Positions 1 to 64,000 of a stretch of 64,000 nucleotides of DNA are shown piece by piece (the stretch's first letter is position 1; each line of letters starts with the position of its first letter). The notes beneath the pieces are model-generated. The model had not been told where the DNA came from and made no database searches. It saw only the letters and a list, made by a program, of their open reading frames with translations. The stretch lies in contig NW_027590185.1 of assembly GCF_964213995.1 (NCBI RefSeq), positions 310,001 to 374,000 of the forward strand, written 5' to 3'. The translations under genes were made by a program, and so were the position numbers. Source of the stretch: Mustelus asterias. Lineage: Eukaryota.

Positions 1-121
1 AACCCACAGCAATGTGGTTGACTCTCAAATGCCCTGTGAAATGGAGGGCAGTTGGGGATGGGCAGTAAATGCTGTCCCAGTTGGCGACGCCCACACCCCG
101 TTAAAAATGAATTAAAAAAAA
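1..121 (+). mobile_element. 3' part of a tRNA/DeuSINE-like SINE (SacSINE1-like)
   Basis: Matches the 3' half of the copy at 2608-2937 (CCCACAGCAATGTGGTTGACTCTCAAATGCC...AAATGCTG) and ends in an A-rich tail. Confidence 0.6.
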
Positions 122-159
122 TAGACTGGCCTGTTTGTGTTTTGTGTATCTCATGTATT

Positions 160-452
160 CATAGAATCCCTACAGTGCAGAAGGAGGCCTTTCAGACCAC
201 CCCACCCAGGCTATTCCCGTAACCCCACATATTTACCCCGCTAATCTCCCTAACCTACACATCTTGGGACAGAAAGGGGCAACCACCTAACCCGAACATC
301 TTTGGAGAGTGGGAGGAAACTGGAGCACCCGGAGGAAACCCACACAGACATGAGGAGAATGTGCAAACTCCATACAGACAGGTAACCAAGGCTACAATCG
401 AACCCAGGTCCCTGGTGCTGTGAGGCAGGAGTACTAGCCACTGTGCCATCCA
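160..452 (-). mobile_element. tRNA-derived V-SINE/HE1-like SINE
   Basis: Minus strand reads GGCACAGTGGCTAGTACT...GGGTTCGATT (A/B boxes), then the V-domain GTTTGCACATTCTCC...GGTTTCCTCCGGGTGCTCC, then a CR1-like tail. Confidence 0.75.
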
Positions 453-663
453 TGTAATTCTTTGTAAACTTATTTTGCAGGAAATTGAAGAGAAGGATTT
501 GCAGTCTGGATGATCGAATCTCACGTCAGACAGAGTCAATCGGTTCATCGGGATCTGAAAATTTGTGCATCTGAAGGGATTTAATTGACCATCTCAGTTG
601 GAAACTGGTGAGAATCTGTTTCCTTGCTCCTCCTGTGGGGAGGGATTGATACAGCTGGAAAAC

Positions 664-2541
664 ATGCTGACACGACAGCGAGCTCGCAACAGTGAGAGTT
701 CATTCACCTGCTCCGTGTGTGGGAAGAAATTCATGTGTTCGTCCAACCTGCTGGCTCACCAACTCGATCACATTGATGAGAAGCCTCTTCAAAGCTCTGG
801 CTCTGGGGACAGCGTTGAGACGCCTGAGGAACAGGCCCAACACCAGCTCCTTCACACTGACGAGAGACCGTTCAGCTGCTCCCACTGCGGGATGAGGTTC
901 AGCCAGTCCTCCCGCCTTGCAGAGCACCAGCTCCTTCACACACACGAGAGACCGTTCAGCTGCTCTCACTGTGGAGAGTCGTTCAGCAACTCAGTGCATC
1001 TCACTGAGCATCAACCAGTTCATACCAAGGACAGGCCATTCAGCTGCTCCCAGTGTGGGAAGAGATTCACTCAGTCCTCCCACTGCACCGTTCACCAACT
1101 GGTTCATTCTCAGAAGAGACATTTTAAATGTTTTAAATGTGAGAAGACCTTCAAAAGAAGCATTAGTCTGCTGAGACACCAGGACACTCACACCGGGGAG
1201 AAGCCGTACCCCTGTTCTGTTTGTGGGAAGAGATTCGCTCATTCATCTCATCTTCTGACACACAAGCGAGTTCACACTGGGGAGAGGCCTTTCCTCTGCT
1301 CCCTGTGTGGGAAGAGATTCACTCGATTTTCACGCCTTTTGACACACAAGAGTATTCACACTGGAGGGAAACCATTCACCTCCTCAATGTGTAGAAAGGA
1401 AGAAGTTCAATCAACTGACCAGCTGACACACCAGCGAGTTCACACTGGGGAGAAGCTGTTCACCTGCTCGGTGTGTGGGAAGGAATTCACTCAGTCTTAC
1501 TATCTTCTGAGGCACCGGCGAGTTCACACTGGGGAGAGGCCATTCCTCTGCTCCGTGTGTGGGAAGATGTTTCCTCGTTCATCCCAGCTTGTGATACACG
1601 AGCGTGTTCACACAGGGGAGGGGCCTTACGCTTGCCCTGTGTGTGGGAAAGCATTTGCTTCTTTACAACACCTGCTGAAACATCGGCCTGTTCACACCGG
1701 GGAGAGGGCGTTCATCTGCTCCGAGTGTGGGAAGGCTTTCACCGAGTCATCCAGCCTCCGGACACACCGCCGCACTCACACAGGGGAGAAGCCGTTCTCC
1801 TGCTCCATATGTGGCAAGAGATTCACTCAGTCATCTGACCTGCTGAGACACCAATACATTCACACAGGGGACAGGCCGTTCACCTGCTCTGTGTGTGGGA
1901 AGGGATTCATTGGTTCATCCCGCCTGCAGACACACCAGCGAGTTCACACTGCGACAGAACCGTTCACCTGCTCTGTGTGTGGGAAGGGATTCACTGATCC
2001 ATCCCACCTGCAGAGACACCAGCGAGTTCACACCGGGGAGAAGCCGTTCACCTGCTCTGTGTGTGGGAAGGGATACACTCAGGTATCGAACCTGCAGAGA
2101 CACCAGCGAGTTCACACTGGAGAGAGGCCGTTCCTGTGCTCTGTGTGTGGAAAGGGATTCGCTCAGTCGTCCAGCCTGCTGAGACACCAACGCATTCACA
2201 CCGGGGAGAAGCCGTTCACCTGCTCTGTGTGTGGGAAGGGATTCACTGATCCATCCCGCCTGCAGAGACACCAGCGAGTTCACACTGGGGCAAAACCGTT
2301 CACCTGCTCTGTGTGTGGGAAGGGATTCACTGATCCATCCCGCCTGCAGAGACACCAGCGAGTTCACACCGGGACAGAACCGTTCACCTGCTCTGTGTGT
2401 GGGAAGGGATTCACTGATCCATCCCGCCTGCAGAGACACCAGCGAGTTCACACTGGGGCAAAACCGTTCAACTGCTCCATGTGTGGGAAGGGATTTAATC
2501 AGTATTACAGCCTGCTGAAACATAGACGACTTCATGTGTGA
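664..2541 (+). CDS. Tandem C2H2 zinc-finger protein, ~20 intact fingers plus degenerate ones, no effector domain seen
   Basis: ORF 598-2541 with repeated CxxC..HxxxH and TGE(K/R)PF linkers. ORF-track start is TTG; first in-frame ATG is 664. Splice acceptor TTTTGCAG ends at 480, homologous to those of the other ZNF genes. Confidence 0.85.
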   Translation: MLTRQRARNSESSFTCSVCGKKFMCSSNLLAHQLDHIDEKPLQSSGSGDSVETPEEQAQHQLLHTDERPFSCSHCGMRFSQSSRLAEHQLLHTHERPFSCSHCGESFSNSVHLTEHQPVHTKDRPFSCSQCGKRFTQSSHCTVHQLVHSQKRHFKCFKCEKTFKRSISLLRHQDTHTGEKPYPCSVCGKRFAHSSHLLTHKRVHTGERPFLCSLCGKRFTRFSRLLTHKSIHTGGKPFTSSMCRKEEVQSTDQLTHQRVHTGEKLFTCSVCGKEFTQSYYLLRHRRVHTGERPFLCSVCGKMFPRSSQLVIHERVHTGEGPYACPVCGKAFASLQHLLKHRPVHTGERAFICSECGKAFTESSSLRTHRRTHTGEKPFSCSICGKRFTQSSDLLRHQYIHTGDRPFTCSVCGKGFIGSSRLQTHQRVHTATEPFTCSVCGKGFTDPSHLQRHQRVHTGEKPFTCSVCGKGYTQVSNLQRHQRVHTGERPFLCSVCGKGFAQSSSLLRHQRIHTGEKPFTCSVCGKGFTDPSRLQRHQRVHTGAKPFTCSVCGKGFTDPSRLQRHQRVHTGTEPFTCSVCGKGFTDPSRLQRHQRVHTGAKPFNCSMCGKGFNQYYSLLKHRRLHV

Positions 2542-2607
2542 CCGGCAAAGTTGGATTCTGTTGTTTCTGCGCCCTGAGATAAACAGTAACAATTGGATCA
2601 ATAGTTG

Positions 2608-2937
2608 AGGCAGTGGCACAGTGGAATTATCACTGGACTCAGGGTAAGGCTCTGGGGACCCAGGTTCGAATCCCACCACAGGCAATGGTGAAATTTGAAT
2701 TCAATTAAAATCTCGAATTAAAAGTCTAATGACAAACCTTAACCATTGTTGATCGTCGTCAAAACCAATCTGGTTCAGTAATGTCGTCCTTACTTGGTCT
2801 GGCCTACATGTGACTCCAGACCCACAGCAATGTGGTTGACTCTCAAATGCCTTCTGAAATGGAGGCAGTTAGAGATGTGCAAGAAATGCTGGCCCAGCCA
2901 GTGACGCTTATATCCAGTAAAAATGAATTTTTAAAAA
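2608..2937 (+). mobile_element. tRNA-headed SINE (DeuSINE/SacSINE1-like)
   Basis: GTGGCACAGTGG A box, GGTTCGAATCCC B box, body shared with 1-121. Confidence 0.65.
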
Positions 2938-4524
2938 GTTCCTCAGTATCTCAGTAACCTCCTCCAGCCCCACAACACTCTGTGTAAATACAAGTTGTTG
3001 ATGATTATGCCCTGAGATAGAAAATGTGAACCCGATTCCCCTCGTCCACCAACACAGCAACTTCTTCATAAAAATTGAAGCACATGGGATTGGGGTGAAT
3101 GTATTGAGATTGAAAACTTGTTGGCAGACAGTAGAGTAAGATTAAACAGGTCTTTTTCCAACTGGCAGGCAGTGATTATTGGGGTAATGCAGGATCAGTG
3201 CTGAGACCCCAGTTAGTCACCTGCCATGGGTCTTCTGTTTTTATCCCCCCTGTTTACAATGCATCATTTCTCAATTGTTGCTTCTTAATATTCTAATTTA
3301 AAACCATGGATAAGCTCAAACCACTTTTGGATAACCTGTGACTCCCTGATCAAGAATCTTACCGACCACTGCATGCCATTCTGGTCACCGTATTATAAAA
3401 AAGATATCTCGGCACTGGAGAAAGGTACAGAGATGATTTTTAATGATGATACCAGAAATGTAGAAAGCAGCTCACCATCACCTTCTCAAGGTCAATCAGA
3501 GGTTAGCAATAAATGCTGGCCAAGCTCGCGATGTCCACATCCCATAAATGATTTTTAAACTGTGTGTTTGGTTATCTATCAGGAAAGGATTGACACGCTC
3601 ACGCTTTCTTGAAAAATTAAGGCTGAGGAGTAACCTAATAGAGGGCTTCAAAATTATAAAAGGTTTTGAAATAATGTTTCCTCTTGTGCAGAAGGGCAAA
3701 ACTGGAGACCATCAATACAAGACAGTCGCCAAGAAACCCAATAGGAAATCCAAGATAAATTTCTCCACCCAAAGAGTGGTGAGAATATGGAAATCATGAC
3801 CACAGGGAGTGAAATGAACAGTATAGATGTCTTTCAGGGGAAGCTCAACAAGTATTTGTGTGTGATTTTATAATTCATTCAGGATTTATTTCAAAAAAAC
3901 TAAGAACAGTAAGGTAACAGGAGATATTTTGAGGCATCTGAGAGTCTTTCTGTGTGTGAGGGTGTCTGTGAGTGTGTGTGTTACTTCTCATTGGTTTCAC
4001 ACCAACATTCCTCTTTCTGAGCAGACATTCTGGCCCCTGATAAACCCATTGAGTGATTTGAATGGTACAATTCAGAGATTCTTCATCCAGGGTGAAACCA
4101 CAGGCTGACTGTGTGCTGTGTAAAACCTGACATCTACACAACCTAATCCCACTTCTCCTGGAACAACTTGAAGTGACTACAATTTTCCAGATTGATTTCT
4201 TTGCTCTCAATATTATTTCAGATAGTTCATAAATTCCATGAGTACGTTATCCTTTAACACACCTATGGTGTCCAGTTTAAAAACTTCCCTCAGTCTGACC
4301 AACATATAGCAATGGGATTGCTGCTATTACAGGAATCCATTCTGTAAATCTGATTCCTGGCTCTCTGGATTAATGCATTGATCCAGACCTTCCCACTTAA
4401 CACCAATCCATACCCCATCTGAGTTCCAGATTTTAACATGATTTCTCAAAACGCAGGCAGCAGGGTGGCACAGTGATCAGCAGCGCCAGGGACCTGAGTT
4501 CAATCCTGGCCTCAGGTATTACAA

Positions 4525-5190
4525 GGAAGCTTACATTAACACTGCAATGAAGTTACTGTGAAAATCCCCTAGTCGTCACACTTGGCACCTGTTTAGGTGC
4601 ACTGAAGGAGAATTTAGCACGGCCAATGCAGCTAAGCAGCATGTCTTTCGGACTGTGGGAGGAAACCTGAGCACCCAGAGGAAACCCATGCAGCTACAGA
4701 GAGAATGTGCAAACTCCACACAGTCACCCAAGACTGGAATTGAACCGGATCCCTGGCACTCTGAGGTAGCATTGCTAACCACCGTGCCACAGCTCTCTGT
4801 GTGGAGTTTGCACGTTCTCCCTGTGTCTGCATGGGTTTGCTCAGAGTGCTCCAATTTCATCCCACACTCCAAAGATGTGCAGGTTAGGTGGATTGGCCAT
4901 GGCAAATTGCCTCTTAGTGTATGGGTTGGGGGAATTAATGGGGTAAATACATGTCACACAAAATCCTTCTTCATCTCAAACTATAAATCTCTGTCCCCAC
5001 AGACTTCCTCCTTCCTAAAGTAAAGTTTATTTATAAGTCACAAGTAAGGCTTACATTAACACTGCAATGAAGTTACTGTGAAATTCCCCTAATTGCCACC
5101 ATCCGGCGCCTGTTCGGGTCAATGCACCTAATCAGCATGTCTTTCAGACTGTGGGAGGAAACTGGAGCACGTGGAGGAAACTCATGCAGG
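4525..5190. mobile_element. Cluster of V-SINE copies in both orientations
   Basis: Minus copy ~4525-4790, plus copy ~4795-4950, minus 3' fragment ~5025-5190; the GCTTACATTAACACTGCAATGAAGTTACTGTG tail occurs twice. Confidence 0.7.
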
Positions 5191-5469
5191 CCTATTGATA
5201 CGATTGATTGTAACACTATCCTTCACCTTCTTTTTCCCCAGTTCTCCTCCCCTGAAGGTGCTGACTCTCGGGATCAGTTTCACACTCACCTGCTGCCTTC
5301 CCCAATGTCACCCAAGTGTCTAAATCTTTCCACCTGAAGTTAACAAACTGTTTTGTAAAGGGGACATCCCAATGCAATCCAGTGACTCCCCACATGTACT
5401 TTGTGTCAGGGTGGGGTCACTGCGCCCCCCACTCCCACTTTCCATCACAGTCCCGGGAGTTTAGAGACT

Positions 5470-5780
5470 GGGATCCGCATGAGTAATGGCGGCCGCAGCT
5501 CCCACAATCGCCCACGATGGAGAAACCGCTCTATCCACCACGCGGGCGGGCCACATTGGGCTGCGCATGTCCAGAGGAGAGAGGAGGCTGCGCATGTGCA
5601 AAGAGATCTCACCCACCCCCCCACCCCATGACGTTCATGCTGAAGTGTTGACCAATGGAAAGAGTTGGAGGACCGGAAGGACTCTGGTCCTCCAGTCAAT
5701 CAGAGTGCGGGCGTTTTGTGAATGAACATGGAGATGCAGTCAGACAAAATTTTCCCGCTCTCCCTAATATCTGTGAGTAA
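5470..5780 (+). promoter_or_regulatory. CpG-island promoter and first exon of ZNF gene at 6.5 kb
   Basis: AATGGCGGCC (YY1-like), CTCCCACAATCGCCCACG (ZNF143-like), two TGCGCATG (NRF1-like), CCAAT, TGGAGGACC-n11-GGTCCTCCA with CCGGAAG; donor GTGAGT at 5773; exon 2 5961-6026; acceptor ending at 6194. Confidence 0.75.
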
Positions 5781-6520
5781 AACACTTTCTTTTCTCCCCC
5801 TTTCAATTTATTTTCTCATTCTGGGGAAAATTGGGGACTTGCGGCAACTGAAGGGAATGAAGTGAATCCAGTCTGTACATTCCACACATTTTTACTCCAG
5901 TCATATAGACATTTATCTGTCTGGCAGCCTGCATGGAGGTTTTCAGCTCTCTGTGTCCAGGACAGGAAGCAGTGAGCATGGATTTGTCAATCAGCCTCAA
6001 TCAGCACCTTCAGGAGAATTGGGAGGGTGAATATTAGATACAGCGGAGTGAGAATGGAGGGAGAGTGTGTGGGATGGAGATTCACAGCTTTTGGAGAATG
6101 AGGGAGGAAAGAATGTTCCATAGAAACTAGAACTGTCTGTTCTGAATTTCTAACCTGTACTGACAGTGATGAATTTAATAAATTCCTTTTACAGAATATC
6201 AGAAGGTGAGGATTTACAGACAGTAATCTCAAAGCAAATGTCACATCAATATCTGACAGAGTCATTTAATTCATCATGTCCTGAACATCATCAGCCTTTG
6301 TACCTAGAGGGAGAAATATTTCTCTGTTCTTTTTGCTTCTGGAGATTTTAAACATCAGCGTGACTGAGAATTTACCAAGTCTCACGCACACACCCGAGTG
6401 AGAGTGTTCCAGTGCACTGACTCTGGAAAGAGCTTTAACCAGGGACACAGTCTGCAAAAAACATTGCGGCATTCACAGTGGGGAGAGACTGTACCCGTGT
6501 ACTGTGTGAGATTTAACTGA

Positions 6521-7315
6521 TTGTTTAACCTGGAGAGTCACAAGGACACCCGAACCATAGAGAAACCGTGGAAATGTGGGGACTGTGGGAAGGGATTCAG
6601 GTTCCCATCTGAGCTGGAAATTCATCAACGCAGTCACACTGGGGAGCGGCCGTTCACCTGCTCTGTGTGTGGGAAGGGATCCTATGATTCATCCAACCTG
6701 CAAACACACCAACGAATTCACACGGGGAAGAGACCATTCACCTGTTCTGATTGTGGTACTGGATTTACTCAGTTATGTCATCTGCAGACACACCAGCAAA
6801 TTCACACTGCAGAGAGACCATTTACCTGTCCTGTGTGTGGGAAGGGATTCACTGACTTATCCAGCCTGCGGATACACCAGCGAGTACATTCCGGGGAGAG
6901 GCCGTTCAACTGTCCTGTGTGTGGGGAAGGATTCACTTGGTTATCCAGCATGCGCAGACACAGAGTCACTCACAGCAATGAGAGACCCTATAAATGCTCT
7001 GAATGTGGGAGCGACTTCAAAAGCTCTCAGGTTCTGATGTCCCACCAGCGCATTCACACTGAGGAGAGACCGTTCAGTTGCTCTCACTGCTCAAAGAGAT
7101 TTAGAATGTCATCCTATCTGCGGGTACACCAGCGAGTTCACACTGGGGAGAAACAATTCACTTGCTCTGCCTGTGGAAAGGGATTCACTCAGTTAACCAA
7201 TCTGCAGAGACACCAGCGAGTTCATACTGGGGAGAGGCCATTCACCTGCACCTTGTGTGGGAACGGGTTCACTCAGTCATCCCACCTGCAGACACACCAG
7301 CGAGTTCACAAGTGA
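6521..7315 (+). CDS. C2H2 zinc-finger array (9 fingers); family start ATG changed to ATA, possible pseudogene
   Basis: Open frame with 9 fingers; ACC-ATA-GAG-AAA-CCG-TGG at 6554-6571 where paralogs have ACC-ATG-GAG. Confidence 0.7.
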
Positions 7316-8274
7316 TCACAGGGGTTGCATTCTGCTGTTATTGCTGCTGTTAATCACATCCGGGACTGGGCTCATTGGCAGGCTCTTTAACAGAAAGTGA
7401 GTCCCTCTAAGGTAATTGGCAAAAGAGCCAGAGGGGGAGATGAGACTTTATTTTTGACACAGCGATGTTAGAAAATGGGGTTCAGGGAGTCAATTAGCCC
7501 TTTCTCCCCTTTTCCCAAACTCTGAAATGATTGCCAGTGATAACCCTTATTGGTGACAGTGGTTAGATTTTATTCAGTATCAATAAGAGCTGACACAGGC
7601 TAATGTCTGAGCAGTCGTATCAAAGTGCAGCAGCATTACCATTACACTCTGGGTAGAAGCAGCATCTCCACGGAAATGCTCCCTGCTCTGCCCCAGATGC
7701 CATGGCACCAGTCAATGCAATATGTAAAACCTCGACAAACCTCTGTGCTCGGGAATCCCTTCTCATACTTTTTTACATCACAAAGTCTATGGAGACTGAT
7801 ATAACCCAATCATTGCCCGGCTAACATTTGAACGGACCAATTACAAAACCAAATGGTGCAAAGGGACAAGAGGGACATGAGTCTCTGGAAGGTGTTGAAG
7901 ATAATTTTCTGCAGCAGTGTGTTTCTGCTCCAATGAGAGGGCAGGCACTGCTGGACCTGGTTCTGGGGAATGAGTTGGCCCAAGTGGATCAAATATCAGT
8001 GGGAGAGCATTGAGGGGAGAGTGACCATTGTATCATAAGGTTCAGGTTGGCCATGGAAAAGGACAAGGAACAATCCATAAGAGAGATCATTAATCTAGGG
8101 AAAGCCTCACCTTCGATAGGATGAGAATGGATCTGAGTCGAGTGAGTTGGAATCAAATGTTGGCAGAAAAGCTGATGGCTGAACAATGGGTCACCTTTAA
8201 GGAAAATCTATTGCGGGCGATGTCAGGGTATATTCCCTTAAAGGGGAAGGTTGGAGAACTAAATCCAGGGAACC

Positions 8275-8990
8275 AAATCGTCAAACCTGGAGAGTCACAA
8301 GGCCGTCCATACCCTGACGATATGGTGGAAATGTGGGGATTGTAGGAAAGGACTCCATGCCCCCTGTGAACTGGAAACCCATCGACCCAGGCACAGCAGA
8401 AAGAGGCGCCCATCTGCTCTGTGTGTGGGAAGGGATTCATTGATTCACCCACTCTGCAGCAACACCAGCGAGTTCACACTGGGGAGAGGCCACTCACCTG
8501 CTCTGTGTGGGGGAAGAGATTCAGTAATTCCTCCATTCTGCTGATATACCAGCAAGTTCACACTGGGGAGAGGCCGTTCACTTGTTCTGAGTGCGGAAGG
8601 GAGTCAATGACTCATCAACCCTGCTGATACACCAGCGCATTCACACGGGAGAGAGGCCATTCCCCTACTCTGAGTGTAGGAAGGGATTCACTCAGTTATC
8701 CAATCTGCTGAGACACCAGCGCACTCACACCAATGAGAAAACATTTAAATGCTCTGATTGTGGGAGTTGCTTCAGAAACTCTGCCGACCTGAAGATCCAC
8801 CAGCACATTCACACTGAGGAGAGACCGTTCTGCTGCTCTCACTGCACAAGGAGGTTTCGAACATCATCCAAGCGACTGAGCCATTGGCGAGTTCACACTG
8901 GGGAGAGGCCTTTCACCCACCCTGTGTGTGGATGGGATTCACTTGGTCATCGGAGCTGCTGGGACACTCGGGCAGTCACACTGATTGGAG
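8275..8990 (+). pseudogene. Zinc-finger pseudogene fused downstream of a CR1 fragment (~7860-8270)
   Basis: Finger remnants split over ORFs 8421-8627 and 8591-9034 (frameshift), an upstream in-frame TAG, and C->W/Y substitutions. Confidence 0.8.
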
Positions 8991-10089
8991 CCTTTCTTGA
9001 TGCTCTGACTGTGGGTGTTAATTGTATCGATTAAGGTGAACTACATGGAGGTTATTGATTGGATCTATAAAGGGACAGTTAGTGACGGTGCCTGGAGTTA
9101 GGAGGTATACACCTGTAATGTTTCACTCCGTGAATAAATCTACACCAAATAAAGATTGACTCCACCCTAAGGCTGTCAGGATTATCACATTCTTTGCAGC
9201 ACAGGTTTCTTTCCTCAACTCCAGTAGATGTTCCGACAGTTTCAGCATCCACTTCTTGTTGGGAAGCAGCATCTCAGTAAGTTTCCCTTTGGATCATCGG
9301 TTATCCTCACCCGCTCTGTTGTGGGGTATTTTGAGATGGCCAATTATGTTTTAACTTAATGTCAAACTCATGAGGCAGGTATCTCTGTATAAAGATGTAA
9401 CATTTATTTTAAAAAGACAAACAAACAAGCAGCTGCCCGGAGACCATCAAAGGGTTAAGTAGCTCCAGAGCGGCAAAACCTCTCAGCTGGTTCTGACATG
9501 TACAATCAAAAACAGATCAATTATAGATTTTCTTATCAATAATTCCTGCCTTATATTAGCTTAAAATCAATTACATTCAGTATACACACATCAATATAAA
9601 TCTCTATCAAGTACCCCAGCCAACCACATTCTGCCAGTCAGCATAATGATATCTCATTAGCCATTCAATGCCAGGCGCTCACACCCATCTTGGCTGAACT
9701 CATCCCTATTGCTAAGTAACTATAACCGCTCATCATAGAGGTCAAAGTGAACAGACATGTGTTCCTGTGTCCAGGTACATATCTATTCTATGTCCAGACA
9801 ATGAATATCTCTTTTCATAAAGTTTCAATGTGTGTTCCCTCATAAGAAACTTTCTGATATAAATTCTGCGAACTAAAGGGATCCCAGGCCTTTGGCTCTG
9901 AACTTTTAGCTGATACCATCATACTTTGCAGCATCTTTGCTTTTGGGTGATGTGAGCAATACTTAGAACATTTTCAAAATACATTAAAAAATATCAGCAT
10001 ATGTTTTCAAATTGTAATTGTTTAATCTTACTGCATACACATATGTCTAGTCTATTCCCCTGTTAGCTATCAACTAGTTTCAAGAATCA

Positions 10090-10447
10090 TTCTGAGGGGC
10101 TTGGATAGAGTGGACGTGGAGAGGATGTTTCCAAGAGTGGGAGAGACTAGAACTCGAGGGCACAATCTCAGAGTGAAGGGACGCTCCTTTAAAACTGAGA
10201 TGAGAAGGAATTTCTTCAGTCAGAGAGTGGTGAATCTGTGGAATTCATTGCCACATAGGGCTGTGGAGGTCGGGTCATTGAGTGTCTTTAAGACAGAGAT
10301 AGATAGGTTCTTGATCAATAAGGGGATCAACGGTTACAGGGAGAAGGTAGGAGAATGGGGATGAGAATCATATCAGCCATGATTGAATGGTGGAGCAGAC
10401 TCGATGGGGAAACGGCCTATTTCTGCTCCTATATCTTATGGTCTTAT
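10090..10447 (+). mobile_element. CR1 LINE 3' fragment
   Basis: DRVDVERMFP..TRGHNLR..RRNFFSQRVVNLWNSLP CR1 ORF2 C-terminus plus 3' UTR. Confidence 0.8.
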
Positions 10448-11669
10448 TTAACTCTTTATTACTATTCTGTCTGAAAATCTTATGAGCTGGTTAGGAATCC
10501 CCCTCTACCCGCTCCCTGTGAGGAGGCCGGATGTGGATTATTACCAAAAGTCTGATTGTCGGTGGGGGGTCTGGTGGGTGGAAGCAGAACCTGGAGTTGG
10601 GCAGTGGGTGTTACCGTACTGGTATTGAGGCTCCTGGGTGGTCACACTGTGTTCCCCTTCTCCATGGGATGCCACCTGCGTGGGTTCATGGTGGGCACTG
10701 GAAATTTCCAGCATACAGTTTAGTGTGGTGTTACATCCCCCTCCCTACAGGGTGTGGGCGGACAACATTCCTCCCTTTCTCCCAACACCCCACAAACAAG
10801 ATTCCCGGAGAGAGGGATCCACTGAGTTATAGTCAGTACATTTAATCAATGCAGTAGATTGTGTGGACATAAAAGATTCTCCAGCTCTCCATTCACCTGG
10901 ATCCATCTTGTGGATAAATGTTATGAAATAGTATTTCTCCCGAGCCTTCAATTGTCCCAATCCAAAACTCCTTTAAGCTTCAGTCCATCTTCATTGTCTT
11001 AAAGTCCGTTTGTCTATGGGGTTTGTGTCAGTGCCTTGATCATTTCAAAATGTTTTCTTACTCTTCAGGCCATGTTTACCACTGCATGCCGTGTATTCTG
11101 AAGGAGTCTGCATCAGTGTCCTGTACACCCTGTCCTAATGGGTAAGTACTGTTAGGAGGCTGAGGAACCACTTCCACCTCTTTCCTGTGCTATTTCTCAC
11201 CTGTACCCAGTCTGATCCTTCGTGTTGCTATTTCAAGCTGACATCTCTCACGACTGTACTAATATCATCCTTCATTAACAGAGCTACCCCACCTCCTTTT
11301 CCAAGCTTCCTATCTTTTCAAAGTGTCAAATACTCTGCAATATTTAGTTCCCAGCCTTGGTCACTCTGTAACCATTGTTAGGACACCAGGCCGGAACTCC
11401 AAGTTATATTAGGAAGCCAGACTAGACACCAACATTTATCTTTTTGGGAAAAATGTGAGGAGAGGAGACTTTGCTCCAGGAGTGATGAGAAAATAGGGAT
11501 TTTTTAATATTAAAATAAACTTTATTCACAACAGTTTAAATACAACACGAACAACGCAAACAATTAACAGCTGAACAATACTTAAAATGAAAGGAAACAA
11601 TTTAATTTCTAACTTAGCAACATCCGTTCAGAGGTTCAAATCCCACTTTAAATACAGTTAACAAGCACA

Positions 11670-12560
11670 GATCATAGAGTCATCGAGGTTTACAGCATGG
11701 AAACAGTGTCTTCGGCTCAACCTGTCCATGGCGCCCTTATTTTTTTAACCACCAAGCTAGTCCTAATTTCCCACGTTTGGCCCATATCTCTCTATACCCA
11801 TCTTACGCATGTAACTGCCTACAACGTTTTTTGAAAGACAGCATTGTGCCCGCCTCTACTACTACCTCTGGCAGCTTGTTCCAGACACTCACCACCCTCT
11901 GTGTGAAAAAATTGCCCCTCTGGACCCTTTTTATCTCCCCTCCCACCTTAAACCTATGCCCTCTAGTTTTAGACTCCCCTGCCTTTGGGAAAAGATGTTG
12001 ACTGTCTAGCTGATCCATGCCCCTCATTATTTTATAGACTTCCATAAGATCACCGCTCAGCCTCCTACGCCCCAGAGAAAAAAGTCCCAGTCTATCCAAC
12101 CTCTCCTTATAACTCAAACTACCAAGTCCTGGTAGCATCCTAGTAAATCTTTTCTGCACTCTTTCTAGTTTAATAATATCCTATCTATAATAGGTTGATC
12201 TGAACTGTACACAGCATTCAAAGTGTGGTCTTACCCAATGTCTTCTACAACTTCAGTAAGATGTCCCAACTCCTGGACTTAATGTTCTGACCAATGAAAC
12301 CAAGCATTCCGAATACCTTCTTCACCACCCTGTCCACCTGTGACTCCACTTTCAAGGAGCTATGAACCTGTACCTCTAGATCTCTTTGTTCCATAACTCT
12401 CCCCAATGCCCGACCGTTAACTGAGTAAGCCCTGCCCTGGTTTGATCACCTCACATTTATCTAAATTAAACTCCATCTGCCATTCATCAGCCCACTGGCC
12501 CATTTGATCAAGATCCCATTGCAATCCTAGAAACCTTCTTCACTGTCCATTATGCTACCA
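11670..12560 (-). mobile_element. CR1 LINE fragment
   Basis: ORF 11803-12159 QKRFTRMLPGL..LGLFSL.RRRL..DL..VYK..TRGH. Confidence 0.8.
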
Positions 12561-13004
12561 TAATACTGGCTACAATACATGCCGAAAATCTAGGAGCTTT
12601 CAGAGAGAAAGGGAGTTTCAGAACAGCTTCCAGAAGTTCGCGTCTTCAACCAGAACTCCAGCTCAACTCCAAACCTCGCCTCACTCCTCCCATTAACCCC
12701 ATCATCACAAGACCCAGCATTCCTAAACCCACATTCCAATCCTTTTAGCAAAACCCCAGGGCACCTCCTTTTAACATACACAAGTCCATTGAGATAAACA
12801 ACTGCATGGCTGAAATGAGTAATTATCCTGCTGGTGGTCCCCTGAGAAGCATTCTTCCGCGAAATAGCACTGCTTGTAGAATAAACCAGAAGTTTTAAAC
12901 ATTCTCCCAGAATAGATTAAAAGAAAATATATGTCAGTATATATTGAACACATTCATTGCCCACCCCTGAAAAACAATGAACCAACAATATGAATACTCA
13001 CAGA

Positions 13005-13358
13005 ATACTGCAAGACCTGGACAGAGCAGACATGGGGAAGATGTTTCCATTAGTAAGAAAGACTAGGAACCGAGGGCACAGCCTCAGAATAAAGGGACAA
13101 CCCTTTAGAACCAAGATGAGGAAGAATTTCTTCAGCCAGAGGGTGGTGAATCGATGGAATTCATTGCCATAGATGGCTGTGGAGGCCAGGTCATTGACTG
13201 GATTTAAGACGGAGGTAGATAGTTCTTGATTGGTAAGGGGATCAAAGGTTACAGGGAAAAGGTGGGAGAATGGGGTTCAGATACTTATCAGCCATGATTG
13301 AATGGTGAACAGTCTTGATGGGCCAAATGGCCTAATTCTGCTCATATATCTTATGGTA
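13005..13358 (+). mobile_element. CR1 LINE 3' fragment
   Basis: MFPLV..TRNRGHSLRI..FFSQRVVNRWNSLP plus 3' UTR similar to 10090-10447. Confidence 0.75.
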
Positions 13359-14792
13359 TAAAACTTGGCCGCGTTAGTGAAGAATGATTGAAGACAAATT
13401 GCTCGACACACTGGTCTGTTCCAATCATCAAATGGTCTTTATTTTACAGCGGCGGGGAGGAAGTCGCTGATCTCACCTTGCAACCTCTACCCTGAACATA
13501 GAAAATCACACATTCTTATCCATTTACTGCAGCCCATTCCGGCTGGTTACAAACTAATCACAATATGAATCGATTCCAGACATATCCAATCAAGCTAACA
13601 ATTAGGCATCATGTGGCTGTGTGATCAGCTCATGGACAGCTCTGGACCATCTCATCATGTGGACCAGACACCTTATAACAACTGACCTTGTGACATCACA
13701 ATGACTCACTATACTCAGGACTTTCTGATCTCCACCACATCCCAGCCTATTCCGTTAGCAGTCGGTTACTCAGTGCAGCTGCCTGTGTGCTGATAAGAGG
13801 GGCCCTGCTGAGCAGCTTTAATGGTCCGTGATTGCAGAAACTGAGCAGTCACAGGAATGTGGTCAAGATAGTCCAGTCCCATAATGCCTCACATTCAATC
13901 TGCAGTCCTTCAATTATAACAGAATATGTGGCTGTATGTAGCTGCCTCGGCCGTGGTCAACCCCAACACTGCCTTCCTGAACTGCTACATTGCCTGAGGT
14001 GTAAGTACACCCACAGTGCTGTTAGGGAGGGATTTCCAGCTACACATTCCAGTCTTTCACTAGACTGTCGATGGATACCAGATTGATATATTCCATTCAA
14101 CCACACCCAAGGTGAGTTATTCCAATTCCTTTATTGTCCAGGACAATATATTCACAATATCTTTAAAACAGAAATTAAACATTCCCATTTGATTTCAGGC
14201 AGTAACATATTCTGTTAGTTTGTTCTTTATTGTCAATGTGAGACTGGGATTGTTCCCCTTGGAGCAAAGGAGGTTGAGGGGAGATTTGATAGAGGTGGGC
14301 AAGATTCTGACAGGTTTAGATAAGGTGGACAAAGAAAAGCTGTTCCCATTAGCTGATGGGACAAGGACGAGGAGGACAGAGATTTATGGTTTTGGGTCAG
14401 AGATGCAGGGGGGTGATGTGAGGAAGAATATTTTGATGCAGCGAATGGTAATGACCTGGAACGCGCTGCCTTCGAGAGTGGAGGAAGTGGAGACAATAAA
14501 CAATTACAAAGGAAATTGGATGGGCACTGGGAGGTTTCAAACAGAAATTCTGACTAAATATCTCTGAACTTCCTCACACCCTGTCACTCTGTGATCCTTG
14601 TGAAATTTGAAACCAGGTATTCGCAACAAGACTCAGAGCATCAGCCCACTGGAGGCAAAGTCATGAGACCGACCAGTCCAGCAGAAAGAAACCCTCCGAC
14701 CCTCCCCATTGGCCAACTGTGAGAATGAACAAAATGCAGTCCTGGATGTAACTGAGAGCAGAAACAATAACAGCAGAATCCAACCCCTGGAA

Positions 14793-15467
14793 TCACTCAT
14801 GAACTTGTTGGTGTCTCAGCAGCAAGAATGAAACTCTGAATCCCTTCCCACACTGAGAGCAGGTAAACGGCCTCTCCCCAGTGTGAACCCGCTGGTGTCT
14901 CCACCAGCTGGATGACCGAGCAAATCCCTTCCCACACTGAGAGCAGGTGAACGGCCTCTCCCCAGTGTGAACTCGCTGGTGTGTCTGCAGATCGGATAAC
15001 TGAGTGAATCCCTTCCCACACTGAGAGCAGGTGAATGGTCTCTCCCCAGTGTGAACTCGCTGGTGTCTCCGCAGGTTGGATGACTCAGTAAATCCCACCC
15101 CACACACAGAGCAGATGAATGGCTTCTCCCCAATGTGACCTCGTTGGTGTCTCCGCAAGTTGGATGACTGAATGAATCCCTCCCCACACTGAGAGCAGGT
15201 GAATGGCCTCTCCCCAGTGTGAATGCGCTGGTGTGTCTGCAGAGTAGATAACCGAGTGAATCCCTTCCCACACTGAGAGCAGGTGAACGGCCTCTCCCCA
15301 GTGTGAACTCGCCGGTGTCTCTGCAGGCTGGATGACAGAGTGAATCCCTTCCCACACTGAGAGCAGATGAATGGCCTCTCCCCAGTGTGGCTGCGCCGAT
15401 GAGCATCCAGCAGAGATGGAGATCTGTATCTCTTCCCACAGTCCGCACATTTCCATGGTTTCTCCAT
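14793..15467 (-). CDS. C2H2 zinc-finger protein, 8 fingers
   Basis: ACCATGG start (MEKPWKC) at 15467 and an open array to TGA; upstream exons inferred at 17591-~17700 and 15988-16053, coding exon begins at 15818. Confidence 0.85.
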
Positions 15468-16944
15468 GGTGCAGGTGTCCTTGCCTCTGTCTTGTTTGGA
15501 CAATCAGTTAATGCCTCGTCCACCCACAAAACACGGGTACAGTCTCTCCCCACTGTGAATAGTGTGATATTTATTCAGGCGGTGTAACTTGTTAAAGCTC
15601 TTTAGTCAGTGCACTGGAACACTCTCACTCGAGTGTGGCAGTGTGTTGCTGCTTTTCCAGTCACACTGACATTTGAAATCTATTCAAATCGACAGACCGG
15701 ATAATCATTTCTCCTTCTAGATTCAAAGGCCAATGATATTCAGATCCCAAGGAATATGACTCTGTCGGATCTAGACATGACGGTTGAGATTTCGGCCTGT
15801 GATTCCTCTTTCAATATCCTGCAAAATGAGTTTGCAAAAGTCATCAGTGTCAGTACAGGATAGAAATTCAGAACAGACAATTCTAGTTTCTGTGGAACAT
15901 TCTTTCCTCTCTCATTCCCCAAAAAGCTGTGAATCTCCATCCCACACACTCTCCCTCCATTCTCACTCTGCTGTATCTAATATTCACCCTCCCAATTCTC
16001 CTGAAGGTGCTGATTGAGGCTGATTGACAGATCCAGGCTCACTGCTTCCTGTCCTGGACACAGAGACCATAACAAATAGGTGCTGCAGTCGGCTATTTGA
16101 CCCATCGAGCCTTTTAAACTATTCAATGAGATAATTCATTCATCTCCCTCAGCATCATTCTCCCCACACTAAACCCATATCCCTTGACATCTTCAATATT
16201 GAGAAACCAATCAATCTCTCCCCTGAAAATAGTTGATGACTGAGGCTTCACTGTCCTCAACGGTTGAGAATTCCAAAGCTTCACCACATACTTGAGTGAA
16301 GAAATCCCCCCACATCTTATCTTTTGCTCCATCTTCTTGTCTGTTCCCCATAACCATTAATGCCCCTGTCAGTCAAAAATCTGTCTAACTCATCCTGGAA
16401 TATATTCAATGACCTTCAGCCTCCACTGGTCCCTGTGGAAGACAAATCCAAAAGACTTACAACCCTCTGAGGGAAGAGATGTCTGGAAATATATAATGTA
16501 GCTACAGTTCCATATTACAAGTCTATGGATTCTATTTAAAAATGAAAGTGGATGGGCACTTGAAGGAAATAAACTTTCAGGAGAATGGGGATATAGAGTG
16601 GGAATGGGACTGGAACGTTATCCAGAGAGTCAGCATGGACTCGAGTTACCAAATGGACTCCTTCTGTGCTGTAATGACTATGGCTGGAAATGTATAAGAT
16701 AGCTACAGCATTATATTACAACACAAGAAATAATAATAAATGCACTTTTTTACAGAACCATAAATAACATATCTAATCGGTACCATATAACAACACTCGA
16801 CATATCTCTGTCTTATATTAATGTACTGTCCCCTTAAATGTCAGCCATCTCCTGGGGAAAGATGCCCTTTAATTGTGAACATTTAGCCAGACAAATAAAT
16901 GTCCTTTTAGCCAGACAAATAAATGTCTCAAGCTGAGGGAGCAA

Positions 16945-17430
16945 AGGATGTTCACCAGGCTGATTCAGGGAATCGCGGGACTGATGTAGGAGGAGAGAGT
17001 GACGAGGTTAGAATTGTTTTCGTTGGAGTTCAGATGAATGAGGGGGAGTCTCAAAGAGACTTATAAAATTCTAACAGGTCGAGACAGGATAGATGCAGGA
17101 AGGATGTTCCCGATGGTGGGGGAGTCCAGAACCAAGGGTCACAGTCTGAGGATTCAGGGTAGACCATTTAGGACAGAGGTGAGGAGACATTTCTTCACCC
17201 AAAGAGTGGTGAGCCTGTGGAATTTATTACCACAGGAAGTAGTTGGTGCTAAAACATTGAAGGTATTCAAGAGGTGGCTGGATATAGCAGTTGGGGCAAA
17301 TGGGATCAAAGGTTATGGGGAAAAAACAGGATTAGGCTACTGAGTTGGATGATCAGCCATGATCGTAATGAATGATGGAGCAGGCTCGAAGGGCCAAATG
17401 GCCTCCTCCTGCTCCTATCTTCTATGTTTC
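16945..17430 (+). mobile_element. CR1 LINE 3' fragment in intron 1 of the 14.8 kb ZNF gene
   Basis: ORF 17038-17343 with CR1 C-terminal motifs; ends in a TCTATGTTTCT tail. Confidence 0.8.
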
Positions 17431-17580
17431 TACATCAATGTCTTGAAGAGAGAGAGACCTGGGCCAACCTTTCCAGAGTCTGCAGCCTCCCTGGATTCAC
17501 TTCCTTTCCCTTCAGTTGCTGCAAGTCCCCAATTTCCCCCAGAATGAGAAAAGAAATGGAAAGAGGGAGAAAAGACAATG

Positions 17581-17930
17581 TTTTACTCACAGATGTGAGA
17601 GAAGGAGGAAGTTTGAGTCTGTCTGCAGCTTCATCTTCATTCACACAAAGCCCGCGCTCTGATTGGCTGGAGGACCAGAGTCCTTCCGGTCCTCCAATTC
17701 TTCCCATTGGCCAGAGCTGCGCAGTGAATCAAAAGTGCGCATGTGTGGGTTTTTAGGAGGAATGCGCATGTGCGGGTGTGGAGCGGGGTCCGGGACTGAG
17801 CCGGCGCACTGACCATTGTCTGTCCGGATCTTCCAGCCTTTTCCAATGGACAACAGCTCAGCGCGGCTGGAGGACAAAGTCCCGTCCACCCCCACGAGGG
17901 GCTCCGCCCCTCATTGTCTGTCTGCAGGGG
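17581..17930 (-). promoter_or_regulatory. CpG-island promoter and exon 1 of the 14.8 kb ZNF gene
   Basis: Reverse-complement homolog of 5640-5780: CCAAT, TGGAGGACC/GGTCCTCCA palindrome at 17668-17696, TGCGCATG motifs, donor GTGAGT. Confidence 0.75.
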
Positions 17931-17994
17931 ATTGCACAGTAAGAAGTTTAACAACACCAGGTTAAAGTCCAACAGGTTTATTTGGTAGCAAAAG

Positions 17995-18039
17995 CCACAC
18001 AAGCTTTCGGAGCTCCAAGCCCCTTCTTCAGGTGAGTGG
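17995..18039 (-). ncRNA. Minimal type I hammerhead ribozyme in PLE pseudo-LTR
   Basis: CAC-CUGAAGA-A-GGGGC-UUGGA-GCUCC-GAAA-GC-UU-GUG: conserved core, stem II, palindromic AGCU helix III. Confidence 0.7.
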
Positions 18040-18833
18040 GAATTCTGTTCACAAACAGAGTTTATAAAGACATAGACTCAATTTACAGAATAATGGTTGG
18101 AATGCGAATACTTACAACTAATCAAGTCTTTCAGAAACAAAACAATGGGAGTGGAGAGAGCATCAAGACAGGCTAAAAAGATGTGTATTGTCTCCAGACA
18201 AGACAGCCAGTGAAACTCTGCAGGTCCACGCAACTGTGGGAGTTACAAATAGTGTGACATGAAGCCAATATCCCGGTTGAGGCCGTCCTCGTGGGTGCGG
18301 AACTTGGCTATCAGTTTCTGCTCAGCGACTCTGCGCTGTCGTGTGTCGCGAAGGCCGCCTTGGAGAACGCTTACCCGAATATCAGAGGCCGAATGCCCGT
18401 GACCGCTGAAGTGCTCCCCAACAGGAAGAGAACACTCTTGCCTGGTGATTGTCGAGCGGTGTTCATTCATCCGTTGTCGCAGTGTCTGCATAGTTTCCCC
18501 AATGTACCATGCCTCGGGACATCCTTTCTTGCAGCGTATCAGGTAGACAACGTTGGCCGAGTTGCAAGAGTATGTACCGTGTACCTGGTGGATGGTGTTC
18601 TCACGTGAGATGATGGCATCTGTGTCGATGATCCGACACGTCTTGCAGAGGTTGCTGTGGCAGGGTTGTGTGGTGTCTTGGTCACTGTTCTCCTGAAGGC
18701 TGGGTAGTTTGCTGCGGACAATGGTCTGTTTGAGGTTGTGCGGTTGTTTGAAGGCAAGAAGTGGGGGTGTTGGGATGGCCTTGGCGAGATGTTCGTCTTC
18801 ATCAATGACATGTTGAAGGCTCCGGAGGAGCAA

Positions 18834-20360
18834 TCGGGCAATGGGACCCTGTGCGAGAACCTCTCCGGCTATGTCGAGGGCATCCTGAAACCCATTGTAC
18901 AAAGAACCCCCAGCTTTTGTCGCGACACGACGGACTTCCTACAGAAACTCGGCACACATGGAGCAGTTGAACCAGGAGCGCTCCTCGTCACAATGGATGT
19001 CTCGGCACTCTACACCAGCATCCCCCATGACGATGGCATTGCTGCAACGGCCTCAGTGCTCAGCGCCAACAACTGCCAGTTTCCAGATGCAACTTTACAT
19101 CTCATCCGCTTCATCCTGGACCACAATATCTTCACCTTCAACAACCAGTTCTTCATCCAGACACACGGAACAGCCATGGGGACCAAATTTGCACCTCAAT
19201 ATGCCAACATCTTCATGCACAGGTTCGAACAAGACTTCTTCACCGCACGGGACCTTCAACCGATGCTATACACTAGATACATCGATGACATTTTCTTCCT
19301 TTGGACTCATGGTGAACAATCACTGAAACAACTCTATGATGACATCAACAAGTTCCATCCCACCATCAGGCTCACCATAGACTACTCTCCAGAATCGGTT
19401 GCATTCTTGGACACGCGCATCTCCATTAAGGACGGTCACCTCAGCACCTCACTGTACCGCAAGCCCACGGATAACCTCACGATGCTCCGCTTCTCCAGCT
19501 TCCACACTAAACACGTTAAAGAAGCCATCCCCTACGGACAAGCCCTCCGTATACACAGGATCTGCTCGGATGAGGAGGATCGCAACAGACACCTCCAGAC
19601 GCTGAAAGGTGCCCTCATAAGAACAGGATATGGCGCTAGACTCATTGATCAACAGTTCCAACGCGCCACAGCGAAAAACCGCACCGACCTCCTCAGAAGA
19701 CAAACACGGGACACAGTGGACAGAGTACCCTTCGTTGTCCAGTACTTCCCCGGAGCGGAGAAGCTACGGCATCTCCTCCGGAGCCTTCAACATGTCATTG
19801 ATGAAGACAAACATCTCGCCAAGGCCATCCCCACACCCCCACTTCTTGCCTTCAAACAACCGCACAACCTCAAACAGACCATTGTCCGCAGCAAACTACC
19901 CAGCCTTCAGGAAAACAGGGACCACGACACCACACAACCCTGCCACAGCAACCTCTGCAAGACGTGTCGGATCATCGACACAGATGCCATCATCTCACGT
20001 GAGAACACCATCCACCAGGTACGCGGTACATACTCTTGCAACTCGGCCAACGTTGTCTACCTGATACGCTGCAAGAAAGGATGTCCCGAGGCATGGTACA
20101 TTGGGGAAACTATGCAGACGCTGCGACAACGGATGAATGAACACCGCTCGACAATCACCAGGCAAGATTGTTCTCTTCCTGTTGGGGAGCACTTCAGCGG
20201 TCACGGGCATTCGGCCTCTGATATTTGGGTAAGCGCTCTCCAAGGCGGCCTTCGCGACACACGACAGCGCAGAGTCGCTGAGCAGAAACTGATAGCCAAG
20301 TTCCGCACACACGCGGACGGCCTCAACCGGGATATTGGGTTCATGTCACACTATTTGTAA
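18834..20360 (+). CDS. PLE reverse transcriptase plus Cys-linker plus GIY-YIG endonuclease (5'-truncated, uninterrupted)
   Basis: DVSALYTSIP, QTHGTAMG, RYIDDIF, FLD RT motifs; PCHSNLCKTC linker; NVVYLIRC..WYIGET..RMNEH..E..LN endonuclease. Confidence 0.9.
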   Translation, partial: SGNGTLCENLSGYVEGILKPIVQRTPSFCRDTTDFLQKLGTHGAVEPGALLVTMDVSALYTSIPHDDGIAATASVLSANNCQFPDATLHLIRFILDHNIFTFNNQFFIQTHGTAMGTKFAPQYANIFMHRFEQDFFTARDLQPMLYTRYIDDIFFLWTHGEQSLKQLYDDINKFHPTIRLTIDYSPESVAFLDTRISIKDGHLSTSLYRKPTDNLTMLRFSSFHTKHVKEAIPYGQALRIHRICSDEEDRNRHLQTLKGALIRTGYGARLIDQQFQRATAKNRTDLLRRQTRDTVDRVPFVVQYFPGAEKLRHLLRSLQHVIDEDKHLAKAIPTPPLLAFKQPHNLKQTIVRSKLPSLQENRDHDTTQPCHSNLCKTCRIIDTDAIISRENTIHQVRGTYSCNSANVVYLIRCKKGCPEAWYIGETMQTLRQRMNEHRSTITRQDCSLPVGEHFSGHGHSASDIWVSALQGGLRDTRQRRVAEQKLIAKFRTHADGLNRDIGFMSHYL

Positions 20361-20564
20361 CTCCCACAGTTGCGTGGACCTGCAGAGTCTCACTGGCTGT
20401 CTTGTCTGGAGACAATACACATCTTTTTAGCCTGTCTTGATGCTCTCTCCACTCCCATTGTTTTGTTTCTTAAAGACTTGATTAGTTGTAAGTATTCGCA
20501 TTCCAACCATTATTCATGTAAATTGAGTCTGTGTCTTTATAAACTCTGTTTGTGAACAGAATTC

Positions 20565-20609
20565 CCACTCACCTGAAGAAGGGGCTTAGAGCTTCGAAAG
20601 CTTGTGTGG
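20565..20609 (+). ncRNA. Minimal type I hammerhead ribozyme in PLE pseudo-LTR
   Basis: CAC-CUGAAGA-A-GGGGC-UUAGA-GCUUC-GAAA-GC-UU-GUG. Confidence 0.7.
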
Positions 20610-21799
20610 CTTTTGCTACCAAATAAACCTGTTGGACTTTAACCTGGTGTTGTTAAACTTCTTACTGTGCAGAAGGAGGCCATTTGGCCCATCGAGTCTG
20701 CACCAACTCTGAGAGAGCATTTTATCAAAATTCATTGATTGTGACAAGGCAAGTTGACAAGGCTGTTTTTTTAAAAAAAGCTAATGGGGTCCTCAGTTTA
20801 TGAATGGAGATATGGAGTGCAAAGCAGGGAGTTATCCTGAATCTTTATAAATTACTGATTACCCAGCAGTGAGGAAAATTGATCAGGCACACCCTGTAAA
20901 CAAAAAGCAGGACAAATGCTACCCGGCCAATTACTGGTGCATTCAACCACCCTTGATCATCAGTAAAGTGATGAAAGGGGATATCTGCTGTCAAGTGGCA
21001 CTTGCTTCAGCAGAAACTACTCACTGATGGTCAGTTTGGGTTCTGCAAGGGTCACTGAGTTCCTGACCTGATTACAGCCTTGGTTCAAACATGGAGAAAA
21101 GAGCTGAACTGCCTCATAGAGGTGAAAGTACCTTATTGTATCAGCTGATGTTACTACTGGAAATGTCAGATTCCAGGATGGAAGATGGCTTGATAGATCC
21201 TCACTATTATTTTGTTCAGATAGCTGGATGAACAGTCAGAGATTTTTGGTAAACTTTTATTAAACAAGAAAACATTAAGTAGAATTAACTCTCCTTCACC
21301 CCAGCAATACCTTGACAGATATAAACAGACTTCTACCATTACACAAGTTACAAACTTTATCTTACACTCAAATATTCTCAGTAAGTTCACAGTCCATGCA
21401 AACTAATAGGTGAAATGTGGCCAAACACCCCACACTCTGAAACCAAGTGATAGATGTCACCGAATAGAACTTCTCTGGATTTCTCATCATTTCCCCAGAT
21501 GGTTGTCAAACTGTGAGCCAACTGATCTCACTGAAATTCTGTCTTCCACATGAGCATTTCCAATCTCACACTCTCGAAGATCACACTTTGGAATCTTCTC
21601 CGATACAATTCTTTCTATTGGATGCCTTCACCAAGGATCCACTGCCAGGATTTCAACTTCTTTCTGTATTCATCTGGCCTCGATCTCCATGTGCATTCAA
21701 GCTTCCAAACAAACTCTCAGGTACCCAACCACGCTAACAGAACACACTTGCTTCACAGGCTAGATTATGGTGTCAGCAACCTTTTGATCACCTCGGATC

Positions 21800-22495
21800 C
21801 CAAAAGGCCAATATACAGGAACAGCAAGTAATTCGGAAAGCTAATAGAATGTTATTGTTCATAGTGAGGAGAAATGATTACAAAAGTAGGGAGGTTATGC
21901 TCCAGTTGTACACACAATTGGTGAGACTACATCTGGAGTGTTGTGTACAGTATTGGTCTTGGTCTCCCTACTTAAGGAAAGATGTAAATGTATTGGAAGC
22001 AGTTTTGAGAAGGTTTTCTAGAGTAATACCAGGACTAGACAGGTTGTCTGATGAGGAAATGTTGCACAGGGTCAGCTTGTATCCACTAGAGTTTAGAAGA
22101 GTAAGAGGTGAATCGATCAAAACCTGAGGGTCTTGACAGGGTGGATGTGGAGAGAATGTTTTCTTTTAATGGAGAATCTAGAACTGGCAGGGGTGGAGCA
22201 TATGTTTACAAATAAGAGTTTGCTCATCTATGACCAAGATTACTAATGTTTTCTCTAAGAGGGCTGTGAGTCTCTCGAACTCTTCCTCAAAAAACAATGG
22301 AAGCATTGTCTTTGAATAAGTTAAAAGCACAGCCAAATAGATTCTTGATTAATGAGGGACTGAAAAGTTATTAGGAGTAGCCAGGATTGTGGGGTTGAGG
22401 CTAAAATCAGATCAGCCATGATCTTATTGAATTGTGGAGCAGGTTAGAGGGACTGAGTAGCCTACTCCGAGTTCATTTGTTCATATATTCTTATG
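21800..22495 (+). mobile_element. Degenerate CR1 3' fragment
   Basis: YKSREVMLQLY..LVRLHLECCVQYWS..YLRKD. Confidence 0.7.
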
Positions 22496-22849
22496 TCTCT
22501 TTCCCTGGAAATCTCTCTCTCTCTCTTGGGAATGTGCGTCACACAACTTTTCCATTCGCACTGATGAATGAAATCTTTTTGAACAGGGCATCAGTGTTCC
22601 TCTGACATTTGATCACTGATCATAGTCGTGTCCAAATGAACCAAGATATTTCTGACTGAAAATCCTTCCATTCTAATCCCTTGTAAATAAAAACATCTAT
22701 CAAAGCAATGAATGTAAGCACAGGATAGAAATTTGAAACTGATATTCTGGTTGTCACTTAACATTCTCCTCCCTTTCTGGAAAGCATTCTTTCTGATGTA
22801 TCACAACTTGATATTGCTCCTGCTCTGTCCAAGACCACAGGAAACTACA

Positions 22850-23230
22850 AAGGTCATGAATGACCCAATCCATCATGTAAACCAGCCTCCTATCCATTGA
22901 CTCTGTCTACATTTCCCACGGTCTTAGAAAAGCAGCCAGCATAATCAAGGACCCCACGCACCCTGGACATTCTTTCTTCCACCTTCTTCCATCGGGAAAA
23001 AGATATAAAGGTCTGAGGACATGTACAACCAAATCGAGAACAGCTTCTTCCCTGCGGCCATCAAACTTTTGAGTGGGACTACCTCACATTAATTTGATCT
23101 TTCTCTATATCCTAGCTATGACTGTAATACTACATTCTGCATCCTCCTCTTTGTCAGTAAAACGTACAAGAAACAGTACTTCTCACTGTCTACTAATACA
23201 TGTGACAATAATAAATCAAATTTCAAACTT
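22850..23230 (+). mobile_element. Rex1/Babar-like LINE 3' end
   Basis: Translates as IIKDPTHPGHSFFHLLPSGKRY...; AATAAATCAAAT tail. Confidence 0.6.
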
Positions 23231-23499
23231 TAAACATCTGCCTCCTCCCTATCAATTGTAAGCCTAATGCTTTTGACCATCCTCCTTATTTTTCCCCAGT
23301 TCTCCCCCAAGGAAGCTGCTGACTCTGGGGTTCAGTTTCACATTGAGCTATTCCACTCCCCAATATGTCACCCAGGTGTCTAAATTTTTCCACCTGAATT
23401 TTGCTAAGGTGGCGTCGCTATCAATTCGAGTGACTACCCAGATGTACATTATATCCGGATGGGGTCACTTCGCCTCCTTCCCATCCCATCCATCGCAGT

Positions 23500-23862
23500 C
23501 CCAGGTGTTTGGAGACTGGGCTCCGGCCGAGTAATGGCGGCCGCAGCTCCCACAATCCCCCGCGCTGGAGAAATCGCTCTATTCGCCGGGTGGGACTGCG
23601 CATGATTAACCCAGAGAAGTTCTGCGCATGTGCGGGGGATAGCGTTTCCCATTGGCCAATAACTGAGAGCGACCCGGGGTCAAAGTGTCTTCGACTCACT
23701 TCCGCTGCACCACTGTCTTCATGAGGGGTATTGACCAATGGAAGGAATTGGAGGACCGGAAGGATACTGGTCCTCCAGCCAATCAGAGTGCGGGCTTTGT
23801 GACAATGCAGATTGGATTTCAGACAGACTGAAATCTCCTCCTGTCGTCAACATCTGTCAGTA
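23500..23862 (+). promoter_or_regulatory. CpG-island promoter and exon 1 of the 25 kb ZNF gene
   Basis: AATGGCGGCC, CTCCCACAATCCCCCGCG (close to the Staf/ZNF143 consensus), TGCGCATG x2, CCAAT boxes, palindrome 23749-23777, donor GTCAGT at 23856. Confidence 0.8.
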
Positions 23863-25280
23863 AAACACTTTGTTTTCTTCTCTCCTTTTTCTTCTCATTC
23901 TGGGGTTAAATTGGGGACTTGCAGCAACTGAAGGGAAAGGAAGTGAATTCAGGGAGCTGCAGACTCTGGAAAGGTTGGCCCAGGTATCTCTCTCCCTCTT
24001 AAAGACATTGCCATCCTTTGCTTCCTCAACTTGTCACATTTATTTGTCTGGTTAAGAGGATGGTCTCTTTCCTAATGTTCACAATTTAAAGGGATGATTT
24101 CCCGAGGAAATAGCTGAAATTTAAAGGGCAGTAAATTAATATAGGACAGAGATGTGTGCAGTCTTGTAATATGGTACAAATTAGATATATTATGCATGGT
24201 CCAGTAATAAAGTTCATTTTTTATTATTTTTAGTTTTGTTAATACTGTAACTAAGTAGTTTATTTTCAGTAATCGGGTTATCGTATCACACAAGGAGTCC
24301 ATTCAGCAACTCAAGTCCATGCTAACTCTCTGTCGAGCAATCCAGTCAGTCCCATTCCCCCTTAAGTTCGTAAGATAGAGGAGCATAATTAGGCTATTTG
24401 GCCCATTGAGTCCACTCCGCCATTCAATCATGGCTGATATGCTCCTCATCCCGTCTGTATCCCTGTTCCCCTGCCAGTCTATTTTGACTGCCATCTAATT
24501 TCATTTTGAAATATTGAATGTATCAAAATGCACCACCCTCATAGCCAAACAATTGATATTCAAGAACGTTCACTGTCGAAATAATGTTCTATCTCATAGC
24601 CTTGCTGTACTTCTAATTATTAAACTGGTCCCCTATGTTACATACATTTTACTTCGCTAAGTATATTTAGGTATTTAGACTAGCAGCCTGCATGAAGATA
24701 TCTCAGTGCTGGAGAAGAAGCAGTGAGCATGGATTTGTTGATCAGCATGAATCAACACCTTCAGGAGAATTGGAAGGGTGTATTATACATACAGCAGAGT
24801 GAGGAGACAGGGATAGGGTGTGGGATGGAGATGTACAGATCCAGAGGAACGAGAAAGGAAGAAATGTTCCACAGAAACTAGAATTGTCTATTCTGAATTT
24901 CTGTTTGATACTGACAGTGATGACTTTTGTAAACTCATTTTACAGGAAGTTATAAGGGGAAGATTTGCTGCCAGCAATCTCAAAACATGTTAAGGCTTAA
25001 TAGAGTCACTCAAATTATCAGAACTTGAATATCATCAGACTTTGAATCTAGAAGAAGAAATATTTATCTGTTTTTTCTGTCACATCAGTGTGACTGGAAA
25101 GGCACCAAGGAACACAGACCTGAGTGAGAGTGTCCAGTACACTGACTGTCAAAAGACCAGTTACACAGACTGCAAAAATATCACATCATTTACAGCGGGG
25201 ACAGACAGTACACATGCTCTATGTGTGGATGAGGATTTAACTGATTGTTAAACCTGGAAAGACACAAGGACATCCACACC

Positions 25281-26579
25281 ATGGAGAAACCGGGAAAAGA
25301 TGAGGTTTGTGGTAAGGAATTCCATATCCCGTCTGCACTGCAAACTCATCAACATATTCACACTGGGGAGAGACTGTTCCCCTGCTCCAAGTGTGGGGAA
25401 GGAGACTGCTCCCCATCTGCCCTGAAGATTCATCAATGCAGCCACACTGGGGAGAGGCCCTTCATCTGCTCTGAGTGTGGGAAGGGTTTTCTCCAGGCAG
25501 CCGACCTGTGGAATCACCAAGCAGTTCACAGTAGGGAGAGGCCGTACACCTGCTCTGAGTGTGGGAAGGGATTCACTCAGTTATCCCACCTGCTGACAAA
25601 CCAGCAAGTTCACACTGGGGAAAAACCGTTCAACTGCTCTGAGTGTGGGAAGCAATTCAATCATTCATCTGAACTTTTGAATCACCAACAAATCCACACC
25701 GAAGAGCGACAATTCACCTGCTCCGACTGTGGAAAGGGTTTCACTCAGTCATCTCACCTGCAGATACACCAGCGAGCCCACACTAAGGAGAGGCCTTTCA
25801 ACTGCTCTGAGTGTGGGAAGTGTTTTATTCAATTATCACACCTAGTGAATCACCAGGAAGTCCATAGGGGGGAGAGGCCGTTCCCCTGCTCCGAGTGTGG
25901 GAAGCGTTTTATTCAGTTATCACACCTAGTGACTCACCAGGGAGTCCACAGGAGGGAGAGGCCATTCCCCTGCTCCGAATGTGGGAAGCGTTTTATTCAG
26001 TTATCACACCTAGTGACACACAAAGGAACACACACAAGGGAGAGGCCATTCAGCTGCCCCGAATGTGGGAAACGTTTTATCCAATCGTCACACCTAATGT
26101 CACACCAGGGAGTTCACAGCAGGGAGAGGCCATTCGTCTGCTCCGAGTGTGGGAGGCGTTTTATTCAATCATCCCACCTAGTGTCGCATCAGGAGGTTCA
26201 CACCAGGGAGAGGCCATTTACCTGTTCCGAGTGTGGCAGGGGATTCATTCAGTTATCCGACCTGCAGAATCACCAGCAAGTTCACACCGGGGAGAGGCCA
26301 TTCACCTGCTCTGAGTGTGGGAAGGGATTCACTCGTTCAGCTAACCTGCAGGCACACCGACGTGTTCACACCAGGGAGAGACCATTCACCTGCTCTGAGT
26401 GTGGGAAAGGATTCGCTCTTTCGTCTTATCTGCAGAGTCACCAGCAAGTTCACACTGGAGAGAGGCCGTTTATCTGCTCTGAGTGTGGAAAGGGATTCAT
26501 TCAGTCATCCCACCTGCAGACACACCAACGAGTTCACAAGGATTCACAAAGGGATTCACTCAGTCATCCCACCTGCTGA
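25281..26579 (+). CDS. C2H2 zinc-finger protein, ~13 intact plus 2 degenerate fingers
   Basis: ACCATGG start at 25281 and an open array; coding exon acceptor ends at 24945. Confidence 0.85.
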   Translation: MEKPGKDEVCGKEFHIPSALQTHQHIHTGERLFPCSKCGEGDCSPSALKIHQCSHTGERPFICSECGKGFLQAADLWNHQAVHSRERPYTCSECGKGFTQLSHLLTNQQVHTGEKPFNCSECGKQFNHSSELLNHQQIHTEERQFTCSDCGKGFTQSSHLQIHQRAHTKERPFNCSECGKCFIQLSHLVNHQEVHRGERPFPCSECGKRFIQLSHLVTHQGVHRRERPFPCSECGKRFIQLSHLVTHKGTHTRERPFSCPECGKRFIQSSHLMSHQGVHSRERPFVCSECGRRFIQSSHLVSHQEVHTRERPFTCSECGRGFIQLSDLQNHQQVHTGERPFTCSECGKGFTRSANLQAHRRVHTRERPFTCSECGKGFALSSYLQSHQQVHTGERPFICSECGKGFIQSSHLQTHQRVHKDSQRDSLSHPTC

Positions 26580-26904
26580 GACACCAGTAAGTTCACAAGT
26601 GATGACAGGGGTTGGATTCTGCTGTTATTGCTGCTGTTAATCACATCCAGGACTGAACCATGTTCATTCTGACAGTTGGTGAAGTGGGAGGGTCGGAGAG
26701 TTTCTTTCTGCTGGACTGGCCGGTCTCACAACTTTGTTTCCAGTGGACTGATGCTCTTTGAGTTTGGGAGAGCACATTTCCACTGAAATGATTCGCAAAA
26801 ACAAAGCTGATGAATGTGCCAACTCGACACAGCCACCCAAGGCCGGAATCGAACCCGGTCCCTGGGGCTGTGAGCCAACTGGTCTAACCACTGCACCACC
26901 ATAT

Positions 26905-27793
26905 CATGGACACCGAGCAAAACTGGAATCAATGGATATCAAGGGGCAAACTCTCTGCTGGCTGGACTTATACTGGCAATTAGGAAGATGGTTGTGGTTG
27001 TGGAGGGTCAGTCATCTCAGCTCCAGGACATCAATGCAGGGATCTCTCAGGGTCGTGTCCGACGCCCAACCATCTTCAGCTGCTTCATCAATAACCTTCC
27101 CTCCATCATAATATCAGAAGTGGGGATGTCCGCCAATGAATACACAATGTTCAGCACCATTTGTGACTCCTCAGATACTGAAGCAGTCCATGTCCAAATA
27201 CAACAATATCCAGGCTTGGGCTGACAAGTGGCAAGTAACATTCATGCCACATAAGTCCGAGGCAATGACCACCTTCAATAGAAGAGAATTTAACCATCAC
27301 CCCTTGACATTCAAGGGTATTACCATCACTGAATCCCCCTTCCATTATCAACATCCTGGGGGGTTACATTGACCAGAAACTCATAGATACTGTGGCTACC
27401 AGAGCAGGTCAGAGACTGGCAGCCCTGAGGAGAGTAACTCACTTTCTGACTCTCCCACCCAAAGCCCGTCCACCATCTCCAAGACACAAGTCAGGAATAT
27501 GATGGAATACTCTCCACTTGCCTGAATGAGTGCAGCTCCCAACAACACTCAAGAAGCTCAAAACCATCCAGGACAAAGCAGCCCCACTTGATCAACACAA
27601 CCACAAACATTCACTCCCTCTACCACCGACGGACAATAGCAACAGTGTGTACCATCTACAAAATGCACTGCAGGAACTCACCAAGACTCCTTCGGCAGCA
27701 TCTTACAGACCCAGGAACATTACCATCTAGAAGGACAAGAGCAGCAGATACATGAGAATGTCACCACCTGTAAGTTCCTCTCTAAGTCACTCA
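26905..27793 (+). mobile_element. Degenerate LINE (CR1/L2 group) RT and 3' region, continuing at 29075-29270
   Basis: PTIFSCFINNLP, IQAWADKWQVTF motifs; tail resumes after the LTR insertion. Confidence 0.65.
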
Positions 27794-29074
27794 TGTCAGG
27801 AAAACAGAGGTAGTTTTAAGTGATCTATGTTTCTATTGTTAAATATTAGAAATAAAGTATAGATTTAAGTAAGTTTGATTTAGTGTTTCTGTAGGAAGAG
27901 GAGAACTTTGGTTGGATTCTTGTTGAACAAAGGTGTTTGCATGTGCGGGGGATGGGTTTCAATTCAAATTGTATTCCTGTTGTGCTGAGAGAGTTTATGG
28001 CGTGAAAAATAAACATGAAGTTGGAGAAATAATGCATTGTTGCATAGCAACCAGCAGCACCTTTAGGGTGAGAAGGTTTTTTGAGTGTAGTTTTAGTTGA
28101 ATTTATAGCAGTTGGGGTGAGGAAACGAGAGGGTGAGCAGCTCTCAGCTCTACTAGAAGCAGGAAAGCCATACAATGGAGTAATGTGTCCGAAAGCAAGT
28201 TCCAGAGGAACTACAGGACAGTTCGTTTGAGAAACCCGGGAATGGAAGGGAAGTGTCAGGAATATTTAAGTAAAAAAGGAACAGCATTGTCTTTGGAACA
28301 GGATACTATTCATGGAAGTTAAACTCAGACCTGGGAAGAAAAGAACTGATGAGGTTGGTGACAGAGAAGCCACATATCTGAAATAGTGGGAAGGTTTGAT
28401 GTCCTTAAATCCAGTTTTTGAAGCAATTGTATTCTGTTAGGGACTGATGATCTGAGTTTATGTAGAATTTTGGAAGCATGTTGCAATTCAAGGCAAAGGA
28501 ATTCTGAGAGTTAAAAACCTAGAGGCAGCTTCTTGCTAAAAGAGTGGAGAGGAAGCCTTGTTTGAAAGGATAATTGAAAGACCTGGAAGTGGATCTTTGT
28601 TGAAAGCAACGGAGAGAAACTTGGTTTGGAAGGAGATATTAACACGTGTCTTTCTGAGAGCGGTGTTTGGAAACACTCGTGACAATCATCTGGAGGGAAA
28701 TTTGAGGAGAAATCCACAGAGGATTGATTGAGTTGCATCTGCCACTTGGTTTCAGAGTGGGGGTTGTCTGATCACAGCTAACCTGTGGGTTTAAAGGAAC
28801 CATGTGTTTACTGAGAACATTATAGCATAAGGAATTTTAAATCTATGTTATCCTTGAAATCTGGATACATTTGTGAAGGTAAGTGTGAGTCAAGGAGTAT
28901 TTTGTTATCGTCAAACTCTTCGTGTTTAATAAATATTTTATTAAAAGCTAATTGGCAGTCCTGTGATTCTGTTCCTTTATGTTTTCTCCAAAAAGTAAAA
29001 GTTGCGGTCTTTTGAGCCAGTGTTCCATCCGGGAATCATCCTGTCCAATTATAACATCAACTGGGATCGTAACA
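27794..29074. mobile_element. Solo LTR (~1.28 kb)
   Basis: TG...CA termini with a 4-bp TSD CTCA (27790-27793 / 29075-29078); interrupts a LINE tail; AATAAA near the right end. Confidence 0.75.
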
Positions 29075-30879
29075 CTCACCATCTTGACTTCAAAATATAT
29101 TGCTGTTCCTTCGCTGTCACTGGGTCAAAATCCTGGAGCTTCCTCCCAAACAAGTGTGGGTGTCCCTACACCACAGGGAATGCTGTGGTTCTAGAAGGCA
29201 GCTCAACACCACCTTCTCAAGGCCATTTAGAAATGGACAATAAATGCTGACCTAGCCAGTGAGGCCCACCTTTTATTATTCAGGGCAGACTGTGGGCTTT
29301 GACCTCTGTAAACGAATAAAAAATAAGGTAATACCTGTTTTTAGCCCATTGAATTGGTTTTCAATGACAGCATTGTCTTCTTCCTTGTTCTTATGTCCTG
29401 GGCCTATTACACAGATTTACTTGAAGGAATAGAGCCAGCCTGACTCCACTGTGTTATCTCTGACACTGTTATCATTCCCCAAGCTGCTACAGACAAGTTC
29501 ATTAGCTCAAACAAACACATCTTTCTCACAGTGTGAGGCCAGCTTCCTGCACAATTTAATTCATTTTGCAGACATTGCTAATTCCAGCAAGGCTGCGACT
29601 TGATTACATTGACCAGCATGCTTTGCACATTGAACCCACAATGCAGTTCAGTGCAGTTCTTCAGACATGCTCAGTCTGGGTTCTTCTATCACCCTCGATA
29701 TTCCATGTTACCACCATGAGAGACTCCACACACAGCGTTACACCACAACCCGTGAACGCTAATTAATATAAAATAAATAAAGTTACAAACTGACTGCACA
29801 TTAAAAAGGTCCATAATACATTGGTTTCCAACAGAGCCATTGTAATAAAAGCCAATGAAGTTATGCTGAAGCTTTATGAAGCACTGTTTAAACCACAATG
29901 GGAATATTGTGTTCATATCCAGACAGCACGCTTTAGGAAGGATGGGATGGTCCTTGAAAAGGTGTGGAGGTTCACCAGAATGGTTCCAGCAATGAAGGAT
30001 TTTAACTCCAAGGTCAGGTTCGAGAAGTTGGAGTTATTCTCCCTGGAATGAAGGAGGCTAAGGGAAGATCTGATAGAGGTGAGCACTATTATGACAGGTT
30101 TAGATCAAGTGGATACAGAAATTGGCCAGGATTGACAGAGACTGCTGGAGGCAAGGCTATTGGTTAATATAACTTTTTATTGCACCTTCTTCTAAATATG
30201 TACAGCACAAGGCTCAGCAAACAACCATCTCTCAGCAAACTCTTATCACCTGATCTTACATCACTGGGTAGAATATTTACAAATTTAACATTAACCCTTG
30301 ACACTGCACCAAGTCTTCAGTCAGCCTCCTAACATCCCCTCAGTGCCAGTTGTCTGATTTATCAATTGATGTTTCTGAGATTCACCTTGGGACACTCTCC
30401 TACATTGAAGGTCTGATGTAAACAAAAGTTATTTTTAAAATCTCATTGTAACAGACTGAGGAAGTCAGGATTAAAACAATATCTGGGTAAATGGAGTTAG
30501 GTCACAGATCAGCCATGACTTCAGTGAATGAGAGAACAGGCTTGAGGGATAAATGACCTCCTCCTGTTCCTGGTAAACTTGGACTCAGACACCAGCTGAT
30601 GAATGGAAAGTGATGGGAGACCTGGGGAGAAGAGACTTCATCAGAAACCAGCACTGGAGCAGAGTTAGAGCGTGGGAGAATCCTGGGGAGAAACTACACA
30701 GGAACTGGAGTAGGTTGTTCAGCTCTTCCAGTCTGCTCTGTCATTCAGTTAGACTCTGGCTGATCAATCAGATTATCAAGATTTATTTGATTCTATTCTG
30801 TAGATTAAGCTGCAGCTCAGTTTTATGGGAAATTAACATCAGCAGAAACAAACTCCAACTATCACAATGGGAACATGTG

Positions 30880-32140
30880 AATTAGGAGCAGGAGAAGGCC
30901 ACTCGGCCCCTCGAGCCTGCTCCACTATTCAATAGGATCCTGGCTGATGTGATTATAGCTTCAACTCCAGTTTCCTTCTTACCCCTCACACCCTTTGACT
31001 CTCGTTAATCAAGAATCTATTAAATTCAGACTTCAGAATATTCAGTGAGCCAGCCTCCACCACTCTCTGTGGAAGAGAATTCCACACTGTAACAACCCTC
31101 TGAGAGAAAAGGTTTCTCCTCATTTCAGTCTTAAATGGGAGACCCCTTATTTTTAAACTGCCTCTAGTTCTCCTCTCTCTACAATCAACATCCACTTTGT
31201 CAAGTCCCCTCTGAATTTTATATGTTTCAATCAGATCCTCTCTCATTCCTCTAAACCCCAATAGATACAGGCCGAACATGTCCAACTTTTCATCATATGA
31301 CAACCCCCTCATCCCAGGAATCAGTCAAGTAAACCTTCTCCGAACTACTTCTCACACAAGTCCTCTCTGAAGTAAGGAGACCAAAACTGTACACAGTACT
31401 CTTGATGTGGTCTCACCAATACCCTGAACAAATGCAGCAAAACATCCCTGCAATAAACAACAATTCATTTACCTTTCTAATCATTTGCTGTGTCCACACA
31501 CTAACGTTTCCTGATTACAGTACCAGGACACCCAGATCCCTCTGTACCTGCAATCGCTCTCTTTAAATAATCAACTGCTTTTCCATCCTTCCTGTCCAAA
31601 TGGACAAGTTCACATTATCCAAAAATCTTGTTCCAGCTACCAACTTTTTACCCACTCACTCACTATGTCGCTTTGCAGGCTTGTTATGGTCATTCACATC
31701 TCACTTTCCGACCTACCCTTTGTGTTATCAGCAAATTTTGATCCTGTCATCCACGTCATGAAAATAGTTTGTCAATAGTTGAGGCCCCAGCACTGATCCC
31801 TGTGGCACTCCACAAGCTACATCTTGCCATCCCAAAAGTTACTCCTTTCTCCCTCCTCTCTGTTTCCCATTAGCTAATCAATCCTCTATCCATGCTAATA
31901 CAAAGAACCGATGTGGATGGGATGCTAATATGTTATGCCTTATGCTACGAATTCTTATTTTGTGTGGTAAACTTTGATGTGTCAAATGCCTGCTGGAAAT
32001 CTAAATACACCACATCCACAGGTTCCACTTTATCCACATTGCTTGTAACTTCCTCAAAGAAATCCAATAAATCAATTAAAGGTGATTTCCCTTGCACAAA
32101 ACCATGTTGACTCTGCCTGATTGTACAGAGATTATCTCTG
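30880..32140 (-). mobile_element. Degenerate CR1 LINE
   Basis: QHGFVQGKS.L..LLDFFEEVT..VD..VDVVYLDFQQAFD and C-terminal motifs. Confidence 0.75.
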
Positions 32141-32183
32141 TGTTCCACCCTCCCAGCCTCCTTAATAACAGAATGAACATGAT

Positions 32184-33494
32184 TCAGTCCTGCATGGGGT
32201 TAGCAGCAACAGCAGAATCCAATCCCTGCAGTGACTTGTGAACTTGCTGGTGTCTCAGCAGATTGGCTGACCGAGCAAATCTCTTCCCACATACGGAGCA
32301 GGTGAACGATCTCTCTCCTGTGTGAACCTGCTGGTGTCTCAGCAGGTGGGATGACTGAGTGAACCTTTTCCCACACATGGAGCAGGTGAATGATCTCTCC
32401 CCAGTGTGAATTTGCTGGTGTCTCAGCAGGTCCTTCGTGCTTTTAAAACTTTTCTCATAGTCAGAACACTTAAAAGGTCTCTGATCAGTGTGGACCAGTT
32501 GATGTGCAATGAGCTGGGGTGGCTGAGTGAATCGTTTCCCACATGTGGAGCAAGCGAAGGGTTTCTCCCCAGTGTGAATTCGCTCGTGTATCAGAAGGTG
32601 GGGCGAATCAGTGAATCCCTTCCCACACACACAGCAAATAAATGTCTTCTCCCCGGTGTGAACTCGCTGGTGTCTCAGACAGTGGGATGAATGGGTGAAT
32701 CCCATCCCACACACCGAGCAGGTGAACGGTTTCTCCCCAGTGTGAACTCGCTGGTGTGTCACCAAATCCTGTTTACTTTTAAAGCTCTTCTCACAGTCAG
32801 AACACTGAAATGGTCTCTTATCAGAGTGAACTCGCTGGTGTGTTTGCAGCTGGGATAAACGTCCGAATCTCCTCTCACACACGGAGCAGGTGAATGGCTT
32901 CTCCCCAGTGTGAGTGCGCTGATGGACTTGTAAATCATTTTTACTTTTAAACCTCTTCTCACAGTCAGAACATTGAAATGGTCTCCGATCAGTGTGAACA
33001 AGTTGGTGTGTCAGAAGGTGGGATGACTGAGTGAATCCCTTCCCACACACTGAGCAGGTGAACGGTCTCACCGCCATGTGAGTGCGCTGGTGTCTCAGGA
33101 GGTCCTTTGTGCTTTTAAAGCTTTTCTCACAATCAGAACATTGAAACGGTCTCTGATCGGAGTGAACTTGCCGGTGAATCAGGAGGCTTGATAAAGCATG
33201 ACATCCCCTCCCACATTCGAGGCAGGTGAACGGCCTCTCACCAGTGTGAACACGCCGGTGTGTATAGAGGCTGGATGAGTAAGCAAATCCTTTCCCACAC
33301 TCAGAGCAGGTGAACGGCCTCTCTCCAGTGTGAATGCGACGATGAATATCCAATTCGGACGGGTAATTGAATCCCCTCCCACAGTCCCCACATTTCAATG
33401 GTTTCTCTGTGCTGCCGGTGTCCTCGTGTGACTCCAGGTTGGATGATGAGTTGAAGCCTCGTTTACACAGAATATGAGTCGGGTCACTACTCAC
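32184..33494 (-). CDS. C2H2 zinc-finger array, 13 intact fingers plus 1 broken (C->Y); family ATG absent
   Basis: Open frame from GTG; the MEKP position reads TEKP (ACA); the frame reads through the usual stop position into SLQGLDSAVAANPMQD. Confidence 0.75.
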   Translation of the reverse strand: MSSDPTHILCKRGFNSSSNLESHEDTGSTEKPLKCGDCGRGFNYPSELDIHRRIHTGERPFTCSECGKGFAYSSSLYTHRRVHTGERPFTCLECGRGCHALSSLLIHRQVHSDQRPFQCSDCEKSFKSTKDLLRHQRTHMAVRPFTCSVCGKGFTQSSHLLTHQLVHTDRRPFQCSDCEKRFKSKNDLQVHQRTHTGEKPFTCSVCERRFGRLSQLQTHQRVHSDKRPFQCSDCEKSFKSKQDLVTHQRVHTGEKPFTCSVCGMGFTHSSHCLRHQRVHTGEKTFICCVCGKGFTDSPHLLIHERIHTGEKPFACSTCGKRFTQPPQLIAHQLVHTDQRPFKCSDYEKSFKSTKDLLRHQQIHTGERSFTCSMCGKRFTQSSHLLRHQQVHTGERSFTCSVCGKRFARSANLLRHQQVHKSLQGLDSAVAANPMQD

Positions 33495-33989
33495 TGAGAA
33501 TGATGTGATTATTTTTCAGACTTGTTCAACCACTTTCCACATTCAGCACATTGGAAACCCTCAGGTGTGTGTGTGTCTCGGTGCTTTTTCAGTCACACTG
33601 ATGTTTGAAATCTTTGCCCGCAGACAGAATAAACATTTCTCCTTCTGGAGACAAAGGCTGATGATATTCAGTTTCTGATTAATCAAATCACTGAAACAGA
33701 TCTTGATGTGAAGTTTGGTTTGAGTTTCATATCTGTAAATCTTGCTTCATAATACTCTGCAAAAACAGTTTACAAATACAGGGTACCATCACTGTCAGTC
33801 CAGGATAGAAATTCTGAAATTTCTCTGCAACATATTTTCCTCTCTTGTTCCCCGTCCCACACACTCTCCCACCTCCCCTGGGCTGAAATCCAAACCCATC
33901 TCAACATCTCCACCATTTCTTTCCTCCACTCCATTTTCTCCCTCCCTCTCCTCTGTCTGGGTTCAGTTATTGATGTGGAAATCTCACTA

Positions 33990-34235
33990 ACTGTCCTGGC
34001 TGGAGACAATACACATCTCTTTAACCTGTGCTCAACTCTCCCTCCACTCACATTGTCTGTACCTTTAAGAATTGATTACCTGTAAAGACTCGCATTCCGA
34101 CCATTATCTTGTAAATTGAGTTTGTGAACAAAACTCCCACTTACCTGACAAAGGAGCAGCGCTTCGAAAGCTGGTGGCTTTTGCTACCAAATAAACCTGT
34201 TGGACTTTAACCTGGTGTTGTTAAACTTCTTACTG
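33990..34235 (+). mobile_element. PLE pseudo-LTR fragment with degenerate hammerhead
   Basis: Homologous to 20395-20666; core reads CTGACAA and the site reads CUG, so probably inactive. Confidence 0.75.
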
Positions 34236-34579
34236 GGTTTAGTTCTCCAGCTCCTGTCTGCAGACTGACAATAAAACCAATGGGTCTGGGGCCTCCAGCG
34301 GGTGTTTGTGAATCCTCCCCGCCCACCTCCCAGGGTTTCCTTCCTTCCCAGAGATCAGAGTCCTCATTGATTTGAGGCCAAAGTGTAACCTCTTATTTAT
34401 TGTCCCCCTCCCCCATCCTCTGATGTGAACCATCCTCCAGTGGCTGAGCCAGGATGGGGCCGTTAACCTGGGCCTGTTCCCGGGAGGGAGGGAGGGAGAA
34501 GCCCCGCAGCTGCAAACCAGGGAGCTGACAATGATTCTGAAGGGTTTGCGGATCCACAAAGTGTTTCCAAATCCTCCCA

Positions 34580-34930
34580 GCCACCGCCTAACGCTGACTC
34601 CGCTTCTCCGGGACAAACAAGCGCCAAGGACAGCAATGACACTGCGCATGCTCCACATCACAATGCCCAGGGGCTGATTGACAGCAGCTCCGGACCAATA
34701 GGAAGAGGGGGCGGGGCTGGAGGACCGAGTGGGAGCGGCTGGTCCTCCAACCAATCGGAATGAATGAGGGGCGGGACCTGAAGCATGCGCAGTGCGGGTG
34801 AACCAGATAAACCTGTTGGACTTTAACCTGGTGTTGTTTGACTTGTTGCTGTGTTTACCCCAGTCCAACGCCGGCATCTCCACATCAGTGCGGGTAATGG
34901 CGACGGCCGGTTTTAGTTTGGAAGCGAGAT
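34580..34930. promoter_or_regulatory. CpG-island, probably bidirectional, promoter between divergent ZNF genes
   Basis: TGCGCATG and GCATGCGCA (NRF1-like), two CCAAT, two GGGCGG boxes, TGGAGGACC-n14-GGTCCTCCA, AATGGCG. Confidence 0.7.
34800..34885 (+). mobile_element. 86-bp PLE 3' end insertion with 10-bp TSD
   Basis: CAGTGCGGGT at 34790-34799 and 34886-34895 flank ATAAACCTGTTGGACTTTAACCTGG...CCAGTCCAACGCCGGCATCTCCACAT. Confidence 0.8.
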
Positions 34931-35464
34931 CAATGAAGGGAAAGGAATGACTGGCAATTGGGAGGTTTTAAAAGTGTGATATCAAGAGTCCAGGGGCAGT
35001 ATATTCCTGTTAAGATGCAGGGAAAGAATGGTAAATTTAGGGATCTCTGGCAGACAAGGGACATTGAGGCTCTGGTCAGGTAAAAGAAGGAAGCATACAT
35101 TGGGTTTAGGCAATCGGGGACAAATGAATCACTCTGACTATAAAAAGTGTAAGAAAATACTGAAGAGGGAAATCAGGAGGACAAAAAGAGGGTATGATAT
35201 GGATCTGGCAGGTAAGATTAAAGAAAATTCCAAGATGTTCTATAGCTATATTAAGAGGAAAAGGGTGGCTAGAGAGAGAATAGATCCCCTGAAAAATCAG
35301 TATGGCCATCTGCGTGTGGAGCCACAGGAGATGGGTGAGATTTTTAATGAATACTTCTCTGTGTTTACTGCGGAGAGCACCATGGGTGCGAAAGAAATAA
35401 GGGAAACAAGTGGTGATGTGTTGGGCACACGCATGTTACTTGGGAGGAGGTATCTGCAGCCTTA

Positions 35465-35651
35465 TAAAAGCAAATTACTGCGGATGCTGGAATCTGAAAC
35501 CAAGAGAGAAAATGCTGGAAAATCTCAGCAGGTCTGGCAGCATCTGTAAGGAGAGAAAAGAGCTGATGTTTTTTGTCTAGATGACCCTTTGTCAAAGCTC
35601 TGAAACATCAGTTCTTTTCTCTCCATACAGATGCTGCCAGACCTGCTGAGA
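35465..35651. mobile_element. Hairpin (inverted-repeat) non-autonomous element with decayed hammerhead, second family
   Basis: TCTCAGCAGGTCTGGCAGCATCTGTA...TACAGATGCTGCCAGACCTGCTGAGA arms; same family as 59840-60025. Confidence 0.7.
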
Positions 35652-36137
35652 ATGGGGAGAGAGTGTGTGGGATGGAGATTTACAGCTTTTGGGGAATGAG
35701 AGAGGAAAGAATGTTCCATAGAAATTGTCTGTTCTGAATTTCTATCCTGTACTGACACTGATGACTTTTGTAAACTCATTTTACAGGATATTGAAAGAGG
35801 AATCACAGGCTGAAATCTCAAACGTCACGTCTCGATCTGACAGAGTCTTATTCCTTGGGACCTCAATATCATCGGACTTTGAACCTAGAAGGAGAAATGA
35901 TTGTCCAGTCTGTCGATTTGAAAAGATTTGAAATGTCAGTGTGAGTGAAAAAGCATCAACACACTACCACACTCGAGTGAGAGTGTTCCAATGCACTGAC
36001 TAAAGAGCTTTAACCAGTTACACAGTCTGAATCAATATCACACCATTCACAGCGGGTAGAAACTGTAATCTTGTTCTGTGTGTGGACGAAGTTTCAACTA
36101 ATTGTCCACCCAAGAGAGAGGTAAGGACACCTGCACC

Positions 36138-36896
36138 ATGGAGAAACCATGGAAATGTGTGGACTGTGGGAAGGGATGCAGAACCCCATCTCAGCTGGAA
36201 GCTCATCGGCGCAACCACACTGGGGAGAGGCCGTTCATCTGCTCTCAGTGTGGGGAGGGATTCACTCGGTCAACCAACCTGCAGTCACACCAGCGAGTTC
36301 ACACTGGGGAGAGACCATTCACCTGCTCTCAGTGTGGGCAGGGATTCATTCAGTTCTGCAGCCTGCAGACACACCAGCGAGTTCACACTGGAGAGAGGCC
36401 ATTCACCTGCTCTCAGTGTGGGAAGGGATTCACTCGGTCATCCCACCTGCAGAGACACCAGCGAGTTCACACTGGGGAGAGTCCATTCACCTGCTCTCAG
36501 TGTGGGAAGGGATTCACTCAGCCATCCCACCTGCAGAGACACCAACGCATTCACACTGGGGAGAGGCCGTTCACCTGCTCTCAGTGTGGGAAGGGATTCA
36601 CTCAGTCATCCAACCTGCGGACACACGAACGAGTTCACACTGGGGAGAGACCGTTCACCTGCTCTCAGTGTGGGCAAGAATTCACTCAGTTATGCACCCT
36701 GCAGACACACCAGCTAGTTCACACTGGGGAGAGGCCATTCACCTGTTCTCAGTGTGGGAAGGGATTCACTCGGTCATCCACCCTGCGGACGCACCAGCGA
36801 GTTCACACTGGGGAGAGTCCGTTCACCTGCTCTCAGTGTGGGAAGGGTTTCAGCGTTTCATCCCAGCTGCTGAGACATCAACAGGTTCACGAGTGA
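36138..36896 (+). CDS. C2H2 zinc-finger protein, 9 fingers; close paralog of the 14.8 kb gene
   Basis: ACCATGG start at 36138; coding exon acceptor ends at 35786; UTRs align with 14570-15970 reverse complement. Confidence 0.85.
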
Positions 36897-37149
36897 TGAC
36901 AGTGGTTGGATTCTGCTGTTATTGTTTCTGCTCTCAATTACATCCAGGATTGCATTTTGTTCATTCTCACAGTTGGTCAATGGGAAGGGTCAGAGGGTTT
37001 CTTTGTGCTGGACTGGCTGGTCTCAGCCTCCAGTGGGCTGATGCTCTTTGAGTCTTTTTGTGAATACCTGATTTCAAATGTCACAAGGATCACAGAGTGA
37101 CAGGGTGTTAGGAAGTTTAGAGATATTTAGTCAGAAGAAAACAGAGGTT

Positions 37150-38135
37150 CGCAGTGCAAAGGTACATTTCTGAATGGAGGGCTGTGACAAGTGACATTCC
37201 TCAGGGATCAGTGCTGGGACTTTTGCTGTTTGTAATATATGTAAATGATTTGGAGGAAAATGTAACTGGTTTGATTGGTAAGTTTGTGGACGACACAAAG
37301 GTTGGTGGATTTGCGGATAGCGATGGGGACCGGCAGAGGATACAGCAGGATAGAGATCAGTTGGAGACTTGGGCGGAGAGATGGCAGATGAAGTTTAATC
37401 CGGAAAAATGTGAGGTAATGCATTTTGGAAGGTCGAATACAGATGGGAAATATACAGTAAATGGCAGAACCCTGAAGAGTATTCATAGGCAGAGGCATCT
37501 GGGTGTGCAGGTACACAGGTCATTGAAAGTGGCAATGCAGGTGGAGAAGATAATCAAGAAGGCATATGGCATGCTTGCCTTCATCGGCCGGGGCATTGAG
37601 TTTAAAAATTGGCAAGTCTTGTTGCAGCTTTATGGAACCTTAGTTAGACCGCACTTGGAATCTAGCGTTCAATTCTGGTCACCACACTACCAGAAGGACG
37701 TGGAGGCTTTGGAGAGGGTACGGAAAATATTTATCAGGATGTTGCCCGGTGTGGAGGGCATTAGCTATCAGGAGAGGTTGGAGAAACTTGGTTTGTTCTC
37801 ACTGGAACGACGGAGGTTGAGGAGGGCGACCTGATAGAAGTCTACAAAATTATGAGGGGCATGGACAGAGTGGATAGTCAGAAGCTTTTTCCCAGGGTGG
37901 AAGAGTCAATTACTCGGGGCATGGGTTTAAGGTGCGAGGGGAACTCCACCAGGCTCGTAAGGCACGATCTGCCCTTGACAAAGCCATGCTGAGTATTCTT
38001 GAGCATACTAAACCTCTCTAAATGCTCATATATCCTGTCCCTCAGGATCTTCTCCATCAGTTTACCAACCACTGAGGTTAGACTCACTGGTCGGTAATTA
38101 CCTGGGCTATCCCTATTCCCCTTCTTGAAAATAGG
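37150..38135. mobile_element. CR1 RT fragments: plus 37150-37940 abutting inverted 37940-38135
   Basis: PQGSVLG..FVDDTKVGG..WQMKFN in ORF 37154; GNYRPVSLTS..QHGFVKGRSCLT on the minus strand. Confidence 0.8.
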
Positions 38136-39799
38136 ACTAAAACCTCTCAAAAGTTTGAATATCACTATTAAATCTTTCCTTAACCTTTCTTGCTCTATAG
38201 AGTGCAATTCCAGCTTCTCTAATCTCTCCATATGGATTATCCATCCTGAGGTCCCTAGTATCACAGATGCCCATCTTCAGCCAATTCGATTCACTTCAAG
38301 GGATATCAATCACCAGCTGAAGGCAATGGATAAGGAAAAATCCAAACTGGCCAACTGCCCTCCAATGTCTCTCGTCTCGATCATCAGCAAAATGATGGAA
38401 GATGTTGTTGCCAACGGTGCGATCAAGCAGCATTTATAGCAACAACCTGCTCACTGATGCTCATTTTGGGTTCCACCGAGGACCACTCACCTCCTGCCTC
38501 ATTTACAGCCTTTGTCCAAACATGGACAAAAGAGTTGAACTGGGTGATGTTGGAGTGATTGCCATTGACATCAAGACAGCATTTGACTGTGCGTGGCATC
38601 AAGCAACCCGATTAACATTGAAGTCAATGGGAATCAGGGGGAAACTCTCCACCGGCGAGAGCCACATCCCGCACAGAGGAGGGTGATCGCGGTTGTTGGA
38701 GGCCAATCATCTCAGCCCTAGGGTAGTGTCCTCGGCCCATCCATCCTCAGTTGCTCCACCAATGACCCTCCCCCCATCATAAAGTCGAAAGCGGAGCTGT
38801 TCATTGATAATTACAGTCCTCATGGCTGAGAATGATACCAGGGATGAGGAATTTTTTTATTCTTTCAGGGGATGTGAATGTGGCGGCAAGGCCAACATTC
38901 ATTGTGCATCACTAATTGCCCTTGTGAAGAAAGTGAGCCAATTTCCTGAATCACGGCAATGCATCTGGTGTAGGTATACCCACAACGCTGTTAGGGAGTT
39001 CCAGGAATTTGATGCAGTGACAGAGAAGGAATGGTGATTGATTTTCAAGTCAGAATGGTATGTGATGTGGAGTACAATTTGCAGATGGTGGCATTCCCAA
39101 ACGCTGGCTGCACTTGTTTTTCAAGTGGTAGAAGTTAGGGTTTGGAACATGCTGTGAAAACAGCCTTGGTGATTTCTTGCAGTGCATCTAATATGTGGGA
39201 TACACTGCCACCACTGTGGGCTAATGGTGGAGAGTGAATGTTTAAGGTGGTATTTGAGATGCTGATCAGGCGAGCTACTTTGTCCTGGATAGGATCTACA
39301 AAATTGTTGCAGATACACTCATCCAGGTAGGGAATATTCCACCTTACTCCCGATTTATACCTTGTGAATCATGGCAAGCCTTTGGGGAGTCATTAAGTGA
39401 GTAACCTGCCACAAAACTCCCAACCTCTGATCTGCTCCTGTAACCACAGTATTTAAATGACTGGTCAATGGTAACCCCAAAGTTATTGCTGGTGGGACAT
39501 TCACTGATGGTAATGCCATTGAATATCAAGGGAAGATGGTTAGATTTTCTTGCTGGAAATAGATATTTCCTGATAATTATGTGGTATCAGTATGAATTGA
39601 CAATCAGCTCCAACCTGAATATTGTCCTGGTCCTGCGCTGCATGCGGGCAGCTTCAGTATTCAGAGTTGTGAATGGTAATATACACTGCAATCATCAGTG
39701 AACATCCCCGTTTCCCACCCTACGGTGGGGAGACGGTAATTAATGAAGCCGCTGAAAATGATTAGGCCCAGGAGACATGAGGAACAACAAAATATATTT

Positions 39800-40260
39800 A
39801 TATAGCGCCTTAAAGTAATAAAACATCCAGGGAGCATTGTAAAATAAAGTATGATATTGAGCCACAAAGAAGATATTAGGTTAGATGACCAAAGGTTTGG
39901 TCAAAGTGATAGATTTTAAGGGGTGTGTTAAAGGTGTAAAGCGAGGTGGAGAGTTGGAGACGTGTAGGGATGGTATTCCAGAGGTTGGAGCCTAAGCAAC
40001 TGAAGGTAGAGCTTGCAATGGTGAAGCAAGGTCAGGGACAAACTAAAGACCAGAATTAGAGCAGTGTAATATATTGAGGGTTGTGAGGCTTATAGGAGAT
40101 TATAGATATTGGGACAGGCAAGGTCATGGAGTGATTTGAAACCAAGGATGAGAATTTTAATATTAAGTTGTTGCTTTACTGGGTGGATCATCGTGCACGA
40201 GGGTGATAGTGGAATAACACTTAATGTGAGTTTAAACATGGCCAGCAGAGTTTTAGATGA
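39800..40260 (-). mobile_element. L2 LINE 3' fragment
   Basis: IKILILGFKSLHDLACPNI resembles the L2 FKILLL.FK.LHGLAP.YL motif. Confidence 0.55.
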
Positions 40261-41344
40261 ACCCTGCAGTGACCCTTGCAGTGATGACTGACCTCCAACA
40301 ACCACAGCCATTCTCGTCTGTCCCTGGTATATCCCCAACCGGTGGAGAGTTCCCCCCTGAATCCCACTGCCTCCAACCCTGTGGTCCCTTTCTGCCACAC
40401 TCAGTCAAATGATGTCTTGATGGATTTTCTTTGTTCTTCATTCTGTTTGGAACCCCCCAATGTCCATCCAATTTCCTTTGTAATTGTTTATTGTCTCCAC
40501 TTCCTCCACCCTCGTAGGCCGCGAGTTCCAGGTCATTACCATTCGCTGCATCAGAATATTCTTCCTAACATCTCCCCCCCCCCACTCCTCCCCTTGCATC
40601 TCTGACCCAAAACAAGGAATCTGTGCCCCCTCGTCCTTGTCCCATCAGCTAATGGGAACAGCTTTTCTTTGTCCACCTTTCTAAACCTGTCAGAATCTTG
40701 TCCACCTCTATCAAATCTCCCCTCAACATCCTTTGCTCCAAGGAGAACAACCCCAGCCTGACATTGACAATAAAGAACAAACCAACAGAATATGTTACTG
40801 TCTGGAATCAAATGGGAATGTTTAATTTCTGTTTTAAAGATATTGTGAATATATTGTCCTGGACAATAAAGGAATCAGCTACAACTGAGCAAGAAGAAGA
40901 CAGTTTCAATGTGGAATTGAGTGGAATATTCTCTCTGGATTTAAACAATGGAGGAACTACAAACATGGAAGAAAATAAATTTCAAAATGTGAACTCTGTA
41001 CAGACTGTTTTCAAAATAGAACTTGAAAATTCACAAATGAACAGCAATGAAGACTCTCCTTTTGCAGGAGGAACTTTGGACTATAATTATTGTAAAAAGA
41101 AAACTTTCAGAAAAGACTGCAAGCAGTAATTTCCATCTTCAGTGGACTGAGATTCCTGGACATGGAACCCAGCAGTGTGCTGTTACCAAGCTGGACTTGT
41201 GAATGTGAAGTGGACAATGGAGGGATTATTATGTCTATTGCAGGTTATAAGATAGATCAACAGAGGAAAACAGTGGACTTATGAACAGGAGGAGGCCATT
41301 TGGCCCTTCGAGCCTGCTCCACCATTCAATAAGATCATGGCTGT

Positions 41345-42546
41345 TGTTAAGATATACAGCATGTTATATATTGTAATATTCTAAATGGGATATTATGAAG
41401 GTGATACATTTCCATTTCTTCCTGTTTTTGTTACAGAAATCTAATTTCATAATTCCTATGTTTTAGAAATATGAATTAGTTGCAAGAATTGCTTTTAAAA
41501 AATGGAAAACCTGGATTGAGAATCTGACAAAAACACCCTCAGGGAATTCGCAGTCACAAAGCATGGCCCATGTTGGTTTAAGAAGTCAAAACTCGAGAGG
41601 TAAGAACTGTAAAAGGTCAGCTGGATCTTTTAGCTGGAGACATTGGGACTGACAATTATTGTACTGTTTTTGTTAGGTGAATTCTTCATGAAGACCTCAG
41701 GAAAAAGGTTTAGTTTTGAAGCTAAATATCTGTCAGATATTCCACCTGGTCTCTGTTACCATGGGGATATGTGATTCAGGGTGGAGCCTTGGTTAGAATT
41801 AGACCATAAGATATAGGAGCAGAATTAGGCTATTCGGCCCATCAAATCTGCTGTGTCATTCGATCATGGCTGATAAATCTCAATCCCATCCTCCTGCCTT
41901 TTCCCCGTAACCTTTTGAGTCCTTTCCAATCAATGACCTGGTTCCAGCGGACAGTCTGCAGTTAGCTTGGAAGCCACCACTTGTGGGACCAGGAGCTGTG
42001 AACCAGCTGTGGGACTAGAAGCCTAGAGGACCATTAGAAACCAGGGGTGTTTCCAACATTTAAATCCGTCAGCAAGAATGCAGTGAAGCCCATGTTTGGA
42101 CTGAGGAGTCCACAGTTTGAGAGCTTAAAGGAAAATTGGAGGCTTGTTTCGTGAAACGATAATGGATGGACTCCCATAAACTCTTGGAGCTTGGAGAATA
42201 CCTGGAGTACTGGGGAGAATTAAAGTGAATTGTGGAGAGCTTTGACATACCTTTGGGATGGTCCTAGGGATGGTTCCTAGGAACAGAAGTGAATGAACCT
42301 TCAAGATATTGTTAAGTATAAAGAAACTCTTGGGGTGAGGTAAAAAAATGGAACTAGGTTTATATCATAAATCTTTATTGAGTGTAGTATTCAATTTGTA
42401 GTGTTGTCTTTTTAAATTTTATTTAAACATACAATAAAGTTTGTTTTTGTTTAACAATGTGGAATCTTGTGATGTAATTCTTTCAGTTAATCACTGGGTG
42501 TTCGAATTTCTCTGCAAACGTTAACAGTCCTGACCGGGATCGCAAA
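41345..42546. mobile_element. Probable solo LTR related to 27794-29074, with an internal CR1 tail
   Basis: Starts TGTT, ends GGGATCGCAA (cf. GGGATCGTAACA); AATAAA near the end; TSD not clear. Confidence 0.45.
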
Positions 42547-43064
42547 AATTCACACAAACAGTGTTTCAAAACAAATCGAAGAGAAAGATGTTTTTTCTTC
42601 TTCAGTCCAAACGTTACACATGAAGAAACCCTCTTCTGGTATCTCCAATAATTTGTTGCTTCGAGCAATTCTTTTCATGGAACAATCAGATAATTGATGA
42701 TTGAAAATGGAACTAATTGTATCCCTTTAAAGCAGGAGGGCGATTGCCCGGCACAGAGGGGAATTAGGGATTTCTCCCATAGACCAATTGACAGGGATTC
42801 TACCCTCCAACCACCTGAAGTGAATTCTTTACATGAATCATCCGTGCCAGTGCAGTTATCAACTTGCAGTTTGGCTGATCAGAAAATGCTTTGTTGCTGA
42901 TTTTCCTTGTGTTAGGAAGTGACAATGCCAAGGCCAGATCTTGTTTCCTCCTTGATCGGGATGTAACCCGTGTCCACATCGCCACTTCATTCTTCCACTG
43001 GTTGTATGGTTCAGTCTCCGAGAGCATCAGCAGGTAATCAGACCCTGACAATTCCCACTGCCTT

Positions 43065-45190
43065 TCAGTCATTTCTCACAAAAGCTTGAGTGAATCCCCT
43101 CCCACACTCGGAGCAGATGAATGGCCTCGGCCCAGTGTGAATGCGTTGGTTTGTCAGCGGGAGGGATGAGTGAGTGAATCCCTTCCCACGCTTTGAGCAG
43201 GGGAACAGTCCCTCACCCGTGTGAAATCGCTGGTGGTTCTGCAGGGTAGATGACTGAGTGAATCCCTTTCCACACACACAACAGGTGAATGGTCTCTCCC
43301 CATTGTGAACCCGCTGGTGTGTCAGCAGGGCAGACGAATCGCTGAATTTCTTCCCACACTCAGAGCAGGTGAATGGCCTCTCCTGATGTGAAGTCGCTGG
43401 TGATTCCTCAGGGTGGATGAATCACGAAATCCCCTTCCAAACTCAGAGCAGGTGAACGGTGTCTCCACAGTGAGGCTGCATCGAAGGGTTTCCAGCTTCG
43501 AGGGACAATTGAATCCCTTCCCACAGTCCCTACATTTCCATGGTCTGCGTGTCTTTGTAATCTCCAGGTTCAGATGAAGGTTTGACCCCACAGATAACAC
43601 GTACATGGTCTCTCTCCTCACTGTGAATCCTTCAATCTTTTCCAGGCTGTGTAACTGGTTAAAGCTCTTTCCACAGTCAGTTCACTGGAATACTCTCACT
43701 CAAGTGAATGTGTCTCAGTGATTTTCCAGTCACACTGATGTTTAAACAGTTTGAAGGAAAAGACAAACATTTTCCATTCTAGTTTCAAATGTCGATGGTA
43801 TTCAGATCCTGAATAATTGTGTGACTCTGTCAGATCCTAACGTCATGTTTGTTGAGATTTGTGTCTGTAAATTCTCCCCTTCTAATAGCCTGTGAAAGAA
43901 ATTCACAAAAATCATTGCTGTCAGTACAGGATAAAAACTCAGAACAGACAATTCTAGTTTCTGTGGAACATTCTTTCCTCTCATTCTTGAAAATTTGTAA
44001 ATCTCCATCCCAAACACTCTCCCTCCATTCTCACTTTGCTGGACCTGAAATAGACATTGTCCTGAGAGTGCTGATTCATCCTAATCGACAGATCCATGCT
44101 GACTGTTTCATGTACAGGACACATATTCCTGAAATCTTCACACAGGCTTGTGTCCAAGCATATAAAAAATTTGCATATTTAGTGAACTAAAAATGTATGC
44201 AATATTCAGAACTCTATTACAAGATTAGAGATACAGATGGGTGCGGAAGAACTTGACATGGGAGCAAGCAATCATGTTCTGGAACTCACTGACGATGAGA
44301 GTGGTGGAAGTGGAGACGACCAGTGATTTCAAAATAAAATTGGTCGGGCACTTGAAGGAATTAAACGTACTGGGGAACAGGGATATCGAGGAAAAATGGC
44401 ACTGAGTGGATTCCCCGACAGAGACTTGGCATGGACTCAAGCTGCTGAATTGATTTATCTTGTGCTCTGCTGACTCTTTAACTGGAAAATATACAGTGTA
44501 GTTACAATACTATTCTGGAATTAAACAACATCAACTGTAATACAAATCCATAAATAACATACCTAATATGCACCATATTGTAAGACGTCTCACAACACCA
44601 GGTTAAAGTCCAACAGGTTTATTTGGAATCACAAGCTTTCACAGCGCTGCCCCTTCATCACGTGAGAAGGAGCAGCGCTCTGAAAGCTCGTGATTCCAAA
44701 TAAACCTGTTGGACTTTAACCAGGTGATGTGAGACTTCTTACTGTGCCCACCCCAGTCCAACACCGGCATCTCTACATCATATGCACCATATAACAACAC
44801 CAGACATATCAATGTTTTTACGATCCTCATGGTCACCTTATAATAAACAAATTCCCACAAATCCCAAGGGAATAAACTGAAAGACAATGTTTTATTTATT
44901 AAATTTTTACTTTAAAAAATAATCTAAAATTATCACAACTGAATCATTCATTAAGAAACAGTATTTGAATAGACAGGATAAATTACACTTTAAAAAGCTC
45001 AGACAATAAAAACAGGTTCCACAAAATCACAAACATTTTCCCCCTCAGCATATTTAGCTCTAATTCCAGTTCCAGAGAATTTCTCTGTCTCTGTATTTCC
45101 CAGGGGACGAAAGAAAGTATTTTCCTCACAGATGTTGGCCAGAGGAGAAAGTTTGAGTCTGTGTGTGAAGCTAAAAACAGAAGCTGAGCT
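43065..45190 (-). pseudogene. Zinc-finger pseudogene (exon 1 ~45130-45190, exon 2 ~44050-44120, finger exon 43065-43890)
   Basis: Frameshifted finger remnants in ORFs 43065-43277 and 43322-43621; homologous leader; promoter position occupied by CR1 fragment ~45250-45790. Confidence 0.8.
44579..44779. mobile_element. 200-bp PLE-derived hairpin element with 13-bp TSD
   Basis: ATATGCACCATAT at 44566-44578 and 44780-44792; inverted pLTR ends meet at hammerhead remnants; paralogous empty site at ~16770-16795. Confidence 0.85.
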
Positions 45191-46857
45191 GTTTCAAATC
45201 AAACTGCGGGACTTGGAAGAAAATGATGGGAAGAGATTTTGCAATCCTCCCATGCAGCGTACTCCAGACTGTCACCACCCTCTGGGTAAACAGGTTTTCC
45301 TCACATTCCCCCGAAACCTCCTGCCCCTCACCTTGAACCTATTTCGCCTTGTGACTGACCCTTCAATGAAGGGGAATAGCTGCTCTTTATCCACTCTGTC
45401 CGTGTATCTCATAATCTTGTACACCTCGATCAGGTCGCCCCTCAGTTTTCTCTGCTCCAACGAAAACAAGCCAAGCCTACCCAACCTTGCTTCATAACTT
45501 AAATGTTCTATCCCAGGTAGTATCCTGGTAAATATCTTCTGCACCCCCTGCATTGCAATCACATCCTTCCGAGAATGTGGCGACCTGAACTGCACACGGT
45601 ACTCAAGCTGTGGCCTCACCAAAGTTCTGCACAGTTCCAACATGAGTTCCATGCTTTTGCAACCTATGTCATGATTGACAAAGTGAAGTGTCACGTATGC
45701 CCTTTTCACCACCCTACTAACATACCCTTCCTCTTTCAGACATCTGTGGACAAACACGCCAAGTTCCCTTCGTTCCACAGAACACAAACTACCAAACTTG
45801 ATGGTCACGTTCTTAACGAGGTCAACACGTTGATTATCAGCCTGTAAATCCTTTCGGTATTGCTGATGGCAGGTGATGGGAACGGAACCGATACCTGGTC
45901 AACAATACTGCAGAAGTCAATGACAGACCGCTGGAGTACTTTGAAATCACAGAGCGATCAAATGGACATCCATGGTCACCAATGCCCTCTTGGGGCATGG
46001 TAACTGGAAGAGGAGGAGGTGGACGACACAAGAGGCTTAGAGAGTGGACTCTATAAATCAATGTCACTCGGCAATCTGGATAACCAGGTTTGCGCAACGT
46101 TTCTCAGCAATAAACAAACCTTCTTAAAAATAACGGTGTCCAATGATCCTTATTTGTTAACCAACAAAACCACAGTCTTCCATTATAAGTTAATGTATGT
46201 ACTTGAAACTTTGATTAAATTAACCCGTCAGCCCTGCTTCGATAGCACCTTCGAAATCCGGAATCTCTTTCATCTCTAAGGAGAAGAGGAACAGATGCAC
46301 GGGAACACCACATTCTGCGGCACCACTTCAAGCCACACACCATCCTCATTTTGAACCATATCGCCGTTCCTTGCGTCAAAATTCTGGAAATCGTTTTCTG
46401 CTTAGGATTACAGGCAGAGGACAACCAATTAGAAAAGTATGGAAGGAGAAATGAAAGAAAGTGAGACATTACGAGTGCGAAATACAAAGCCAACTGATGG
46501 GGGGAGGACAGAAAGGAAGAGATTCAGAAATGACACAGAATGCACTGTTCTTTCAATTTATTTATATTTCCCTCGCGTCTGTTTACATAGTTGAATTGTT
46601 TGAAAACACGTCTCTCAATAAAAGACCGCTGGAGTCTGCCCATCGACAACCTTGCACTGGCAGACAGTGTCACGTACCCTGAGTCACCGTCAGAGGGCGC
46701 AGTCGTCACATGTTTCTCCAAACTTGAAATGACACGGACAATGTCTCTGGTACCATTGGCATACCGTTGCTATTGGCAACAAAGTCCACAGTCTATTTTT
46801 TCTGCTCTGTGTCGCCCCCTCTCTCTGGCCTACCTCACGTGTCCTGCATTACTAAAT

Positions 46858-47070
46858 GAGCGGCACGGTGGCACAGTGGTTATCATTGCTGCCTTACAGC
46901 GCAAGGAACCCAGATACAATTCCGGCCTTGGATGACTGTCTGTGCGGAGTTTGCACGTTCTCTCCGTGTCTACCTGGGTATTCTCCAGATGCTACGGTTT
47001 CCTCCCACAGTCCAAAAATTTGCAGGTTAGGTGCATTGGTCATGCTAAATTGCCCCTTAGTGTTACGGGG
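46858..47070 (+). mobile_element. V-SINE/HE1-like SINE
   Basis: CGGCACGGTGGCACAGTGGTT tRNA head plus V-domain. Confidence 0.75.
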
Positions 47071-47890
47071 ATTTTTTCCGAACTGTAGTCATAGACTCGG
47101 GGAGAAGGAAGCAGAACCACAACCGACCTCTCCTCATCAATTTTCTCACTTCTCACTTAGCGTTTCCTTCCCAATTGAAAGTAAAGAATATGCTGTTCTC
47201 CTGACCGCTGTAACTCAGGCATTGCCATTATTCAAATGATATGAACTCTTTTTTAAAATTATTAATTGGACGTCGGTGACAAGACAATATTTCTGTCCAT
47301 CACGTTTTGTCCTCGAACCGGGCTGGGATATTTGAGAGTTCGTTATATTGTTGTTATTCTGCAATCACACACATTCCAGGCCTCGCTCGGATGGCATATT
47401 TCCTTCCACAAAGTGCATTAGTGAACTAGGTGGATTTGCAGTGAAAGCGTTCCAGCACCATCAATGCGACGAGCTTTCAATATCAATTCATCACATTTAA
47501 ATATAACCTTGACTTTTCTAAATTTAAATTTTGACCATTTTTCTCCAAAATCGAATTGAAATATAACGATTTGATATGGTGGGATTTGAACTAATTTTCC
47601 CAAAGCATTATTCTGGGCCCTTGAACTACTTGTCCAGTGACCCCCATGTTGATAATAATTAATAAGAAAAAGCGCAAGTTCTTAAAGTTGACTCTTCCCA
47701 GTACATTATATCAGAATGGGATCACAACCACACAGTGCATCGTGTTGTCTCTGAGTGGACCTTTGAAGAAACGGCAATGTCACAATTAGCTGCACCATGA
47801 CAATTTCATATCCTAACCCTGCTGATTTCAGACAGTAAGAAGTCTCACAACACTAGGTTAAAGTCCAACAGGTTTATTTGGTAGCAAATA

Positions 47891-47927
47891 CCATAAGCTT
47901 TCGGAGCACAGCTCCTTCGTCAGATGG
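47891..47927 (-). ncRNA. Intact-looking minimal hammerhead ribozyme in a PLE fragment (~47833-47955)
   Basis: CCAU-CUGACGA-A-GGAGC-UGU-GCUCC-GAAA-GC-UU-AUGG: perfect stems I and II, complete core. Confidence 0.75.
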
Positions 47928-48675
47928 AGTGGATATCTGTTCTCCAACAGTGCATGGCCAGCTTTCAGGACAGCACCCACAGTACACGCTTTACATTATC
48001 TCAGGAATAATATACAGGCAACTAGACTTCATTGATTGATTTCTCTGTACCTTCAGTAAAACAAAGAAGATTGCATGGTATTCACAGCCCATCCACCGAT
48101 AACTCAACATTCGAACATAAAAATTAGACTGCCTGCAAATCTGCTCTAACATTCAGTCAGATTACAGTTCATCTGATTTTCCGTTTAAATCCACTTTTCT
48201 GCCTTGATCTTCTTGAACCGTGGCATACATTTTAGTTAAAATGTTGGTTTCACTCAGTTTTAAAATTATTCAGTGGCCCACAGCCTCCACCGTTCTCTGG
48301 ACTCTCACTGAGTCTCAGGCACTAATGCTTGGATGCTAAGATTAAGAGAATATGCACAGAACATTGATTGGAAATCCACCAAATGTATCAACACTCCTTG
48401 CTCCTCCGTTCCAATAACAAAATGAAGGTTTTTTTCTTGACATCCCGTTTCCAAAGCGGAACAATTCGCCCAACAGTGACACCGAATGTAGTACAGGTCG
48501 GGGAGCTTCTATTCACTGATAGTCATCTGAGCAATTACCAATCTCAGGGTGCCACTGGCGAGACACGGAACTGAGGCATGAGCCTCTGAGAAATGTCGTC
48601 AGATTATTAAGGGTGGGGATTTAGAATGGGTGTCTTCAAATAACCAATTCCGCCTTCACAGAGCGGACAGAAACA

Positions 48676-49134
48676 ATGAAGATGCTCGTCATTTGGATTG
48701 TGTGGGGGGCATTTCTAACAGGTATTTCTGGGCATCACGTTAGTTTTCTCATTTCCAAAACTTGGGTGGAATCTTACTGTTGATTACACATCACTCTTTT
48801 CTTTATCTATTTGAACATATTTTCCAGGTCTGAGCCATGGAGATTCTGTCACTCAGCCGCTGTCCTCAGATGTTAAGCCAGAAGGAGACGTGGTGACATT
48901 AAACTGCAACTATGATACTGCAGAAACCATCTATAATTTATACTGGTACCGACAGCATCCAGACTCCCAGCCCGAGTACATACTGAGAAGGCCCTCGCGG
49001 GGTAATGAATATAAAGCAGATTTTGCTAAAATCCGTTTCTCGACTGACTTCCAAATCCCGAAGAAATCCATCAGTTTGACTATCTCGGATCTGCAGTTGT
49101 CTGACGCGGCCGTGTATTACTGCGCTTTCAGCCT
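48676..49134 (+). CDS. T-cell receptor alpha/delta V gene segment (TRDV/TRAV-like): leader 48676-48721, V exon 48828-49134
   Basis: MKMLVIWIVWGAFLT/G leader, GT-AG intron, DSVTQ..LNCNY..LYWYRQ..SLTISDLQLSDAAVYYCA. Confidence 0.9.
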
Positions 49135-49173
49135 CACAGTGATGGAAAGCAGCCTGACTCCTGTACAAAAACT
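49135..49173 (+). promoter_or_regulatory. 23-bp spacer recombination signal sequence
   Basis: CACAGTG + 23 nt + ACAAAAACT. Confidence 0.95.
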
Positions 49174-50330
49174 GTCTCAGCAAGATAAGTCAGAGCTCCT
49201 CGCTGCTGTATAGAACTTCTGGCAGATGCAGCCACAATGAGCAGCGGCGCTGTCAGCCGCTCAAACACAAACCGACAGGAAACCACATTCATCTCGGATC
49301 AACTGTCACCCAACTGTTTCCAGGAGAGGCCGAGAAAACAAACTGCAGAACCGTTTTAGGCCGACAAGTCCATCACATAATGAATGTGTCAATTAAATCG
49401 TCCCTTCTGCTGCTAATCAACTCTGTATTCCTCTAAAATCAGACCTGGGTGATAAAATCCCAAACATCCGTCAAACCTGGCCGTGAAGCGCCACACACAC
49501 AGCAGACGGACAGTTCTCCATGTCTGTGTGACGTCCTCTGATCCCGAAGTCCCTATTTGTCCTTTTCCTTCTTTTTCCATGCCTGCTTACCATATTGAAC
49601 ACCACTCGCTCCATCTCCCTTTTCAGTTTCTGGGGGCCTTTGAGGGTGAGCTGTTCATAGCGTTTATTTGATCAATATTGCTACATTCCAGACAGCTTGC
49701 ACACCCTGAACACATTTCATAAAGTTGTGACTTTGATTTCTCAAACAAATCCGAGCAGCCAATTTCCACATCTCCCTGACTGTCTCCACCTGATACCAGG
49801 GTAGCATTAAACTTCTTATCATATCTGGCTTGTTCATCTGTTTGTCGCTGCTCCTTGATTCTGTAAATCAGATGAATATTTGAATACTGTTTGGGAAACA
49901 TTGTGAAATTCAATTGAATGATCAAAGTCAATGAGTTCTGAAATCTGTTCATTTTTCATAAACTGTTTCGGACGCAACAGCACAGTCTGATCAAAAAAAA
50001 ACAGAGAACTGGTCTCGGGCCAAAGGCTCCAGAAATCTAAAAGGGGAGATGAGGAAGAGTTGTTTAATGTTACAGAGAGGCATGGAAACAGCTTCAAAAC
50101 ACTAAGTCAACGAAATAGATCAAATAGATTTATAACGGCGAGTTTAATTATGAACGCGAGTTAAAACCAACTAATACAATTCCACAAGTGTCCCTCACCT
50201 CTTCTTATGGGGGGTTATATTTTGTTCTTTTCGGAAGATTCCTGTGACTCCCACTGAGTTTAATTCTTGTCCCTATTTATCGGTGTGACAGCGCCATCCT
50301 CTGGCCACCAACTGGAACACCCATTCTGGG

Positions 50331-50783
50331 GAGTTTCGTACTGGATCCGCTCTATGTATCTATGTGTGCTCCATCGCACGGAAATACACAGCAGTATCCG
50401 ACAGAAGATATAAAGGAACTGTTTTGTTTCCCTTCAGCAAATCTGCAGAGAACTTCGGTTTGGGGACCTTTCTTCACCCCCTAAGCTATATTTCTTCAGC
50501 AAATATCTCGGAGCTTCCCCGGAAGACTGCATGTACCAGAGTAGAGTTAGGGTAGTGTAGATTATCAAGTAACGGCAGTCCAGTCCACACTGTCCTTCCC
50601 GAATTGTCAATTCGAAATGAACCTGGAACACTGAAGTTTTGCCACTCATTCATGTCACACAAATACAGATTGGCTCAAAAGTCAGGGTTTAAAAATAACC
50701 ACTGGATGACATGGTTACCATTTAATAATGGACCCGCCGGGCAGCAAGATCATTATAATCAGTAAGGAGCATGGAGAACACAT
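50331..50783 (-). pseudogene. Inverted TCR V pseudogene
   Basis: Leader MCSPCSLLIIMILLP; ..LDCRY..LLWYMQSSGEAPRYLLK.. then a frameshift to FSADLLKGNKTVPLY-LSDTAVYFRAM (second Cys->Arg); degenerate RSS. Confidence 0.8.
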
Positions 50784-51707
50784 GGTTTCCGTGTATACAT
50801 CTCGATACAAAGTAACAAAATGCTCTAATTCTGCCGGTGATTCCAATCTAGTGTAAAGGGTAGCCCCTGTTATAGTCTGGTTTTATTTTTTGAGAAACTG
50901 AGGGGCATTTCCCTGAGACAGGATTGGCTACTCTGCCGGAACTGATGGATATTCCCCGCCAATAAATGAGAGCTGTGAAGAATCGCATTTTCTGATTCCT
51001 TCTGTGTCTTATGCGACTTTCCTCATAACTCTGTCTCATTGCTTCCGTCTCTCTGTTATACCAACCTCTCATTTTTTGTAAACCTCCTTATCGCTATCAA
51101 ATGACTGGAAATTAATTCAAATAATTCAAAGGGTGACAACAGAGTTTGACAAACTCGACAAACAAAGCTACCCGAAACCACCAGCAGGTGGCGTGACTTA
51201 CCGTCGTTGCGGAGTTTTCACATTGCTGCCTGAAAATCAATGTGCCCTTTCTATTTGTCTCATTTAATGAATCCGTCATTAGTAGAGACCATGTGAATGG
51301 CGGAGTAAATAAGAAGCAGATAGCTAAAGTTAGCGACATACATTTAAAGTCACGTGTGTTCTCTGCTCTTGGATTGTTTGGAAATGGATAATGTTCACCA
51401 GATTTAAGCAGTGATCCTTCCTTGTTGATCAGCCCCACTACTCGCCATCAGCAATTACTGAAACGATTCATTCCGCTGCTGTCTGCACCCGGGCAAAGAC
51501 GGTGAAATCAAAAGTAGCGGAGCAGACCATGGCTGTATTTCGCGTTTTATCGACAGTCATCCAATGGAGCAGCACCACCTTATCCTCACTGCTCACATCC
51601 GCACAGCGAAGTGTGTAAACCACCAAGGGAATCCTGCAAATCCATAACATTTGCAGATCGTGCGATGGGCCATTCACCCCATCGTGCGTGCTTGGCTGTC
51701 ATTAATT

Positions 51708-52030
51708 GGTACAGTGGCGTCACAGTGGTTAGCACTGCTGCCTCATAATTCCAGGGATCCGGGTTCAGTTCCAGGCTACGTGGAGTTTGCAGATGCTCCC
51801 AGTGTCTGTGTGGGGTGCCCCTTTTCCTCCGACAGTTCAAGGATGTGCAGGTTAGATGCGTTTAGCATGCCAACTTGTCAAATCTTTGTGGGTTAGAATA
51901 AATAGTCGCGATAAATCTGTGGGGTTACGGTGATGGAGTAGGGGAGAGGACCGGAAAAATATATTCTGTCGGAGAGTCACTGCAGACTCGAAGGTTCTGA
52001 TGGCCTCCTTTTGCAATGTATGGATTCGAA
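51708..52030 (+). mobile_element. Diverged V-SINE
   Basis: CAGTGGTTAGCACTGCTGCCTCA...GGGTTCAGTTCC head and V-domain. Confidence 0.65.
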
Positions 52031-53182
52031 GACAATTATTGATCTTTTAATCAACTGCATTCCCGAACCTCCACATTCCTTATGCAAACGTAATTGGAGC
52101 AGCGCTGGTAAGCTTAGTTCCAGCAATGTAGCTCAAACAGACATGAGAGTTTCTTTATTGAATTTTCAGTCATCTACCTGAATCACTCAAACATTCTGGT
52201 TCACTGTGTACCGTTCAGGATACCTGTCACTGAATCAAGTGGTTAGTTGTTTTCCGTCAAACACTTAGTCATCTCGGACCTCTTAATGAGGAAGTATGAT
52301 CTGTATTGCTGAACGTTCCCCTCCAGTTATTTCTCGGATCTGATCTGCTTTCTTCCCGACTACAAGATACAATAGTAAATCTTCCCTCGTTGGTGCTTTG
52401 TCCAGCATTTCGGATTATATAAGCATCTGAAACCAATCGTAGGAAGCTATTCGTTTACCTCCTTTACCGACTTCTTGCATGGAATTAATACGAGACAATA
52501 TAAATCTCCATTACTATTATTGCATAACTTGTCTGCATATTTCTTCCACTATCTTCCTTCCCGGTGCAGAGGCATGATGAGGGACACAATAAGTTCAGAG
52601 ATAGGGTTGTCGAGGTGAAGAGCTATAGAGTGACACGAACATGTACAGATTCCGAAAGATACTGAGAAAGAAACTCCTGATATTGAGTTTGATGTAACGG
52701 TTAAAATGCACTCAGTGTAAACGTTTCCATCGCATCTTCTGATTCTGATTCGCACGCTATCTCTCAAAGGCAATAAAGAAAGACTTCCATTTATATACCG
52801 CCGTTCATGACATCAGGACTTCACAAAGAGCTTTACACCCAAAGAAGTCTTCGAATTTTCATCACTGCCTTAATATAGGAGACGTGGCAGTTAATAGGCG
52901 CGCTTCAAACTCCACAAAGAACAAAGTGATAATCAGGTCATCGATTTTAGTGATATAGATTGGAGGGCTGATGGAAAGTGACATCTGTCAGAAAACCTGT
53001 CATTCTGTCATCTAAGTTGCCATTTCCGCTCATCGGTCGCACAGATATACATTCAAGTTCTCATTTCAGGTTTTGGCTCATTTAGTTCCACTGTTGAGGT
53101 GGAGGGTGGGTGATGCAGGCTTTATAAACCTATTACTAAGGGTCCGAAGCTGTGTTGCTGCTGTGTTCTGTATTCTGATATT

Positions 53183-53535
53183 ATGCATCATTTTCTCTTT
53201 TTGACATCGATATTCATTCTTCTCAGTCAGGCCAGTGAGGAAATGGAGGCAGTGTTTCAGGATCCACCGAGTATCAGAGTGAGTTACGGAGACAGTGTGA
53301 AGCTAAACTGCAATTATTCGACATCACATACTTCTACTGCTTTCTTCTGGTATATTCAGCACCCAGAGAAACACCCTCAATATCTATTGGAAAAAAGGAG
53401 TACTGGAAAAAATGTGACTGCCTTTGGGAAGCGGCTGCTTTATGCTTCTTTAGATAACACAGCAAGAACTGTTCCTTTAAGCATTCACTATGCGCAGTTC
53501 TCTGACAGTGCGATGTATTACTGTGTACTGGGACA
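53183..53535 (+). CDS. TCR alpha/delta V segment with apparently intronless leader
   Basis: Single frame MHHFLFLTSIFILLSQASEEMEAVFQ..LNCNYS..FWYIQHP..PQYLL..TVPLSI..SDSAMYYCVL; TTTATAAA ~60 bp upstream. Confidence 0.85.
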
Positions 53536-53574
53536 CACAGCGTTACCAGGTCAGTAGAGACCCGTACAAAAAAT
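53536..53574 (+). promoter_or_regulatory. 23-bp spacer RSS
   Basis: CACAGCG + 23 nt + ACAAAAAAT. Confidence 0.85.
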
Positions 53575-53969
53575 GTTCCTTCTTTCTAATATGACGTTTT
53601 GACTCCACACAAGGTTGTGGATATTTTGCAACTGCCGCAGCAATGTGATGTACATTCTATTAACTACATTCGACAGTTAAATTTGTCTGTATCTGGTTCA
53701 CTATCTCGTCGGTTGGGCTTTCTCCACCTGCTCAGACTCTTTTCGCAAATCTCTTTATGTGGTTCCCGCATGCCTGACTGTGAGGTTTGTCATTCTCTCT
53801 CTCTCGCTCGCTCCCACATTCTCAGTTTTCTTTTCTCACATTCCCGTTTTTATCGCCCCATCAGACGCATTGCACTCGGTCTCATCTCCCGTTGATTTGC
53901 AATGGTATTAATTATCTCCGAGTATTATCATCCTCTGGGTTGGCATTGAACAGAAACTGAGCTGGATTA

Positions 53970-54048
53970 TTGTGTGTTTGTGTGCGTGCGCGTGCGCGCG
54001 TGTGTGTGTGTGTCTGTTTGTCTGTCTGTGTTTTGTGCGTGTGTGTGT
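53970..54048. repeat. (TG)n/(CG)n microsatellite
   Basis: TGTGCGTGCGCGTGCGCGCGTGTGTGTGTGTG alternating purine-pyrimidine tract. Confidence 0.85.
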
Positions 54049-57000
54049 CCCTATTTCTCTTACTATTCTTTCTGTCTATCGTTTTCTATAGTTCTGCCTC
54101 TCTATTTTCACTCTGTTGTTCTCTCAGCTGGACTTATGTCGTGCTCAACGGTTTGCAACTGTAACAAAATTAATTTTCTCTTAACCACACCCACTGATCC
54201 AATACATTAGTGCCTAACGGTATTAGATTGCAGTTTACTGGATCAATATTTCTGCTCAATTCGGTGACACGATTTCTCAACCAGTTTTTATTTTATATTG
54301 TCCCACAAATCTTTCTATTGGCAACATCAATTTCTGATACTATGATCACTATTGCTGAGATTTTCTACTTCACCCACCTCCTTCCACATGGAATACAATC
54401 ACAGAATCATTGCAGCACATCCAAGCTTTCGGCCCTTCCATTCCAGGCTAGCTCCTTGCAATAACACTTTACCTATATTCACTAGCCGACAGTTCCTAAT
54501 AACTGTGGAATTTCATTTCATTCAGCTGTTAATGCTATTGCTCTTTGAAAACCATGTGCTCATCGGTCTTTGCCACCAATTAATTTAACTGTAGACTTAA
54601 ATCTACCATCCTGCCTGCGCCCTGTATCCTTTGACTCCGTTGTAGATCAGAAACATGTCCAATTCAGCATTCGATATTTGGAAGGCCACAAAAAAAAACC
54701 TGAGAGAAGAAATTCCTCTAATCTCTGCTAAATTGGAGGCCTCTTAATTTGAAATTGTGCCACGAGTTCTCCTTTCTTCAATCTCCACATCTATGTTGTG
54801 AAACACGCTGAGAAAAAGTTATGTTTCCAAATGTTCGTCTCTCATTGATCGATATTCAAGTGTATGCCGGCACTTCTAACTAAACATATTGCCATAATTC
54901 AAACATTTGTTCCCTGGAAATAACGTAATGAATCTTCCCCGAACAGCTTCCATGCACGTATAACCCTTCTTAAATCAGGACACGAAAATTGTGTTGAGGT
55001 ATGATTTCACCAACACTCTGTATAGTCAGAACATTTTGTTTGCCTTCCTAAATATGTACCGTACCTGCAATGCTAACGTGTTGTGATTTATGTACGTATG
55101 TACCTCGGTAACGTGCAGTCTGTAGTCTCTCCCAAAATAGTCTTATTTTCTATTCAAACCAGTAATCTGGACAATTTCATTTTTGCCCCATTTGCCTCAG
55201 GGACAAATGTCAATGTAACCTAATTTTTGGTGATAAACAATGGTTACTCCCCCGAAGTTCAGTGCGAGCATCACTGTTCTGCACTTTATATGTTCCGTGT
55301 TCTTGTCATGTTGATTGAAATTTCTAAATATTTCGAATTGTGTCACAGATTGAGAATTGTATCTTTCAGCTGCAAACGGACAGGTGCAGGCGAGCAGAAT
55401 TGGTAAATGAGTGAAAGCTGGAATTTAAGGTGATGCATCTTGACAAAAGGCGTTAACGAGGGCTGATATATGTCAATGCATGGAAGGGGTTCCAATGAAG
55501 GAGGTGGCTTTGCCCTAGATCATGCCACGTGCCTTCTTTGTTATTCCAAATGTCGTCCTCAGTTGACTGTGTGAATTCGTTTTCTGCTTTGTCCACTATC
55601 CAGGAGCGCAACTCCCTCTGCACATTCATTTTGTTTTACTTTTATGCCTTTGTTCCATTCCCTAAAGGATAAATCCTTCAGATTGGCACAAGGGGTTTCA
55701 ACACGAGGAGCCAGGAAACAAACCAGAACGCAACGACGATTTGTTAAGAACTGGGAAAAATTTAGATTCGGAATAAACTTATTAAAACAAATGAAAATTG
55801 GGTAATATAAATTTTTAAAAGGAAATTTATGAGGACAGCTGAAAGAAGGGGGTACTGATAAGTGAATTAACATGCCAGTCAGAAAAGCAAGGGTCCACAT
55901 ATATGATTGAGGGAATACAATCAGGTGTAGAAGAGGTAACTTCAATGTGATCGTTCAGGGAATTGGAACTTATATGCTCTAGATGCTCATACAGTTGTAT
56001 AATATTGGTTGCTGTTTGGCAATAAGGGGCATGTCAGATTTCAGGAAAAGTTGGTTGTTGGGAAAAAAGGGGTTACTTCATGTTAACGTCCGTATTTATA
56101 GCCATTAGTGTAGTTACGTGCACTGTATTGGTATTTTATCGTCATGCTTGTCATGCGCTTTTTAAAAATGTTAATAAATGTTCTTTATTAAATGATCGCA
56201 ACAAGACTTGACTGTTCCTCCCGGGTTTGCATATCGTACTAAATGGACACCAAATTGAAATATAAACCATTAAGCACCAGTGTTCCAAGTTACACCTCTA
56301 GGTTCTGGGATACCCTCGTATTTAACATTAGCAGGGTACGTAACAGATGTGTATTAGAGGCAGACAATGTGTGAGAATTGCGAAGATTAAGAAGCCACTT
56401 GGTTGAAACCTTGAAGATCCTGAAGGCTGTGACCGGCTGATTTTCTTCCTGATGGCCTTAATGTGTGGAATGTTTTCTCAAAGAAAGAGTACCTGCATTT
56501 CAACTCGTTCAATGATTCATGCAAGGACAAATCACCAAATAATGTTTCTCACTGATTTATTTTAGCACTTCACTTCTGACCTACGAGGTCACTTGACACT
56601 TTCACTTTTTGTATCCGGAGGCAGGAATTGCGAGAGGGACGGGATGAAAATTGAATAGTATGGGTATATAGTGTCTGGATTCAGATCATGAGAAGTTCTC
56701 AGTGACATGTTTCAACTCCTGTTTGAAGTTGACAGCGTGAATACTCAGAAGCTATTTCTCCATCCAGATAGTGTGAAGGATAAGAGTTTCAGATTAACGA
56801 AGAACGACTGGGATGATGAGAAAAAGCTGCGCTCCAATTGTTGATAATTTTGGATTTCACTATGTGATCGCCGTGGTTTTTCAATCGTTGAACATGGTCA
56901 GGATTGATGTTGATGCATTTCGGGGCACTGAATGGCTTAAGGGATAAAGGTACAGAGCAGATTTATTGTTTCATGAAAAAGATTGGTCCCAAACATGTTA

Positions 57001-57317
57001 AATGTCAGTACTGATTGGAGGAGCCGAGTGGCTTCTCTTCTCCCGATTCTTATTTTCTTAAGAGGAAATCTCTAAGGAAGGATGAAGACAGAATGGAAGG
57101 GACAGGTTACATTAGCCTGGTGATCAGAAAGCAGCTGCCTTCTTTATATGTGATACAACTTTCTTCAATTGCCACCTCAGTGGAATAAAAGGGAAACTCG
57201 TGGTAGTTTTCTTACAGAGCTGCCGAAGACCAATTTCACCTCACAAGTCAAGGCGAAAAATTCTGTGATGAAAATATACATTTCGATTTGTAATTTAAAC
57301 CAAACCTTTTGGATTTT

Positions 57318-59440
57318 CTACTTTACTATGCTTACAACGAGACTGCCAATATATTTTGCTGCATGTTTCAATTCTCCTCGGAATTTCCTCTGCGTCACTG
57401 CATAAATACACGTGTTAGTGCAACAGCTCAGCAGCTGCAGCATGTTTCCACTTTCTTGGCGAATGAATTTTGGGTCATTGAAATTGGATCCTCCGAAATA
57501 TGCTTCATTTGTAATTTTCACATAGAGGAAATCCACAACGTATGTCATCCACAACAGAATGAAACTTCCCGAGATGGCGAAGAGTAAAACAACAGATTTC
57601 TTCCTGTTCTTCATTTCTGGATCAATCTGATTATCTGCACTGCTGTGAGCCCGGAGTCGACGGCGGGATCTACTGGCCGCCAGGATGTGTCTGACGGTCA
57701 GTGCATTAAACAACAAAATCAGAAGGAATGGCAGAATGGGATTTAATATACGTGCAAACCAATCATAGGCTGTCCATGAGAAGGAAGTGTAGAAAGCTGA
57801 CTTTATATTACAAAACCATGGCACATTGTTCATTATATAGAGCGGTTCATACATAAAATACCAGGGAATGCTTTTTAAACAACTCAGCAAACAGACCATT
57901 CCAATCACCACAGCTGCTGTTTTCTCGGTGCAATAGTTTGCTTGTAGTGTCTGGCAGCAAATTGCTACATAACGATCAAAGGTGAAAACGACGGTTAACC
58001 AGACAGAACTCTCCGTGGCTGCATAGATTATCACAGTACTCAGAGTACAGGCTGGAGTCAACGACATAAAACTTACTGGAAAATAAATGCCAATAATCCG
58101 GTTGAATATCACAGCGGTGACAACGACAAGGAGATCCGTCACTGCCATGGAAACCAGATATCGAGTGATGCATTTGGAGAGACCACACCTTCCTCGGGAG
58201 AGGATCACAATCGCCATCAAGTTAACTGAGAGCAAAAGCAAAATTAAAGTTGTAAATTTATTCAACAAATTCCAAGCACACGCATGGGTGCTGCGGGTTT
58301 TTTTGTGACACTTTTGCTGGTTTATCTTCGTTATGGAAGACAGCTATTCTTGGCTTTTCAAGGTTAATTATATTTCAAAAAGAGCTACAAGGGCAGACTC
58401 CATTTATGTCGCAAATTTAACGCAAAGGGTGTCTCAAGTCGCTTCACAGGAAAGCAACGCAGCAAAATTTGACACCTAATAACATGAGGCGATATTAAGT
58501 TAAATGCTGAATAACTTGACAATGAGATACACTTAAGGAAACTATATAATGAGCAGAGTGAGGAAGAATGGCAATGGCAGCAATTGCAATGTTTGGGACC
58601 GAAAGGCTGTAGATCTCCGGGTTGCATGTAAAATTCGGCATTCAAGCTTTGGACCATGTAACAGATAAGCAGAATATCCTGTAAATACGCTTGACATATT
58701 AGTTACACCTGTGTGGTTAAAATGTATAATGTGATAAGGATTTGGTTTGGCTTGTTAGGATTCCACGGGAATATATTCAGTAAGTATGATGTGTCAAATT
58801 AACACAATTTAAGGAGCATCAGATGTGTTTTAATCAGAAATCCCGCTTGCTGGGAAAATACATTTCCAATCTGTTGAGCAATGACACTAATTGTTCCGTA
58901 ATGAGAAGTGAAAAAAAGGATATATATTGTCTGGAGTTTCGAAGAGTAAAGGCGATCTTGTTGAAACAAACAAACTTCTCGAAAGGCTTGACAGAGTGAA
59001 TACTGGAAGGTTGTGCCCGCTGATTTTGGAATCATGCCCAAAGATTGTATTGCTGGAAATGTTTTCTCACGTTTCCCCCTGTAGCTGAATGCCCAGGAAC
59101 TATAGGTTACAAAGATATGAAAAATCTTGCCTCGGTATATGCATGCTGGCAAGAACAGCCACAGAGTATTGAATGTGTCAGAGACTTAATGAGTAAGGCT
59201 TACGTTTAAGTAAAATACATATTTCAGTGATGAAAAGACAGGCTACCACTGAGCAATAATGTTTTAGAAGAAACCTGGAAACAATTATGTCATGTTCTTT
59301 ATTACCATAATGAGCGCTAACTTCATAAATTAATGATGCGTCAAATTAATGATTTAGTACCACGACTTACCTGGAACTCCAATGGCAGCAAGAATTGGAT
59401 AGTAAATGGCATAAACTACACCAGATATTCGCTCGTGCAT
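57318..59440 (-). CDS. Orphan class A GPCR, GPR139/GPR142-like; exon 1 59371-59440, exon 2 57318-58225 (325 aa)
   Basis: Exon 1 MHERISGVVYAIYYPILAAIGVP with G|GTAAGT joins phase 1 to CTCAG|TT-AAC; seven hydrophobic segments, MAVTD (TM2), FDRYVAIC (TM3), NTCIY (TM7); no stops. Confidence 0.85.
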
Positions 59441-59839
59441 TCTGTATGAGAAAAGATGACAGTTAAACACAAAGATTCTCTGTTACAAAGTCACAGGCAC
59501 CCACATTAATACTGTTGGAAATCTACAGGGACGCAATTAATTTCCAATATTATTTACACTTACTTGAACAAACAGATTCAGCACTCATTTTCCATGTTCA
59601 TTCTGGGAGGGGTTAGCATATTGCGATATTCCAGGGAGGGGACGATCTAGTCTTTATGTCTCCTGCCGCCTGGGTAATTTTGAGTTGAATTACTTAATAC
59701 TTGGGCAAAAGTAACGGATGCTTATCATGTGAAATGTTCATTATAATGATACAGCTAAAAAATATTACAGCCACGAGGCAGCAGGCAGCATAGCTCAGTG
59801 ACATTAGAACAGATGAAAATCGGAATGATAGTAAGATTT

Positions 59840-60025
59840 AAAAAACTACTGAAGCTGGAATCTGGAACAAAAACAGAAAATGCTGAAAAATCCCAGCAGG
59901 TCTGACAGCATCTGTGGAGCGAAGCGGTCTGACAAAGGGTCATTCAGACTCGAAACGTTGGTTCTATTTTCTCTCTGCAGATGCTGTCAGACCTGCTGAG
60001 ATTTTCCAGCATTTTCTGTTTTTGT
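59840..60025. mobile_element. Hairpin non-autonomous element with hammerhead-like core
   Basis: ACAAAAACAGAAAATGCTG..CAGCAGGTCTGACAGCATCTG arms are inverted around CTGACAA-A-GGGTC-ATTCA-GACTC-GAAA-CGTT. Confidence 0.7.
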
Positions 60026-62287
60026 ATCGATAGTGACCACAATTCGGTTACGTTCACCTTAGTGATGGAAAGGGATAGGCATGAACCTCGGGCCAGTGGT
60101 TTTAGCTGGGGGAAGGGTAATTATGAGGCTATTAGGAGAGAATTAGGAAACATAGGTTGGACTAGGAGATTACAGGGACTGGGAACGTCCGACATGTGGA
60201 GTTTTTTCAAGGAGCAGCTACTGCGAGTCTGTGATAGGTATGTCCCTGTCAGGCAAGGAGGAATTGGTAGGGCTAGGGAACCGTGGTGCACCAAAAAAGT
60301 TTCTTTGTTGGTTAAAAAGAAAAAGGAGGCTTATGTTCGGATGAGACGTGAGCACTCGGGTAGTGCACTAGAAAGCTTTAGATTGGCTAAGAGGGAGTTG
60401 AAGAGCGAGCTTAGAAGGGCTAAAAGGGGACATGAGAAGACTTTGGCGGATAGGGTTAAAGAGAATCCTAAGGCGTTCTATAGGTATGTCAAGAACAGAA
60501 GGTTGGTTAGGGCAAGTTTAGGGCCAGTTATAGATGGCAGAGGGAAGTTATGTGTGGAACCGGAGGAGATTGGTGAAGCATTGAACCAATATTTCTCTTC
60601 GGTGTTCACGCAAGGGGACATGAATATAGCTGAGGAGGACACTGGGTTGCAAGGGAGTAGAATAGACAGTATTACAGTTGATAAGGAGGATGTGCAGGAT
60701 ATTCTGGAGGGTCTGAAAATAGATAAATCCCCTGGTCCGGATGGGATTTATCCAAGGATTCTCTGGGAGGCAAGAGAAGTGATTGCAGAGCCTCTGGCTC
60801 TGATCTTCAGGTCGTCGTTGGCCTCTGGTATAGTACCAGAAGATTGGAGGTTAGCGAATGTTGTCCCATTGTTTAAGAAGGGGAACAGAGACTTCCCCGG
60901 GAATTATAGACCGGTGAGTCTCACTTCTGTTGTCGGCAAGATGTTGGAAAAAATTATAAGGGATAGGATTTATAGTTATTTGGAGAGTAATGAATTGATA
61001 GGTGATAGTCAGCATGGTTTTGTGGCAGGTAGGTCGTGCCTTACTAACCTTATTGAGTTTTTTGAGAAAGTGACCAAGGAGGTGGATGGGGGCAAGGCAG
61101 TGGACGTGGTATATATGGATTTTAGTAAGGCGTTTGATAAGGTTCACCATGGTAGGCTTCTGCAGAAAATGCAGATGTATGGGATTGGGGGTGATCTAGG
61201 AAATTGGATCAGGAATTGGCTAGCGGATAGGAAACAGAGGGTGGTGGTTGATAGTAAATATTCATCATGGAGTGCGGTTACAAGTGGTGTACCTCAGGGA
61301 TCTGTTTTGGGGCCACTGCTGTTTGTAATATTTATTAATGATCTGGATGAGGGTATAGTTGGGTGGATTAGCAAATTTGCTGATGACACCAAAGTCGGTG
61401 GTGTGGTAGACAGTGAGGAAGGGTGTCGTAGTTTGCAGGAAGACTTAGACAGGTTGCAAAGTTGGGCCGAGAGGTGGCGGATGGAGTTTAATGCAGAGAA
61501 GTGTGAGGTAATTCACTTTGGTAGGAATAACAGATGTGTTGAGTATAGGGCTAACGGGAGGACTTTGAATAGTGTGGAGGAGCAGAGGGATCTAGGTGTA
61601 TGTGTGCATAGATCCCTGAAAGTTGGGAATCAAGTAGATAAGGTTGTTAAGAAGGCATATGGTGTCTTGGCGTTTATTGGTAGGGGGATTGAATTTAGGA
61701 GTCGTAGCGTTATGTTGCAACTGTACACAACTCTGGTGCGGCCGCACTTGGAGTACTGTGTGCAGTTCTGGTCCCCACATTACAGGAAGGATGTGGAGGC
61801 TTTGGAGAGGGTGCAGAGGAGGTTTACCAGGATGTTGCCTGGTATGGAGGGGAGATCCTATGAGGAGAGGCTGAGGGATTTGGGATTGTTTTCGCTGGAA
61901 AGGCGGCGGCTAAGAGGGGATCTTATTGAAACATATAAGATGATTAGAGGTTTAGATAGGGTGGATAGTGATAGCCTTTTTCCTCTGATGGAGAAATCCA
62001 GCACGAGGGGGCATGGCTTTAAATTGAGGGGGGGTAGTTATAGAACCGATGTCAGGGGTAGGTTCTTTACCCAGAGGGTGGTGAGGGATTGGAATGCCCT
62101 GCCAGCATCAGTAGTAAATGCGCCTAGTTTGGGGGCGTTTAAGAGATCCGTAGATAGGTTCATGGACGAAAAGAAATTGGTTTAGGTTGGAGGGTCACAG
62201 TTTTTTTTTTTATTTAACTGGTCGGTGCAACATCGTGGGCCGAAGGGCCTGTTCTGCGCTGTAATGTTCTATGTTCTATGTTCTATG
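60026..62287 (+). mobile_element. Young 5'-truncated CR1 LINE with uninterrupted RT-containing ORF2 portion
   Basis: ORF to 62185 with KSPGPDG, NYRPVSLTS, QHGF, DFSKAFD, GVPQGSVLGP, FADDTK; 3' (ATGTTCT)n tail. Confidence 0.92.
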
Positions 62288-63194
62288 AATTGACAGTGAC
62301 AGTCACATGTTATCGAATGGCCTCATAAAACAGAAGTAGGAGTCCCATGCAACATATAAGTTCCTCACAAAATGTAAGTCATTCCCAGACAGTACAAACG
62401 ATGCCGACCGACCATCACGCCACAATAGCATGCATTCTCACAAACACATTCACACAGCACCGGAAACATCATGAAACTGCCCAATGCCACCACGTGGGAG
62501 CTGTCAAAAAATCCGACAGAAGAACATATGGAAATTAATAGATATGTTGATAACAATCCCAGCCCTCTTGACTATTCCAGTCGTTTCTTTCCATGTTTAT
62601 TTTTCTCTGGACCCCATTTCTATTGTGCTAGCTAGATTCTCCTTGTTTTTTGGTGGTTCTAAAGCTCTGGTTATTTATTTCGTAGTCGTTATGTCATTCA
62701 TGAATTCACTAGGCTCTCTCTATAATATTGCTTCATCATGGTCCCCTGTTTGATTAGGATACAGGGATAAACAAAATCGAAATCGTCTCTCCCGTCGCGG
62801 TATTACGTTACATAATAGCATGCACCCCTCAGAAAGCATTCATTTTGCTTTGCATGTCGATTGTTTGAAATCAGTTTTAATGGACCCTAACATTCATTCC
62901 CTCCACCACCAATGCAGCCGTCTGCATTACATACACGATGCACTGCAGGAACTCACCAAGCCTCGTTAAGCGGTACATTTCAAGCACACAACAGCTGAAA
63001 CCGAGGAGGACACATCGGAACACTATCACTTTCCAGACTTGGAAATGTACTCGATTCCTTCACTGTCCCCTGGAAAATATTCTGGAATTCCCTCCCTAGC
63101 AGCGCTGTGGGTTTACGTACACCGCAGCGACTGCAACCTTTCAAGAAGGCGGTTCACCACCACGTTATCAAGGGCAATTAGAGATTGGTAATGT

Positions 63195-64000
63195 CTACTG
63201 GAATAGGCCCGTGAGCCTCACATCTGTCGTGGGTAAGTTGTTGGAAGGTATTTTGAGAGACAGAATCCACAGGAATTTAGAGACGCAATGACTGATTAGG
63301 GAGAGTCAGCATGACTTTGTGAGGGGAAAATCATGTCTCATAAATTTGATTGAGTTTTTTGAAGAGGTAACCAAGAAGGTAGATGAGGGCAGTGCAGTCG
63401 ACGTTGTCTACACGGACTTCAGCAAGGCCTTTCACAAAGTACCGCATGGTCGGTTGTTGCATGAGGTTAAATCTCACGGGATCCAGGGTGAGGTATCTAA
63501 ATGGATACAAAATTGACTTCTTGATGGAAGCCAGAGGTTGGTTGTAGAGGGTTGTTTTTCAAACTGGAGGCCTGTGACCAGCAGTGTGCCTCAGGGATCA
63601 GTGCTGGGTCCACTGTTATTTGTCATTTATATTAATGATTTGGATGAGAATATAGGAGGCATGGTTACTAAGTTTGCAGATGACAGTAAGATTGGTGGCA
63701 TAGTGGACAGTGAAGAAAGTTATCTTCAATTGCAACGGGATCTTGATTGGGCCACTGGGCTGCCGAATGGCAGATGGAGTTTAATTTAGACAAAGGCGAG
63801 GTGATGTATTTTGGTAGTTTGAACCAGGGCAGGACTTACTCAGTTAATGGTAGGGCGTTGGGAAGCGTTACAGAACAAAGTGGACTCAAGTGGAGTCTCA
63901 AGTGGTCCACCTGAGACTCCACTTTCAAGTGGAGTCTCAGGTGGACAGAGTGGTGAAAAAGGCATTCGGCATGCTTGGATTCATCGGTCAGAACATTGAA
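63195..64000 (+). mobile_element. Older CR1 RT fragment
   Basis: SCLINLIEFFEEVT, DFSKAF, PQGSVLGP, FADDSK with stops and frameshifts. Confidence 0.85.

What the first reader, a model, noticed from the sequence alone, without database searches (positions are those of the whole stretch)
480..45190. Cluster of effector-less poly-zinc-finger genes with a stereotyped cassette: candidate non-KRAB counterpart of the KRAB-ZFP system
Seen: eight ZNF units (6 open, 2 pseudogenes) in alternating orientations. None shows KRAB, SCAN or BTB; the intact proteins are essentially pure finger arrays. Most units reuse the same promoter, two short exons, decayed leader and post-stop motif, and there is clear birth-and-death turnover. 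Established: KRAB-ZFPs are a sarcopterygian/tetrapod expansion that targets transposons, and cyprinid fish use FiNZ-ZNFs. Inference: this may be an independent chondrichthyan rapidly evolving DNA-recognition repertoire, possibly anti-transposon, sitting in retroelement-dense DNA.
Basis: partly seen in the sequence, partly recalled or inferred. Interest (0 to 1): 0.8.

Follow-up and report, generated by a model that had tools for sequence, protein, structure and literature searches.

The report
Shark finger-only zinc-finger gene family
This shark DNA is the end of a cluster in a family of thousands of copied genes whose intact members encode only zinc fingers, with no silencing domain in front, and whose DNA-reading positions change fastest, so they likely recognise repeats such as jumping genes, although no target or partner has been shown.

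Summary
The observation largely holds. The eight C2H2 arrays are real and end a 50-array cluster. The assembly holds 2,165 exact copies of the family's start motif. Corrections: only four units are intact with a start codon; orientation is not strictly alternating; two promoter types occur.

'Effector-less' survived a direct test. The reading frame from the conserved splice acceptor reaches the fingers in 1 of 58, 0 of 33 and 0 of 16 cases. The leader is a fossil coding stretch now serving as 5' UTR, and its stops are shared with distant sharks. One processed retrocopy confirms the exon 2-3 splice.

Arrays diversify by segmental duplication, gain and loss of whole fingers, and about 2.5-fold faster change at DNA-contact codons; dN/dS above 1 is supported by counting, not significant by likelihood. 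A fixed tryptophan-marked first finger is the candidate cofactor handle (inferred). Transposon binding and silencing are untested.

Shark ZNF counts are already in Wells 2023's supplement; my searches found no description of this architecture. The scan noted this family before on other DNA. Verdict: new variant of a known kind.

The parts
481..2541 (+). u1: last exon; short leader, then ORF 664-2538 (625 aa, 20 fingers); lacks the tryptophan first finger; its promoter lies outside the window
5560..5772 (+). u2 promoter type A (paired CCAAT boxes, NRF1-like sites; motif names recalled) and exon 1, donor after 5772; predicted
5961..6026 (+). u2 exon 2 (66 bases, carries an upstream ATG); junction to exon 3 confirmed by one retrocopy elsewhere in the genome
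6195..7375 (+). u2 last exon: fossil-finger leader, 9-finger open frame whose start codon is lost (ATA at 6557), post-stop motif
8290..8930 (+). u3: frameshifted array without acceptor or promoter; pseudogene
14633..15818 (-). u4 last exon: leader, intact ORF 15467-14796 (224 aa, 8 fingers), post-stop motif
15988..16053 (-). u4 exon 2 (upstream ATG changed to CTG)
17591..17775 (-). u4 promoter type A and exon 1; predicted
17933..20671 (.). Reverse-transcriptase element (550-aa frame, Penelope-like by recalled anatomy) with a 98% identical inverted partial copy, lying between the head-to-head promoters of u4 and u5
23620..23855 (+). u5 promoter type A and exon 1; predicted
24712..24777 (+). u5 exon 2
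24946..26760 (+). u5 last exon: leader, ORF 25281-26576 (432 aa, 13 fingers, first finger degenerate, frameshifted tail), post-stop motif
32143..33756 (-). u6 last exon: leader, 13-finger open frame whose start codon is lost (ACA at 33410), post-stop motif
34455..34800 (.). Promoter type B between head-to-head u6 and u7 (CCAAT, GC boxes, NRF1-like sites at 34643 and 34783; names recalled); predicted bidirectional, exons not verified
35787..37050 (+). u7 last exon: leader, intact ORF 36138-36893 (252 aa, 9 fingers), post-stop motif; member of a young subfamily with at least 40 leader copies at 97-100% identity
43087..43889 (-). u8 last exon: leader and frameshifted array; pseudogene
44020..45200 (-). 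u8 degenerate exon 2 (donor deleted) and exon 1/promoter remnant (donor near 45130)

Best explanation
These units belong to a shark gene family of thousands of copies whose intact members encode only tandem zinc fingers, and which likely works as a fast-changing repertoire that reads repeated DNA such as transposons and would recruit any silencing partner through the fingers themselves. Shown: a gene is a promoter (often back to back with a neighbour), one or two short non-coding exons, and one last exon that holds a dead coding leader, the start codon, the array and an immediate stop. New specificities arise by duplication of large blocks, by gain, loss and exchange of whole 84-base fingers within an array, and by faster change at helix positions -1, 3 and 6. 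About half the copies decay. Inferred: the proteins bind DNA; the targets are repeats; the fixed first finger, with a conserved surface away from the base-contact positions (Trp, Asp, Pro+1, Glu+5), is the docking site; upstream ATGs in exon 2 and the leader keep each protein at low level.
For: No in-frame upstream exon: frame open from acceptor to fingers in 1 of 58 arrays, while 54 of 58 keep the acceptor AG; 0 of 33 hits (with one duplicate and one mis-called site) and 0 of 16 in further samples. Leader shows no codon-position pattern (0.85/0.83/0.84 against 0.92/0.83/0.79 after the start) and 92 of 109 deletions break frame. Annotated proteins from other sharks that read into the leader end at the same two stops and have unrelated N-termini. 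One intronless retrocopy joins exon 2 to exon 3 at the predicted sites, which implies past germline or early-embryo transcription. 29 subfamily copies with near-identical leaders carry 5 to 13 in-frame fingers with differing contact residues (counting the window's own copy; 2 of 30 loci gave no start). Contact codons: pN/pS 1.95 (interval 1.75-2.20) against pooled synonymous change, linkers 0.52, Phe and Leu core 0.05-0.15; tree length 275 against 112 for non-contact codons. Tryptophan finger is first in 39 of 41 cases. Precedents: ZNF number tracks retroelement number across animals and FiNZ knockdown derepresses elements (PMC10547256, passages); the finger-only human ZNF146 binds LINE-1 (PMC8896011, abstract and passages).
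Against: No binding site, partner, chromatin mark or expression stage was measured. By maximum likelihood omega at contact codons is only 1.23 and not significantly above 1 (log-likelihood -2323.5 against -2325.1, p about 0.08); counts on a spanning tree are inflated by finger-to-finger exchange. The first finger's own contact positions also vary (1.5), so it may simply bind DNA. T-cell-receptor-like V segments in the same contigs are amplified too (40 of 40 listed matches), so copy number alone needs no selection on the ZNF genes. ZNF146's abstract reports no silencing role.
Confidence: 0.5

Rival explanations
1. Passenger amplification: the clusters sit in blocks that duplicate by unequal recombination; a modest number of members matter, most are tolerated extra copies, and apparent diversification is minisatellite turnover with relaxed constraint at surface residues.
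For: 75.7 kb at 99.74% identity between two contigs; V segments amplified alongside; 29 of 58 arrays truncated or without a frame and only 7 of 25 scored intact on two chromosomes; likelihood test not significant.
Against: Core Phe and Leu, linkers, splice acceptors (54 of 58) and frame are kept across paralogues about 75% identical; contact codons change faster than synonymous sites in counts.
Confidence: 0.2
2. Functional DNA- or RNA-binding repertoire with another job: ordinary gene regulation, meiotic or chromosome-structure marking in the manner of PRDM9 arrays, or binding of the family's own clusters or of RNA.
For: Arrays evolve like minisatellites, with 84-base units up to 88% alike within u7 and finger number varying between near-identical genes. 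Exon 2 is more conserved than the leader (0.93 against 0.79; units were picked by an exon 2 motif), which hints at a shared control element.
Against: No SET or other catalytic domain; thousands of genes rather than one polymorphic locus; the cross-species ZNF-retroelement correlation.
Confidence: 0.2
3. A hidden effector exists: a coding exon joins the array through a different acceptor close to the start codon, or a separate adaptor gene supplies it.
For: FiNZ sits on its own upstream exon (PMC10547256 section 4); the leader descends from a coding spacer that begins at a splice acceptor; type B promoter exons were not verified; one unit is open from the acceptor.
Against: No Pfam family in 129 of 129 upstream frames; exons 1 and 2 are too short and their ATG frames close before the array; the retrocopy uses the standard acceptor; annotated shark proteins share no N-terminal domain.
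Confidence: 0.1

Closest known systems
KRAB zinc-finger genes (KZFPs) of tetrapods and lobe-finned fish
   Same: Clustered tandem C2H2 genes, array in one last exon, birth-and-death, fastest change at contact residues
   Different: No KRAB exon; upstream exons are non-coding; TRIM28 route therefore not available through these proteins (inferred)
FiNZ-ZNFs of cyprinids (PMC10547256)
   Same: Lineage-specific expansion concentrated in repeat-rich regions shared with immune genes; contact residues diversify
   Different: No 28-residue acidic domain on an upstream coding exon; family appears several times larger; no knockdown evidence
ZNF146/OZF (human 'only zinc fingers', PMC8896011)
   Same: Protein made only of C2H2 fingers; precedent for binding a retroelement without KRAB
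   Different: A single gene rather than a family of thousands; orthology not tested
PRDM9 zinc-finger array
   Same: Minisatellite-like gain and loss of fingers, variation at contact residues (PRDM9 features recalled)
   Different: No KRAB-SSXRD-SET; multigene; descent from PRDM9 not tested

Membership tests
KRAB-ZFP | KRAB domain on an upstream exon spliced in frame to the array | tested here: not met
   the genome-wide KRAB search found 0 of 76 candidates but its control rang nowhere, so it is uninformative
KRAB-ZFP | Tandem C2H2 array with TGERP-type linkers in one last exon, in clusters with birth-and-death | tested here: met
KRAB-ZFP | Positive selection at DNA-contact residues | tested here: inconclusive
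   counting 1.7-2.3; likelihood omega 1.23, p about 0.08
KRAB-ZFP | Binds transposons and recruits TRIM28/SETDB1 | not testable with these tools
   needs ChIP and pull-down
FiNZ-ZNF | 28-residue acidic FiNZ domain on a coding exon upstream of the array | tested here: not met
   no upstream exon can join in frame through the family acceptor; no FiNZ profile was run
FiNZ-ZNF | Expression at zygotic genome activation and repression of young elements | not testable with these tools
   no run on record as RNA
OZF-type finger-only protein | Protein consists of C2H2 fingers only | tested here: met
   u4 and u7: start codon five residues before the first finger, stop one residue after the last
OZF-type finger-only protein | Orthology to ZNF146 | not tested
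   no tree built
PRDM9 | KRAB-SSXRD-PR/SET domains before the array | tested here: not met

The most novel reading that the evidence does not exclude
Sharks run a transposon-silencing system built from thousands of finger-only proteins that lost their ancestral N-terminus before the main shark lineages split, and that use a fixed tryptophan-marked first finger as the corepressor handle: a third vertebrate solution beside KRAB and FiNZ, in which the effector is a zinc finger.
Probability: 0.2. Interest if true: 0.85.

Novelty: new variant of a known kind. Interest (0 to 1): 0.5.

Why it matters
How vertebrates without KRAB-ZFPs tell their transposons from the rest of the genome is open. This family is large enough to be the shark answer. 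Its uniform start sequence makes it testable in the way FiNZ genes were (one antisense oligo against hundreds of members), and the fixed first finger gives a defined bait for finding a partner. It also warns annotators: gene models that read through the leader or fuse neighbours are artefacts of a fossil coding UTR.

Tried and rejected
RNA evidence: no RNA holder listed; contigs of four runs guessed to be RNA were laid on u6-u7 but showed no clean splice joint and cannot rank expression; not used. Direct transcript evidence for the type A exons is therefore missing. DNA around relatives in other sharks could not be read, so the cassette was compared across species only through annotated proteins. 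Mobile-element reading: rejected; copies share flanks and old inserted elements over kilobases to 75 kb, keep introns and show no common ends. Micropeptide from the exon 2 upstream frame: pN/pS 0.77, P 0.15, 3 of 25 variants with stops, 14 of 56 copies with deletions (one search had shifted frame labels and is superseded): no support. Exon 1-2 junction in a retrocopy: 0 matches; a looser exon 2-3 pattern found only the same single copy. Seven dispersed start-motif hits were examined: four keep intron 2, three are fragments too short to tell. A single-sequence search with the one open leader found nothing; the profile did. Genome-wide KRAB search uninformative. Position labels were shifted; one search supersedes them. 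Zero change at Cys and His is built into the finger pattern and is not evidence. Nine paper searches found no description of this gene architecture; one cited paper was not held; three supplementary files of PMC10547256 were not searched and bioRxiv supplements are closed, so a mention there is possible. No structure or complex was predicted.
Full report
Setting. The window lies at G000:C153:310001-374000 in a 3.68-Gb assembly. Among the 120 listed relatives of u7, the closest by identity are elasmobranch proteins (76% Mustelus, 71% Hemitrygon, 67% Carcharodon), so this is a cartilaginous fish, and the leader profile points to sharks.

Observation. Eight arrays are present. Four are intact with a start codon (u1, u4, u5, u7), two are open but have lost the family start (u2, u6), two are frameshifted (u3, u8). 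They end a cluster of 50 arrays in the first 347 kb of the contig, with u8 as one more broken unit that the scan's three-finger threshold missed. Of 49 neighbouring pairs 37 switch strand; type A promoters often stand back to back about 300 bases apart, and in the window retroelements separate those of u4 and u5 by 6 kb.

Size. The 25-base start motif has 2,165 exact matches and the exon 2 donor motif 1,480, controls 0. In the sampled cluster 12 and 9 of 50 arrays carry these motifs exactly, which scales to roughly 8,000-9,000 arrays if that cluster is typical; this is my extrapolation, and near-identical contigs (75.7 kb at 99.74%) may be duplicated haplotypes. Clusters occur on C12, C23, C71 and many short contigs. 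On the 20-Mb contig C71, 4 of 20 evenly spaced 10-kb samples held arrays, so it is not filled end to end. Of 58 arrays scored, 29 have a full frame; on C12 and C23, 7 of 25.

Is an effector hidden upstream? This was the key test, because FiNZ sits on its own exon (PMC10547256, section 4 read). An acceptor module precedes 58 of 60 arrays; 54 keep the AG, yet only one is open from the acceptor into the fingers. Two further samples gave 0 of 33 and 0 of 16. The leader's majority sequence reads as an acidic spacer followed by three dead fingers, with two in-frame stops kept in 24 of 26 and 22 of 26 dereplicated units, no codon-position pattern and mostly frame-breaking deletions. A profile of leader fragments finds 39 proteins among 1.84 billion representatives and 12 in the larger set. 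All 27 named ones that I looked up are sharks, from Pristiophorus, Heterodontus, Stegostoma, Carcharodon, Cetorhinus, Scyliorhinus and Mustelus; 8 of the 39 were not looked up and several of these look like chance repeats. Pristiophorus and Heterodontus models end at the first shared stop and a Carcharodon model at the second; their N-termini are unrelated to each other. So the leader was already dead before these lineages split (inference). Pfam finds nothing in 129 of 129 upstream frames. One processed copy on C21 joins exon 2 to exon 3 exactly at the predicted sites: a single case, but direct evidence for the splice and for past germline or early-embryo transcription.

Diversification. In the u7 subfamily, leaders 97-100% identical precede arrays of 5 to 13 in-frame fingers with reshuffled contact residues. 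Entropy is highest at helix positions -1, 3 and 6. Counting on a minimum spanning tree gives pN/pS 1.95 at these positions in 198 unique fingers of intact genes and 2.30 in 71 of the u7 subfamily, about 1.0 at other variable positions, 0.5 in linkers. A codon model on 324 fingers, truncated genes included, gives omega 1.23, 0.85 and 0.35 for the same classes; fixing omega at 1 is not rejected (p about 0.08, parameter order inferred from the likelihoods). Contact codons thus change about 2.5 times faster than the rest, and positive selection is probable but not established.

First finger. A finger with Trp in the first strand is first in 39 of 41 cases and keeps Asp, Pro+1, Ser+2 and Glu+5, positions that vary in other fingers; its contact positions still vary. 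A docking role is inference. u1 lacks it and u5's is degenerate.

Mechanism. The best reading is a repertoire of finger-only DNA readers aimed at repeats (0.5). Rivals: passenger amplification (0.2), another nucleic-acid-binding job (0.2), hidden effector (0.1). Nothing here shows a target.

Literature. PMC10547256 (passages, section 4, supplement rows): no mention of sharks in the main text, but its table lists ZNF ORF counts of 3,586 for Scyliorhinus canicula, 1,851 for Carcharodon, 1,223 for Amblyraja and 475 for Callorhinchus. PMC11603059 (passages): only PRDM9 as KRAB relative in whale shark. PMC8455134 (passages): KRAB-box families among those lost in cartilaginous fishes. PMC8896011 (abstract, passages): finger-only ZNF146 binds LINE-1. 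bioRxiv 10.1101/2025.06.08.657570 (passages): no zinc-finger mention. The expansion is therefore known as a number; I found no paper on its architecture in nine searches. Earlier notes of this scan reached similar readings on other DNA; they are not independent evidence.

Verdict. Real, not a KRAB-ZFP or FiNZ-ZNF by defining feature, likely working like them. New variant of a known kind; interest 0.5.

Noticed in passing
window:48677-49172: T-cell-receptor alpha/delta-like V segment with leader exon, open V exon and a heptamer-23-nonamer recombination signal. At least 40 copies, 39 of them 91-100% identical, lie on many of the contigs that carry the ZNF clusters: V segments amplified far from any single locus; whether they can rearrange is open.
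   Followed up: partly
window:53114-53575: Second V-set segment with a weaker recombination signal.
   Followed up: no
window:57321-58343: Single-exon rhodopsin-family receptor gene on the minus strand; relatives recur in three samples of C71 and one of C153.
   Followed up: partly
window:59933-62182: 750-residue open frame of a LINE-type reverse transcriptase.
   Followed up: no
L151 (G000:C21:59923163-59926186): Processed copy of exon 2 plus part of exon 3, joined directly to an antisense piece of the same reverse-transcriptase element family that sits at window 17933-20671.
   Followed up: partly
window:5961-6194: Exon 2 and the 168-base intron behind it are more alike between units (0.93, 0.87) than the leaders (0.79); either a shared control element or recent conversion between genes.
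   Followed up: partly
P0121: An annotated sawshark protein fuses histone H2A to the ZNF leader; probably a gene-model artefact, but it suggests histone genes beside ZNF clusters in that species.
   Followed up: no
L087:8105-9076: The one unit whose frame is open from the acceptor into the fingers; belongs to a short-leader class that starts at an earlier ATG.
   Followed up: partly

Follow-up and report, generated by a model that had tools for sequence, protein, structure and literature searches.

A similar run of DNA recurs directly behind the last finger of C2H2 zinc-finger (ZNF) genes in Mustelus asterias, and the question raised by this locus is whether the run is a hidden C-terminal peptide, toggled by gain, loss or readthrough of a stop codon, or a conserved piece of the 3′ untranslated region (UTR). 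The window is the whole stretch of 64,000 nucleotides that was analysed (contig NW_027590185.1 of GCF_964213995.1, forward-strand positions 310,001 to 374,000), and positions are counted from its first letter. An earlier note on the same DNA, made from its letters, had proposed an amphipathic, cofactor-binding peptide, with a conserved 3′ UTR element as the fallback reading.

Zinc-finger genes and their tail copies

Six tail copies are found at the places that the earlier note gave. The 7.3 kb gene has a nine-finger ORF (6521–7315, + strand) in which the family start ATG is ATA and the first Met is residue 144; its tail, SQGLHSAVIAAVNHIRD, starts at 7316 on the + strand (7316–7368), and homology ends 56 nt past the stop. 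The 14.8 kb gene (14793–15503, − strand) has eight fingers, a Met just 5′ of the first finger and a TGA stop; its tail, FQGLDSAVIVSALSYIQD, is found at 14792 (−), the tail proper (14739–14792) belonging to a longer segment of shared 3′ UTR (14548–14792). This copy carries a 3-nt insertion and has lost the end stop, the frame being open for 43 codons. Its close paralog, the nine-finger ORF of the 36.9 kb gene (36102–36896, +), is 89–90% identical to it both upstream and downstream; here a second TGA at 36897 (+) is followed by QWLDSAVIVSALNYIQD (tail copy 36900–36950) and by more shared 3′ UTR (36897–37136 in all). A divergent family member (589–2541, +; 650 aa stop to stop) is followed at 2542 (+) by a truncated and diverged copy, PAKLDSVVSAP and then a stop (2542–2577), with homology ending ~36 nt past the stop.

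The 26.6 kb gene carries a majority-like block (26600–26679, +) made up of TGA TGA, 16 codons, TGA and then 12–23 more shared nt; positions 26603–26656 (+) hold the second TGA, QGLDSAVIAAVNHIQD and the closing TGA, and the most invariant core is 26612–26629. Subfamily-shared 3′ UTR follows (26680–26763, +), with a second TTCTGCTG at 26706. The ORF (25245–26579, +) is frameshifted at its end and stops ahead of the tail, which is out of frame because a 59-nt duplication of the last finger's end (26541–26599, +, with an in-frame TAA) separates the last real finger from it. The 32.2 kb gene (32184–33515, −) was correctly described as open: TCA stands at 32232–32234, and the tail, SLQGLDSAVAANPMQD, forms the end of the ORF; it is two codons shorter and has His changed to Pro, and the ORF has no Met ahead of residue 147, the family ATG being absent. 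Continuation of the finger frame into the tail is seen in the other copies and fails for the 26.6 kb copy, and length differences that are multiples of three hold inside the tail and fail for the same gene through its 59-nt duplication.

An 18-nt pattern, allowed up to three mismatches, has six matches in the window, exactly at the six tail places (mean 0.15 and maximum 2 matches in 100 shuffles); the pattern was derived from the same six copies, so that the excess demonstrates relatedness only. DNA homology between the genes at 14.8, 26.6 and 36.9 kb extends 160–250 nt beyond the stop, well past the peptide end, which is at odds with an element of peptide size. Upstream, the leader is likewise paralogous across ~500–600 nt at 67–89% identity. 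A Pfam scan of two ORFs gave no KRAB, SCAN or other accessory or effector family in these exons.

Beyond the window, the block stands behind the last finger in a large family (438–1100 contigs per run, four organisms) and is present in horn shark and skate proteins. Major subfamilies diverge from the reference at 26668 and 26679 and not at the end stop (26654–56), and in X17 and X19, two runs presumed by guess to be RNA, contigs cross finger, stop and tail unbroken; the ratio of core to downstream depth (1.6–12) does not measure copy number and is not used as evidence. A tail profile search matched one protein among 8000 candidates scored; the horn shark match is Heterodontus XP_067910341.1, a chimeric-looking model of 1420 aa. 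No finger protein with the tail was found among 1.84 billion representatives, where three matches were a 33-aa ORF from the UTR behind the peptide and two unrelated repetitive proteins, which were discarded; the 43-aa tail, compared with longer proteins, gave one candidate and no match. Generic fingers dominate the search with the 32.2 kb protein, among whose 120 listed matches none ends in a finger-frame open tail and five are from cartilaginous fishes by name. Three window proteins are absent from the protein cluster collection, and all seven clusters found are singletons. DNA pattern scans returned 0, 0 and 3 viral, 11 metagenome and 0 prokaryote-genome loci; the 14 viral and metagenome loci are without finger context and were rejected as chance matches. 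A literature search, with most subscription papers outside its reach, found no described elasmobranch ZNF expansion.

Substitutions, indels and frame

Synonymous changes make up 4/18 of the de-duplicated substitution events (one duplicate removed) against a neutral share of ~0.3; this fits neutrality (p = 0.61), and the count has P = 0.002 if dN/dS is 0.3 and 0.03 if it is 0.5. The five window copies give 4/12 synonymous events and the family contigs 1/7 tail variants (among 40 of 109 variant rows), the counts being small and the variants neither phased nor placed on a tree. Over ten pairs, pN is 0.17 and pS 0.15 in the seven-codon core, compared with pN 0.23 and pS 0.43 in the last fingers, where pS is perhaps inflated by repeat shuffling; silent sites of the core are as fixed as replacement sites. 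The tail is most likely conserved as DNA and not as peptide, and the idea of a cofactor-binding peptide is disfavored by a pattern which, on small counts, resembles dN/dS near 1. A tract free of stops for 16 codons is seen in 59% of dinucleotide shuffles, and all three frames of the block yield tidy conserved peptides, one with a poly-Leu run and one with a Cys run.

Fixed indels in the window tails are multiples of three in 2/2 cases, versus 4/20 upstream (p = 0.065). Frame-shifting indels occur in the family tails but are rare: seven indel rows fall at 26599–26640 in family contigs, of which the likely frameshifts are −1 at 26608 and −1 at 26640, set against one −3 row. Left out of this count were a +C/−1 pair, as mutually compensating, a +T row that is probably offset by a −1 within one X13 contig, and the row at 26599, which sits just before the stop; a Fisher test (3/7, p = 0.33) that counted four frameshifts therefore understates frame preservation. 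The 3′ UTR fallback of the earlier note fits these data, as does its caveat of triplet-like slippage and double stops.

Readthrough, stop loss and the peptide readings

Programmed stop-codon readthrough, by which the stopped genes would yield an extended isoform, is considered highly improbable. The stop is mostly TGA, the majority form is capped by a second in-frame TGA at 17 codons and frameshifts are rare, all of which would suit such a mechanism; so would the C that follows the stop in the 2.5 kb gene and in many family members (26603 T>C; 12–43 contigs per run, 28% of depth in X17 and 39% in X19). UGA-C is a leaky stop context; 1/5 stopped copies in the window has it, as do many contigs of the family. 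The substitutions, however, are without coding-type (synonymous) bias, two of the five stopped copies have a double stop (one of them out of frame), a single event would add 0, 0, 11, 24 or 43 residues, and TAA forms with a further in-frame TGA are seen among loose ends. The majority-like 26.6 kb copy is itself unreachable by readthrough because it is out of frame, with the 59-nt duplication and two successive stops ahead of it. RNA structure that might stimulate readthrough from the 3′ side of the stop is neither stable nor shared (z −1.34 to +0.44 in 6/6 copies, 80–83 nt folded, with differing folds), and hydrophobic UTR-derived tails are usually degraded via BAG6 (PMC10364623; 10.1101/2022.07.20.500724). 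The readthrough reported for a Drosophila POU/Oct factor (PMC8417969) is alike in its UGA, its open frame to a second stop and its occurrence in a transcription-factor gene; it differs from the present case, in which conservation is of a non-coding type, stops are doubled, extension length varies and structure is absent.

The proposed toggling of the stop stands in one respect, as stop loss is real in the 32.2 kb gene and in the Heterodontus protein; there is no sign of selection on the residues gained. Where the stop used to be, the 32.2 kb gene has Ser and the horn shark protein Ile, while four contigs of X13 have TGT, giving Cys. An amphipathic helix is not borne out: 10–76% of residue shuffles equal the hydrophobic moment in the five copies tested, and the open window copy has the lowest moment, 0.19. 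Sin3-interaction domains (Mad1, HBP1, REST, SAP25; patterns from PMC10163088) are comparably short Ala/Val/Ile-rich stretches; the tails differ in that the Mad1, HBP1 and REST patterns match 0/6 copies, the sole match being to a loose type I pattern of SAP25, in 2/6. The tail peptides have no Pfam family (3/3), a PDB search with the tail reached a best E of 1.7, and every Atlas match is a finger cluster below 0.9.

Taken overall, a functional role for the peptide, as an effector or through readthrough, is unlikely. One version, a short C-terminal effector that is permanent in one old subfamily and switchable in hundreds of paralogs through the loss or leakiness of one UGA, is very improbable; if true, the stop codon would switch an entire transcription-factor family between bare DNA binding and repression. 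A further reading, judged rather improbable, takes the tail as a real C-terminal peptide in a single old subfamily, that of the 32.2 kb gene and its relative in horn shark, where it may be the ancestral C-terminus with a putative protein-binding role; in the rest it would be a silent relic behind a gained stop. These two genes share a matching finger order (66% identity, 374 residues), an open tail and the same stop; the tail is retained nearly perfectly in the horn shark protein, the end TGA is invariant among the 40 rows listed, two of the four substitutions seen in the open copy of the window are synonymous, and the two ORFs scanned offer no other effector in these exons. Against this, the open window copy has lost two codons, its His to Pro change falls within the proposed helix and its gene is without the family ATG; the Ser, Ile and Cys residues resemble independent or drifting losses, the protein match is a single, chimeric-looking model and the three Sin3-binding patterns are absent from all six copies. 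Relic status would also leave the conservation of the stopped copies unexplained.

A probable conserved 3′ UTR start and its possible meaning

The block is probably the paralog-shared start of the 3′ UTR, under mild nucleotide-level constraint and with sporadic stop loss. The reading that we prefer, and to which we give about an even chance, is that this family 3′ UTR start is held at the nucleotide level, in all likelihood because it serves the family as a common RNA-level control site. The block would be the opening 70–80 nt of the 3′ UTR in a large family of tandem C2H2 genes from elasmobranchs, in which the leader (~600 nt), the finger array and this UTR are duplicated together as one cassette; the real stop would be the TGA seen after the last finger, sometimes doubled or TAA, with termination presumed to be efficient. 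A CUG/UGUU-rich tract just outside the stop could co-regulate many paralogous mRNAs through a putative binder, the only features located being short motifs. The "peptide" would result from translating a GCT/GTT/ATT tract that is poor in stops and slips by 3-nt units, and occasional point loss of the stop would add ~17 tolerated residues until the next TGA, as in the 32.2 kb gene and in a single gene model of horn shark. Searches for a binding factor, an RNA structure and an Rfam family for the block found none (0 Rfam matches in the window), and the control site is thus one that we infer.

A functionless block, inherited with the duplicated cassette and kept alike by recent expansion and by gene conversion beside the finger array, is a possible but less probable explanation, and one set in slowly evolving genomes (slow substitution rates in cartilaginous fishes are reported in PMC8455134). 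The paralogous leader is consistent with it, as is the breaking of homology 36, 56 and ~72 nt past the stop in 3/6 genes. Mean identity is 0.93 in the 18-nt core versus 0.67–0.87 in twelve 40-column leader bins (bin sizes differ), and the 7.3/26.6 kb pair, counted from the stop, is identical at 51/54 nt in the tail compared with 343/432 upstream, where 0/379 windows match this level; the excess is significant (p < 0.05) in only 3/10 pairs, which are non-independent and concern a tail picked for looking conserved, and the remaining seven pairs accord with plain inheritance. The 14.8/36.9 kb pair shows no difference (upstream 0.90, tail 0.91), and identity beyond the peptide end equals that of the whole tail (0.82 in both). 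Conversion tracts spreading from the array, however, do not predict what is seen at its edges: the leader bins nearest the array (0.75, 0.74, 0.70) show no rise toward it on the 5′ side, and identity is lower over the 12 nt right at the stop (0.74) than in the core that follows (0.93). The block also remains recognizable in a skate protein. Selection on another feature of the same bases (a Cys-rich end in the −1 frame, splicing at the stop, a hairpin in the RNA or an additional finger that has decayed) is extremely unlikely. The −1 frame has 4/7 listed variants synonymous and a skate gene model ending in it, against an expected synonymous share for transitions of 0.38 and a stop lost in 2/6 copies; when compared with a finger profile, the 14.8 kb tail reaches z = 2.0 and the other three tails −1.3 to 0.7; no joint or listed loose end points to a splice site at 26598 or 26609 (459 more loose ends are unlisted), and hairpin folding is not significant.

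The KRAB-ZNFs of tetrapods and FiNZ-ZNFs of fish are lineage-specific tandem C2H2 expansions (Wells et al. 2023, PMC10547256); they are alike in being clustered, rapidly duplicated tandem-finger genes amid retroelements, and differ in that here KRAB, SCAN or accessory Pfam matches are absent from these exons of two ORFs. The main text of that paper contains no occurrence of shark, chondrichth or cartilaginous. Stop-loss and 3′ UTR-derived extensions (PMC10364623; 10.1101/2022.07.20.500724) similarly have base-biased non-coding DNA giving a hydrophobic-looking extension; here the UTR start is common to a gene family, and the same extension therefore appears in several genes and species. Family-wide control of ZNF mRNAs has parallels in two further papers: in Znf598 no-go decay of C2H2-ZNF mRNAs (PMC11620358) a shared sequence likewise permits co-regulation, acting through translation of the finger repeats whereas the present block sits behind the stop, and ZNF sequences together with poly(A) (PMC6242934) are a similar case of post-transcriptional control.

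A functional peptide, which the evidence opposes, would provide the missing effector and a new kind of switch. As a signature of the 3′ UTR across the family, the block allows ZNF genes of sharks and rays to be counted and classified, with the caution that gene models may run into it in any frame; if it is a real control site, it would provide one handle on hundreds of ZNF mRNAs.

Tail copies and duplicated cassettes

The window contains a tandem cluster of C2H2 zinc-finger (ZNF) ORFs amid reverse-transcriptase elements, two Ig V-set segments and one rhodopsin-family receptor. Copies of the tail, the conserved block directly behind the last-finger stop, are named by gene: 2.5 kb (+, diverged), 7.3 kb (+), 14.8 kb (−), 26.6 kb (+), 32.2 kb (−) and 36.9 kb (+). 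All six peptides were found where the earlier note placed them, and a pattern made from them matches exactly six times in the window versus 0.15 expected; the feature itself is real. Five of the six copies are stopped; the 32.2 kb copy has lost the stop and lies inside the ORF. The majority-like 26.6 kb copy is the reference (first TGA 26600−26602, 18 nt core 26612−26629, end TGA 26654−26656). The term in-frame fails for this copy, which is out of frame with its own gene; because 59 nt of the finger end are duplicated, the ORF changes frame and stops at 26579, and the tail is preceded by an in-frame TAA, then TGA TGA. The peptide is also not distinctly amphipathic, its hydrophobic moment being no higher than in shuffles of its own residues.

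The genes are paralogous as entire cassettes of upstream, array and downstream sequence. The upstream ~500−600 nt align at 67−89% identity with numerous frameshifting gaps; downstream, the 14.8, 26.6 and 36.9 kb genes remain homologous for 160−250 nt, and in the other three homology ceases 36, 56 and about 72 nt past the stop. A leader of ~600 nt before the first finger, common to the 7.3, 14.8, 26, 32.2 and 36.9 kb genes, resembles decayed, frameshifted fingers; in three of the five it terminates at a Met directly before the first intact finger, whereas the 7.3 kb and 32.2 kb genes have no such ATG. The 32.2 kb gene (−) faces the 36.9 kb gene (+) head to head, with 2.76 kb between their first fingers (33392−36156), and broken, frameshifted ZNF copies at 8332−9034 (+) and 43221−43367 (−) lack the block. 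The arrays are also covered by long open alternative frames reaching 308 aa (36125−37051, +; 26182−26640, +; 15085−15507, −), which probably just reflect the codon usage of the repeats.

Adjoining the cluster, the V-set segments (Pfam V-set; 48815−49213 and 53114−53557, both +) both have a heptamer-spacer-nonamer-like signal behind them, near 49135 and 53534 respectively, and we take them to resemble T-cell receptor V genes. The receptor ORF (Pfam 7tm_1; 57318−58343, −) is a single exon of 341 aa. A reverse-transcriptase ORF at 18243−20360 (+), presumably Penelope/GIY-YIG-like, has its 3′ part duplicated in inverted orientation on the − strand; an open one of 750 aa at 59933−62185 (+), which we assume to be CR1-like, is accompanied by many shorter fragments of this kind scattered over the window.

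Family breadth and stop state

Contigs from four of 20 listed public runs, representing four coded organisms, were compared with 26556−26805; the 1100, 438, 844 and 841 matching contigs mark the block as belonging to a large family. Large contig groups diverge from the reference at 26668 and 26679, 12−23 nt past the end stop, and continue with repeats of the tail words TTCTGCTG and TGTTAAT; this degenerate second copy in other subfamilies contains AATAAA in one form and lacks it in another. In the skate model XP_078269708.1 the block is read twice in the −1 frame as QVTAGAGFCCC (32.2 kb gene equivalent QVTAGIGFCCCC), and is therefore common to sharks and skates; the skate stop state is illegible there because the deciding base is the wobble position in that frame.

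The stop is mostly conserved, with sporadic loss. Among 40 of 109 variant rows, no variant falls at the first or end TGA; at loose contig ends there are TAA forms, in some cases with an additional TGA in frame, and one form is open, reading TGT (four contigs, run X13). When 8000 candidates were scored against a profile of the tails, a single protein matched: Heterodontus (horn shark) XP_067910341.1, ending in HKILQGLDSAVIAAVNHVQD. Of the named proteins recovered, this one is closest (66% identity across 374 residues), which makes a cartilaginous fish the most likely source of the window; its final array corresponds finger for finger to that of the 32.2 kb gene, and it also contains a strongly diverged internal copy of the tail, shorter by four codons. 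A search of 1.84 billion representatives gave no finger protein carrying the tail. So short a match, 17 residues, lies close to what such searches can detect, and the databases cover shark ZNFs thinly (five of the 120 matches listed in a protein search were from cartilaginous fishes). One Heterodontus protein and none among the representatives suggest that open tails, real as they are, may be uncommon.

Substitutions, possible constraint and the peptide

Against the 26.6 kb form, the four other full copies show 12 substitution events, four synonymous; the best-supported family variants within the tail comprise six replacements and one synonymous change. Pooled, minus one duplicate, 4/18 are synonymous in a treeless hand count; chance predicts 0.23−0.35, and the probability of this outcome is 0.002 under dN/dS 0.3 and 0.03 under 0.5. 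Substitutions are thus blind to codon position. Silent positions in the seven-codon core are unusually fixed, since pS is 0.15 (pN 0.17) versus 0.43 (pN 0.23) in these genes' last fingers, a pattern that selection on the protein leaves unexplained. Read in any of the three frames, the tail yields a neat "conserved" peptide, and 16 codons without a stop occur in 59% of dinucleotide shuffles.

Mean identity is 0.93 in the core over nine pairs, 0.82 in the whole tail and 0.67−0.87 in 40-column upstream bins; tail identity exceeds upstream identity at p<0.05 in three of 10 pairs (best 51/54 vs 343/432), the pairs being non-independent and the region picked after the fact. No significant RNA fold was detected in the tail copies, nor any Rfam match in the window. 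The majority form has YGCY three times, UGUU(A/U) twice and the heptamer TGCTGCT once (missing in the 14.8 and 36.9 kb copies), presumably MBNL, DAZL and miR-15/16-type sites; as short words these are leads only. No title or abstract describing the block or peptide was found in a literature search of incomplete coverage.

Weighing the readings

The block would be exonic 3′ UTR, and we put at about even its being held as a candidate RNA-level control site. That it is merely inherited and homogenised is a less likely alternative; upstream, identity shows no rise toward the finger array, and right at the stop it falls, mildly disfavouring gene conversion as sole cause.

The headline reading of the earlier note, an optional C-terminal effector peptide, is probably wrong, as substitutions ignore codon position and the 26.6 kb copy is untranslatable together with its gene. 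A functional peptide in any form is kept as an unlikely reading because of several points. The claim that all length differences are multiples of three holds for both fixed indels inside the window tails (+3 and −6, each within the triplet-like tract; 2/2 vs 4/20 distinct upstream gaps, p=0.065), and breaks down at the duplication before the 26.6 kb tail. Frame-shifting tail indels, which if frequent would speak against a peptide, are rare in family contigs (−1 at 26608 in six contigs from the four runs, of which one is probably compensated; −1 at 26640 in two), beside one −3. In family contigs the base after TGA is often C, two related genes from different genomes (32.2 kb, XP_067910341.1) retain the open tail to an identical end, and of the four substitutions that the open 32.2 kb copy carries, two are silent. 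A peptide specific to one subfamily is improbable; in this open copy two codons are missing and a proline has appeared, and its hydrophobic moment is the lowest of the copies tested. Programmed readthrough is very improbable; a single event would lengthen the products of the five stopped copies by 0, 0, 11, 24 or 43 residues. Other readings have only a slight chance. The feature is probably a 3′ UTR start common to the family, with occasional stop-loss extensions.

What the first reader, a model, noticed from the sequence alone, without database searches (positions are those of the whole stretch)
14793..36896. Paralog pair with conserved backbone and UTRs but almost fully replaced DNA-contact residues
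Genes at 14793-15467(-) and 36138-36896(+) share intron, leader and 3' UTR and the same 84-bp backbone (ACTGGGGAGAGGCCATTCACCTGCTCTCAGTGTGGGAAGGGATTC). Their helix -1/2/3/6 residues differ: SSLA,LSSR,RSTT,QSNR,ESNR,QSDT,RSSR,VFLR versus TSQA,RTNS,QCST,RSHR,QSHR,QSNT,QCTT,RSTT,VSQR. No fingerprint is shared, and finger number differs (8 vs 9). This is the homogenised-minisatellite and hypervariable-contact pattern known from PRDM9 and young KZFPs.
Basis: partly seen in the sequence, partly recalled or inferred. Interest (0 to 1): 0.7.

Follow-up and report, generated by a model that had tools for sequence, protein, structure and literature searches.

The report
Fast-rewritten shark zinc-finger gene family
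These two genes are ordinary members of a very large family of bare zinc-finger genes, likely from a shark, whose predicted DNA-reading residues change two to five times faster than silent sites while whole fingers are gained and lost, a pattern already known from mammal and fish zinc-finger families and likely, though untested, an arms race with mobile DNA.

Summary
Both genes, their fingerprints and 8 vs 9 fingers are real. Three claims fail: RSTT is shared (A finger 3, B finger 8); about half of contact residues match; the genes are not a sister pair (48 of 55 fetched intact relatives are closer to B than A is). They belong to a finger-only C2H2 clade with about 1,650-2,200 candidate hits in a 3.7-Gb genome whose best protein matches are sharks and rays. 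The selection claim holds: helix positions -1, +3, +6 show dN/dS about 2 (codon ML, CpG-aware) and 5x the leader's change rate in finger 1; a neutral simulation reached the observed ratio in 2 of 156 runs; +2 is conserved. The PRDM9 comparison fails: fingers are no more alike within a gene (0.866) than between genes (0.862), arrays are 2-7x more diverse than human or mouse PRDM9, and no SET/KRAB frame precedes the ATG. Close copies differ mainly by whole-finger gain/loss; arrays turn over between 97%-identical flanks. This matches published poly-ZNF birth-death evolution; the variant is a clade-wide finger pool without an effector domain. The scan noted this family before on other DNA. Targets are untested.

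The parts
14793..15467 (-). Gene A coding sequence: 224 aa, 8 C2H2 fingers, no other domain; ATG in ACCATGG context at a linker position (T-M-E-K-P)
15468..15818 (-). Gene A 5' leader in the last exon (inferred): decayed zinc-finger coding sequence with stops in all frames
   Evidence: relatives L082, L084, L087 keep recognisable fingers here
15819..15965 (-). 3' end of intron shared with gene B; acceptor AG at 15820-15819 (inferred)
   Evidence: contigs of guessed-RNA runs stop at 15818-15821 (weak hint)
15988..16053 (-). 66-bp exon-like block (AG/GT bounded), conserved in three other window genes, absent from B (inferred exon)
17640..17800 (-). Putative promoter of A (CCAAT box, GCGCATG motifs), homologous to the promoter of the gene at 25 kb
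   Evidence: inferred from motifs
14548..14792 (-). Gene A sequence after the stop, shared with B (93%)
36138..36896 (+). Gene B coding sequence: 252 aa, 9 C2H2 fingers, no other domain
35787..36137 (+). Gene B 5' leader in the last exon (inferred), decayed fingers
35647..35786 (+). 3' end of intron shared with A; acceptor AG at 35785-35786 (inferred); repeats lie upstream
36897..37136 (+). Gene B sequence after the stop, shared with A; 97-100% identical in 40 best genome hits
34630..34800 (+). Putative promoter between B and the divergent ZNF gene at 32238-33392 (two CCAAT, two GC boxes, GCGCATGC motifs)
   Evidence: inferred from motifs

Best explanation
A and B are two distant members of a very large, recently amplified clade of finger-only C2H2 genes, likely from a shark, in which helix residues -1, +3 and +6 change faster than silent sites and whole fingers are gained and lost, which likely generates new DNA-binding specificities, probably against mobile or repeated DNA. 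Shown: copies arise in duplicated blocks of 18-44 kb; near-identical copies keep their fingerprints and differ by whole fingers; more distant copies carry different arrays drawn from one clade-wide pool of 84-bp units with a small residue vocabulary (Q/R at -1, S/N/H/D at +3, T/R at +6); zinc ligands and core residues are under strong purifying selection. Inferred: unequal crossover and conversion within and between paralogs replace internal fingers; diversifying selection keeps the contact variants common; the proteins start at the linker Met and have no effector domain, so they would act by occupying sites or by recruiting a partner through the fingers. Untested: expression, binding sites, repression.
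For: Family size: 1651, 1859 and 2216 first-look candidates for three 176-236-bp probes, top 40 at 96-100% (not copy numbers). 55 of 59 fetched relatives intact, 6-26 fingers. Duplicated blocks: window 20667-64000 recurs in C122 at 95-99.96%, window 1-17934 in C218 at 91-97%. B's fingerprint set occurs in 11 intact copies with 6-10 fingers; A's in 5 copies with one contact change. Codon ML on 250 unique internal fingers: backbone 0.40, contacts 1.73 (LRT p=4e-8); -1/+3/+6 = 2.3/2.0/2.1, Cys/His/Phe/Leu core 0.01-0.12; with a CpG term 1.9/2.0/2.1. Tree-free pairwise over 17 genes: dN(-1/3/6) 0.73 vs dS 0.19; finger 1 0.80 vs 0.11, leader 0.11. Finger 1 on leader trees, 24 genes: 7.0 changes per contact site vs 1.37 held-out leader, 1.96 four-fold, 0.43 backbone, p=1.6e-5. 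Neutral-helix simulations reached the observed ratio 2.83 in 0 of 55, 1 of 55 and 1 of 46 retained runs. Array turnover: B vs L014 leader 13/478 but array synonymous 18/166, p=9e-5. In-frame stop 6-12 codons before the ATG in 57 of 57 intact genes. Highest-identity named hits among the 120 listed are Mustelus 76%, Hemitrygon 71%, Carcharodon 67%, Amblyraja 64%.
Against: Among close copies grouped by array, contacts change at only 0.66-0.76 of the synonymous rate (21/1208 vs 93/3558, p=0.11; biased low by the grouping), and rare variants at -1/3/6 are not in excess (4.6 vs 6.8 per site): the excess lies in a few common alleles (5 in 6.7 sites vs 3 in 24.2, p=0.015). Non-contact helix positions +1 and +5 are also very variable, and -1 Q/R is a CpG change. 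The last finger shows only weak excess (1.5, interval 1.0-2.4). Tree-based p-values are inflated by conversion (PMC5519329 says so); the simulation gives p of about 0.01-0.02. The four-gamete pattern (91% of 171 site pairs) cannot separate recombination from parallel change, and a PHI-like test in the leader gave p=0.056. 39 and 20 of the relatives were chosen by 3' similarity to B and A; only 8 came from unselected stretches. Some copies may be alleles. No binding or target data.
Confidence: 0.68

Rival explanations
1. PRDM9-like minisatellite genes: each array is homogenised within the gene by conversion while contacts hypermutate, possibly to place recombination.
For: 84-bp units with 84-88% TRF matches; contact excess; the share-of-diversity statistic (0.32-0.42) touches the bottom of the range of complete PRDM9s, 0.33-1.0, and is above the older window genes (0.25-0.27).
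Against: Within-gene identity equals between-gene identity, nearest finger in the same gene for 18 of 155; array DNA diversity 0.15-0.24 vs 0.03-0.08 in mouse and human PRDM9; no SET, SSXRD or KRAB by Pfam in the ORFs and stops just upstream of the ATG; hundreds to thousands of copies.
Confidence: 0.05
2. Neutral shuffling of a founder array: the ancestor already had fingers that differed at contacts; duplication and unequal crossover reshuffle them, with relaxed rather than positive selection on the helix and CpG decay adding Q/R flips.
For: Excess lies in common alleles, rare variants are not in excess; close copies show 0.66-0.76; +1 and +5 vary as well; pool dS (0.19) is older than leader divergence (0.11).
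Against: Finger 1 is positionally fixed and still changes 5x faster at contacts than the leader; CpG-aware model keeps +3 and +6 at 2.0-2.1; neutral birth-death-conversion simulations reach the ratio in 2 of 156 runs; the excess rises from 1-3% leader divergence onward. My simulation started from one unit, not from a diverse founder array, so this rival is not fully excluded for internal fingers.
Confidence: 0.2
3. Self-amplifying gene-like repeats: the clade spreads as a macro-satellite and most proteins have little function, selection acting only on fold stability.
For: Whole blocks of several genes recur in many contigs; very high copy number; no effector domain; 4 of 59 broken.
Against: 55 of 59 frames intact, zinc ligands at dN/dS 0.01-0.07; purine at -3 of the ATG in 57 of 57; excess of amino-acid change specifically at base-contact sites.
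Confidence: 0.07

Closest known systems
Lineage-specific poly-ZF / KRAB-ZNF expansions (Emerson and Thomas 2009, PMC2604467; passages read)
   Same: Clustered recent paralogs, positive selection concentrated at helix -1, 3, 6, finger gain and loss among paralogs (only 1 of their 24 expansions kept finger number); shown there for mammals, frog, chicken, zebrafish, fugu.
   Different: No KRAB, SCAN or BTB frame; sharks were not in their Table 2; here internal fingers lack positional homology between subfamilies and behave as one clade-wide pool, whereas they aligned paralogs finger by finger.
FiNZ-ZNF genes of cyprinid fish (Wells et al. 2023, PMC10547256; passages, section 4, supplement rows read)
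   Same: Hundreds of young clustered ZNF genes in a non-tetrapod, positive selection at base-contacting residues in some clades; their supplement lists 703-3586 ZNF ORFs for seven cartilaginous-fish assemblies, so the size of shark expansions is on record.
   Different: FiNZ genes have an upstream coding exon; these have an in-frame stop 6-12 codons before the ATG. TE repression was tested in zebrafish, not here. The main text does not mention sharks.
PRDM9 zinc-finger minisatellite (Baker et al. 2017, PMC5519329; section 10 part 1, section 25, supplement rows read)
   Same: 84-bp units, diversity concentrated in the recognition helix, variable finger number.
   Different: No KRAB-SSXRD-SET; no gene-specific homogenisation; arrays 2-7x more diverse than human or mouse PRDM9; lower share of diversity at DNA sites; multi-copy family rather than one gene.

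Membership tests
Tandem (poly) C2H2 ZNF genes | Four or more tandem C-X2-C-X12-H-X3-H fingers with 7-residue TGEKP-type linkers | tested here: met
   8 and 9 fingers; PF00096 and PF13465
Tandem (poly) C2H2 ZNF genes | Lineage-specific clustered expansion with finger gain and loss | tested here: met
Tandem (poly) C2H2 ZNF genes | dN/dS above 1 at helix -1, +3, +6 | tested here: met
   weaker among the closest copies
KRAB-ZNF (KZFP) | N-terminal KRAB domain in frame with the fingers | tested here: not met
   No KRAB in either ORF; in-frame stop 6-12 codons upstream in 57 of 57. The genome-wide KRAB search found nothing but its control did not ring, so it says nothing about the genome.
KRAB-ZNF (KZFP) | TRIM28-dependent repression of transposons | not testable with these tools
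   needs binding and repression assays
PRDM9 | KRAB-SSXRD-PR/SET domains ahead of the array | tested here: not met
   SSXRD genome search uninformative (control silent)
PRDM9 | Gene-specific homogenisation of fingers (very low within-array DNA diversity) | tested here: not met
   within 0.866 vs between 0.862; diversity 0.15-0.24 vs 0.034-0.079
PRDM9 | [quoted passage not shown] | tested here: inconclusive
   0.32-0.33 with finger 1, 0.38 without; complete PRDM9s span 0.33-1.0
FiNZ-ZNF | 28-aa acidic FiNZ domain on an upstream coding exon | tested here: not met
   No open frame leads into the ATG; no FiNZ profile was searched
Tandem (poly) C2H2 ZNF genes | Expressed protein that binds DNA sequence-specifically | not testable with these tools
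   no run on record as RNA was listed; no binding data

The most novel reading that the evidence does not exclude
Sharks run a combinatorial library of effector-less zinc-finger proteins: more than a thousand genes share one 84-bp finger unit that is exchanged across genes, with a balanced vocabulary of contact residues recombined below the level of the finger, so that new DNA readers are assembled by shuffling rather than by point mutation, and they block transposons without KRAB.
Probability: 0.15. Interest if true: 0.75.

Novelty: new variant of a known kind. Interest (0 to 1): 0.4.

Why it matters
Cartilaginous fishes lack the KRAB-ZNF system of tetrapods, yet carry ZNF expansions as large (supplement of PMC10547256). 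Quantified contact-site selection in a finger-only clade extends the transposon arms-race signature to this lineage and makes a clear question testable: how do fingers without an effector domain act, and on what. The clade also offers natural series of 95-100% identical genes that differ by single fingers. The two genes as a pair are not special.

Tried and rejected
Expression: no RNA holder listed; contigs of runs only guessed to be RNA cover the leader, and several stop at the predicted acceptors (35785-35786; 15818-15821), but no clean exon-exon joint was shown, so this is a weak hint only. Genome-wide KRAB and SSXRD searches rang nowhere, controls included: uninformative. Position-by-position comparison of A and B was rejected because internal fingers have no one-to-one homologs. 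The bootstrap intervals resample genes, not sites, and overstate certainty; the simulation is the fairer test (runs with pS at or below 0.10 were dropped: 5, 5 and 14 of 60). The triplet tests (p=0.004-0.02) were first read as leader/array chimeras and then set aside, because private contact changes in one gene give the same pattern; only the synonymous contrast is used. Four-gamete counts and a PHI-like test (p=0.056) do not prove sub-finger recombination. One search dropped 13 genes through a start-codon bug, corrected. Literature searches: (33 papers, 25 listed; 5; 30, 15 listed; 2) listed no paper on selection in shark ZNF clusters by title or abstract start; searches returned none. Subscription journals are not covered; files 3-5 of the PMC10547256 supplement were not searched and could hold shark analyses.
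Full report
Observation. A six-frame scan finds eight or more zinc-finger arrays in the first 44 kb of the window. Pfam finds only zinc-finger families above cut-off patterns of note, no KRAB, SCAN, BTB or SET. The shared sequence runs from 15965/35647 to 14548/37136: about 145 bp of intron, a 350-bp leader and 240 bp after the stop, at 90% and 93% identity. Three statements are wrong. RSTT is present in both genes. With one internal B finger dropped, 12-16 of 32 contact residues match. And the two are not sisters.

Family context. Searches of the own genome (3.68 Gb) with the two 3' regions and the B start region gave 1651, 1859 and 2216 first-look candidates, the best 40 at 96-100% (these are not copy numbers). 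I fetched all 39 non-self hits for B and 20 of 39 for A; 55 of 59 are intact, with 6-26 fingers. Of the 55, 48 are closer to B and 31 closer to A in the leader than A and B are to each other. B's fingerprint set recurs in 11 intact copies with 6-10 fingers; A's in 5 copies of 8 fingers with one contact change, R to Q. The window itself is made of duplicated blocks: 20667-64000 recurs in C122 and 1-17934 in C218. In 400 kb of C71 taken without selection there were 22 arrays, unevenly spread. The highest identities among 120 listed protein hits are to sharks and rays, so the source is likely a shark (inference).

Gene anatomy. All 57 intact genes have an in-frame stop 6 or 12 codons before an ATG with a purine at -3. 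The ATG sits where a linker would be (T-M-E-K-P for T-G-E-K-P), and the leader translates into pieces of decayed fingers that relatives L082, L084 and L087 still show as recognisable fingers. The protein is therefore predicted to be fingers only. Splice sites and promoters are inferred from sequence; sequencing runs gave only a weak hint.

Homogenisation. First and last fingers are position-specific types; internal fingers are all about equally alike. Over 17 representative genes, within-gene identity is 0.866 and between-gene 0.862, and the nearest finger lies in the same gene for 18 of 155. Distances between subfamilies have mean 11.6 and variance 11.8, as for a star-like pool. On the statistic of Baker et al. 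(PMC5519329), A and B score 0.32 and 0.33 (0.38 without finger 1) with DNA diversity 0.21-0.24 (0.15-0.17), against 0.69/0.079 for human and 0.91/0.034 for mouse PRDM9; older genes in the window score 0.25-0.27 with diversity 0.29-0.37. So the clade is more uniform than old ZNFs, but the uniformity is clade-wide, not per gene.

Selection. A codon model on 250 unique internal fingers gave dN/dS 0.40 for the backbone and 1.73 for the four contact sites (p=4e-8); by site 2.3, 0.63, 2.0, 2.1 for -1, +2, +3, +6 and 0.01-0.12 for the structural core. A CpG term left 1.9, 0.65, 2.0, 2.1. Because conversion breaks the tree assumption, I added tree-free tests. Pairwise between 17 genes: dN(-1/3/6) 0.73 vs dS 0.19 in internal fingers, 0.80 vs 0.11 in finger 1, 0.31 vs 0.20 in the last finger; leader distance 0.11. 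On trees built from two thirds of the leader, finger-1 contact sites need 7.0 changes per site against 1.37 for held-out leader sites, 1.96 for four-fold sites and 0.43 for the backbone (24 genes, p=1.6e-5). Simulated pools with a neutral helix, birth-death, conversion and CpG decay reached the observed ratio of 2.83 in 2 of 156 retained runs. For A against B, five alignable fingers give 10 of 29 contact sites changed against 14 of 119 synonymous (p=0.011) and 42 of 345 leader sites (p=0.003).

Results against a simple arms race. Among close copies grouped by array, contacts change at 0.66 of the synonymous rate (21/1208 vs 93/3558, p=0.11), though the grouping biases this low; binned by leader distance alone the ratio is 0.3-1.3 below 1%, 1.8-2.8 at 1-3% and 2.6-4.3 beyond. 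Rare variants at contacts are not in excess; the excess is in a few common alleles: 80 distinct fingerprints among 155 fingers, built mostly from Q/R, S/N/H/D and T/R. Positions +1 and +5 are nearly as variable.

Mechanism. Shown: block duplication, whole-finger gain and loss, a hybrid finger at a deletion junction (L001 finger 5), a terminal-type finger in an internal position (L015), and array turnover between near-identical flanks (B vs L014: leader 13/478, array synonymous 18/166, p=9e-5). Inferred: unequal crossover and conversion within and between paralogs, with diversifying selection keeping contact variants common. Whether variants recombine below finger level or arise in parallel is not resolved. 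That the targets are transposons rests on analogy with KRAB-ZNF and FiNZ-ZNF genes only.

Comparison with known systems. Emerson and Thomas (PMC2604467, passages read) report selection at -1, 3, 6 and finger gain/loss in poly-ZF expansions of mammals, frog, chicken and two fishes. Wells et al. (PMC10547256) report the same for zebrafish FiNZ-ZNFs and list 703-3586 ZNF ORFs for cartilaginous fishes in a supplement. The whale shark paper (PMC8455134, passages) notes loss of KRAB-bearing families in cartilaginous fishes. A shark and ray genome preprint (10.1101/2025.06.08.657570, passages) has no mention of zinc fingers. The genes are members of the tandem C2H2 class, not of KRAB-ZNF, FiNZ-ZNF or PRDM9. 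Earlier notes of this scan describe the same finger-only family on other DNA; they are leads, not support.

Verdict. A real but known kind of evolution, overstated for this pair. The variant worth recording is a finger-only clade whose internal fingers form one pool across genes. Interest 0.4.

Noticed in passing
window 17933-20671: Penelope-like retroelement: 550-codon open frame with an RT match (PF00078, 2e-9) and a GIY-YIG-like C-terminus (recalled motif), with an 899-bp inverted copy of its 3' part at 97.9%. It sits exactly at the junction of two duplicated blocks whose copies (C218, C122) continue into different sequence there.
   Followed up: partly
window 20667-64000 vs G000:C122:837136-880455: Near-identical copy (95-99.96%), with window 60029-62287 inverted and displaced; recent duplication or uncollapsed allele.
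   Followed up: partly
window 15468-15818 and 35787-36137: The 5' leader is made of up to three decayed zinc fingers, and the start Met occupies the Gly position of a former linker.
   Followed up: partly
window 2221-2451: Three successive fingers with the same DSRR fingerprint in the gene at 709-2535, a recent internal triplication; the C71 copy has two, the C218 copy none.
   Followed up: no
window 25443-26538: 13-finger gene with a run of QSHx fingers on RRERP-type linkers, a gene-specific internal expansion unlike A and B.
   Followed up: no
window 34900-35650: B and most of its relatives lack the 66-bp exon-like block; repeat fragments lie there instead, shared at 94-97% by several subfamilies with different arrays.
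   Followed up: partly
window 45750-60500: About 15 kb without zinc fingers and with high CpG observed/expected at low GC; not examined.
   Followed up: no
L019, L023, L025, L031, L033: A 23-26-finger subfamily with an 8-residue linker (TGEKPPFT) and flanks 96-97% identical to B.
   Followed up: no

What the first reader, a model, noticed from the sequence alone, without database searches (positions are those of the whole stretch)
53110..53574. TCR V gene with leader and V in one exon but retaining an intact 23-RSS
Antigen-receptor V genes normally have a leader intron (as V1 does, 106 nt). Here a TATA-like box, ATG, hydrophobic signal and V domain are contiguous, followed by an RSS. Single-exon leader-V is known for some avian V-alpha genes; I am not aware of it in sharks. 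Precise intron loss with the RSS retained would suggest reverse transcription of a germline V transcript, or an ancient intronless TRAV lineage. Caveat: TTCTCAG/TCAG at ~53220-53230 could be an acceptor for an unseen upstream leader.
Basis: partly seen in the sequence, partly recalled or inferred. Interest (0 to 1): 0.7.

Follow-up and report, generated by a model that had tools for sequence, protein, structure and literature searches.

The report
Intronless shark T-cell receptor V genes
This shark T-cell receptor variable gene has a predicted signal peptide and variable domain in one unbroken reading frame before a normal recombination signal, likely because it lost its usual intron in place; the same genome holds a second, larger family of this build that likely arose separately, a layout already known from chickens.

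Summary
Confirmed. Window 53183-53535 is an unbroken ATG-leader-V frame (TCR alpha/delta type), followed by a 23-spacer RSS (53536-53574). It belongs to a 16-copy family (A). No copy has an intron; about 10 look intact. No phase-1 acceptor and no credible upstream leader exon were found. A second, larger family (B, at least 66 copies) is also single-exon, has no AG at the junction, and does not group with A (AU p=0.0003), so there were at least two separate losses. Best reading: precise, in-place loss of the leader intron, probably by recombination with spliced cDNA. It is not a retrocopy: promoter-like motifs, RSS and neighbouring genes are all kept. The retained RSS does not show that a germline transcript was copied. 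Against this reading: the CAG at 53228-53230 scores like a real acceptor, so recruitment of the old intron tail as a new leader remains open (about 20%). Expression was not tested; no RNA run was listed. Single-exon V genes with an RSS are known in chicken (TRAV1, TRGV1).

The parts
53111..53117 (+). TGATGCA, CRE-like promoter motif (label recalled). It is also the breakpoint after which 11 other block copies have lost the gene.
53123..53128 (+). TATA-like box, 60 nt before the ATG (62 nt in the nearest intron-bearing family); exact TATAAA in 11 of 16 copies
53183..53233 (+). predicted signal peptide, 17 codons, contiguous with the V domain; cleavage after Ala17 is inferred from the recalled (-3,-1) rule, SignalP was not run
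53228..53232 (+). former leader-intron position: 53228|53229 by alignment with the nearest family (46-nt exon 1), or 53231|53232 by the 25-codon rule. The acceptor-like CAG 53228-53230 (phase 0) lies here.
53234..53535 (+). TCR alpha/delta-type V region; Cys23 at 53309, Trp41 at 53348, Cys104 at 53522
53536..53574 (+). 23-RSS: CACAGCG, 23 nt, ACAAAAAAT (1 + 2 mismatches to consensus)
48676..49173 (+). neighbour V1: ordinary split-leader V (46-nt exon 1, 106-nt phase-1 intron, 23-RSS); its leader resembles the nurse shark alphaV4 leader primer peptide
50332..50783 (-). neighbour: inverted V pseudogene of the alphaV5-like clade, with a mutated donor and acceptor and a frameshift

Best explanation
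This is a germline shark TCR alpha/delta V gene whose predicted signal peptide and V domain lie in one exon before a 23-RSS; it likely lost its leader intron precisely and in place long ago, probably by recombination with a spliced cDNA, and would still join to D/J by RAG. Shown: one open frame, the RSS, 16 intronless copies in a duplicated block, and a second intronless family that does not group with this one. Inferred: the ancestor was an intron-bearing gene of the clade with the 46-nt leader exon and the 'VFQD' FR1. The loss fused exon 1 to the V exon, with promoter and RSS left where they were. After V(D)J joining the message would need no leader splice. Between an RNA route and a DNA-deletion route I put the odds at about 55:45.
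For: 62 of 73 distinct V exons surveyed have a phase-1 acceptor 22-30 codons before Cys23. This gene has none there, and 8 of the 11 exons without one are single-exon genes of families A or B. In 21 of 23 intron-bearing cluster representatives the acceptor is exactly 25 codons before Cys23. A search of all phases over 4 kb upstream gave only poor leader/donor combinations. Aligning FR1 with the nearest family puts the old junction 46 nt after the ATG, the same exon-1 length as that family. Among 40 distinct spliced leader peptides, the best ungapped match for 2 of 3 family-A copies tested (second best for the third) was this 46-nt leader: 5-6 of 14 identities, 7-17 of 2000 shuffles. Ungapped DNA identity was 18-21 of 46 to exon 1 against 14-18 of 46 to the intron tail. 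The TATA-to-ATG spacing matches (60 against 62 nt). The gene sits in a collinear block with V1 and the inverted pseudogene in the copies compared, with no poly-A seen after the RSS. Family B shows that clean loss occurs in this locus: 0 of 15 distinct junctions have a YAG. The nearest clade has only a 2-nt G|G repeat at its intron ends, which slightly favours the RNA route (inference).
Against: The CAG at 53228-53230 scores 8.4-11.9 on an acceptor matrix built from this locus (real acceptors: median 9.7; top 0.8% of 4342 window AGs). Family A junctions scored 8.9-13.8 in 4 of 4 copies, whereas none of 18 real spliced leader junctions exceeded 3.9. The last 40 nt are 72-78% pyrimidine. DNA-level homology to exon 1 is weak (43-216 of 1000 shuffles), and profile searches found nothing. 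A chance in-frame Met plus hydrophobic stretch from an intron tail occurs in 7 of 62 intron-bearing exons. Family A shows decay: 4 of 16 copies lost Cys104, 1 has a 28-nt spacer and 1 is a full pseudogene; pooled dN/dS is about 0.56 on 28 variant codons. Its place in the tree is unresolved (93/81 with the nearest clade). There are no expression data.
Confidence: 0.6

Rival explanations
1. Intron-tail recruitment: the old leader exon was lost or disabled, a 2-nt slip after the acceptor moved the frame from phase 1 to phase 0, and the pyrimidine-rich intron tail with a chance ATG became a new signal peptide. The gene is still single-exon, but the leader is new.
For: Acceptor-like score at the junction. 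The nearest clade reads CAG|GG-GCA or CAG|GA-ACC where this gene reads CAG-GCC, which a 2-nt loss would give. Intron tails read as Met plus hydrophobic residues in 7 of 62 exons. The region upstream of the ATG aligned with one family's exon 1 plus donor at 0-77 of 1500 shuffles, depending on copy and scoring.
Against: That upstream match was the best of 17 families, weakened under stricter scoring, and was not found with a profile built from 19 members of that family. The intron tails of the nearest clade match no better than shuffles (352-876 of 1000). The leader matches the nearest clade's exon 1 in length and residues.
Confidence: 0.2
2. Not a working single-exon gene: either a hidden upstream leader exon splices in phase 0 to 53231, or the family is a set of non-expressed ORF/pseudogene copies carried along by segmental duplication.
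For: The acceptor-like site is kept in 16 of 16 copies. Six of 16 copies are visibly defective, and 11 block copies have deleted the gene. Shared or distant leader exons are described in newt TRD (PMC12698447, passages).
Against: No credible phase-0 leader exon lies within 4 kb, and all leader introns found here are phase 1. The ATG is kept in 15 of 16 copies with open frames. Between the two main subgroups the coding region differs more (4.6%) than the flanks (1.5-3.3%), with changes in the leader and around CDR1/CDR2.
Confidence: 0.13
3. Retrocopy of an unrearranged (sterile) V transcript inserted at a new site, or an ancient intronless TRAV lineage shared with birds.
For: No intron and a retained RSS. 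Eleven loci share the upstream 1.7 kb without the gene, which could look like empty insertion sites. The family has a long stem (0.7-0.9 changes per site).
Against: The most diverged block copy (L016, 84-89% identical) keeps the gene in place, and the break falls between the two promoter-like motifs, so those 11 loci are better read as later deletions. No poly-A was seen. Families A and B are rejected as one clade (p-AU 0.0003), and B is sister to an intron-bearing family (100/99).
Confidence: 0.07

Closest known systems
Chicken TRAV1 (V-alpha1) and TRGV1 single-exon V genes (PMC10972964, passages read)
   Same: Leader peptide in one exon with the V region, in unrearranged V genes of a TCR locus, as a multi-copy family with many ORF or pseudogene members.
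   Different: Bird, not shark. Homology to the shark families was not tested. The shark genome holds two separate intronless lineages.
Marsupial TCR-mu Vj (TRMVj) (PMC2275272 and PMC6170632, passages read)
   Same: The leader intron is missing; both retrotransposition and genomic deletion were proposed.
   Different: TRMVj is already joined to D and J in the germ line. This gene is unjoined and keeps its 23-RSS.
Ordinary elasmobranch TCR alpha/delta V segments (nurse shark alphaV families, PMC5931798, passages; antigen-receptor complex, PMC12227049, outline, section 6 and passages)
   Same: V-set domain, 23-RSS, and a large scattered V field in both orientations. Neighbour V1 resembles alphaV4, and the nearest family resembles alphaV5 by the primer peptides.
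   Different: Those have the split leader, which PMC12227049 calls 'found in all AgR genes'. No close relative of this family was found among protein representatives (best 46% identity).

Membership tests
TCR alpha/delta V gene (TRAV/TRDV) | V-set domain with Cys23, Trp41, Cys104 | tested here: met
   met in the window copy; Cys104 lost in 5 of 16 copies counting the pseudogene
TCR alpha/delta V gene (TRAV/TRDV) | 3' RSS with 23-nt spacer | tested here: met
   23-nt spacer in 14 of 16 copies
TCR alpha/delta V gene (TRAV/TRDV) | sequence closest to TCR alpha/delta V domains | tested here: met
   best single-domain PDB match is a TCR alpha chain, with TCR delta next; nearest families in the genome are alphaV-like
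TCR alpha/delta V gene (TRAV/TRDV) | linkage to TRAJ/TRAC or TRDD/TRDJ/TRDC | tested here: inconclusive
   Pfam PF09291 and a strict J-RSS pattern both found nothing in the genome, so the probes were uninformative
TCR alpha/delta V gene (TRAV/TRDV) | split leader (L-PART1, V-intron, V-exon) | tested here: not met
   this is the finding itself
TCR alpha/delta V gene (TRAV/TRDV) | use in rearranged transcripts | not testable with these tools
   no RNA holder listed
Single-exon leader V genes (chicken TRAV1 type, as a structural class) | ATG, leader and V in one exon with an RSS | tested here: met
Single-exon leader V genes (chicken TRAV1 type, as a structural class) | functional cleavable signal peptide | tested here: inconclusive
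   8-residue hydropathy 2.7-2.8; SignalP not available; decoy leaders from intron tails exist
Chicken TRAV1 lineage (orthology) | common descent with chicken V-alpha1 | not testable with these tools
   no named chicken TRAV1 sequence was obtained; the QVQQ motif given in PMC10972964 is absent from P0001
Processed retrocopy | poly-A tail, target-site duplication, new genomic site without the parent promoter | tested here: not met
   no poly-A seen behind the RSS; promoter-like motifs and block neighbours are kept; target-site duplications were not searched for formally
Germline-joined intronless V (TRMVj type) | V pre-joined to D/J, no RSS | tested here: not met
   RSS directly after the V

The most novel reading that the evidence does not exclude
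Sharks have made single-exon TCR V genes at least twice by two different routes: family B (at least 66 copies) by clean loss of the leader intron, and family A by building a new signal peptide out of the old intron's pyrimidine tract after a frame slip at the acceptor. This would be a de novo leader in a rearranging antigen-receptor gene.
Probability: 0.2. Interest if true: 0.62.

Novelty: new member of a known kind. Interest (0 to 1): 0.4.

Why it matters
The split leader is treated as a hallmark of antigen-receptor V genes (PMC12227049), and the chicken V-alpha1 leader is described as 'uniquely' single-exon (PMC10972964). At least 82 single-exon V copies in two lineages of one shark genome suggest that the intron is dispensable and has been lost repeatedly. 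This matters for V-gene annotation pipelines that require a leader exon and acceptor. It also gives a test case for how introns are lost from lymphocyte-specific genes in the germ line. It is a structural variant and not a new immune mechanism.

Tried and rejected
(1) RNA evidence: no RNA holder was listed; the four runs laid are DNA-like contigs without joints. This says nothing about expression. (2) Empty-site reading of the 11 loci that break at 53117: the sequence after the break is not found in the 50 kb downstream of the gene, and the most diverged block copy keeps the gene, so I read them as deletions. (3) Word-index protein searches found no scored hits for family A or family B; this is weak, since HMMER found 1444 distant relatives. 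(4) DNA homology of the leader region to other families' exon 1 or intron: global alignments were inconclusive and profiles gave no hit. (5) An apparent decayed exon 1 plus donor at about 53062-53137, resembling one family member, did not hold with a 19-member profile. (6) Constant-region and J searches were blank. (7) A tRNA-like stretch in the deletion copies was not called by ARAGORN. [quoted passage not shown] They and their supplements may mention single-exon V genes. The eLife supplements were listed but not read.

Full report
Observation. The window holds, on the + strand, TGATGCA at 53111, TATAAA at 53123 and an ATG at 53183 that opens a stop-free frame to the RSS heptamer at 53536. 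The protein has a 17-residue hydrophobic N-terminus and a V-set domain (Pfam E 1.3e-13). Its best single-domain PDB match is a TCR alpha chain. The RSS is CACAGCG, 23 nt, ACAAAAAAT; only 3 RSS-like sites pass my scan in 64 kb, 2 of them behind V exons. The neighbour V1 has a normal 46-nt leader exon and 106-nt phase-1 intron, and its leader resembles the nurse shark alphaV4 primer peptide WIVWAV (PMC5931798, passages). On that basis I take the animal to be a shark or close relative. Contigs of four public runs (3 samples, 1 study, kind not on record, DNA-like even cover) show no joint, and one spans 52800-53846, so an assembly error is unlikely.

The family. Protein and DNA searches of the genome both give 16 copies on 16 contigs, all contiguous from ATG to V end; some may be haplotype duplicates. 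Fifteen keep the ATG and an open frame. L016 is a pseudogene with ATA, frameshifts and a 57-nt spacer. Ten of 16 keep Cys23, Trp41, Cys104 and a 23-nt spacer, 6 of them with Tyr-Tyr-Cys; 4 further copies have lost Cys104 and 1 has a 28-nt spacer. The window copy is among the intact ones. The copies lie in a duplicated block of tens of kb with V1 and an inverted pseudo-V. Eleven further loci share the upstream region, break at 53117 between the two promoter-like motifs, and lack the gene. The most diverged block copy keeps the gene, so I read these as later deletions and not as empty insertion sites.

Is there a hidden leader exon? Of 73 distinct V exons surveyed in fetched stretches, 62 have a phase-1 acceptor at the usual place. 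Eleven do not: 8 single-exon genes and 3 degenerate or unclassified. In 21 of 23 intron-bearing cluster representatives the acceptor is 25 codons before Cys23. This gene has no phase-1 acceptor there. The 53231 site is phase 0 and present in 16 of 16. A search of all phases over 4 kb upstream gave only poor candidates. As a control, 7 of the 62 intron-bearing exons also show a Met plus hydrophobic read-through of the intron tail, but each had a real upstream leader exon. An in-frame hydrophobic stretch alone is therefore not proof.

How did the leader arise? For precise loss: FR1 aligns with the nearest clade (62-63% DNA identity in the V exon) with one inserted codon, which puts the old junction at 53228|53229, 46 nt after the ATG. 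That is the same exon-1 length as in that clade. Among 40 distinct spliced leader peptides, a member of that clade was the best ungapped match for 2 of 3 copies tested and second for the third (7-17 of 2000 shuffles). Ungapped DNA identity is 18-21 of 46 to its exon 1 and 14-18 of 46 to its intron tail, neither strong. The TATA-to-ATG spacing is 60 against 62 nt. Against precise loss: the CAG at the junction scores like a true acceptor (8.4-11.9; real median 9.7), and 4 of 4 family copies scored 8.9-13.8 while 0 of 18 real spliced junctions exceeded 3.9. A 2-nt loss after an old acceptor would also give the present sequence. A seeming decayed exon 1 upstream failed a profile test. I put precise loss at 0.6, intron-tail recruitment at 0.2, a hidden leader or dead family at 0.13, and a retrocopy or shared ancient lineage at 0.07. 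RNA-mediated and DNA-deletion models of precise loss (recalled; both are drawn for TRMVj in PMC2275272, passages) cannot be separated here. The RSS is kept in both, so it is not evidence for reverse transcription.

A second family. The survey turned up another single-exon family, B (for example G000:C232:334061-334396, C1151, C420, and a tandem array on C71 near 19.36-19.40 Mb). Of 142 matches, 66 run contiguously from leader to V end at 56-100% identity (counted by hand from the table). None of 15 distinct junctions checked has a YAG, and the leaders begin with basic residues and end in small ones. The RSS heptamers are consensus in 4 of 4 cluster representatives. In a tree of 29 cluster representatives from 117 distinct V sequences (sampling enriched for A and B), B is sister to an intron-bearing family (100/99), while A is unresolved elsewhere. 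Holding A and B together is rejected (p-AU 0.0003; one long row left out; the groups were defined by intron status, but the test was run after I had seen the tree). So there were at least two losses, or an intron regain, which is less likely.

Comparison with what is known. Chicken TRAV1 (45 of 48 genes) and most TRGV1 genes have single-exon leaders, many classed as ORF or pseudogene (PMC10972964, passages). Marsupial TRMVj lacks the intron but is pre-joined (PMC2275272, PMC6170632, passages). [quoted passage not shown] Ten text searches and passages in 13 papers (the five above plus PMC5931798, PMC2193156, PMC5985310, PMC12529555, PMC5192425, PMC5278385, PMC8559430, PMC12698447 and PMC13113880 make up the set) showed no shark case. 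Six papers were not held and no supplement was read, so absence from print is not established. No close protein relative was found (best 46%). The scan's look-ups by sequence and by words were blank.

Verdict. The feature is real. It is a new member of a known structural kind, extended to sharks and recurrent within one genome. Function and expression are inferred, not shown. Interest 0.4.

Noticed in passing
L135:1501-1836 (G000:C232:334061-334396) and at least 65 other places; tandem array G000:C71:19.36-19.40 Mb: Second single-exon leader-V family B, larger and cleaner than the one in the window, in four subfamilies at 56-100% identity; probably the better object for follow-up.
   Followed up: partly
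L035-L038, L040, L045, L050, L052-L055 (break equal to window 53117): Eleven block copies have deleted the V at one shared breakpoint between the CRE-like and TATA-like motifs, with a short CTTT(T)ATA similarity on both sides.
   Followed up: partly
L078, L081, L084, L085, L097, and two copies on C1151 and C232: Intron tails that read in frame as Met plus hydrophobic residues although a true leader exon exists; these are decoys for single-exon annotation and possible alternative starts.
   Followed up: partly
window 50332-50783 (-): Inverted V pseudogene of the alphaV5-like clade between V1 and the intronless V, carried in the duplicated block.
   Followed up: partly
window 63588 (-): RSS-like site (CACACTG, 23 nt, AAAACAACC) with no V exon found next to it; may be chance.
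   Followed up: no
L016 (G000:C119:366904-367342): The pseudogene copy has a palindromic insertion in the RSS spacer that duplicates the nonamer region in inverted form, and a 1.6-kb repeat inserted 135 nt upstream of the start codon.
   Followed up: no
L006, L010, L014, L015: The same double change, Tyr-Tyr-Cys to Cys-Tyr-Arg, occurs in two different sequence subgroups of family A, which suggests gene conversion between copies.
   Followed up: no
L073/L074 (G000:C122) against window 54149 and 60029-62287: A 2.3-kb element sits at about 54149 in the C122 copy and at 60029-62287 in the window: independent insertions of one mobile element in the block.
   Followed up: no
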